Below, piece by piece: positions 1 to 64,000 of a DNA stretch of 64,000 nt. The DNA lies in contig OZ024743.1 in NCBI GenBank assembly GCA_964016885.1, positions 231,880,001-231,944,000 on the forward strand, in the 5' to 3' direction. The first letter of the stretch is position 1; each line of letters starts with the position of its first letter. The notes under the pieces are model-generated. The model was not told the DNA's origin. It searched no databases and worked only from the letters and a program-made list of their open reading frames with translations. Source of the stretch: Eledone cirrhosa. Lineage: Eukaryota. The position numbers were made by a program, and so were the translations under genes.

Positions 1-11843: not shown

Positions 11844-12461
11844 CAATATACAACAGTTTTACAAATAAGCTTTGACGTACTCTTTTAAAATGCGACCATC
11901 ATTTTTGGAAGCCATCTGGATAGTGAATTGTTTATATTATTTTAATAAGTCTTAGTTTAAGGACAATTAGAAAAAGACGGAGAGAAAAAAGACGGAAAGA
12001 GAGAAAAAAAAGAAAAAGAAAAAACGTGGAGAAATATCGGAGAGAGAGAAATGCATACAGAAGAGAGGAAGAGATAAATAAAGACAGGGGGGGGGAAGAA
12101 AGAAAAAAGAAAAAAGGAAGAAATAAGAAAAAACAGAGGAAAGCAACAGTGAGATATCAAAACTCAGACAGATAGAAAACCTCAAGAGAGAGAAATAATA
12201 TATAGAGAGAGGGGGAGATAATGAAAACTTTACGTCATGTCATATTAAGTTGAGGTAACAATTTATATGAAATGAATAATAAAAATATAAATATTAATAT
12301 TCATGAATGGGACATAAATACATAATATGAGAAATTAAACATTGTTTAATAATGATTATATGTTTAGTTTAAAAATTGAGATCAATATACTAAAGTTTGA
12401 GTTTAAGCATCCAAAATGTACGCATTGCTAGAGAAACCACTATCTTACTGCAAAGATACAC

Positions 12462-12497
<36 letters not shown>

Positions 12498-13240
12498 GCA
12501 CATCCTGAAAATAGAAATTATATCTAGTCAAGCCTATAATATAGACATTACAAAACACAAATGATTTCTCTTAATTACTGCTATACATTATTTGTGTTAT
12601 AAAAAGTTCACAGTATATATACATAAATATATACGATTAACAGTCATGCCTTCATATATACGATTATCATTCATGCATTTAACATTCTGTTAAAATTATG
12701 CATATCTGCAATCAAAACTGCGTGGGTAGGCATGCACACACATAACTCTCACCCACACACAGATATACATATATATATATATACACATACACATATGTAA
12801 ATAAATATTTGCGTGCGTCTTCACCAATTGTTAGACTCGCATCACTCATGTATACATACAGACAGATATACAATCATAAAAAAACCTATAACACTTTTAT
12901 ATGCATGTTAATACACACATACATATTTGTATAGAGATAATCAAATATCAATATATTACTAAAGGATTATACTTTGGAAATATAATTATAACAATATAAA
13001 TTTAAAATACCAAAGGATTATATTTTGGAAATACAATTATATCAGTATAGTCTAAAGGACAAACAAATTCCAGAAATATCAAAACATTAAATATCTTTAA
13101 AACACTATAGATTATCTTAAGTTAAAATAATATGTTTCATATATTTAGTATAGAAATTTATCCTACGTATATTTCAATCAAGATATTGAGAGGGTAGACT
13201 TATGAAAATTATGAGAAGCTATCAGAATCAAAACAAACCT

Positions 13241-13560
13241 AAAATAAATAAAAATAAAAATAAAAATAAAAATAAAAATAAAAATAAAAATAAAAATAAA
13301 AATAAAAATAAAAATAAAAATAAAAATAAAAATAAAAATAAAAATAAAAATAAGAATAAAAATAAAAATAAAAATAAAAATAAAAATAAAAATAAAAATA
13401 AAAATAAAAATAAAAATAAAAATAAAAATAAGAATAAAAATAAAATAAGAATAAGAATAAAAATAAAAATAAAAATAAAAATAAAAATAAAAATAAAAAT
13501 AAAAATAAAAGTAAAAGTAAAATTAAAAATAAAAATAAAAATTAAAATAAAAATAAAGTT
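13241..13560. repeat. (TAAAAA)n hexamer satellite inside the PLE 3' region
   Basis: Continuous aaaaat repeat; the KNKNKN ORF is an artefact. Confidence 0.9.
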
Positions 13561-13879
13561 AAATAAATATTATATCAATATAATTTAAAAATCTAAAAAT
13601 TTTAAAAGTTTAAAAAATAAAAAAATAAAAAAATTTAAAAAATTTAAAAATTTAAAAAAGCTAAGGATTCTACAGATATCCTTATATTTAGTATAGAAAT
13701 TTATCTTACGTATATTTTATTTAAGACATTGGAAGTATAGACATTTTAGAGTAGTTTATTATATCTATGTTTATATTTAGGAAGGAAATTTAAAAAGAAA
13801 AAGGTAAAGGAATCCAATGATTTATCGACAGGTTTCATATATTAAATAAATTACTTAATTAATTATACTACATTTTAAA

Positions 13880-15245
13880 TTTATATTTATATCTAAACGC
13901 TGAGTTCAATCTATGTCTGCAGCAACTGAATAAATTATTTCTTCAATACAAAGATCACAATTTTCTGAAGAGGAATTAAAAGGAGTAGCTAATTAGATAA
14001 TATTCGAAGTCATCGAATATTTAACATTATCTCGTTTTAGGTCCCATAGTAGGCTAGATAGCGAAGTTGAAGATTTTTTGTTTGGATCTGTGAAAGAATT
14101 TTTATGATTATTGAACCGAAATTTAAATTCTGTAGAGGTAGAACCGACATAGTTAAATGAATTTAAATTAGTTTTAACATTACAATTGTACACTACATTT
14201 TTAGCTAAGCTGTTGTTATTTAACGGACAGTTAGATTTATTTCTACAATTACAGTTATTCAATTGAATATTGCTTGGGTTATTATTGGTATTTTGGTTAG
14301 GTTTTAAGTTTCTATTATTAATTTTATTAATATTTTGTGCTAAATTTTTGGTGGACGAGTAAGTTAATTTTATAGTATGTCTATTAAAAATTGTGTAATA
14401 TTTATGTGTTCTAGGGAAGCGTTAATCGGGAGCTTTAAAGAATAGTTTAGCAATAGGGGTTTTAATACTAAGTGAGAAAGGGGGAGCAAACCATAATATA
14501 TTTCTAGTTCTATTTCTTTTTCGGCTTTTGGAATTATTGTAATGTTTTCTATTTTCTAGTTGTTAAAGTTGTTACCATAATTAAAATTGTTATTATTTTG
14601 GTTAGTTTGCTTATTATTATTATTATCGATGTATTTAATTTTATTTCTATATCCAGCTCTATCTAATGCTTCGTTGTAATACTGCGCTTTTTCATCAAAT
14701 ATATTTTTATTAGATGAAATTCTTGAAATTCGTTCTTGAACAGAGTTCACTATAGTATTTTTAACAGATCTGGGGTGATTAGAGTTAAAATTAACATAAT
14801 TCAAGTTCTCATTTAGTTTGTGAAATGGATAATGAAGACATGTGTTGAGATTTAGTGTTATATCTAGAAAATTGACTAGTTTATGGTTATTCTCTATTTC
14901 TACTTTTAGATTAAGGTAATTAAGAAATTGTATAATTTGTTTTCTTTTTCTATTTAGTTCACAGCTATTATTTTCCATAAGTAAAAGCATGTCATCACGA
15001 AATAAGCCTCCGGTTACACCTGGTATTTTTCTATGTAGCGAATTAATTATAAATAGGCCCACAAGGTCCGTTAACTGAGCTGAGTCTGATGATCCCATAG
15101 TTTTGTCGAAATTATTATTTCTATCTGCCCTAGTCCAGAGTTGGTTATTAAATTCTATCAATGTTTTCCTTGCCGATAATATAATGTGCATTTCATTGCT
15201 AGTTAGGTCTGTATGTTTAAATGTGTATTTTAGTGCCTTATTCAT
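13880..15245 (-). pseudogene. Penelope-like RT (C-terminal half) plus GIY-YIG endonuclease, disrupted
   Basis: TMGSSDSAQLTDLVG, LFRDD, NFLDITL and SNHP in ORF 14556-15245; CNCRNKSNCPL, VVY and YVGST..FKFRFNNH in ORF 13993-14262. Confidence 0.88.
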
Positions 15246-15469
15246 TATATATTATTTCTCTCTCTTGAGGTTTTCTATCTGTCTGATGTTTTGATATCTC
15301 TCTGTTGCTTTCCTCTGTTTTTTCTTTCTTTCCGTCTTTTTCCTAACTGTGCTTAACACTATAACTAATAAAATAATTATAAACATCTCACTATCCAGAC
15401 AGCTTCCAAAAATAATGGTCGCATCTAATAGGGTACGTCTAAATTATTTATAAAACTGTTTATATATTG

Positions 15470-15534
15470 TATTTTGTCTGATGAAGGCATACCATCATTT
15501 AATTTGGTATCCCTGAAATATGTATAATGAAATA
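15470..15534 (+). ncRNA. Type I hammerhead ribozyme (family 2) in the inverted pLTR
   Basis: tattttgt CTGATGA(15478-15484) aggcatacca..tggtatccct GAAA(15515-15518) tatgt ATA|atgaaata. Confidence 0.75.
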
Positions 15535-15662
15535 AATATGGTTTTATAAATATAGTTTCCATTTATTAATATCGTATATCTACTCCAAATACCTGTCGAG
15601 TGCTTTATATCAGTTATAAAAATATTTACTTGTTGTATCCCAACAATTTTAAATAGAACTTT

Positions 15663-15721
<59 letters not shown>

Positions 15722-16035
15722 GAAGTACGCTACCTGAAGAAATCGATGATAAAGTTATATTTGAATATATAGAGTGTAGATAGCCGAGGCTACACCATTT
15801 TATATATAAATATACACACATCTATGTAGGCATGTAATCATGTCTGAAAATTCGAATTTCCCTGTGAAATTTAAACAATGGAAATACTATGCAAATTACT
15901 ACGTCCATTTAGAATAGTCCGAAAAGCGAATGGGTTTATAAGCCCGTCAAATACGTTTCATGTAGAGAGAAATGTGTGTGTGGTGTATATATACATATAT
16001 ATATGCCCCTCCACACACACACATAGACACACACG

Positions 16036-16121
<86 letters not shown>

Positions 16122-16173
16122 AATATAATATTCAAAATATTAATAAATAAGAATTTTCATAACGAAAACATAT

Positions 16174-16234
16174 ATTTTATTATACATATTTCAAGGGTAC
16201 TGTGGTTTTTAAGTATACCATCATCAGATAAAAC
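16174..16234 (-). ncRNA. Hammerhead-like motif (related family, weak stem II)
   Basis: Minus strand GUUUUAU-CUGAUGA-UGGUAUAC..GUACCCUU-GAAA-UAUGU-AUA|AUAAAAU. Core and stems I and III are intact; the base of stem II is mismatched. Confidence 0.55.
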
Positions 16235-16356
16235 ATAAGAGATTGACTGTTCGACATACCCCTAAGGTCTTGAACCTTCAATACCTGTAGTGGTAGTAAG
16301 TTATTTCCTCAACACACTCAACATTTATATACCAACAATATATATATATACCTAAA

Positions 16357-16395
<39 letters not shown>

Positions 16396-17203
16396 GGGTT
16401 TAGGATGGTGGTTAGGACGGAACAGGAGGAGAAAGAAAGAAAACAGTTTCCATCGTCAGCTGTAAATGTATCCTGAACCGATGTTTCGGCGCTGAATTAC
16501 ATCGGTGTAGTTCGGATGCGCCCGCATATATATATATGATGTTACTGATTTTGTACACCGTATCAGCTCAGGTCATATAGAATTATTATTCAATACTCCT
16601 CCCAATCGTCTCCAATTCATTTATTTCTACTTATCCTAATACAGTACGCCTCGGACTACATTATTCAACTTAACATTTTGTATGATGGTAGGATGAAATT
16701 TGTTGTTCCTGTTATTTCTAGCAAATTGGGAAATTTCTTAGCGGCATTCTCTTCGGCTTCAGCATGTGATACAAGCTTTATGTTATAAATCGCTGTCATG
16801 TATTATGTCATACGGTTTCCTCCCTCATATTAGCAAACATAAAACTTTCTTAAATTGTGAAAAAAAAGAATTATTTAGCCGACTAACATAAAAAATGTAT
16901 TAATTTTCTAAAGCACGAATTGTATTGCCTTGCAGATGATACAGACAGAGGTCACCGTACTTTGATTTATAGCTAAACGTTGATGTTCTGTTTAGAATTT
17001 AAAGCAAATCTGTATTTTATTTTATTTTTATGTCGGATTTGAAATATATTTCCAACGTACTGCGTGAAATGAAATTTATAGCTCTTCTATATATGTTTTG
17101 ATTGGGCATAAGATGTTTCTAGAGTGTTTAATCGTAGGGGACTCAATCCTTTAATGATAAATACGTGAAATAAAACGTCTTAGTTAAGATAAGAACTTAT
17201 CAC

Positions 17204-17270
17204 TCGGTCCAGCACTCGAACCCATGACGTACAACCAAACATCCAATACCTCAAGCACTTGGCCACACAC
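17204..17270 (-). mobile_element. Decayed tRNA-derived SINE head
   Basis: Minus strand gtgtggccaagtgc (A-box-like) followed by gggttcgagtgc (B-box-like); no full cloverleaf. Confidence 0.4.
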
Positions 17271-19519
17271 ATACACGCAACGCACTATATCATTACCTAC
17301 GAAAGAGTAAAAGAATATCAGTTTGTACTGATGCAAATGACATCGCGGATGTAGAGGTTATATCCCTTGCCGAATTCCATGTGCGTATTTAGCTTGGGTT
17401 ATGCCATTTCATTCGTTTGGACAAAGCTCGTTGATGAAGTAAATTTTCCTGTCCACTGCTATCTAGAAGTCTTATATATTTTTATGCGAGCTGATAGAGA
17501 ACAGTTTAAGGATTTACAGAAACCCATGAAGCTAGATTTAACATCTTCCTAGCGGGTCCGGGTATGCTTTTTACATTCATTTAATTTATTGATTTATTGA
17601 TTTTTTATCTGAGTGTCCCGAATCTTCCGGATCGCAAATTTTCGATCGTACGGTTGATTATAGACTTGTTCTGTGTGTGACGGTATTTTAACGATAGTTA
17701 TAGCTCTGATTTATCTAAATTATGGAGCACTCTGCCGCTCATATCGAATTTTGTTTATCGTGAACTCGTGCGCCGATTTTTCGATACTCGATTATTCTAC
17801 TATATATATATATATATATATATATACACAAACATATAATACTTTGGCCTCCCTACAGTTTTGGAATCAATAATCTGAGCTCTTATTAGCTTAACAGCAT
17901 TTTATCAACGATGTTATAAGTAATATTTATCAATGTTTTTTAAGACATCAATTTTCAGGTATATTCCTACAAAGCTACGAATTGCTCACATGAACTTGTT
18001 TATTGGGGCGTCAGGGTATGGTAGCTATTTGGCTAAGATTCATATTTACGGTAATTCTGTTGAAACGCCGGTGGGATTCCGGTTGTTATATAAATGGAAA
18101 ATGATAAATGTGGATCCTCGCATTTCTTTCCACGTTCTCATCGATATCGTATAGCATTTTGCAACATACATTTCTCTTCATTGTCCATTGACAACTTCTA
18201 TTTCATATTATTGAGGAGGTTTTGTATATATACACTAGATTGTCCAATGTGTCCTTTCTATTTTATTTGTAAGGTAGCAGGTTGTGATTTAAGGTATAAA
18301 CGTTTAATGTTTGTTTCGGATGAGGCAACTACGTTGAATTATCTTCTTTGGTTTGTATGTTCAATTGTTTAAAAACCTTACAACTGATGGAAATACAAAC
18401 GTCAGAATTCAGCTTAATGTGTTAAGCTTTCATTAAATTTTTTCTGGAGGTGTCGGATTTTGCCTTTCTTAAATCTGCTACTTACCATTTTATGTAATAC
18501 AAATCCATTCATTCGAAGTCTTCAAAGTAGCCCATGACACCAATGTCATAAGTTCATAGTAGGTTTCCGTGAATATATTCTCCCCCCAAAATAAGCTTAA
18601 ATTAAAACAGCTCCCAACATCAAGCAAAATGGGGAAGTTGCTGCTGTTAGTTGGCCTTATGTGAGACTTGCTTGATCATATCGTTGATCAAAGACATTCT
18701 AGTTATGACAATCCAGTCTTGTTTTCAAGTGAATATATGTGACAGTGATCTTCGTTAATGATCATAATCTGTTTCATTGTTGATGCAGATCTTTATATGT
18801 ACAGTTCTTGCTGTAAAGGTCTTAGAAAACAGCATTCAATAAATTTGCAGTAGTCATATTTTCAAAAATAACTAACGTATTGTATACCCACTACATCGTT
18901 TTCCATAGTTTGAAATAATTTTTTTAGTGCTATATCTATATAATTATCGTTTCTTTGACTTACTAGCTGTACCTAAATTACTTTTTGACGAGTTAAACAG
19001 TCTGCAGCTGGGTTGGCGAAATTGTTTTGAGGCCGTTTAATAATGAAGACTTTGTGAGTCATTATCATTGGTATTCACTGTTGTCTTTTATTGTGTTTAC
19101 CGTGTTAAATAATTTTTTTCTATGTAAAGTGATGTTAATTGCATTTTAAAGAATATTATCGTGTAAATGTTCCTTTTAGCTATTTGATTACGTCGTGTAC
19201 AATTATTGTCTTTTCTGCTAACTGTTTATAAAATACTTTACTTTTTTTACAAGCTCATCTTATATAGGCAATTATTTATCTCGCCTTACAATTCTCTATT
19301 TTTATTTCTACATAGAAATTAATTTTTCAAAATCATCGACATCGTTTGTTTTTCTTTCGTTTTTACTATTTTGTGTGTGGCCATTTCTTCAAGGTAATTC
19401 TCCTATAACACACAGTCTGTGAAGCAGATACAAAACAAACTTAAACATATCCAAGTTTCATTCAAAATAACAGGGAAAATTACAGGTGTATTGGAGTAGA
19501 GATAGTGTCATGCAGTACC

Positions 19520-20350
19520 TAAGATGTGTGTGTGTCCGTCAAACATATACATATACACCAGGTCAGTTGATCAGTTCTATCACAAAGTTTACATGTTTTG
19601 AGAAATGTTCCTCCTGCTGACAAACTTGTAATCACGAGTGATTTCAGGGCGGGATCTGCTTTTGTGTCGTGGCCTCTTTTAGGTAAACATGATTTACGAA
19701 GTTGCAATAGAAATGGTGTTTCATTTCTCACCTTTTTTACTGACCATCAAATCATGATAACTAATAGCCTTTTTCAGCAGAGAAAGAAGTATAAGACAAC
19801 ATTGGCACTTAGTTGGCTTTAACCTAGTTAAGAGACGGGATATAAAAGAGATATTTGTGTATCATGAGAGGGAAAAAAAATGCTGGACCGATCAGTGTAT
19901 GGTCAGGGTAAAACTTAATATATATATTGAACCAAAGGTTAGACAGGCCTGAACCAAGGTGCCACAGAAACATAATGTATCCAATTTCAAGTCTCCTGGT
20001 GTCATCATCCAGAACTTACTTTGTGCGTTGGAAAACATAACACTGAATCTGAATGACCCTTGGAAGGATATTTAAACATTGTGTATAAAACAGCATCCGA
20101 GTCACTGGGATTTAAATCAAGAGAATCTAATGACGGGATCACAGATAACTATCCTGCTATACGTCACCTACTCATGGAGGAACAATCCTTGTATCAAAAG
20201 CTTCTCTCATAATCAATCAAACCAAATTCTAATCCACTCTACAGGAATCTTAAGAGTAAGGTTCAGAATATTCTGAGGAAATTTATGTAGCTATGTTGGC
20301 ATGGAAAAACCAAGCACGCACAGAAAGCAGAAGATCGCAGAGATATTGAA
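19520..20350 (+). pseudogene. Highly decayed RTE-clade LINE fragment (APE domain)
   Basis: VPPADKLVITSDF...LGKHDLRSCNRNG..LTFFTDHQIMITNSLFQQRKKYKTT resembles RTE-type AP endonucleases; boundaries approximate. Confidence 0.65.
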
Positions 20351-20482
20351 ACATATTTCTCATTAGTAATTCTCTGTATCGACCTTCTAATCTAGTTGCA
20401 AGTTAACCAAGTATTTTATACAATAAAATATATTTACGTCTATCATTACATGCTGATGGCTCTTTCTTTAATGATTACAACA

Positions 20483-20554
<72 letters not shown>

Positions 20555-20832
20555 CGCACAACCTGTTGGGTTTCACTTCAATTTGTTACAAATTTCTGGT
20601 TGGTTGGTTCGATAAGCGGAAGGATGTTTATATATTGTCAAAGCTTTTTCGTAATACATTCTTCAGTTACAAGGTTTTTATTGTGTGTGACACTCCTTTG
20701 TTCTGTCGTAGACCATCTTAGATTGGCATCGATTTGAAGCTGATGGGTATGTATAGCTGATATTTATAATGATACCCATCATTTTTCACGACAATCATGA
20801 TGACAACGATTCCGATGAACATCTTTATTATT

Positions 20833-21048
20833 GTGGTTTGGCAGTATCGGTAGAGCGTCAGACACCATACTTTGCAGTATAGAGTTGCGACCGTTTACGC
20901 TCTGAGTTCAAAACCTGTCAAGGTTAGCTTTGCCTTTCATCCTTACGGGCGTCGATAAAATATAGTACCAGTAATACAGTGGTATGAATTAATCGATTTT
21001 CCCTCCCCTTCAAATTGCTGGCTTTGTACCTAAAGTAGAAACAATTAT
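20833..21048 (+). mobile_element. tRNA-derived SINE
   Basis: A-box tggcagtatcgg, B-box gagttcaaaacc, central gcctttcatcc...gtcgataaaa...gtaccag and an att/atg repeat tail. Confidence 0.8.
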
Positions 21049-21068
21049 TATGATGATGATAAAAAAGA

Positions 21069-21320
21069 TGGTGGGTTGGCAACAGAGTCAGTAGAGCGTC
21101 GGACAATATGCTTTGTTAGCATAGAGTTTTGGCCATTTACGCTCTGAGTTCAAATCCCGCTGAGGTTAGCTTTACCTTTCTTCCTTACGGGATCGATAAA
21201 ATAAAACACTAGTTATAATTTAATCGACTTTCTCTCCCCTTTCCCTGCATGTAGGATAAAGTACCAGTAATGCACTGGGGAAATTGTTGGCCTTGTGCCA
21301 AAAGTAGAGACAATTATTAT
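21069..21320 (+). mobile_element. tRNA-derived SINE (same family, tandem)
   Basis: gagttcaaatcc B-box, with the same central domain and tail. Confidence 0.8.
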
Positions 21321-21929
21321 GATGATGAAAATCTTGATATATGATAATGGCAATGATGATAAATATGTTTGAGAAGATGATGAAAATCATCATAAAAATG
21401 ACGATGACTGTAAGCATGATGATGATGAGGTTGATGACGATTATATTAATGATGATGATGTCATAGTTATAATCGTGATGATGACGATGTCGACGGTTAT
21501 GATGACGATGGCGATGGTAAGTTCGTTGTTGGAGAGGATACTTGTTATGATGTGTAAAAAAGCGAAGAAAGCAACAATTATAAAAATAATAATTTGCAAA
21601 CACACGTCGTGTTTTTGTTTGCTTTTATAACGTTTCATTTTGTATTATTATTTATAATATTTTTCTGTTTTTTTAAGAAAAATAATGAATTATTTATTAC
21701 GCCATTTTTTCTTTGTCTTTATTATCACACCTTTCAACATTGTCAGAAAATGAAAATTAAATTCCCTGTCAAACAATATATTATTGATTAAGCAGTCAAA
21801 TTAAGAAATGGCTATTTCTCAGTATCTATGTAAGCATGCACAGCACCATAAACTCGACCGATACATACATATGCACACATATGCAAATGCATACACACGC
21901 ACATTCACATCCATACACATAGTTACATA

Positions 21930-22425
<496 letters not shown>

Positions 22426-22426
<1 letters not shown>

Positions 22427-23881
22427 TTAATGTAAACATTGATGCAATTCAATTCAAGAACTCAACGTATTTTTTCCACGTAGGAGCGACGGAGTATATA
22501 TCGAATAAGAAAACTACTTCGCTCTTTCTTATTTGAAACTACTGAAACTACTTCGCTTTTTCTTATTCGATATATACTCCGTCGCTCCTATGTGGAAAAA
22601 GTACGTTGAGCGCTTGAATTGAATTGCATCAATATTTACCTTAAGAATTTTGCTCCAAAGCGTTGAGCACTCTATGGTGTAACCGATATAGTGGAGAAGA
22701 GAGGAACCAGTCATCAGCTATACCCGGAAATTCCCTCCACCATGGGGATTGATTACACATACTGGAAATCCCTGCTACCGGACGGACATAAAATTATAAA
22801 CTAACTTTCGACAGGATACATACGCGGAACTAAAAACAACGATAAAACCCCTTATTTTCCTGCAGCAAATTGCATTTGCACAGAGGCCTTGAACGGAAGC
22901 CCCCTCACTTCACCAGCTAACGAATTGTTATATGCACTTTACATGGACAAAATTGACAATCATTTTAACCACCTATACCCTCATTTCCATAGAGTTTACC
23001 TTCCTCGTATATTTTTCTCATATATATCTCTTATCTCATTTTGCATCTATGTATTTTTTGTATTTTATATTTTGTATTTTTTGTTTTGAATCACGTGATT
23101 GAGATATTAACTATGTATTTGCCTAATTACTACGTTTCATACTGTAACTTACCCTCCGTTCTACTGTACGGTACTATCGTTCAATATATTGACCCTCCTT
23201 TCAAAACTTCTTACTATAATTTAAACATCTCTCTATTTATTAATTATTATATGTACATATATTTTTTTTTTTTTACTTCATTACTTCAATCGAGATTCTA
23301 GCTTGTAATTTTTTTTTATTTCTAATTTTCAATCATAATTTCCACTGTGAAACCATAATACCTAGAAGTAAGTATATATTCTCTTAGCGGGTGATGCTTA
23401 ATTCTATTGTCCATGCATAATTTAGGGGTAGTATTGAGACCTATTGAAACTTATATTCTCCCAACCCACTAGGTTTCGGCCAACTGCCACTGGAAGGGCG
23501 ACTAGCAGTAAACTATAACCGTGTCATGTTACAGACCTGGATGGGGTGATTATTTGGTTGAGAGGGGGACCTGCCTAGGTGGGTTACGTGGAACTTTTGG
23601 GTAGTTGATGGTCAACTTCCTTCGGACTTGCGCCTGCGCAGACCGGTGGGGGTGAATTGGGACTCACAAGGGAACGATCGAAGGATTCATTAGCACACGC
23701 TTTGTCCGTTCCCCTGTCGATTTCATTTGGATTGCCTCGGAAAGATAACCTCATTATGTAAGAAGTGTCTGTTAATGTCCCGGCACTGAGTACACCGAAG
23801 CGCGTGGCCACTGTCGTCATTCAAATATGTATCACAGGATTATCATTAAATAACATCTGAAACTACTTCGCTTTTTCTTAT

Positions 23882-23885
<4 letters not shown>
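22426..23885 (+). mobile_element. Non-coding PLE-like element with 5' fold-back, terminal direct repeat and decayed hammerhead
   Basis: 22426-22512 is inverted at about 22558-22645. tgaaactacttcgctttttcttattc occurs at about 22544 and 23858. 22827-23885 is homologous to 34389-35992. Degenerate HHR at about 23763-23838 (CTGTTAA...CAAA tatgt ATC acag). Confidence 0.6.
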
Positions 23886-23961
<76 letters not shown>

Positions 23962-24789
23962 TATGTATATATATATACATATATGAGAATATGTGTGTTT
24001 ACATATACGCTCTATTCCTTTCATTTTCTCTCTCGCTTTCTCTCCATCTGTCTCTTCTCTGACCACTCTAAGATTGTTGCTCCACTGCTGCAGTCTCTAC
24101 AGCATCTATATATTGTCTCCACACCAGGGCAATATTTGTAGCAATGGCATATTTCTTAGGCAGAGAGCCTGTATTCTATGCTGTATAACATTGTTGCATT
24201 TTACTGGAGTATTTGGAATGAACTAGTTAGGTGCAGGTCACCCGGGCTCTGAGTTGAGCAAACATACCGCCTAACTCTGCTACACCATGACAACAGGTGA
24301 ACACTTACATCCTCCTTGGGTTATACATAGGAAGATATTATGTGACTAGAATATCAGAATTATTTACTCTACCATTATCGATAAATCTATTAACTTATTA
24401 AATTATTAAATACTTTGTAGGCTTAGACTAATGGTGGCCGAATTAATCCTATTTGTAGATTTGTGGTTTTAATGTCATTAAGCATTAAATAGAGAAAGTA
24501 TCTGATAATTTATATCTTGTAGAATAGGTTTATAGAAATATATATGAAACACGGGATGGATAATGTTGTAAGGAAATCGAGATTTCATTACATATATGCT
24601 CACATATGTGAAAATAGGAGGGCAGTAGTAAGACATATAACGACAACAGTGAAACAAGATGACAGGCTAGAGGTTGAGGATGAACTATATAGTGAAGATT
24701 GGGTATAGTGTATAGGAATGGTAGAACGAGAATATTACTAGAAGAAAATGAAGTGGGATTAGAATATTGAGGGAAAATAGGTAATTAAT

Positions 24790-24980
24790 AATGGTTTCTA
24801 CTTTTGGCACAAGGCCAGCAATTATTCCAGTACATTACTGGTACTTTATTTTATCGACCTCGTAAGGATGAAAGGCAAAGTTAACCTCGGCGGGATTTGA
24901 ACTCAGACCGTAAAGGGACGTAATTTTGCTGGAAAGCATGGCGTCCGACTCTCTACCGACACTGCCAATCCACCACCCTC
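24790..24980 (-). mobile_element. tRNA-derived SINE (same family)
   Basis: Reverse complement of gagttcaaatcccgcc...gcctttcatccttacgaggtcgataaaataaagtaccag. Confidence 0.8.
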
Positions 24981-25371
24981 TTATAGGTAATTAATAATAT
25001 TATATATGGTAGATAGCGATTTCTTCCCATGTGGAATGTCCACTGAAACATTAATACTTATTACGTCATTAATTTACAAGTAATCCATTATAATTACTGT
25101 ATAAAAGGCAATAGATAATCAGATAATGATTTATTCAGTTATTAATAAGCATATAATAAAATGAAAACAAATGTCTTTATTAGCGGTTGAAATATTTGTA
25201 GGCGTCACATTGCTTGTATGCACTAATGACCATCAACACGCGTGAGGAAAATCGTTCTGTATGGCATTCAGAATGGTTGTAGATGTAGTGAATCTTTTGG
25301 ATTATGCGGTACAGACGCCACAAAGTTTATTATTCATCTAATACCGCTATTATTTATCTCATACCGTTAAA

Positions 25372-25596
25372 TGGCAGTGAATTGGCAGTACTGGTAGAGC
25401 ATTAGACAACATGTTTGGTGGCATAGAGTTATGGCCTTTTACTTTCTGAGTTCAAATCCCGCCGGGGTTAGCTTGGCCTTTCATCCTTATGAGCTCGATA
25501 AAATAAAATACCAGTAACGCACTGAGGTCAATTTAATCGACTCTCACCTCCCCACAAAACTTGTTTGACTTGTGCCTATAGTAGAAACCATTATTC
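25372..25596 (+). mobile_element. tRNA-derived SINE (same family)
   Basis: tggcagtactgg A-box, gagttcaaatcc B-box, central domain and agaaaccattatt tail. Confidence 0.8.
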
Positions 25597-25637
25597 GTCT
25601 ACGAGCGTTAGGTGAAGTGATATGCTTTAGTTGTTTA

Positions 25638-26180
25638 CTAGCAGAAGTACGCGACATTGCCCGGGTTAAAGAAAATAATGTCATTTCATTCAAAACTTTT
25701 TCTAGGGTATATTTTAAACTTCTAATATAGCTGTTACTTTTATGTAAAAACGTTTCGTTACAATATGATTTCTTACTTAGTTTCTCTATTCCTTTCATAT
25801 CTGTGCTTGGGGTTTCATATCACTAATAAAATAGTTGTGAATAGTTTTATTATTCTCAAACTGGTTGAAGTGGTCCAATTCTGGGGTACACTTGCACTTG
25901 ATCTTGAAAGTGGGTATAAGGCCACCTTCATGGATGATATTTGCACCAAATGACGACATTTGGAATGCAGTTTTTTACTTCTGCATATGTTGAAAGAAGT
26001 GTCTTGATTCGGTAGTTGTACCAATCAGCAGTCCTCGTAATGGTTCTGGTGATTCAGGTATTAGTCTAAACTTGATATTTCCAATTAATCAGCAGAATCC
26101 ACATGCCTCACCATTCCGATGTTTAGCACCACAATTTTAGGAAATTCGAATGAAAGGTTCGTAAGCATAGTCTTGGTGGG
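25638..26180 (-). mobile_element. Internally deleted Helitron remnant
   Basis: My translation of the minus strand at about 26150-25865 gives NCGAKHRNGEACGFC..PESPEPLRGLLIG..SRHFFQHM..TAFQMSSFGA..PTFKI/QVYPRIG, a RepHel N-terminal pattern. The minus strand ends cccgggcaatgtcgcg-tacttctg-CTAG|T at 25638. Confidence 0.7.
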
Positions 26181-26365
26181 GATTATAAGTAACATGAGCA
26201 ATGTGTGTGGCGGGGGAGTAGAATAAAAATAGTTATTTTTTTAGGCTACGTGCAGTAATTATTATGTTTCGGAAAGTTAAATAGTATTCCCTGACTAAGT
26301 TTAGCATAAAGCTGAATATGTTATCAGGCGATACCACCCAAAATATTTATCAATCTACATTTATG

Positions 26366-26455
<90 letters not shown>

Positions 26456-26462
26456 GGGGGGG

Positions 26463-26535
<73 letters not shown>

Positions 26536-26844
26536 TATGTATATATACATGTGTATCTATATACAGACGTATATGCGCACGTGGATTAGCGAGAACCGAA
26601 ACAATTACCTCTGATTCTATGAAAGTAAAGAAATCGTATAGTTTAAATGACAATTGGTGATATCAGTTAGTTTCGTTTCACATGTGAAACTTTTAAGAAG
26701 AATTTAATGAACATGTGTCAGAATATAATGACCGTCATAGCATGTTTGAAACGGAATATCATTGAGGTTAGGAAAGAAATAAAAAATAAAAACAAGGCTG
26801 GCTTTAGAAATGTTTCAGCTTTTCGTGAGATGCGCTGATAGAAG

Positions 26845-26933
<89 letters not shown>

Positions 26934-27319
26934 GGGCTGTGTGTGTGTGTTTGTATATGTGTGAGGGAAGGATAGAGAGAGCTGGTCTGCATGCATGCAT
27001 AGGCATATGCGAATTCATACAAAACACGCTCCAACTCCCAAAACATTCATATACATATATATATGTATATAGATAGATAGATAGATAGATAGATAGATTT
27101 CTTTATTTGCCACAAGGGCGCACGAGAAAAGGGGACAATACAAAGACATGCGGGGGACATGCAGTCGTGTAAAAAATACAAAACAAACAATTACAACAAT
27201 CGAAATCCACAGTAGGGGGGGGGGGGGCGCCTCAAATGGATTGTTTAAACCCCATCGATAGAAAAACCCTCAACTTTAGGAGCATGTTGTGCAAGAGCTC
27301 CTTTCTTACATTTGCTCTT

Positions 27320-30300
27320 TTCTTTAACCTACAAGCTTATAAACAGAGAAGGCCCAATCTCTCGGGCCATTTTCACTTCATTCACCCACCTTTCCGTAAA
27401 TTTACTGGGTTGCAGTGCCTTTCTCTCCACTCTGATTCTCCTTCTAAAGTGATACTTAAAGAAAGGAATCAATTGTTGTCCGGAGAGAAAGGCATCTGTC
27501 CTCAGTACTCTCTATCTCGTCCACCATATAACAACTTTCACCAGAGCCACTGTACAGAGGAAAACCGCCTCTCTTTCGTTATTGAAAGAGGCTGGCGGTT
27601 TGATCGTTACTATGGACTCGGCAGCCAACTGGATTTGTCCCATACGCGACAGCAGTTGTTCTGTATAGTTCCACAGGTCGGTTACGCCCGGGAAGTGTAC
27701 AATTGCGTGCAGGACGGATTCAATGTCCTGCGAGAAACTTGGACACGTCCTCTTGGAAGGATCCCTGACGGGGCGTCTGTGCCTGTAGATCTTGTCATAA
27801 ACTGGTAGAGATCCTCGGTAACACTGCCAGGCCCGGGACCTCTGGAATTTGTCCATAGGTCCCGGGCGGAAAGTTCTACGAAACAGACTGGTGAGTTTGT
27901 CGTCTTGTAACGTACAATCCCTCTATAGAATGTTGAAGTGGAGTCTCCACTGATTGCTGCGCCCGCTTGCCACAGGACTGTGAGCGCCTGGGCGCATTCA
28001 ATGTGCCAGGCGCCCACCGTTTTCGGTCTTTTCTTGACCCAGGACTGCAGCTCCGTCAGCGAGATGAGCTGCGGGAAAGCCTGTCTCACAAACGGTGCCC
28101 ATACTGGTTGGCAGCCGGTGAGGAATACCTGCAGATGCCACAGCCTCAGCGCATGCTTGCGCATCATCAGCCACGGCATTCCCAGCCATCCGTTGGAAGG
28201 GTGCTGACAGCAGACGGTTCTCCTCACCAGCGGAGCCTGCTTCTTCCACAAAAATTGGAAGAGCATGCGTTCCATCTTGGCGAGGTGTTCACGGGGACAA
28301 GGGCCGACAGTCAAGCGGTAGTAGTTGACGGACGCTATGAAAGTGTTCGCCTCCTCCGCTCGACCTTTCAAGGACAGTTTGCACTCTGCTCACTTCTGGG
28401 TGAGTGCAAACACCTTGACCGTGACCTCGTTTCAGATTTTCTCCACCTGGAGGTCTGGACCGAACCAGACCCTGAGCAATTTCACCGGTCCGTCCATCCT
28501 GCGTCCAACGACGCTGTCGGACGTCATCAGTTTTCCTCTCCACGTACCGAGTTGCAAACCTCCAGACTTGTCCGAGTTTAGTTTTGTTCCCGTCAGCGTT
28601 TCGTATTCTTTCAGTAAGTTGTCGATCACCACGATTTCCGAGGTGCTCGACACCATTACCGTCACGATGGACTTGTCCCGGTGCAGCTTCGCTCCTGTGA
28701 ACCTTTCGTATTCCTTCAGTAAGGTGCCGACTTCCTCGATTTACGAGGCGCTCGACAGCATTACTGTTACGTCTTCGGCGTAGGCCGACGCCGCGCTCCG
28801 CAGAACCCGTTCTAGAGGGATGCCCTGCAACAGCTCTAATTTCCGCAGTAGTGGCTCTAGAGTCAATACATACAGAATTAAGGAAAGAGGGCACCCCTGT
28901 CGAATGGAACGCGTGATTCCGAACGGCTCCGATAGGTAGCCGTCCACCTTGACCCTCGAGCAGATGCTGGTGTGCATCGCCTCGATCCAGCCTCTGAAAA
29001 GGGAACCGAAACCAGCCTCCTTGAGAACCGCTTCCAAGTATCGATGGTCGACCCTATCGAATGCCTTAGACTGATCCAAATTGATCAGAGCCCCGCCGGA
29101 GCCGGGTTTACTACCCACCATCCCTATGATGTATCGCATGAGGTGGAGGTTGTCGTGTATTGGTCTGATCTGGATTGCACTCGTTTGCTCTTTCCCTACC
29201 AGGTTCTCGACGACAAGCGCCAACCTCGTCGCTAGCACCTTGGCCAAAATCTTTAACTCTGTGTTGAGCAGAGTTATGGACCTGAAGTTGTTAATTTCGT
29301 CCCCCTGTTCTCGTCTTTCCTGATCAGCGTTACTACGCCCTTGCCTGCAACATTGGGAATTCCCCCGTTCTGCTACCAATTGCAGTAGACGGCTTCCAGG
29401 ACGCTAGAGAACAAGTCCGGCATGCCTATGTAAAACTCATAGGGTAGACCATCTAGACCGGGTGACTTGCGTTTCCCGCAGCGGCCCAGAGCGTCCCGTA
29501 TCTCAGTGTCCGTGATCGGTCTTTTGCAGAACTCGGCGTCCGTGTTCGAGAGACGCGGCAGGCCGTCGAGGTATGAACTAAAGTCCATTGCCTCGTTCGG
29601 CTCACCGTCGTTCTTCTCAAACAGTCGCGCAATGTGCTACTGAAAGGCCGCGCACATTTGCTTGGGGTCAAGTAGCACGCGTCCGTTTTGGTCTTTCAAA
29701 AACCGAAACGTGGACTTGTTGCCACTTTTTGCCTCCGCCACTCGGGCCCAGCTGACAGCTTTCGCTCCTTCGTTTGCTAGAGCACGTGTTTTGCTTCTGA
29801 CCACGCAGCCTTCGTATCGAAGAACTGGTCCAGTGCCGTTCTCGACGCTAACACTCTAGCCACGTTGCCAATTCTAAGTGACTCCTCTACCTTGGCTACT
29901 AGTTCTCTTTCTATTTTGTTTTTCTCTAAGGCTAACTCTCTGCTAAACCCTATCAATTCTATTCTAATTGCTTTCTTGAGAGAGTACCACGATCAATGTT
30001 GACGATAGCTCCCGTTAACTGTTGCTTGACTAGTCTACGTATCCGTTCACTGTAAGCTTTACGTGCCAGCACCGACACGTTCAGCTTCCAGTATCCGGAT
30101 CCTTGTTTATGTGTTCTGTCACGTTTGACTAAGCAGACGACTAATTTGTGATCTGAATAGGCAACCATGTGCATTCGTGGACAGCTTAACATCTCCTTGT
30201 CCCTTTCTCTAATGAAGAACCTATCTAAATACGATCTAGATGTCCCGCTGCGGTTTGCCCATGTCCACTGTGGTGCAGTCGGGAAATCCAGTCGATACCT

Positions 30301-30840
30301 ATCGGCCAGTTGGAATTGGCGGATTCAAGTTTTGAGGCTGTTGCACCCGCCTCTACTGGGACATGCTCCCACATAGTCCCATCGTGCATCTAGGATACCA
30401 TTCCAGTCCCCCTCTAAAAGTAAGGAGCGAGTCGTTCCCAGAAAAGACTCTAGACGCTTAAAGAAGTCTGGCCGTGATTGCGATTGCCCGGTCGGAGCAT
30501 AAACGGTCACCAGTCTGAAGGCTTCACCTCCAATACTGTTCACGTCAAGGACTACCAGTCTACCTTCCGGGTCCAAGTGTACTTGCTGTACTTCGACGTC
30601 CAGGTTCTTCCGAAACATGACAGCCACTCCACCTCCACCTCCACATCCTGGCTGACAGCGAGATGCGTAGATCTCAAAGACGTCGAAGATGGGGGTTAGT
30701 TGCTGCCTGTTGTGGATCCTGGTCACGGTGATGGCTATCACATCCATACCGTGTGACCTAAGGTCGTTTAAAAGTTGGCCCTGTTTCCAGGGCATCCCAA
30801 GGCCACGCACATTCACGCTTCCAACTCGTAAACTAGCCAT
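27320..30840 (-). pseudogene. Tx1-like ORF2 (APE endonuclease, RT, C-terminal Zn finger) with many stops and frameshifts
   Basis: MASLRVGSVNVRG, GDWN, SDH, GYWKLN, SPGLDGLPYEFY, LDQSKAFDRVDH, RQGCPLS, AYAEDV, GWLGMP. Confidence 0.88.
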
Positions 30841-30881
30841 GTTGGTGAAGAAGATTTGGAGAAAAAGGACGAAAGGTGCAC

Positions 30882-32617
30882 TTACCTTTTCGTTTCCTGG
30901 AGATCGGGTTCTTCAATCTCCATTTGGGTGCTGGATGGGGTGTTGGGTAGGGTGGGGAAACATTTTAACAGGTCGCGGTTGATGGGTTTCTGGCAGGGGT
31001 TACCCACGTCCTGTGAAAATTTATTTTTCAGGTCATTATAGGTTTCCATAGGAACCCTTATAAGTTTAAGGTGTGGAGACGATTCTTCCTTGACGAAAGT
31101 TTTGCCCCCCGTCTCCACCTTGTGGTTTTGGGAGATGACCTCTATCAAACACTTGTTGTTTGTCTTTTTGTTGTGTTGTTTTAGTTCGTCCGGGAGTTTT
31201 CTTTTTATGGTGGGTGCTTGTGTTTGGGGTGGTGTTGGTGTTGCTTTTTCTGATAGGGGGATGTTTGACTGTGGTGTTGTTTGTGTTGTTGTTTGTGTCT
31301 GTGGTTATGTGCTGGTGTTGGTGTTTGGAGTTTTGGGGGTTTTATGGTGTCTCTTTTTTTGTTTTTTAGATTTAAAGAAGAAGCAGCTTCATCCGTCGAG
31401 GAATAATCATCGTTAGGAGTGTGGGGTATGGGTACGTCGTGTGGTGGGGGTGTTTCGGTGTGTGTGTTTGTAGTAGTGTTTGATGGAGTAGGATGGGGTG
31501 GGGCTGTGTTCTTCAGCGGTGTTGTCTGTTTTTTCTGTTGTTGTTGGATGAGGGGCTGTTTGTTTTGGTGTGTTTGCTCGTTTCGTCTGTTGTTGTTGTT
31601 GTGGTGGTGGTGGTGGTGATTGTTTTGGTGTTGGTGTTGGTGTTGGTGTTGGTAAAAGTAGTTTTTTTAAATTTATTTGTAAAGGGCGTGAGGCTTTTAG
31701 GTGTGATGTGCTTGCACATCGAAAACGGTGTGGCTTTCTGCCTCCAGTTATGATGTTGATGTAGTTCTGGTTGTCGACCAGCACTCTTTCGGGGATTTTG
31801 GAAATTCTTTCTGGTGTCATTTGTATCAGAATTTCCAAATTTGTCCTTGCCCACCTTTGTCTGGTCGATTTCCTGACCGAAATAATTGTATCCCTTTCTG
31901 GCTCTATAAAACCGGCCAAGATCCATCAAATGTTCATGTTTGGTGGTATATAATTTATTTTAATTTTTTTAGTTCTTTTTCCCATGTAAATAGGGAAAAA
32001 AGGTGTGTGCTTTTGTGATTACTGGTGTAACAGAATGCTTTTGTGCGAGGGCCTCTCTTGTAAAACGTACCGAAACACTTCCATATAGTCTGGCCCTCTG
32101 CATAAGGCAGAGTCTCTTTCAGGGTTGTTTCGATTTCTGCTTGACTGAGGAATACCGTTTTTTTCGTTTGATTTGAAACAGTTCGGAAGGTTACTGTCCT
32201 TCGAACTGTTTCTCGTTTAATTTGCAAGGGTGAGTTTATATGAAACCCACCCTTTTCTTCAAATGTTATGAATTGTTTTCCATCGGTCAACACTTTTTTG
32301 GAGTTGCTTATGTCGATGTGTTTGTACTCTATTTTATTTATCACAGTCTGTGCGAATGTTGTTTTTTCAATTTTGTTGTTGTTGGGTTTTTTATCTGTAG
32401 TTGTGTCAATTGTTTCTGCATTTTCTATATTTTTGGTGCTGTTGTTTTCATCTTTTGTTGTGTAAATATCCATTTCTTTACGAAACGAAGTTTTATTGTT
32501 GACAGTCGTATCTATGACGACGTCTATAGTAGCAGAAGCAGATATAACGTTAAAATCTGCCTCTTTCCCTTTATTTTCTCTGTTTACTTTATCCACCGTT
32601 CTTTCCGTGTTATTCAT
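30882..32617 (-). pseudogene. Tx1-like ORF1 (gag-like), fragmented
   Basis: Shares the RTVTFRTV and GGRKP..RC....HL (decayed zinc knuckle) pattern with ORF1 at 52152-54139 and 62276 onward. Confidence 0.65.
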
Positions 32618-32836
32618 GTTTTATAGTTGGCAAAATTGTATATTTTAAAACAATTTTTAAATTAAATTTTCGCCCCTAAAAGGGCGAAAAATGGGTTTAT
32701 CACACAGCTGACAGTTCAGTTGGTGGGGGTGAATCTACAAAATATGTTTTTTCAAACAATGTGTTCTGTTTTTCGTATATAAATTTACAAAATATCTTAC
32801 CGGCGGCGATGTTCCACGCGTCAGGCAGAAAGATAT

Positions 32837-32898
<62 letters not shown>

Positions 32899-32915
32899 TG
32901 ATAGATAGATAGATA

Positions 32916-34387
32916 AATTACTTTATTAGCCACAAGGGCGCACAAGAAAAGGGGACAAAACAAAGACATGCCGGGGATTTGACATACAATCGTGTAAAAA
33001 ATATAAAACAAACAATTATAACAATCGAAATCCCCAATAGGGGGAGGCGCCACAAATGGGTTGTTTAATACCTCGTCGATAGAACAACCCTCAACTTCAG
33101 GAGCGTGTTGTGCAAGTGCTCCTTTCTTCCTGTTGCTCTCTTCTTCAACCTACAGGTGTATATACAGAGAAGACCCAATCACTCGGGCCATTTTTTCCAC
33201 ATTCACTCACCTTTCAGTAAATTTACTAGGTACAGTGCCTCTCACTCCACTCTGATTCTCCTTCTAAAGTGGTATCTAAAGAAGGGAATGAGTTGTTGTC
33301 CGGAGAGAAAGGCATATGTCGTCAGTCCTCTCAATCTTGATTACTATATAACCTCTTTCACCATAGCCACTATAAAGAGGAAAACCGCCTCTCTTTCGTT
33401 TTTGAAAAAAGTTGGCGATTTGATCCTTACTATGGACTCGATAGTCAACCGGATTTGTCCCATACGCGACAGCAGTTGTTCCGCGTGGTTCCACTGGTCG
33501 ATTACTCCCGGGAAATGTACAATTGCGTGCAGGACGGTTTCAATGTCCTGCGCGCATCTTGGACACATCATCTTGGAAGGATCCCTGTCGGGGCGTCCGT
33601 GCCTGTAGATCTTGTCACCAACTGGTAGAGCTCCTCGGTAGCACTGCCAGGCCAGAGACCTCTGGAAGATGTCCATGGGTCCCGGGCGGAAAGTCCTACC
33701 AAACAGACTGGTGAGTTCGTCGTCTTCGACGCTTAGAGTCTATCCGAGCACGTCGAGGCCCTTGTGACGTACTAACCCTCTATAGAATGTCGACGTGGAG
33801 TCACCACTGATTTCCGTGCCCGCTTGACAGAGGACTGTGAGCGCCTGAGCGCATTCAATGTGCCAGGCGCCCATCTTTTTCGGTCTTTTCTTCACCCAGG
33901 ACTGGAGCTCCGTCAGCGAGACGAGCTGCGGGAAAACCTGTCTCACAAACTGTGCCCATACCGGTTGGCGGCCGGTGAGGAATACCTGGAGATGCCACAG
34001 CCTCAGCGCATGCTTGCGCATCATCAGCCACGGCATTCCCAACCCTCCGTTGGAAGGGTGCTGAGAACAGACGGTTCTCCTCACCAGCGGAGCCTGCTTC
34101 TTCCACAGATACTGGAAGAGCATGGGTTCCATCTTAGCGAGGTGTTCACTGGGACGAGGGACGATAGTCAAGCGGTAGTAGATGACGGACGCTATGAAAG
34201 TGTTCGCCCCCTCCTCTCGACCTTTCAAGGACAGTTTGCACTCTGCCCACTTCTGGGTGAGTGCAAACACCTTGGCCGTGACCTCGTTCCAGATTTTCTC
34301 CACCTGGAGGTCTGGACCGAACCAGACCCCGAGCAATTTTACCGGTCCGTCCGTCCAGCGTCCGACAACGCTGTCAGACGGCATCAC
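32916..34387 (-). mobile_element. 3' fragment of a second copy of the (GATA)n-associated Tx1 LINE
   Basis: ORFs 33740-34387 and 33344-33676 are paralogous to 27512-28665; the 3' aataaa runs into (TATC)n. Confidence 0.88.
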
Positions 34388-35011
34388 TGAATCAAAAACA
34401 ACGGTAAACCCCTATTTTCCTGCAGAAAATTGCATTTGCACAGAGGCCTTGAACAGCAACCCCCTCACTTCACCAGATAACAAATCTTTATATAGATTAA
34501 TTTACAATCATATTAACCACGTATACCCTCATTTCCTCGTATATATTTCTCATATATATCTCCTATTTCATTTTACATATGCATCTCCTATCTCATTTTG
34601 CATCAATGTATTTTATGTATTTTTTGTATTTTTTGTGTATTTTATATTTGTATTTTTGTCTTGTTCCATGTGATAGAGATACTAACTATGTATTCGCCTA
34701 ACTACTACCTTCATACTGTAATTTACCCTCCGTTCTACTGTACGGTACTATCGTTCAATATGTAGATAATATATCTGTAACATTGATCCCCCCTTTAAAA
34801 AATGCTTACTATAACTTAAAAATCTCCCTATTTATTAGTTATTATGTGCATATATATGTGCGTATATTTTTTTTACCTACTTTAATCTAGATTCTAACTT
34901 GTAATTTCTTTAATTTTTGATTTTAGATTTTTAATTTTTAGTTTTAATTTCCAACTCTCATTCATAATGTCCACTATGAAACCATAATACCTAGAAATAA
35001 GTATATATACT

Positions 35012-35491
35012 TGTAGCAACGTGGTTGGTCAGTCTGGTCACTACTTCTGATCAGATCCGAGAATAGCCCTTAAAAGGACTGTTATCGCATACGGTCTGAT
35101 CGTATCTGAAGATAGCCCTTAAAAGAACTGTTGTCACATACGGTAAGGATGAACAGACGAAAGCACAAGTTGAAAGGACGAAGCAAGGCGAGAGATGTAG
35201 TTTCGATCAGCTATTTATTTTCACATGTAGCGACGTTACAAGGTACAAGGCGTGTGTGAGTGACAAGCGGGGCAGCGTATAGGGACACGGATACGCGGGT
35301 TGACTCTGCCAAAGTCGACTGGCGAAAGTGTTTGGAATCACTCTATTTATACAGAAACAATCGTTTGATGTTTAGTCGCTGCGTAGGCGTTTATTCTGGT
35401 AGATTTAAGGGTTGTTTGTTTCACGGTGAGGTAGCTAGCTAACAGATAGATGGAGCTATATATTTCACAGATGTTATTTCCGGTGGCTGTA
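35012..35491 (-). mobile_element. Solo-LTR-like 480-bp insertion with 6-bp target-site duplication
   Basis: Absent from the paralog near 23375. TATACT at 35006-35011 and 35492-35497. Ends tgtagcaac...gtggctgta form an imperfect inverted pair. Minus-strand AATAAA near 35214. Confidence 0.6.
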
Positions 35492-35863
35492 TATACTCTT
35501 AGCGGTTGATGGTCAATTCTACTGTCCATGCTTAGTTTAGGGGTAGTATTGAGATCTATTGATACTCATACTTTCCCAACTCCACTAGCTTTCGGCCGGC
35601 TGCCAATGACAGGGTGGCTAGCAGTAAGCTATAACCGTGTCATATTACAGGCCTGGATGAGAGGGGGATCTGCCTAGGCGAGTTTCGTAGATCTTTTGGG
35701 TAGTTGATGGTCAACTTCCTTCGGACTTGCGCCTGCGCAGACCGGTGGGGGTGAATTGGGACTCACAAGGGAACGCGCGAAGAACTCAAGAGCACACGCT
35801 TTGTCCGTTCGCATGTCGATTCAATTTGTATTGCCACGGAAACATAACCTTATTATGTAACAA

Positions 35864-35938
35864 GCTGTCTGATGATGTCACGGCACTGGGCGCACAGAAC
35901 CGTGTGGCTACTCTTGTCATTGAAATATGTATCACAGC
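35864..35938 (+). ncRNA. Type I hammerhead-like ribozyme (family 3)
   Basis: GCUGU-CUGAUGA-(long stem II with CACGG/CCGUG)-GAAA-UAUGU-AUC|ACAGC; perfect stem I and an imperfect stem II base. Confidence 0.6.
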
Positions 35939-35992
35939 ATTATCATTAAAGAACTTTAACATCTGAAACTACTTCGCTTTGTCTTATTCGTT

Positions 35993-36038
<46 letters not shown>

Positions 36039-36093
36039 TTCATATATAGATAAATATAAAGGCATATGCATGTACACAAATATTACCAATATA

Positions 36094-36124
<31 letters not shown>

Positions 36125-36132
<8 letters not shown>

Positions 36133-37045
36133 CGTAAAATAAGAAAATTATAAAATTAACTTACTTACTAAAATTTCACTCCAACTAATTAGTTTCTGAA
36201 AGGGAATAAACATAGTTTCGAAGAAATCTACGGAGAAGCCTTTCGTCATCAGGGAAGTCTATTCTCAGCTAAGTTTCCAGGCAATAGGGAACTTATACAA
36301 AAATAATTCAGTGGATGGAAAATAGCAAAGCGTCGACTAAATTCCAAGCCATTGAAAAAATCACTGCCTACTGCGTCGGTGGCAAATTCAAAAGAATCAG
36401 TCACGTGACATCGAGGTCAATCAGTGAAGAGTGGTTTGTTAAGAAGACAGTAGCCGGACTGTTACTATAGTAGCAGTTTTGGCCAATTTTTGCTCGACAA
36501 AATAATTTGGAGGTAATTATAAAGAATTAATATATCTAGTAACATATATATACACAGATGCATACTTATGCTAGCAAATATATAGGTTTTGTCTTAGTAA
36601 CTTTGTGGTTCAATGCATGGGGATGCAGAACAATAATATGAGAGATGTAAAATAAGAAAATTATAAAATCAACTTACTAAAATTTCACTCCATCTAATTT
36701 GTTTTTGAAAGGGAATAAACATAGTTTTCGAAGAAACCTACGGAGAAGCCTTTCGTCACCAGGGAAGTCGATTCTCAGCTAAGTTTCCAGGCAATACGTG
36801 GACACAGGGAACTTATATGATGACGAAAGGCTTCTCCGTAGGTTTCTTCGAAAACTATATTTATTCCCTTTCAGAAACTAATTAGTTGGAGTGAAATTTT
36901 AGTAAGTAAGTTAATTTTATAATTTTCTTATTTTACGTCTCTCATATTATTGTTCTGCATCTCCATGCATTGAACCACAAAGTTACTAAGACATAACCTA
37001 TATATTTGCTAGCATAAGTATGCATCTGTGTATATATATGTTACT
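36125..37045 (-). mobile_element. Non-coding PLE-like unit: ~514-bp partial tandem plus inverted copy, hammerhead-bearing
   Basis: tgagaga(c/t)gtaaaataag at 36125 and 36639; 36818-37045 is the reverse complement of about 36519-36760; (TA)n flanks. Confidence 0.7.
36178..36258 (-). ncRNA. Type I hammerhead-like ribozyme (family 4, extended stem II)
   Basis: Minus strand ACUUCC-CUGAUGA-CGAAAGG...CCUUUCA-GAAA-CUAAUUA-GUU|GGAGU with palindromic stem III ACUAAUUAGU. Damaged copies at about 36687-36768 (-) and 36818-36892 (+). Confidence 0.6.
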
Positions 37046-37061
37046 AGATATATTAATTCTT

Positions 37062-37094
<33 letters not shown>

Positions 37095-37237
37095 CGTATA
37101 TATATATATATAAATACATATATATATATATATATATAAATATGTATATATATATATATATATAAATATATATATATATTTATATATATACATGTATATA
37201 TATAAATACATATATATATATGCATATATATATATAA

Positions 37238-37272
<35 letters not shown>

Positions 37273-37817
37273 CCATTTATGTTAGATACATACGTATGTG
37301 TGTCTGAGTGTGTCTGCGCGAGTGTGCGTGTGTCCGAGTCTGTGTGCGCCTATGTGTCCCTGTCTGTGTGTCTCCGTATATGCCTGTGCCTGTATACACA
37401 ACGCTCACGTAAAATAATTTTCAATAATAATTAAAAGTTTTCAAATTTTCGTTTTATACATTTTATTTTACATTTGTCTACACGCAACCCTTAGTGTGTG
37501 TCAATAAATGTTTTTAAAATGGAAACAATGAGAAACAACGTCACACACACACACGCTCACACTCACAAATACACACACACACGCGCGGATGCATACACAC
37601 ACACACATAAAGCATACATAGAGGCATAGAATCACAAATAAATAATCTATGATAATACGTAAGAGCTTTCTTTTATTCTATACTAATTTCAGTACCGTGA
37701 ATTAACATTGAAACGCACAGCAAGGCAGCATATACTTCATAATTGTAATGTATGATACCCTCCAAAACTAACCAATTATTATAATTATTATTACTATTAT
37801 TATTATTATTATTATTA

Positions 37818-40800
37818 CAGCTGCATTTATCTTGCTTTATGTTCATACGAGTTATCACCAAGTCACAACCAGTGACCTCAAGAGACAACAAGGTCCGCCA
37901 TGTTCAAGAAAGAACATACATACTCACACATGCATCTTTAGGTGTTTAGACTTGTGATGTACTTATATTGACAGAATCTTCCTGAGTATATGGGCAGTTC
38001 CCATTAGTACTATCTTTTGTATTTCTCCTATACGCGGGTTTCCTGGGATTTGCGATAAGTAATCATTAGGCCCCTTAGGTATCATTCCTAGAGCGCCTAC
38101 AACCACTGGTATTGTTTTAGTTCTCAATTTCCATATTTTTCCAATTTCTATCTCCAGGTCCTTATACTTGCTCAATTTTTCAAATGTTTTTATAGATACA
38201 TTCTTGTCTATTGGAACAGACATATCAATTAGCAGACATACCCTCTTTTAAAGACCTTCAATATTATATCAGGTCTATTTGCATCTATTTTTCTTTCTGT
38301 TTGGATGCTAAAGTTCCACAAGATTGAGATGTGATCTTTTTCAAGTATGGGAGGTGGTTGATGCTCCCACCAATTCTTTTGATGGGGCAGGTCAAAATGC
38401 TTACACATTATCCAATGTATGTATTGTGCAGCTCTGTCATGCCTGTTTAGGTATTCGGTTGGAGCTATAGGACAGCACATTGAAATTATATGGTCAATGA
38501 TCTCTGGTTGTTTTTTGCATACACGGCATAATGGGCTGCATCAATTTTTTATTATGTTGGCTTGGTAATTTTTTGTTGGCAGACACTGATCTTGTGCTGA
38601 TATAATCAGTCCTTCAGTCTCCGATTTCAGTCCAGAGGATGCCGACCACTGATGGGTTAAAGTTTTGTCAACATCAGGATTGTTAGCTTGTTCTGGGTAT
38701 TTTCCATACAGAAGCTTTTCTTGCCATTTCTTAGCCAGTTTCTGTAGCAGTTCTTTCTTTGCAGTTACTTTTACCTGCCTTGCTTTTTCTGTGTTTTCCA
38801 TTTCAGCAGTAAATGGGACTTCTGAAATGTGTAGTCCATTACTGTATCTTTGTGCATCTTTTGTAATGGAGTATGATCTTTTGATGCTTTCGTGTTTCAA
38901 AACGAGTTTGATCATCCAATCATGTGATTCCCTTAGATATGTAGATAATCCAATTGTTGCAGTTTTCAACGCAATGTCTAACTGGATTAACCCACGTTCT
39001 CCTTCTATCCTAGGGAGATATATTCTATCTGTATCTGCCTTAGGGTGATGTATTCTGTGCATGGTTCAGAATTTTCGAATTTTTGTATCGAGCCTACGGA
39101 TCTCTGTGCTTGACCAGTTGATGACATTGTAACTGTAGGTTACTACTGGTATGGCAAGCGTGTTTATGGCATCGATCCTATTCCTTGCATTCAATTCCGT
39201 TCTTAAGATTGCTCTTACTCTGCGGTAACATTCCTTCCTTATACTTTCCCTCATTGTCGAGTGCTTGATTCCGTCTCCTTCACAAACACCTAGATATTTG
39301 TAAGTTTCCTCTTGATCAATTTCTCTTATCACATTCCCCCGATCAAGATTAATGTCTGAACTTTTCAGCAGCTTTCCTCTGGTGAACGTTGCTTTGGCGC
39401 ATTTATCTAGTCAAAACTCCATTTTAATGTCATCACTGAACTGATCCACAGTGGATAATAGCCCTTGCAATTGTTCATCATTTTTTGCAAATAGTTTCAG
39501 CTCATCCATGTAGAACAAGTGATTAATGGTTTTGTCATAGACTTTATATCCATGTTTTGTCTCATTGGGCATTTTACTTAATGGTATAAGTGCGATGCAG
39601 AATAAAAGCTGTGATAAAGAGTCACCCTGAAAAATTCAACAATTAATATTAACTTCTCCAGCTTCCAGTGATTTTGTTTCACTATTCAAAAGGAGTGTCG
39701 TTTTCCATGTCTTCATACTGAATGACAAAAACCTCCTGACAACGGGAGATATTTTGAAAATCTCTAAACATTTTTCAATCCAACTGTGTAGCAAACTATC
39801 GAATGCTTTTTTATAATCTATCCAAGTAATTGATAGATTTTTGTGTCTATTATGACAATCTTCCAGTATCATTTTGTTAACCAAAAGCTGATCCTTACAG
39901 CCATATGAGCCTCATTTACACCCTTTCTGCTCAATGGGAAATAGGTCATTTGTTATCAGGTGGTCATATGTATATTCATTTAGGACTGATGTTAAAATGT
40001 TATACATTGTGGTCAAGCAAGTTATCGGTCTGTAATATGGTATTGTCTGTCTCATCATTCTTCGAAAGTAGGAATGTAATGCCATTAACTAGCCATGGTG
40101 GTATCTTTTCTGGCTCCTTAACTATTTCATTGTAAAGTTGGGCTAACAGCTCATGAGACTCTGTGAAGGCATTTATCCAAAAATTTTGTATTTTGTCTTT
40201 TCCTGGGGATTTCCATTTGCTGGTTTTTCTTAGAGCCAAACGCAACTGTTCAACTGTTATATTTTCCCATATTTGTTCTACAAGGTGAGCTGTATCTTTC
40301 ATTTGTCTGTCTATCCATGGGGCATGTATATTATGACCTTTTTCTTCGGCACAGATCTTTTCTCAGAATTCTTTCACTTCCTCCGTGGGTGGTATTGATT
40401 TAGCAGTTATTGTTGACTTACCAATTATTCTGTAGAAGTTTCTTTGGTTGTTTTTGAACATATTATTGTCCTTATAGAATCTAGATCGTTTTTCAAAGCG
40501 CCTTATACGAGCAGCTTTGGCCGACACTTTTTGCTTGATTATTTCTATCAGCATGTCTATGTCATTTGTTGATTTTATATTGTACTTTCTTTTCAATTTT
40601 CTAAGTTTAGTTTGTTTAACATGTTCAGCTACTTTATAGTTTGTTAAAATTTCAATGTCAGATCGGAGAAGGTTTATTTGGCGATTGATGTTCTCTTGCC
40701 AAGTAGATTTCTTGTGGGAATTCCTTTGTTTTTTCATCTTCACTCCACATAAGTGAGTGGTGACTTTAGCCGATGCATAATAGAGATGATTTAAATCAGT

Positions 40801-41770
40801 AATGTTTAGATTGTTTGTGATGATAATGTTTTTGAGAATTATGTTAGTCTTGTGTATTATCTTTTGGTTCTGTTTGGAGTTCTGGATCTTAGGGAGGGTG
40901 TCTCGTTCCCCCATGTCAGATTCTTTCATTTTCATCCATTCGATCATAATTTCATCCTTCAAGTTGGCAAGTTCATTCTCATTCATTTCGTTATCATTTA
41001 CGATCTCATTGTTTTCATTTGGAGTTTCAACTTGAGCATGCACTCCCTCCACTTTTTCGATCCTTTCTTTAATTTGTTCTGTTGTCAGTGATTCCGCCCC
41101 AACCCTGGGATTCGAAGTGTTACAATTTACCTCGTGGTCACTGACACATGTTTCATTTTCCCTCCGCTGACTTTGTGCTAGTAGCTTGATCTGATCAATT
41201 TCTATATCAGTTAGTAACATTTTTTTTACAATATTTCTTCGTATATTGGCTAGTTTGTTACTGTCAATATACCCTCTGTTTTCGGGATGTTTCTTTTTCC
41301 AGTTGATATATGTCTGTTCTGTATTCGATGTATTTGATGGGTAGTACATGGCAGTGTAGAAAGCCTCAAGGACTTCTTTATTATCTTCCCTTGACCATTT
41401 TTCTCTCTTTTTCTTTGGATTTCTTGGTGGTGAGCATGGAGGGCCAACAGTAGGAGTATTCCGGTTATAGGAGGTCTCCAGCTCCGAAGTGATGGGAAGG
41501 TTTGAACCATTAGCTGATTTTTCGACCCCAGTCTGGTTCCTCTTTGAGGGACACGGCCTTTTTTGACCCGGGTGACGTCCGATCCGGTATGAGATTTTAT
41601 CATTAGACATTTACTTTATTTTGTCGCGTTTTATCCTTATACACCAAGGGTAATCATTTCGTGTTACCACTTCTAGGACGAGTGTCAACCAAGACTAGAG
41701 GGGTCGTCCTCCCCTAGAGACACGGCTATTCCCGCCGGCCGCCATCCCGGTATTTCTTGGTCACGGGGTT
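37818..41770 (-). mobile_element. Full-length-like RLE non-LTR retrotransposon, family A (R4/Dong-like), decayed
   Basis: Single fragmented ORF from 41610 to 37963: N-terminal REKWSREDN, WKSPGKD, WIDYKKAFDS, GLIQL, SETEGLIISAQDQ, RHD, RPDI, EK.SKY.DL. 3' end abuts (TAA)n. Confidence 0.88.
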
Positions 41771-41789
41771 TTCTTTTTTGTTGTATTTT

Positions 41790-42749
41790 TAAATTGTTAT
41801 TATCATGAGTCGTTCCTTAATGTGAGCATTGCGTGGCTTAAGAATGAAATTATTAATAATATAATATACTTTTTGCTGAAGTTGCCTGTTATTGTTGTTG
41901 GCTATGTCGGTGGTGGTGCTGGGGCTTTTTCTATTGTTGGTGGGGAAGGGGTAGCCAGCAGTGCCATAGTCGTTTTACGTTTGGCCGGTGGCCGGGTCAC
42001 TAAGTCAATCTATTTATATCTTTTGATAGCCTCTCCCATGTCTAGTGATACCGCCACCTTCTCCTTTCTTAAGTTAACAGAAGGTAATGGGGGAACAGTG
42101 GTGGTAGCAATGAAGGAGTGGTGGCGGCGTTGATTGGATAGTGGTCACAATGATGGATGGAGTGGTGGCGGCGGTGACTATAGTGATGGCGTTGTCGTTA
42201 CTGAGTTTTGTTGAATAGACTGTAGTTTTGTTTGATCTGTGTATCTATGCGTTTGTCGCGTGTGTTTAATATATGTGTTGACATATTTTAATTAATATTG
42301 GAATTAAACATTTTGTGAAAACTTGAGACAATAATAATAGTAGTAATTATTATTATTATGCTGGGATTGGTGGTGGTGGTGGTGAAATTGCCGTTATCTG
42401 GCTGTTGTATTTAGTGTACACAGAGGGGTGATGGGGTAGGTGGTGTATCTAGTTTCTGGTGTTGTGGAAATTGCTGTTATTTGGCTGTTCTATATAGTGT
42501 AGACAGAGAGGGTTTTCTTCCATTTATAACCATTTTCTTTTTTGAATATAAAATGTATAATACAAAATTGAATATTTGAGCGATATAACACTATATTATG
42601 GATCCGAATTTTCTGAGACCTGAGTCCGGTGTTTTATGCATCATTTGTACTAAGAATTGTTATTTCACAATTGATTTAAATATGTTAAAAATCAAAAACT
42701 TACGGGAGCGATTTCATGACCTTATAACCACCACGTGCGTCTTCTTTCC
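41790..42749 (-). mobile_element. ~1-kb Tx1-like 5' segment (UTR plus decayed ORF1-like start), copy 1
   Basis: Homologous to 48890-49916. Layout (short GC-rich start, AT-rich UTR, aaaATGG, Thr/Pro-rich coding) resembles the Tx1 5' ends at 51945 and 62060. Begins at (TAA)n. Confidence 0.5.
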
Positions 42750-42763
42750 TTATTATTATTATT

Positions 42764-45213
42764 CCCACGGGTAGAGGGATGGACTTTAGTGTCTACCTCA
42801 ACGGACTGCCGCGGCTCTCGGCCACTGAGGCGAAGTGTTGCGAAAAGCCGATAACAGCCGCTGAAGTAAGGGAGGCAATGACTGGCTGCACAAGGGGTAA
42901 ATCGCCTGGTTTGGATGGTCTGCCCTATGAACTTTACGTACAGATGCCAGACTTGTTCGGAGGCCTCTTGGCGGACGTCTACTGCAACTGGCAACAGAAC
43001 GGGAGAATTCCCAGTTCTGTGAGCCGAGGAGCGGTGGCACTGCTGAGAAAGGATCCGAACAAGGGGGATAACATAGAAAATTTCCGGCCCATAACTCTGC
43101 TAAACACAGAGTTTAAGATTTTGGCCAAGGTGCTAGCAAAGAGGTTGGCGCTTGTCGTTGGTGGTCTGGTGGGAGAGGCGCAGACATGCGCCATTCCCGA
43201 CAGATCCATCCACGACAACCTCCACCTCATGCGATACATCGTAGAGAGGGTAGCTAGGGAACCTGGCACGGGTGGGTCCTTGATCAATTTAGATCAGTCG
43301 AAAGCTTTCGATAAGGTCGACCATCGTTACCTAGCGGCAGTCCTGAGGGCAGCTGGCTTTGGGCCCGTCTTCAGAGGCTGGATCGCTGCCATGCACAGCG
43401 ACATCTGCTCTGTGGTGAGAGTGAACGGTCACCTGTCGGAACCGTTCAACATCATGCGCTCGGTCCGCCAAGGATGTCCCCTCTCGTCCCTCTTGTACGT
43501 ATTGACTCTCGAGCCATTACTGCACAAACTGGAGACGTTGAGGGGAGTCCCGCGCGAACTAGGATGCGGAAGATCCGTGTCAGCATATGCGGACGATGTC
43601 ACCGTAGTGGTGTCGAACGCCAAACACATCGAGGCGATCGGCACTACACTAAGAGAATACGAAGCGGTGACAGGAGCAATGATCAACCAGGAAAAGTCAG
43701 TGGGCCTGCAGCTCGGCACCTGGAGAGGCAGGTCCATGCCGTCCAACAGCGTCGTCGGGCGCTGGACGGACGGACCGGTTAAATTGCTAGGGGTCTGGTT
43801 CGGTCCGGACCTCCAGACGGACAAAAACTGGGACGAGGTGACGAGCAGGGTGGCTTCTCTCACCCAGAAATGGGCGGAGAGGAAGCTATTCCTGAAAGGT
43901 CGAGCGGAGGTGGCTAACGCGTACATCGCGTCTGTCATCTGCTACCGCCTAACCGTCGTACCTTGTCCTAAGCCTCGCCTGACTGCGCTGGAGCGTTTGC
44001 TCTTTCGCTTTTTGTGGAAGGGACGTGCTCCGATGGTCAGGCGGTCCATCTGTTGTCAACACCCGCTACGTGGAGGGCTGGGCATGCCGTGGCTGATGAT
44101 GCGCAGGCACGCGCTCAGGCTACGACATCTCCACCTCTTCCTCGACGGTGATCAGGTGTGGTCGCCGTTTGCTAGACGCGTTTTTCCCCAGCTCGTTTCC
44201 TTGACGGAGCTGCAGTCCTGGGTCAAGCGAAGACCGAGAGGGAGCGCCTGGAGACTGGAATGTCTTCAGGCGCTCACAGCCCTCGACCAATCGGGCAATG
44301 TGATCGGTGGAAACTCCAGCTCGGCGTTTTATAGAGGATTAGTGGAGGGGAAGAGCGACGACGTACTTGGGGAAACTCTAGGCGTCGACGAAAATCAACT
44401 AGCCAATCTCTTCGGAAGAACTTTCGGGCCAGGGCCTATGGACAACTTCCAGAAATCTCTGGCCTGGCAGTGCTACCGAGGAGCCTTGCCAGTTCGGGAT
44501 AAACTCTACAGGCATGGAGGTGCCGTCAGCCGGGCATGTCCGAGATGCGCGCAGGGCGACGAAACCGTCCTGCACGCACTCGTCCAGTGTCCGAAAATTG
44601 CTGACTTGTGGGTTTATGTCGAACACCTGCTGTCGCGTTTAGGACGGATCCAGCTATCATCTGAGTCCATCGTGAGGATTGCCCCGCCCTCCTCCTTTAG
44701 CCGGGAAGGGCAGGCAGTTTTTATCTGTCTGGTGGCCATGGCGAAAGAGATAGTATGGTGGACACGTTTGAAACGGCTGAAGACGAGCACTTACCTCTTC
44801 GGTGATGCCCTGATTAACTTTTTCAAATTTCATCTGAAAAGGAAAATCAGGGTAGAGAGGGAAGTGCTCTCTTCCCAGCATTTTGTTGAAAGATGGGTGA
44901 GAGAAGCAAGAATGGCCCGAGTGAATGGGCCTACTCTGAGTATATATCTGTAAATTAAAGGTGGAAAACTGGGAGAGGGCACTTGCCTTGGTGGTCAGGG
45001 TCATTGTGGCTTTTTACTGGGCTTTCTCCACAAATGTCCCTCCGAAGTCTCCCCCCTATTGGGGAATTTTTCATTGTTATTTTCATTGTTATTTATTGTT
45101 ACATCCTCTGTTTTTGTTTTTTACACGCAGAAATGCCCATTTGTACCGTCCTGCATTGTCCTGCACTGTCCTTAATGTCTACTTTATGTAAACCCTTGTG
45201 GTTAATAAAGAAA
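42764..45213 (+). mobile_element. 5'-truncated Tx1-clade LINE in (TTA)n
   Basis: RT ORF plus 3'UTR ending ttaataaagaaa; (TTA)n on both sides. Confidence 0.92.
42779..44953 (+). CDS. Tx1-like ORF2, uninterrupted RT to C-terminal Zn finger (APE lost by 5' truncation)
   Basis: 724 aa: SPGLDGLPYE, FRPITLLN, LDQSKAFDKVDH, RQGCPLS, AYADD, GGLGMP, CPRC...ETVLHALVQC. Confidence 0.9.
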   Translation: MDFSVYLNGLPRLSATEAKCCEKPITAAEVREAMTGCTRGKSPGLDGLPYELYVQMPDLFGGLLADVYCNWQQNGRIPSSVSRGAVALLRKDPNKGDNIENFRPITLLNTEFKILAKVLAKRLALVVGGLVGEAQTCAIPDRSIHDNLHLMRYIVERVAREPGTGGSLINLDQSKAFDKVDHRYLAAVLRAAGFGPVFRGWIAAMHSDICSVVRVNGHLSEPFNIMRSVRQGCPLSSLLYVLTLEPLLHKLETLRGVPRELGCGRSVSAYADDVTVVVSNAKHIEAIGTTLREYEAVTGAMINQEKSVGLQLGTWRGRSMPSNSVVGRWTDGPVKLLGVWFGPDLQTDKNWDEVTSRVASLTQKWAERKLFLKGRAEVANAYIASVICYRLTVVPCPKPRLTALERLLFRFLWKGRAPMVRRSICCQHPLRGGLGMPWLMMRRHALRLRHLHLFLDGDQVWSPFARRVFPQLVSLTELQSWVKRRPRGSAWRLECLQALTALDQSGNVIGGNSSSAFYRGLVEGKSDDVLGETLGVDENQLANLFGRTFGPGPMDNFQKSLAWQCYRGALPVRDKLYRHGGAVSRACPRCAQGDETVLHALVQCPKIADLWVYVEHLLSRLGRIQLSSESIVRIAPPSSFSREGQAVFICLVAMAKEIVWWTRLKRLKTSTYLFGDALINFFKFHLKRKIRVEREVLSSQHFVERWVREARMARVNGPTLSIYL

Positions 45214-45287
45214 TCATTATTATTATTATTATGATTATTATTATTATTATTATTATTATTATTGTTATTATTATTATTATTATTATT

Positions 45288-48200
45288 CCTTGAATCTCAG
45301 TCATTGATGTTGGTTAACTGGAAAGTCCGTTGGAATGAATATCAAGCCACTACCTGCAGCCTCAGATATTCAGGACGTATCGGAGGGTTCTTGCTGTTCC
45401 CAGCAAGCATGCCTTTTGAAGCGTTCCAAAAAGCGTGAAGGGGCCGATTTTCTTAAACCATCCCTGGAAACTTTTGGAGATAGTCCCCAGTGCTCGTATG
45501 ACAATCGGGATCACTTTGACTTCATGGCAGTTCCAAATCCTTTTTACCTCCCACTTTAAGTCCTGGTATCGGTTAATGTTCTCCCTCTCCTTCTCTTGCA
45601 CTCTCGTGTCGAAAAGGCAGGCCACATCCACAATCAGACACGATCTTTTTTCTTTGTCCACAACCACCAGGTCAGGTCTATTGTGTTCCAGTTTCTTGTC
45701 CGTCTGTATCCTAAAATCCCACAGCACCTTCACCTGATCGTTTTCTATCACCGCCTCTGGCTTATGCTCATACCACTTCTCAGAATGTGGTAAGTTGTTT
45801 ACTTTGCATAGGTGCCAGTGGATCACCCTGCCCATCACATCATGTCTCCAGCCCTTATAGTGGGTCTGGGCTAGGTGTTTACACTCGGATACAATGTGAG
45901 CCACAGTCTCCTCTCTCTCTCCACAGATCCTGCACAGTGGGCTAGCCTCCTCCTTGTAAACATGGTGTTTCAACCACTTCGTTTTGAGGGCCTGCTCCTG
46001 CGCAGCCACTAACATTCCTTCTGTAGCCTTTTTGAGGTCTCCTCTTCTCAACCAGTTCCATGTCTGTGGATCTCTAAATTCAGTTTTCTCAAAGAAGGTA
46101 CTATTAAGGGGTTTTCCCTGAAGGCTGCTCTTTCTCCTTGATGTTATTTCCTCCTTGGACATCCCCTGGCCTATTGTCCGCTCCTTCAGTACAGTTCTGA
46201 GCATTGGCTCCTTACTATCAGTCACGTATTTGTATAGGTTGTTTTTCTCCATCTGAACACAGTCCTCTATGCTGATAAGACCTCTTCCACCCTCAGATCT
46301 CCTTAGGTAGAGTCTATCGACATCACTCCTCTTGTGGAACATGTTGTAGATAGTCAATAGCTTCCTAGTCTTCCTATCCATTTCTTTTTGTTCAGCAACA
46401 TTCCATCTCAGAATTCCCGCACTGTACCTAATAATAGACACAGCTCGGGAATTTACTGCGCTTATGGCATTTCTGCTGTTCAGATGTGACTTCAATACGC
46501 TCCTTACACTCCGAATGTATTCAGTTCTTAACAATTCCTTCATTTTTTTGTTCTTTATGCCATCAGCCTCTAGAACGACCAAATACTTGTATCCTTCCTC
46601 AGAGTCAATTTCCTTTATCATCTCACCTGTTGGTATCTGGATTCCGTTACTTCTGCTCAACCTACCCCTCCTCATCACAATGACTCCACACTTACTAATA
46701 CCAAACTGCATACATATATCACTGCTGAAAATACGGGCAGTGTCAACAAGCACATCCAACTCCTTCTCACTCTTCCCGAAGAGCTTAAGATTGTCCATGA
46801 AGAGGAGGTGATTGATGGTAAGATCTCCCTTTCCCAACTTGTATCCTGCTCTCACTTTTCTCAGCATAATGGTCAGGGGTATCAGGGCAAGGACAAACAA
46901 CAGAGGGGACAGGCTATCTCCCTGGAAGATACCTCTCTTGATCTTCACGCTTCCCAAGGATTCTCCATTTGATGTCAACTCTGTCTCCCAGGAACTCATA
47001 CCCCTGCCCAGCAACTGTCTGATGTTATCTGCCACCTTGAAGATCTCCAGGCTTTTGGTGATCCAAGAATGAGGCACCATGTCAAATGCCTTTCTGTAGT
47101 CTATTCATCCCATGGCAAGATCAGTGATGTCTCCTCCTGCAATTACCCATTACCATCTTATCAATAAGTAACTGGTCCTTTGTACCACGTGACTTCTTTC
47201 GACATCCTTTCTGTTCGTCCGGTAACAAGTTGTTTGTGTGGAGGTGATGGTAGATTTCCTCAGACACAATGCTCGTCAACAGTTTCCACATTACGGACAG
47301 ACATGTGATAGGTCTATAGTTGGTAACATCATTACCCTTGATTCGGTCTTTCATTATCAGAACTGTGGTACCTTTTGTCAACCACTCTGGTACCTCCCCG
47401 ACATCAAGCAGTCATTGAACATGGCTGTCAGTTTCGGGTGGAGGGATGTTAAATTTTTAATCCAATACCCCTGCACACCATCTGGGCCTGGTGATTTCCA
47501 GTTGGTTAGTTTTTTGGCTGCCCCTTAAGAGTTTCAACTGTGATACTCAAATCAGTTTGTTGGTGTGCCTGCTCACCGATCTCCCTCTGTACTGTCTCAA
47601 TCCACCCTGCCTGGTCATGATGTCTAACATCCTGCTCCCATATTCCTCTCCAGAATGTTTTAGTTTGTTCCGCCTCAGAGATCAAGTCGTTGCCTCTTTC
47701 TTTCCCCTCAAGCTGTCCAAACAGCATCTACTGGTTGTTGTCGAACATGCGGTTCTGTTTATACTGACTGACTCTGTTCTCGTATCGCCTGATTTTTGCA
47801 CTCTTTGCTACAATGCGTTGCTTCAGTTCCTCTATGATATTATTTAGCTTTTTTCTCCTATTTTTGAACTTTATTTCCAGTCTATTTTTAGTGCCTATGT
47901 TTTTTAGTGTCCCATTCAGTAGTGACTCAAGCTTTCCAATGTCATTTCTCATTTCCCTGATTTGACCACTCAGTCGTTTCTTCCACCAAGGCTCTGCTCT
48001 TTCTTTTCTGTTGTTTCCTCTCGCTTTTATACCAAGTAGTTTCCTCACCGTATTTGCTGTTGCTTTGATTATATTGTTGCACTGGTGAAGGCTCCTCGCT
48101 CAAGGTATGGGATGACTTTGTTTACCTTAGTTATTGTTTCTTTTAACTTTTTCCTGTCTACAAATCTTAGGTTCATAGGTCTCCCACTATCATTGTTCAA

Positions 48201-48886
48201 TTTATCTACCACTAAATTTAGTATGTCAACCGAATCTTGTCCTAGCCCGTCAGCATTCATCTCCTCAGTGGCCGTAACTCTGTTCCAGGTATTATTTATC
48301 TCAGTATTCAGATCATTGTCTGCTTCGGGTGGTTCCTCCGTTCTCTCGACCTCTTGACCTTCATTTCCCACTGGCTCGTTTGCCTGGCATACTCCACCCT
48401 CCATCTCCAAGCTAATCTCTCTGCTCAGTTCCTCCAGTTCCAGCTCGCTTATCCACCCATTAGTTCTTATTACCCGAGCCTGCCCGGCCAATTTTTGTTC
48501 ATCTAATTTAAATAGACCAATCTCGTTCCAGATGTTATGCATCCGTCTCCTTTAGCCCCTCTCCTTGGGGTTACTTTTCAGGTAACATTGCATAACAGTT
48601 CTATTCAATTCTTTCGTCCAGTTGGTTCTGGTCCCTTTCCTTCTTCTTCTTCCTCCGACACCAGCAGTATTCGGTTGACAGCCAGGTTCCTGCTGCTGAG
48701 CCAGGGAGCACCTGTTGGGTGAGAGTCTGTCACATGACGTTCTAGTCTCCATTTCACCGTTATTCGAACCGTTTAGGTTCGATATTTAAACACTCTTATC
48801 GAGGATTGGCGAATGTATGGTTACATAGCCATCTGTGGATTCACCGTCTCCGGTGGTTGCGCCGCTCCACTTGGCTCTTGTGTGGC
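45288..48886 (-). mobile_element. Full-length-like RLE non-LTR retrotransposon, family B (R4/Dong-like)
   Basis: ORF pieces from 48752 to 45362: [59 protein letters not shown]. 3' end at (TAA)n. Confidence 0.9.
45362..47080 (-). pseudogene. Family B RT C-terminus, CCHC finger and restriction-like endonuclease
   Basis: 572 aa open, but the catalytic motif reads FMDN where the paralogs have FMDD; upstream stops. Confidence 0.85.
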
Positions 48887-48889
48887 ATT

Positions 48890-49915
48890 ATCACCAAGCT
48901 GTAGACGAACACAAATAAACAAACAAACACACAGGCAGAAAAAAAACCCAAAAATGAATAAGCATAAGTTTCATTTTAATGTAGTGTTCGAATGTCTGAC
49001 TTAGCTTTTCCCTTCTCTTCTCTGTCCGTCCGCTTGTTTCTCTCTTCATTCTTATTTTCTTTACGTTTTTTTTGTTTTTTTGTTTTTGTTTTTCTCTGTT
49101 TGTTTTTCTCTTTTTTTGCTGTTGTTGCTGTGCTGCTTTGGTTTTGATGTTTGTTTTTTTCTTTTTTCTTTTGAGTCTATCTATATATTTTGATGCCTTC
49201 CTCTTTTTTAGTAGGAATTCTATAATGTGGTGGCAGCAACTAGCAGGAAGCAATGGGAGAGAATAGCGGCGGTAGCGATACTGAGACAGTGGTTGTGATG
49301 ATGTCGATACCGAGGCAGTGGTGGTGATGATGCGGTCGTATTACTCTAGTGATGGTGTTGTAGCGGTGGTAGCAATGAAGGACTGATGTCCGTTCGGTGA
49401 ATCTATAGGGTTAGTCGCGTATATGTGTTGACCTAAATTCCCTTAATGTTGGGATTAAACATTTTGTTAAAACTTGGGACAATAATAATAGTATTTATTA
49501 TTATCATTATTATGTTGAGATTGGTTGTGGTGGTGGTGAAATTGCCGTTATCTGGCTGTTGTGTTTAGTGTACACAGAGAGGTGATGGGGTAGGTGGTGT
49601 ATCTAGTTTCTGGTGTTGGTGAGATTGGTGTTGTTTGGCTGTTCTATATAGTGTAGACAGAGGAGGGGGGGTTCTTCTTCCATTTATAGCCATTTTCTTT
49701 TTTGAATATACAATGTACAATACAAAGTTAAATATTTGAATATTTGAGCCTTATAACAATATATTTTGGGTCCGAATTTTTTTGGGGCTCAAGCCGGATG
49801 GTTTACGTAGCAGTTGTACTAAGAGTTGTTATTTCACAAATGATTTAAATATGTTAAAAATTCAAAACTTACGGGAGCGATTTCATGACCTTCTACCACC
49901 TCGTGCGTCTTCTTC

Positions 49916-49916
<1 letters not shown>
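48890..49916 (-). mobile_element. ~1-kb Tx1-like 5' segment, copy 2
   Basis: Shares acttacgggagcgatttcatgacc...gtgcgtcttct and about 600 bp with 41790-42749; begins at (TAA)n. Confidence 0.5.
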
Positions 49917-49947
<31 letters not shown>

Positions 49948-49956
49948 TTATTATTA

Positions 49957-50411
49957 CAGTTGCATTTATCTTGCTTTATGTTCATACGAGTTATCACCAA
50001 GTCACAACCAGTGACCTCAAGAGACAACAAGGTCCGCCATGTTCAAGAAAGAACATACATATTCACACATGCATCTTTAGTGTTTAGACTTGTGATGTAC
50101 TTATATTGACAGAATCTTCCTCAGTATATGGGCAGTTCCCATTAGTACTATCTTTTGTATTTCTCCTATACGCGAGTTTCCTGGGATTTGCGATAAGTAA
50201 TCATTAGACCCCTTAGGTATCATTCCCAGAGCACCTACAACCACTGGTATTGTTTTAGTTCTCAATTTCCAGATTTTTCCAATTTCTATCTCCAGGTCCT
50301 TATACTTGCTCAATTTTTCAAATGTTTTTATAGATACATTCTTGTCTATTGGAACAGACATATCAATTAGCAGGCATACCCTCTTTTTTTTTTCTTTTGA
50401 AAGTCCTTAAA
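49957..50411 (-). mobile_element. 5'-truncated RLE family A copy
   Basis: Near-identical to 37818-38262; (TTA)n on both sides. Confidence 0.9.
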
Positions 50412-50445
50412 TATTATTATTATTATTATTATTATTGTTATTATT

Positions 50446-51887
50446 CCTTGAATCTCAGTCATTGATGTTGGTTAAATGGAAAGTCCGTTGGAATGAATAT
50501 CAAGCCACTACCTGCAGCCTCAGATATTCAGGACGTATAGGAGGGTTCTTGCTGTTCCCAGCAAGCATGCCTTTTGAAGCGTTCCAAAAAGCGTGAAGGG
50601 GCCGATTTTCTTTAACCATCCCTGGAAACTTTTGGAGATAGTCCCCAGTGCGCCTATGACAATCGGGATCACTTTGACTTCATGGCAGTTCCAAATCCTT
50701 TTCACCTCCCACTTTAGGTCCTGGTATCGGTTAATTTTCTCCCTCTCCTTCTCTTGCACTCTCGTGTAGAAAGGGCAGGCCACATCCACAATCAGACACG
50801 ATCTTTTTTCTTTGTCCACAACCACCAGGTCAGGTCTATTGTGTTCCAGTTTTTTGTCCGTCTGTATCCTAAAATCCCACAGCACCTTCACCTGATTGTT
50901 CTCCATCACCGCCTCTGGCCTATGCTCATACCATTTCTCAGAATGTGGTAAATTGTTTACTTTGCACAGGTGCCAGTGGATCACCCTGCCCATCACATCG
51001 TGTCTCCAGCCCTTATAGTGGGTCTGGGCTATGTGTTTACACTCGGATACAATGTGAGCCACAGTCTCCTCTCTCTCTCCACAGATCCTGCACAGTGGGC
51101 TAGCCTCTTCCTTGTAGATATGGTGCTTCAACCACTTCGTTTTGAGGGCCTGCTCCTGCGCAGCCATTAGCATTCCTTCTGTAGCCTTTTTGAGGTCTCC
51201 TCTTCTCAACCAGTTCCATGTCTGTGGATCTCTAAATTCAGTTTTCTCAAAGAAGGTACTATGAAGGGATTTTCCCTTAAGGCTGCTCTTCCTCCTTGAT
51301 GTTATTTCCTCCTTGGACATCCCCTGGCCTACTGTCCCCTCCTTCAGTACAGTTCTGAGCATTGGCTCCTTACTATAGGTCACGTATTTGTATAGGTTGT
51401 TTTTCTCCATCTGAACACAGTCCTCTATGCTGATAAGACCTCTTTCACCCTCAGATCTCCGTAGGTAGAGTCTATCGACATCACTCCTCTTGTGGAACAT
51501 GTTGTAGATAGTCAATAGCTTCCTAGTCTTCCTATCCATTTCTTTTTGTTCAGCAACATTCCATCTCAGAATTCCCGCACTGTACCTAATAATAGACACA
51601 GCTCGGGAATTTACTGCGCTTATGGCATTTCTGCTGTTCAGATATGACTTCAATACGCTCCTTACTCTCCGGATGTATTCAGTTCTTAACAATTCCTTCA
51701 TTTTTTTGTTCTTTATGCCATCAGCCTCCAGAACGCCCAAATACTTGTATCCTTCCTCAGAGTCAATTTCCTTTATCATCTCACCTGTTGGTATCTGGAT
51801 CCCGTTACTTCTGCTCAACCTACCCCTCCTCATCACAATGACTCCACATTTACTAATACCAAACTGCATACATATATCACTGCTGAA

Positions 51888-51888
<1 letters not shown>
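50446..51888 (-). mobile_element. 5'-truncated RLE family B copy (open ORF 50520-51869)
   Basis: 449-aa ORF with thumb, CCHC and RLE motifs; (TTA)n on both sides. Confidence 0.92.
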
Positions 51889-51944
<56 letters not shown>

Positions 51945-52151
51945 GGCGACCTACGTAGGAAATCGTATTATCGTGAGCTCCGCAAAGGTTTGTTATTTCC
52001 GTTTGTTAAAAATTGCCATTTATGGAAAATTTTATTGTTAACTGTTTATAAGCACACATACATTGTTTTCCGAAAAGGACACCCAAAAAGATTGGGGCCT
52101 TGTGCCCAAAATTTTAACTTTTATTATTATCCAAAAATTTCTTTGAAAAAA

Positions 52152-54139
52152 ATGGCTAATTCCCCTCTGCACGAAGCAGCTGAAAGCCTTCCTCACAAAA
52201 TAACACCTCACACCGACACCACCATTGTAAATGTTACTACGTTTGCCAACACAAAAAAAAATATAAGCAGTAGCAATATTTTAAATTTGTCTCAGGCAGA
52301 CATTCATTTCCCGCCATTACCAATGACTGCAGGTGTTAAACCCTCCACCACCACCGCGACAACCACCACCACCACCACCACCGCGACAACAGAAACAAAA
52401 GAAGAAAAAAATAAATTAACTCGTGACGTCGAAATGAAATCAAGCAAAATGGACTCTTCCCCACCAAAGACGACTGACGTCACCACCACCACAACTGAAA
52501 ATAAAATTAATATTAACGATAGCAACAACAACAACAATGACATTATAAAACCGACCCTCAGTTTCGCCATCGTAGCAAAACAATTCGAAGCGTTCACGGT
52601 AACTCAAGAAGATTTAGAAAATGCCAAACAAATGGTAAAGAAAGATGGGTACAGGGTCAGCCTCACCCCCCCCCCCCCCCCCACCTAATAAAATGGAGCA
52701 TCGGCGCCTGTGCACCGTGTCGTATAGAACAATAAATGTAAAATCGCGCCGAGTGGAACGGGCATCCGAGTCCCAAATCCAAAAAGCTTTGGGACATGTG
52801 TGGGCAAGAAAAACCCACATCAGACGTGGGCAAAAGTATGGAACCGTGGATGTGTTCTTTGAAACACCAGAGGAGGCTAGAGAACACTCCATGGCCCCAT
52901 TAAAAAGTGACGACCTCACACTCGTCCCAAGCTATTGTGGCCAGAGACTCGTAAAGATCAGGGTGACCCACGTTCCACCGGCCATCGAAATTCCCTGGCT
53001 AATAGCGGCTGTCCTCGCCGGCATCGAAGCCAACACGAAAATAATAGCAGTAGCAAAAGAAAAGCAGGAAAACTGGTCCGGATCTGGGATGGAGCTCCTG
53101 ATCCAAGCGGACCAAAAAAGCATTGAGGAGATCCCAGAGGTAATAGACCTCACTGACGGCAGCCACCTCACGATAATTGTCGAGGGCAGAAGACCTAGGT
53201 GTGTCGTTTGTGGTGAAGGAACCCACCTAAGGGCTTTCTGCCCTCAGGCTAAAAGGTTGAGGCCACCTCTCCTACCCACCCCAGTGACACAACCATCAAC
53301 ACCACCAGTAGCAGAGATGGCAGCAACAACTGTAGCAGCAACAACAGAAGCAACTATAACAGCAACAACCCCAGCAACAGTAGCAAAACCAACACCACTA
53401 CCACCACCAGCAAAACCAACACCACCACCACCCAACGCTTCAGAACTAGCACCAGCGCCTACACCATCCACCACACCACAACCAAAACTAACGGCTGTGG
53501 ACGATTTTCCACTCCCCGGCCTATCACAACTGGAGACAGATTGTGACGACGAGGAGTGGGAAACGATATCCGGAAAAAAAAAGAAACCAAAAAAGAAAGA
53601 ATTCTCTTCCTTCCCCCTCCAAAAACAAAATACAGAGGGAAACAAATAAACTAAGAAACAAAAAAGTTAGGACAGATATGCCACCATCCAAACCAGCATC
53701 ACCAACCCCATCAACCCAAACACCAACACCATCACCATCATTATCCCCAGCACCACAATCACCTACACCACAAAGGTCACCAAAATGCGAAACAGAAACA
53801 AACCCACAACAAACGCAAACAAAACAAAACAACCAAAACGATACACACTACACAGCATTAAATTTGAACAACAAGCAATTATTACACTGCATCCAACACA
53901 ACACCAGCATCACAGAAAAAGACTACACAACAACCCCAAAATTCACACCACCTCCACACATACAAATCACTCGCATCACACAGAAAACGTACATGACACT
54001 GAAACAAAAATTCCCCAAAGACATCGGAGACTTCCGACAAGCACTCTCCAGGAGGATTTATAAGGACATCCTTCCTGAGGAGGCCACAAGCAGTGAAAAG
54101 GATGGAAAAGCCGTCCTTCCCCTACGAGAAGTAAGGTAA
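52152..54139 (+). pseudogene. Tx1 ORF1 (gag-like, CCHC zinc knuckle) with two frameshifts
   Basis: Pieces 51990-52688, 52645-53649 and 53543-54139; CVVCGEGTHLRAFC knuckle; the first shift is at the poly-C run 52666-52682. Confidence 0.8.
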
Positions 54140-54173
54140 GTGGTCTTTCCCATCTTTTCCACTCCTTTTCAAC

Positions 54174-57100
54174 ATGACCTCACTCAGAATAGGCAGCATA
54201 AATGCGCGTGGCTTGGGGTCGTCATGGAAGCAGGGCCACCTGCTCAACGACCTCAGGTCACTAAACATAGATGTAGTGGCCATGAGCGAGACCAGAATCT
54301 CCGAAGCACAGGCTTTCGCACCGATCTTCGGCGGCTACGATGTGTACGCATCTCCCAGCCGTCCGGGATCGTGGGGGAGGAGTTGCTGTGCTTTTTCGGA
54401 GAGGTTTGGATCTTGCCATACGGGCCATCTTCCTGGACCCAGAAGGTAAGTTGGTGGTGCTGGACGTGACCAGCGGAGACGGGCAAGCTTTCAGGTTAGT
54501 GGCCGTCTATGCCCCGACAGGAGCAGGGCGGCCTGATTTCTTCCGGCGTCTGGAGACCTTTCTTGGAACGTCCCGCTCTTTAGTGTTAGTGGGCGACTGG
54601 AACGGGATCTTAGATGCACGCTGGGATTGTGTGGGATTAGTGGATAGGGAAGGAGGGTGCAAGAGTCTCACCAACCTGCTCAGACGTTTTGAACTGTCTG
54701 ACAGGTAGCGATTGGATTTCCCGAATGTGCCAATGTGGACTTGGACAAATCGCATAGGGTCATCCAGATCATATCTAGATAGAGTATTTTGTAGGGAAAT
54801 AGATAGGACTAACATAAACTGTCCACAATTCAAGATAGTCAGCTACACGGACCACAAATTCGTGATCTGTGTGCTTGACTTAGATAGGCTTCATAGACGA
54901 GGACCCGGCTACTGGAAGCTAAACGCGTCCTTACCTGCGCGCAAGGCCTACAGAGACCGGATTAGCGAACTAGTTAAGCGGGCGTTGACGGGGGTCATCG
55001 TCAACAACAAGTGGTGGTTTGCTCTGAAAAGAGCAATTAGAATAGAGTCCATTAGGTTTAGTAAGACTTTAGCAACAGAGAAAAATAGAGCAGAGGGAGA
55101 ATTAGTTAGAAAATTAGATGAGGCGCTTAGCAAAGGCATCGCGACCGACGTACTTGCGGCGAAATTGGCCCTTGACCAATTCTTCAATGCAAAGCACGAA
55201 GGCTGCGTTGTCAGAGCTAGGGTGCGTGCTCTCAGACACGAGGGAACGAAAGCCGTTCAATGAGCCCGAGTGGCGGAGGCGCGTCGTGGCAACAAATCCA
55301 CGATCCGGTCTTTGGTGGACCACGACGGGCGCATGCTACTCGATCCCGGGCAAATGTGTGAAGCTTTTCAGCGACACTTCGCTCAACTGTTCGGGGGCAG
55401 TGGCGGGCCGGATCGAGGGATGGACTTTAGTGTCTACCTCGACGGACTGCCGCGGCTTTCGGCCACTGAGGCGGAGTGTTGCGAAAAGCCGATAACAACC
55501 GCTGAAGTACGGGATGCAATGACTAGTTGCACAAGGGGTAAATCGCCTGGTTTGGATGGTCTGCCCTATGAACTTTACGTACAAATGCCAAACTTGTTCG
55601 GAGGCGTCTTGGCGGACGTCTACTGCAACTGGCAACAGAACGGGAGAATTCCCAGCTCTGTGAGCCGAGGAGCGGTGGCGCTGCTGAGAAAGGATCCGAA
55701 CAAGGGGGATAACATAGATACTTTTAGGAACCATAACTCTGCTAAACACAGAGTTCAAGATTTTGGCCAAGGTGCTAGCAAAGAGGTTGGCGCTTGTCGT
55801 TGGTGGTCTGGTGGAAGAGGCACAGACATGCGCCATTCCCGACAGATCCATCCACGACAACCTCCACCTCATGCGATACATCGTAGAGAGGGTAGCGAGG
55901 GAACCTGGCACGGGTGGGTCTTTGATCAATTTAGATCAGTCGAAAGCCTTCGATAGGGTCGACCATCGTTACCTAGCGGCAGTCCTGAGGGCGGCTGGCT
56001 TTGGGCCCGTCTTCAGAGGCTGGATCGCTGCCATGCACAGCGCCATCTGCTCTGTAGTGAGAGTGAACGGTCACCTTTCGGAACCGTTCAACATCATGCG
56101 CTCGTTCCGCCAAGGATGTCCCCTCTCGTCCCTATTGTACGTATTGACTCTCGAGCCATTACTGCACAAACTGGAGACGTTGAGGGGGGTCCCGCGCGAA
56201 CTAGGATGCGGAAGATCCGTGTCAGCATATGCCGACGATGTCACCGTAGTGGTGTCGAACGCCAAACACATCGAGGCGATCGGCACTACACTAAGAGAAT
56301 ACGAAGCGGTGACAGGAGCAATGATCAACCAGGAAAAGTCAGTGGGCCTGCAGCTCGGCACCTGGAGAGGCAGGTCCATGCCGTCCAACAGCGTCGTCGG
56401 GCGCTGGACGGACGGACCGGTTAAATTGCTAGGGGTCTGGTTCGGTCCAGACCTCCAGACGGACAAAAACTGGGACGAGGTGACGAGCAGGGTGGCTTCT
56501 CTCACCCAGAAATGGGCCGAGAGGAAGCTATCCCTGAAAGGTCGAGCGGAGGTGGCGAATGCGTACATCGCATCCGTCATCTACTACCGCCTGACCGTCG
56601 TACCTTGTCCTAAGCCCCGCCTGACTGCGCTGGAGCGTTTGCTCTTTCGCTTCTTGTGGAAGGGACGCGCTCCGATGGTCAGGCGGTCCATCTGCTGTCA
56701 ACACCCGCTACGTGGAGGGCTGGGCATGCCGTGGCTGATGATGCGCAGACACGCGCTCAGGCTACGACATCTCCACCTCTTCCTCGACGGTGATCAGGTG
56801 TGGTCGCCGTTTGCAAGACACGTTTTTCCCCAGCTCGTCTCCTTGACGGAGCTGCAGTCCTGGGTCAAGCGAAGACCGAGAGGGAGCGCTTGGAGACTGG
56901 AATGTCTTCAGGCGCTCACAGCCCTCGACCAATCGGGCAATGTGATCGGTGGAAACTCCACCTTGGCGTTCTATAGGGGATTAGTGGAGGGGAAGAGCGA
57001 CGACGTACTTGGAGAAACTCTAGGCGTCGACGAAAATCAACTAGCCAATCTCTTCGGGAGGACTTTCGGGCCGGGGCCTATGGACAACTTCCAGAAATCC

Positions 57101-57595
57101 CTGGCCTGGCAGTGCTACCGAGGAGCTTTGTCAGTTCGGTATAAACTCTACAGGCATGGAGGTGCCGTCAGCCGGGCATGTCCGAGATGCGCGCAGGGCG
57201 ACGAAACCGTCCTGCACGCACTCGTCCAGTGTACGAGCATTGCTGACTTGTGGGTTTATGTCGAACACCGGCTGTCACGTGTAGGACCTATCCAGCTATC
57301 AGCTGAGTCCATCGTGAGGATTGCCCCGCCCCCTTCCTTTAGCCTGGAAGGGCAGGGAGTTTTTATCTGTCTGGTGGCCATGGCGAAAGAGATAGTATGG
57401 TGGACACGTTTGAAAGGGCTGAAGACGAGCACTTACCTCTTCTGTGATGCCCTGATTAACTTTTTCAAATTTCATTTGAAAAGGAAAATCAGGGTAGAGA
57501 GGGAAGTGCTCTCTTCCCAGCATTTTGTTTAAAGATGGGTGAGAGAAGCAAGTATGGCCCGAATGAATGGGCCTTCTCTGAGTATGTGTCTGTAA
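54174..57595 (+). pseudogene. Tx1 ORF2 (APE-RT-Zn finger) with few lesions
   Basis: MTSLRIGSINARG, MSETR, GDWN, SYLDR, TDH, YADD. Stops at 54706, 55261 and 57530; frameshifts near 54375 and 55728. Confidence 0.9.
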
Positions 57596-57856
57596 ATTAA
57601 AGGTGGAAAACTGGGAGAGGGCACTTGCCCTGGTGGTCAGGGCCACTGTGGTCTTTTAATGGGCTTTCTCCACAAATGTCCCTTGGAAGTCTCCCCCCTA
57701 TTGGGGAATTTTTCTTTGTTATTTTTATTTCAACCTCTGTTTTTTTACACGCACAAATGCCCATTTGTACCGTCCTGTATTGCTCTGTACTGTCCTTAAT
57801 GTCTACTTTATGTGAACCCTTGTTGTTAATAAAGAAAACATTATTAGTATCATTAA

Positions 57857-57894
<38 letters not shown>

Positions 57895-57895
<1 letters not shown>

Positions 57896-58090
57896 AGTTG
57901 CATTTATCTTGCTTTATGTTCATACGAGTTATCACCAAGTCACAACCAGTGACCTCAAGAGACAACAAGGTCCGCCATGTTCAAGAAAGAACATACATAT
58001 TCACACATGCATCTTTAGTGTTTAGACTTGTGATGTACTTATATTGACAGAATCTTCCTTAGTATATGGGCAGTTCCCATTAGTACTATC

Positions 58091-58093
<3 letters not shown>
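57895..58093 (-). mobile_element. ~200-bp 3' fragment of RLE family A
   Basis: Matches 49957-50155; (TTA)n on both sides. Confidence 0.88.
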
Positions 58094-58123
<30 letters not shown>

Positions 58124-58135
58124 GTTGTTGTTATT

Positions 58136-59762
58136 CCTTGAATCTCAGTCATTGATGTTGGTTAACTGGAAAGTCCGTTGGATTGAATATCAAGCCACTA
58201 CCTGCAGCCTCAGATATTCAGGACGTATCGGAGGGTTCTTGCTGTTCCAAGCAAGCATGCCTTTTGAAGCGTTCCAAAAAGCGTGAAGGGGCCGATTTTC
58301 TTTAACCATCCCTGGAAACTTTTGGAGATAGTCCCCAGTGCGCCTATTACAATCGGGATCACTTTGACTTCATGGCAGTTCCAAATCCTTTTCACCTCCC
58401 ACTTTAGGTCCTGGTATCGGTTAATTTTCTCCCTCTCCTTCTCTTGCACTCTCGTGTCGAACGGGCAGGCCACATCCACAATCAGACACGATCTTTTTTC
58501 TTTGTCCACAACCACCAGGTCAGGTCTATTGTGTTCCAGTTTTTTGTCCGTCTGTATCCTAAAATCCCACAGCACCTTCACCTGATTGTTCTCCATCACC
58601 GCCTCTGGCCTATGCTCATACCATTTCTCAGAATGTGGTAAATTGTTTACTTTGCACAGGTGCCAGTAGATCACCCTGCCCATCACATCGTGTCTCCAGC
58701 CCTTATAGTGGGTCTGGGCTAGGTGTTTACACTCGGACACAATGTGAGCCACAGTCTCCTCTCTCTTTCCACAGATCCTGCACAGTGGGCTAGCCTCCTC
58801 CTTGTAGATATGGTGCTTCAACCACTTCGTTTTGAGGGCCTGCTGCTGCGCAGCCATTAGCATTCCTTCTGTAGCCTTTTTGAGGTCTCCTCTTCTCAAC
58901 CAGTTCCATGTCTGTGGATCTCTAAATTCAGTTTTCTCAAAGAAGGTACTATGAAGGGATTTTCCCTTAAGGCTGCTCTTCCTCCTTGATGTTATTTCCT
59001 CCTTGGACATCCCCTGGCCTACTGTCCCCTCCTTCAGTACAGCTCTGAGCATTGGCTCCTTACTATACGTCACGTATTTGTATAGGTTGTTTTTCTCCAT
59101 CTGAACACAGTCCTCTATGCTGAAAAGACCTCTTCCACCTTCAGATCGCCTTAGGTAGAGTCTATCGACATCACTCCTCTTGTGGAACGTGTTGTAGATA
59201 GTCAATAGCTTCCTAGTCTTCCTATCCATTTCTTTTTGTTCAGCAACATTCCATCTAAGAATTCCCGCACTGTACCTAATAATAGACACAGCTCGGGAAT
59301 TTACTGCGCTTATGGCATTTCTGCTGTTCAGATGTGATTTCAATACGCTCCTTACTCTCCGAATGTATTCAGTTCTTAACAATTCCTTCATTTTTTTGTT
59401 CTTTATGCCATCAGCCTCCAGAACGCCCAAATACTTGTATCCTTCCTCAGAGTCAATTTCCTTTATCATCTCACCTGTTGGTATCTGGATCCCGTTACTT
59501 CTGCTCAACCTACCCCTCTTCATCACAATGACTCCACATTTACTAATACCAAACTGCATACATATATCACTGCTGAAAATACGGACAGTGTCAACAAGCA
59601 CATCCAACTCCTTCTCACTTTTCCCGAAGAGCTTAAGATCGTCCATGAAGAGGAGGTGATTGATGGTAAGCTCTCCCCTTCCCAACTTGTATCCTGCTCT
59701 CACTTTTCGCAGCATAATGGTCAAGGGCATCAGGGCAAGGACAAACAACAGAGGGGACAGGC

Positions 59763-59764
<2 letters not shown>
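58136..59764 (-). mobile_element. 5'-truncated RLE family B copy (open ORF 58210-59748)
   Basis: 512 aa with FMDD, CCHC and RPDL; (TTA)n on both sides. Confidence 0.92.
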
Positions 59765-59793
<29 letters not shown>

Positions 59794-59823
59794 GTTATTA
59801 ATATTATTATTATTATTGTTGTT

Positions 59824-62030
59824 CTTTGAGTCTCAGACATTGATGTTATTTAACTGGAAAGTTTGTTGAAATGAATATCAAGCCACTATCTGCAGCCTCC
59901 CATATTCAGGACGTATCGGAGGGTTCTTGCTGTTCCCAGCAAGCATGCCTTTTAAGGTGTTCCAAAAAGTGGGGCGGGACCAATTTTCTTCAACCATCCT
60001 TGGAAACTTTGATCTCATTGCAGTTCCAAATCCTATTTACCTCCCACTTTAAGTCCTAGTATCGGTTAATTTTCTCCATCTCCTTCTCTTGCACTCTAGT
60101 GTCGAATGGGCAGGCTACATCCACAAGCAGGCACGATCTTTTTCCCTTGTCCAAAACCACCAGGTCAGTTATAATTTGTTCCAGTTTCTTGTCCGACTGT
60201 ATACTAAAATCCCACAGCACCTTCACATGATCTTTTTCCATCACCGACTCTGGCTTATGCTCATACCACTTCTCAGGATGTGGTAAATTGTTTACTTTGC
60301 ATAGGTGCCAGTGGATCACCCTGCCCATCACATCACGTCTCCAGCCTTTATAGTGAGTCAGGGCTAGGTGTTAACACTCGGATACAATGTGAGCCACAGT
60401 CTCCTCTCTCTCTCCACAGATGCTACACAGTGGGCTAGCCACCACCTTGTAAATATTGTGTTTCAGCCACTTCGTTTTGAGGGCCTGCTCTTGCGCAGCC
60501 ATTATCATTCCTTCTGTAGCTTTTTAAGGTCTCCTCCTTTCAACCAGTTCCATGTTTGTGGATCTCTAAATTCAGTTTTCTCAAGGAAGGTACTATGAAG
60601 GGATTTGTCATGGAGGTTGCTCTTCTTCCTAGTTGTTATATCCTCCTTGGACATCCCCTGGTCTATTGTCCTCTCCTTCAGTACAATATTGAGCATTGCC
60701 TCCCTACTATCAGTCACGTATTTGTGTAGGTTGTTTTTCTCCATCTGAACAGAGTCCTCTATGCTGATAAGATCCCTTCCACCTTCAGATCTCCTTAAGT
60801 AGAGTCTATCGACATCATTCCTCTTGTGGAACATGTTGTAGATAGCCAATAGCTTCCTAGTCTTCCTATCCATTTCTTTTTGTTCAGCAATATTGCATCT
60901 CAGAATTCCCGCACTATACCTAATAATAGACACAGCTCAGGAATTTACTGCACTTATGGCATTTCTCCTGTTCAGGTGTGACTTTAATACGCTCCTTATT
61001 CTCCGAATGTATTCAGATCTTATCAATTCCTTCATTTTTTTGTTCTTGATGTCATCAGCCCCCAGAACACCCAAATACTTGAATCCTTCTTCAGTGTCAT
61101 TTTCCTTTATCATCTCACTTGTTGGTACCTAGATTCCGTTGCTTCTGCTCAATTTACCCCCCACTTCATCACAAGGACTCCACTTATACTAGTACCAAAT
61201 TGCATACATATTTCATTGCTGAAAATACCGACAGTGTCAACAAGCACATCCAACTCCTTCTCACTCTTCCCGAAGAGCTTAAGATCGTCCATGAATAGGA
61301 AGTGATTGATGGTAAGCTCTCCCTTTCCCAACTTGTATCCTGCTCTCACTTTTCGCAGTATAATGGTCTGGGGGATCAGGGCAAGGACAAACAACAGAGG
61401 GGACAAACTATCTCCCTGGAAGATACATCTCTTGTTCCTCACGCCTCCCAAGTATTCTCCGCACGATGTTAACTCTGTTTTCCAGGACTTCATACTTTTG
61501 CTCAACAACTTTCTGATGTTATCTGCCACCCTGAAGTTCTCTCGGCTTTTGCTTATCCAATAATGAGGTACCATGTCGAATGCCTTTTTGTAGTTTATCC
61601 ATCCCATGGCAAGACCAGTGTGTCTTCTCCTGCAATTCCTCATTACCATCTTATCAATAAGTAACTGGTCTGTTGTACCACGGGACTTCTTTCGGCATCC
61701 TTTCTGTTCGTCCGGTAACAAGTTGTTTATGTGGAGATGATGGAAGATTTCCTCAGACACAATGCTTGTTAACAGTTTCAACATTACGGACATACATGTG
61801 GTAGGTCTATGGTTGGTAACATCATTACCCTTGGTTCGGTCTTTCATTACCAGAACTGTGGTACTTTTTGTCAACCACTCTGGTACCTCACCTGACATCA
61901 AGCAGTCATTGAACATGGTTGTCAGTTTCGGGTGGAGGGATGTTATAATTTTAATCCAATACCCCTGCACACCATACTGGGCCTGGTGATTTCCAGTCGG
62001 TTAGTTTTCTGGCCTGCCCCTTCCTGTCCC
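59824..62030 (-). mobile_element. Older, diverged 5'-truncated RLE family B-related copy
   Basis: Broken ORFs 61149-61970, 60505-60933 and 60056-60331; (TTA)n on both sides. Confidence 0.88.
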
Positions 62031-62059
62031 TTATTATTATTATTATTATTATTATTATT

Positions 62060-64000
62060 GAATGCCATGGTTGACGGAGGCTCGGCTCTGTAAGGTATAG
62101 TAATTTTTAACCGTTAAAACAATTGTAAATTGTTTAAAACTTGAACCAAATTGTTGATAAAGACACCCTCCTCCTCGTGAGAGGGGTCTTTCTGTCCGTT
62201 ATTTGGCCCTTCGGGGTTAAATAACCAGTTATTGGGGTTTTGTACCCAAAATTTCATTTTAAACAAAAAAACAACATGGCTACGAAAAAGAAATTTCATA
62301 CGTCACTCCCACTCATTCCGTCTTCTTCCTCAATCATCACTACAGCAGAGAGAAGATTGTCTCTCTCCCTCCCTTCTCTTTCGCAAGTGACGAAAGAAAA
62401 GAAAAGTCTCGTGCAAAGCGTGCAAGGTTTCTCCACGACGACGACAGCGACGAAACAGGTGTGCGGGAAATACGAAAACCCAGTTCATTCGTCTGACGTC
62501 AGGAATAATAGCAGTAGCAGCCGTAATAACAACAGCAACAGTGACAATGAAAACAACAGTAGCAGCCGCAACAGCATCACCAGCAGCATAAACAACAACA
62601 GCATTAGCAGCAGCAACACCAACAACAACCACAGCAACAGCGGCGGAGGCAGTAGTCGTAGTACCTGCAGCAACAACAAAAGTACCAGCAGCTCTGACGA
62701 CAACAACAACAGCAGAGAAAAACCAATCTCATTTGCAGGTATTGCGAAAAACTTGGAAACAATCCTCATAACAAATGAGGAATTAGAGGAAGCGAAGAAG
62801 ATGGTGACAAAGAACGGACACCGAGCAATCTGCAAGGCAGCGGAAAAATTTTTCGAAACCCAAGAGCACTGTACGGTCACGTACCGTACAGTAAGTACAA
62901 AATCCCGTAGGGTGGAAAGAGCCACAGAGGCCCAAATACAAAAAGCCTTGGGGTCTGTGTGGCAGCGGAAAACGCACATCACCCGAGGCAAAAAATATGC
63001 CACCGTAGACGTACTTTTTGCCACACCCCAGGAGGCAAAGGCCCAATCAGTAGTGACCCTAAGGAGCGAGGAAATGGTGTTGGTGCCCTCCTACTGCGGG
63101 CAAAAAATTGTGAGGGTCAAACTGACCCACGTCCCCCCCCCCCCCCCGGAATGACCCCTTCTTGGCTGGCCGCGTCTGTCCTCGTCGGAATCGAGGACAA
63201 AACAACTGTACTGCAAGTACAGAAAAAAGTAAGAGAAGATTGGGTCGGCTCCTCCATTGAGATGCTAATCCAAACCAACCAGGAGTGCATCGAAGCTATC
63301 CCGGATGTGATAGACTTCGATAACGGCACTCAACTGCCCATAAGTGTTGAGGGCAAACGCCCGAAATGCTTTCGCTGTGGATCGAAGACTCACCTCAGAG
63401 CCTTCTGCAACGAGAAGACCCTGAGAAAGGAGAAAACCCCCCTCCTTCCGAATCCGGCTCCACGGCTACCAGCAACAGGACAAGCGGCAACCAGGAACGA
63501 TAGGTCCGTGGCACCCATACCCACTCCACGGAAATCAAAAACAGCAGCAGCAGTGGAAATATTAACAACAACAACAGCAATACCAAATGCAGCTGCAACA
63601 GAGACTCCAGTGCAAATATCACCAACAACAACAAGTGAAAGAGTGGAGCTGGTACCCCTCCCCCACCTCACAGAATCAGACATGGAGTGTGAGGTGGGAG
63701 AGGGATGGCAAAAGGTCGCAAGAAGGCACAAACGCAGAAGCAGCGCATCGTCGCCTTTGAAAAGGGAGGAAAGAAATGAGAAAAGGGTAAAGTCTACTGC
63801 AAAGAGACCCACAGCAGCAACACCACCAACAACATCACCACCCACACTAGCACCACCATCACCACCGGCGACAACCCCACCGCCAACAACACCTTCAACA
63901 CCACCACCACAAGCACCAACATCGCAAACACAACAACAAAACACACACACCCAGCAACAACGACAAGAAAATAGCAGAACCACACCCCACCCCCAGAAAA
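62060..64000 (+). mobile_element. 5' part of another Tx1-clade LINE (ORF1 from 62276), running off the window
   Basis: CTVTYRTVSTKSRRVERATEAQIQKALG is homologous to ORF1 near 52710; CFRCGSKTHLRAFC knuckle near 63368; frameshift at poly-C 63133-63147; preceded by (TTA)n. Confidence 0.85.

What the first reader, a model, noticed from the sequence alone, without database searches (positions are those of the whole stretch)
37773..64000. 26-kb nest of retrotransposons stacked in a (TTA)n microsatellite, with two endonuclease classes in opposite polarity
Seen: ten (TTA)n tracts (about 37773, 42750, 45216, 49917, 50412, 51889, 57841, 58094, 59764 and 62031) bound consecutive elements, with no unique DNA between them. 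All six RLE copies are on the minus strand and end in (TAA)n. All three Tx1 copies with recognisable ORFs are on the plus strand and start after (TTA)n; the two whose 3' ends are visible also end in it. Established: Dong (R4 clade) targets TAA repeats, some Tx1 families target microsatellites, and SART/TRAS insert in opposite orientations in insect telomeric repeats. Inference: a self-regenerating landing pad where each insertion leaves a fresh target shared by unrelated sequence-specific nucleases. TTA-specific Tx1 elements co-targeting with RLE elements may be undescribed.
Basis: partly seen in the sequence, partly recalled or inferred. Interest (0 to 1): 0.8.

Follow-up and report, generated by a model that had tools for sequence, protein, structure and literature searches.

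The report
Two retrotransposon classes share one microsatellite
Two unrelated kinds of jumping gene, in what is likely an octopus genome, both insert into the same TTA/TAA triplet repeats but always face opposite ways, and one kind lengthens the repeat as it inserts, which likely keeps fresh landing sites available so that long stacks like this 36-kb one build up across the genome.

Summary
Confirmed and extended. The nest runs 37773 to about 73814 (past the window end): 12 TTA tracts, 7 Dong/R4-like RLE LINEs (not 6), all minus, and 4 Tx1-like APE LINEs, all plus. It is one of many such nests. Genome-wide, 607 of 642 TxA and 1665 of 1707 TxB 5' starts follow TATTATT in one phase. The decisive test used one TTA tract carried inside an unrelated multicopy repeat: of 73 copies, 55 are empty and 17 filled; 9 of 9 Tx1 insertions are TTA-sense and 10 of 10 Dong insertions TAA-sense. 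So the repeat is a target, not only a tail. Regeneration is lopsided: Dong raises the tract from a median 15 to 27 units (duplication plus its own tail); Tx1 only to 17, and truncated Tx1 copies often lose the upstream repeat. Tails of SINE, CR1, Penelope and RTE elements likely seed tracts. A sister Tx1 lineage uses (TCTA)n. Dong in TAA is known, including in molluscs; Tx1 in TTA or TCTA and co-targeting with Dong were not found in nine literature searches. No named Tx1 or Dong reference could be put in a tree; nicking is untested. New variant of a known kind.

The parts
37773..37817 (+). (TTA)n tract 1, left edge of the nest; TAA tail side of RA1
37818..42749 (-). RA1: full-length Dong/R4-like RLE LINE (4932 bp), single ORF broken by stops and frameshifts; N-terminal helical domain, RT, CCHC, PD-D-type nuclease
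42750..42762 (+). tract 2, head-to-head junction (5' end of RA1, 5' end of truncated TxB): cannot be the 3' tail of either neighbour
42768..45213 (+). TxB1: 5'-truncated Tx1-like LINE (RT, zf-RVT, 3' UTR)
45216..45287 (+). tract 3, tail-to-tail
45288..49916 (-). RB1: full-length Dong/R4-like LINE of a second family (4629 bp); RT and RPD...D nuclease motif align with R2 proteins in the PDB; broken ORF
49917..49956 (+). tract 4
49957..50411 (-). RA2: 5'-truncated RA (about 450 bp)
50412..50445 (+). tract 5
50446..51888 (-). RB2: 5'-truncated RB
51889..51944 (+). tract 6, head-to-head junction
51945..57838 (+). TxA2: full-length Tx1-like LINE (ORF1 with a CCHC knuckle; ORF2 APE-RT-zf-RVT); this copy has stops and frameshifts
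57841..57894 (+). tract 7, tail-to-tail
57895..58091 (-).
58092..58135 (+). tract 8
58136..59763 (-). RB3: 5'-truncated RB
59764..59817 (+). tract 9
59818..62030 (-). RC4: 5'-truncated older RB variant (about 88% to RB1)
62031..62059 (+). tract 10, head-to-head junction
62060..64000 (+). TxB3: full-length Tx1-like LINE with another 5' UTR/ORF1 but ORF2 94.6% like TxA; continues to window-equivalent 68075, then a tract, TxA4 (68117-73778) and a last tract (to about 73814), all beyond the window
27099..32826 (-). outside the nest: full-length sister Tx1 lineage (TxG) flanked on both sides by (CTAT/ATAG)n; internal control for target specificity
32916..34386 (-). outside the nest: 5'-truncated TxG stacked in the same (ATAG)n tract

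Best explanation
This is a stack of separate LINE insertions in one (TTA/TAA)n microsatellite: Tx1-like APE elements lie in the TTA sense and Dong/R4-like RLE elements in the TAA sense, likely because their two unrelated endonucleases make the priming nick on opposite strands of the same repeat. Shown: both classes insert into pre-existing tracts with fixed, opposite orientation; Dong insertions leave more repeat than was there (target duplication of 18-28 bp at one readable site, plus a tail copied from its RNA, marked by AAC variants in 57 of 68 RB ends); each insertion splits one tract into two. Inferred: Tx1 APE nicks the TAA strand at the T-A step (full-length 5' junctions are in one phase, TATTATT|G), Dong RLE nicks the TTA strand; replication slippage adds length; Dong is the main producer of new target and Tx1 mostly a user; tracts are first laid down by TTA tails or internal tracts of less choosy SINE, CR1, Penelope and RTE elements; nests grow because AT-rich repeats are a low-cost place to land.
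For: Paralogous site: 55 empty, 17 filled, 1 other of 73 copies; 9 of 9 Tx1 TTA-sense, 10 of 10 Dong TAA-sense (Fisher p 1e-5); in 185.6 kb of flanks (58 of those loci) the only Tx1/Dong hit away from the tract was one Dong with its own TAA flank. Genome-wide exact counts 607 of 642 and 1665 of 1707. 154 sequences (153 loci and the window): 3' ends Tx1 77 of 84 TTA, Dong 132 of 135 TAA; full-length 5' ends 41 of 41 and 6 of 6; truncated Dong 76 of 102 TAA; no 5' end with the other class's polarity. 90 long tracts picked by position: 57 touch Tx1 or Dong, 31 of 31 and 57 of 57 neighbours in the expected sense. Repeat units flanking insertions: Dong median 27 (n=8, p 3e-6; 23-28 without the two loci found by other searches), empty 15 (n=55). 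Duplications read through unique flank: Tx1 at least 28 bp (L374), Dong 18-28 bp (L420), SINE 6-18 bp (L391). Sister lineage TxG uses (CTAT)n and forms its own clade. Tail-only controls: 0 of 4 Penelope and 1 of 6 CR1 5' ends are TTA.
Against: Truncated Tx1 5' ends are TTA in only 10 of 33 at a strict threshold; by eye 6 more have 2-3 units, 9 are internal deletions, inversions or subfamily switches, 5 are fused straight to a neighbour, 3 are unexplained. 26 of 102 truncated Dong ends also miss the threshold. Tx1 adds little repeat (median 17 against 15, n=7, p 0.04). Each duplication length rests on one locus. Most samples are top-scoring (young) hits. No nuclease assay, no tree with named Dong, R4, Tx1L, Kibi or Koshi. 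The CR1 and Penelope controls are few and partly alignment breaks.
Confidence: 0.85

Rival explanations
1. Targeting is set by RNA-DNA pairing, not by nuclease specificity: loosely AT-preferring nucleases nick many sites, but only sites where the transcript's UUA or UAA end pairs with the primer give insertions. Polarity then follows from the tail each RNA carries.
For: RB tails are templated (57 of 68 with AAC variants); full-length Tx1 5' junctions are in one phase while truncated ones are untidy, as expected if repeats at the RNA ends anneal; one TxA inserted at an imperfect ATTAAT edge of the tract (L374); pairing at the target is discussed for SART1 (PMC7265360, passages).
Against: CR1, Penelope and SINE also end in TTA yet mostly have non-TTA 5' ends (SINE 29 of 78); for TRAS1/SART1 the endonuclease is called the main determinant. 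The two mechanisms can act together.
Confidence: 0.25
2. TTA is only an element-encoded tail and nests are passive pile-ups in tolerant regions.
For: 3' tracts alone cannot tell tail from target; many truncated Tx1 5' ends lack TTA.
Against: Head-to-head tracts in the nest; 17 filled paralogous sites all at one 60-bp spot that keeps its diagnostic ACT interruption; fixed polarity.
Confidence: 0.02
3. The stack arose by tandem duplication, read-through co-mobilisation or mis-assembly.
For: Head-to-tail runs of full-length TxB at about 6-kb spacing exist elsewhere (listing); read support across the nest was not obtained.
Against: The 11 copies come from five subfamilies, have different truncation points, opposite strands and different ages; stacks of 2-3 elements form afresh inside young copies of the host repeat (L375, L418, L420).
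Confidence: 0.04

Closest known systems
Dong / R4 clade RLE LINEs (Dong of Bombyx mori, DongAg, DongBg; RepeatMasker class Dong-R4)
   Same: One ORF of about 1130-1160 aa, RT, CCHC, C-terminal restriction-like nuclease, no N-terminal zinc finger, (TAA)n target. TAA is reported as the Dong target in most insects, molluscs and cnidarians (PMC7998251, passages; PMC3812793, passages). R4 makes a 13-bp duplication (PMC6895275, passages).
   Different: Two families 40% identical share one 480-nt 5' end; the target is shared with APE elements; an 18-28 bp duplication was read at one site. Likely ordinary new members.
Microsatellite-targeting Tx1 families: Kibi (TC)n, Koshi (TTC)n, crocodilian Tx1 (TTCC)n/(TTTC)n
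   Same: Two ORFs, APE-RT-zf-RVT, insertion in a pyrimidine-rich-strand microsatellite (PMC4494074, passages and section 15).
   Different: Targets are (TTA)n and, in the sister lineage, (TCTA)n, neither listed in those papers; host is likely an octopod (nearest named hits Argonauta hians and Acanthosepion pharaonis); relation to Kibi/Koshi could not be tested.
SART and TRAS in Bombyx (TTAGG)n telomeric repeats
   Same: Two families insert in one repeat in opposite directions (PMC7265360, passages).
   Different: SART and TRAS are both APE elements of one clade (R1; recalled) and are telomeric; here the nucleases are of unrelated folds and the targets are tens of thousands of dispersed tracts that the elements help to make.
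Recently active Dong-R4 and L1-Tx1 families and TE hotspots of Octopus vulgaris
   Same: Same classes reported as recently active (5 Dong-R4 families, 1129 insertions; 13 L1-Tx1 families, 421 insertions; PMC13282606, passages).
   Different: The passages seen give no target sequence, polarity or nesting ('nested' 0 occurrences); its supplement was not read.

Membership tests
Dong/R4 clade | single ORF with RT and C-terminal CCHC plus PD-D restriction-like endonuclease | tested here: met
   RVT_1, zf-RVT, RPD(x14)D aligning with the R2 nuclease; relatives are single 1020-1300 aa proteins
Dong/R4 clade | no N-terminal zinc finger or protease (unlike R2, NeSL) | tested here: met
   no such Pfam hit at E 0.5 and no Cys/His finger in the N-terminal 415 aa of RA or in P0122
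Dong/R4 clade | diverged N-terminal Myb/SANT-like domain | tested here: inconclusive
   conserved W-led helical block in 73 rows; model pLDDT 87.5, four helices; Foldseek best E 0.87, top rows PRC2 chains, none significant; wider search did not finish
Dong/R4 clade | (TAA)n target, element in TAA sense | tested here: met
Dong/R4 clade | RT tree placement with named Dong, R4, Rex6 | not testable with these tools
   no named reference among the hits
Tx1 clade | ORF2 with N-terminal APE, RT and C-terminal zinc finger, L1-like | tested here: met
   Exo_endo_phos, RVT_1, zf-RVT; best solved relatives are L1 endonucleases
Tx1 clade | separate ORF1 with CCHC zinc knuckle (feature recalled, not from a call) | tested here: met
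   Cx2Cx4Hx4C read directly in TxA and TxB ORF1; no Pfam hit
Tx1 clade | target-sequence preference (criterion in PMC4494074: target in over 20% of flanks) | tested here: met
   94.5% and 97.5% of full-length starts
Tx1 clade | RT tree placement with Tx1L, Keno, Kibi, Koshi | not testable with these tools
   no named reference found in three protein searches; the tree holds only this genome's copies and unnamed or cephalopod hits
Kibi/Koshi group | (TC)n or (TTC)n target | tested here: not met
   targets are (TTA)n and (TCTA)n; works like them, not shown to be a member
SART/TRAS pair | telomeric (TTAGG)n target, both APE | tested here: not met
   interstitial locus (C4:231.9 of 378.8 Mb), TTA target, one partner is RLE

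The most novel reading that the evidence does not exclude
Long (TTA)n microsatellites in this genome are a self-amplifying niche shared by a guild of retroelements: CR1, Penelope, RTE and SINE elements seed tracts, Dong manufactures new target at every insertion, and a cephalopod Tx1 radiation that has split between (TTA)n and (TCTA)n lives on it from the opposite strand. This loop would account for most long TTA tracts and many TE hotspots in octopod genomes, and TxA versus TxG would be a natural pair for mapping how an APE nuclease changes its repeat target.
Probability: 0.45. Interest if true: 0.75.

Novelty: new variant of a known kind. Interest (0 to 1): 0.58.

Why it matters
It gives a sequence-level cause for dense LINE stacks in large cephalopod genomes and shows microsatellites and LINEs feeding each other at scale (about 37,700 matches to eight perfect units; 57 of 90 sampled tracts touch these elements). 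It adds (TTA)n and (TCTA)n to the Tx1 targets found in the papers read. The tract inside a multicopy host repeat makes normally unreadable quantities measurable (duplication length, repeat gain per insertion, polarity). Young copies with open ORF2 and an intact endonuclease motif exist (7 of 8 checked), so target switching and opposite-strand nicking can be tested at the bench.

Full report
Observation. Self-comparison and a library of window elements show eleven LINE copies between twelve tracts once 29 kb to the right is added: seven minus-strand RLE copies of two families (RA, and RB with an older variant RC) and four plus-strand APE copies (TxA, TxB). The nest spans 37773 to about 73814. 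Three tracts (42750, 51889, 62031) lie between two 5' ends and so cannot be the tail of either neighbour. The window is G000:C4:231,880,001-231,944,000 in a 3.0-Gb assembly. The nearest named relatives of the APE protein are from Argonauta hians and Acanthosepion pharaonis, so the host is likely an octopod; this is an inference.

What the elements are. RB carries RT, a CCHC finger and an RPD...D motif that aligns with the nuclease of solved R2 proteins; its relatives are single proteins of 1020-1300 aa, one of 1710. RA and RB are about 40% identical in protein yet share their first 480 nt at 86%. The N-terminal block folds confidently as four helices but matched nothing significantly; a Myb/SANT-like domain is reported there for R4/Dong (PMC7998251, passages). 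TxA/TxB have an ORF1 with a Cx2Cx4Hx4C knuckle and an ORF2 of APE, RT and zf-RVT. The window's full-length copies are broken; 28 of 37 top-scoring TxA copies fetched with upstream DNA are full length, and several have an open 1139-aa ORF2. Clade names rest on anatomy and target, since no named reference could be placed in a tree.

Target or tail? Exact genome-wide counts: 607 of 642 TxA starts and 1665 of 1707 TxB starts follow TATTATT. In 154 sequences (top hits of five searches plus the window; rows under 86% identity, 80% for TxG, or under 100 bp dropped): 3' ends Tx1 77 of 84 TTA and Dong 132 of 135 TAA; full-length 5' ends 41 of 41 and 6 of 6; truncated Dong 76 of 102 TAA; truncated Tx1 10 of 34 TTA; none in the other class's polarity. 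Of 29 further full-length RB starts nearly all follow TAA, two only after a run of GAA. Against the simple picture, truncated Tx1 junctions are untidy: of 33, 10 pass, 6 have 2-3 units, 9 are internal rearrangements or subfamily switches, 5 are fused to a neighbouring Dong or SINE (overlaps of 1-6 nt in the four measured), 3 are unexplained.

Decisive test. A roughly 5-kb multicopy repeat with an RTE-type ORF carries a TTA tract with a diagnostic ACT interruption. Two searches from either flank gave 80 hits, 73 distinct copies, all examined: 55 empty, 17 filled, 1 with the left side replaced. The filled copies hold 9 Tx1 insertions, all TTA-sense, 10 Dong insertions, all TAA-sense (Fisher p 1e-5), and 2 SINEs; three hold stacks of 2-3 elements, one mixing Dong and Tx1. 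In 185.6 kb around 58 of these loci only one other Tx1/Dong copy was found, a Dong with a TAA flank. Where an insertion fell at the tract edge the duplication is readable: at least 28 bp for TxA (L374, where the 3' end runs straight into target with no tail of its own), 18-28 bp for Dong (L420), 6-18 bp for the SINE (L391).

Regeneration. Repeat units on the outer flanks: empty median 15 (11-23, n=55); Dong 27 (n=8, of which 2 loci came from other searches; the other six 23-28); Tx1 17 (13-23, n=7; two Tx1 sites without both anchors left out). RB tails carry AAC variants in the first 15 nt in 57 of 68 ends, so part of the tail is copied from the RNA. Dong therefore makes new target; Tx1 mostly splits it and sometimes deletes it.

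Genome scale. About 37,700 matches to (TTA)8 followed by C or G. Among the first 91 tracts on C1, 36 of 90 neighbours lie within 7 kb and 35 of these share a strand, against 28 of 54 distant pairs. Of 90 long tracts in regions fetched by position (five listed singles not fetched), 57 touch Tx1 or Dong, 16 another element, 17 none. Free flanks of tracts are often tails of a tRNA-head SINE (45 of 132 left flanks), CR1 (6) or Penelope (5); these likely seed nests. The seed of this nest was not identified.

Sister lineage. TxG, twice in this window and once just past the nest, sits in (CTAT)n at both ends. In a 370-column tree the TTA copies (93/93, with two unnamed hits) and the CTAT copies (100/99) are sister groups with the Argonauta protein outside: a target split within a cephalopod lineage. 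At least five Tx1 5' modules start after TTATT.

Mechanism. By target-primed reverse transcription (established), fixed orientation means the priming nick is on the TAA strand for Tx1 and on the TTA strand for Dong; junction phase puts the Tx1 nick at a T-A step, as for TxG (inferred). RNA-end pairing may contribute (rival 1).

What is known. Dong in (TAA)n, molluscs included (PMC7998251, PMC3812793, passages); Tx1 in (TC)n, (TTC)n, (TTCC)n, (TTTC)n (PMC4494074, passages and section 15); SART/TRAS in opposite directions (PMC7265360, passages); active Dong-R4 and L1-Tx1 in Octopus vulgaris without target analysis in the passages seen (PMC13282606); R4 13-bp duplication (PMC6895275, passages). 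Nine searches (listings and abstract starts) showed no TTA- or TCTA-targeting Tx1 and no RLE/APE co-targeting. The library lacks Kojima and Fujiwara 2004 and Repbase, and no supplements were read (those of PMC4494074 and PMC13282606 may bear on this), so novelty is provisional.

Verdict. Real, genome-wide, well supported; each half resembles a known system, the combination and the new Tx1 targets appear undescribed. Interest 0.58.

Noticed in passing
window 42270-42749 and 49420-49916; window 51945-54090 against 62060-64000: 5' modules are exchanged in both classes: RA and RB (40% protein identity) share a 480-nt 5' end at 86%; TxA and TxB share ORF2 (94.6%) behind different 5' UTR/ORF1.
   Followed up: partly
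L233, L236, L238, L241, L228, L243 (full-length RB 5' junctions): Repeated copying of the element's first bases (GAAGAAG) builds (GAA)n runs or short duplications at the 5' junction: a new microsatellite born at Dong heads.
   Followed up: no
L201:8308, L211:4315, L215:6222 and 9229: Truncated Tx1 and truncated Dong joined head to head with no repeat and 1-6 nt overlap: target deletion at 5' joining or later deletion.
   Followed up: partly
L428 (about 3400-8400), L273, L314, L316: Young multicopy repeat of about 5 kb with an RTE-type ORF and several internal TTA tracts; 1441-2126 first-look candidates; spreads ready-made targets.
   Followed up: yes
L052 (minus, about 185 bp) and many loci; window-equivalent 73966-74088: Abundant tRNA-head SINE ending in ATT repeats, TTA-sense, 29 of 78 5' ends after TTA; its last 24 nt loosely resemble the Tx1 3' end, a possible mobilising partner.
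   Followed up: partly
L374:9530-9558: A 9-nt piece of another Tx1 subfamily's 3' end sits at the 5' junction of a truncated TxA: a template jump or a tiny later insertion.
   Followed up: no
G000:C1:55,429,683-55,455,624 and 114,792,140-114,810,533: Runs of four to five full-length TxB starts at 6-7 kb spacing on one strand (listing).
   Followed up: no
window 9345-11603: 5'-truncated CR1-like LINE on plus, ending before an (AT)n tract.
   Followed up: no
window 2164-4062: Six tandem copies of a 310-bp unit, 99% alike, between (TA)n tracts.
   Followed up: no
window 36123-37065; 22832-23984 with 34394-36083: Inverted-repeat element between (TA)n tracts, found also in L194 and L377; and two diverged copies of an unclassified repeat.
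   Followed up: no
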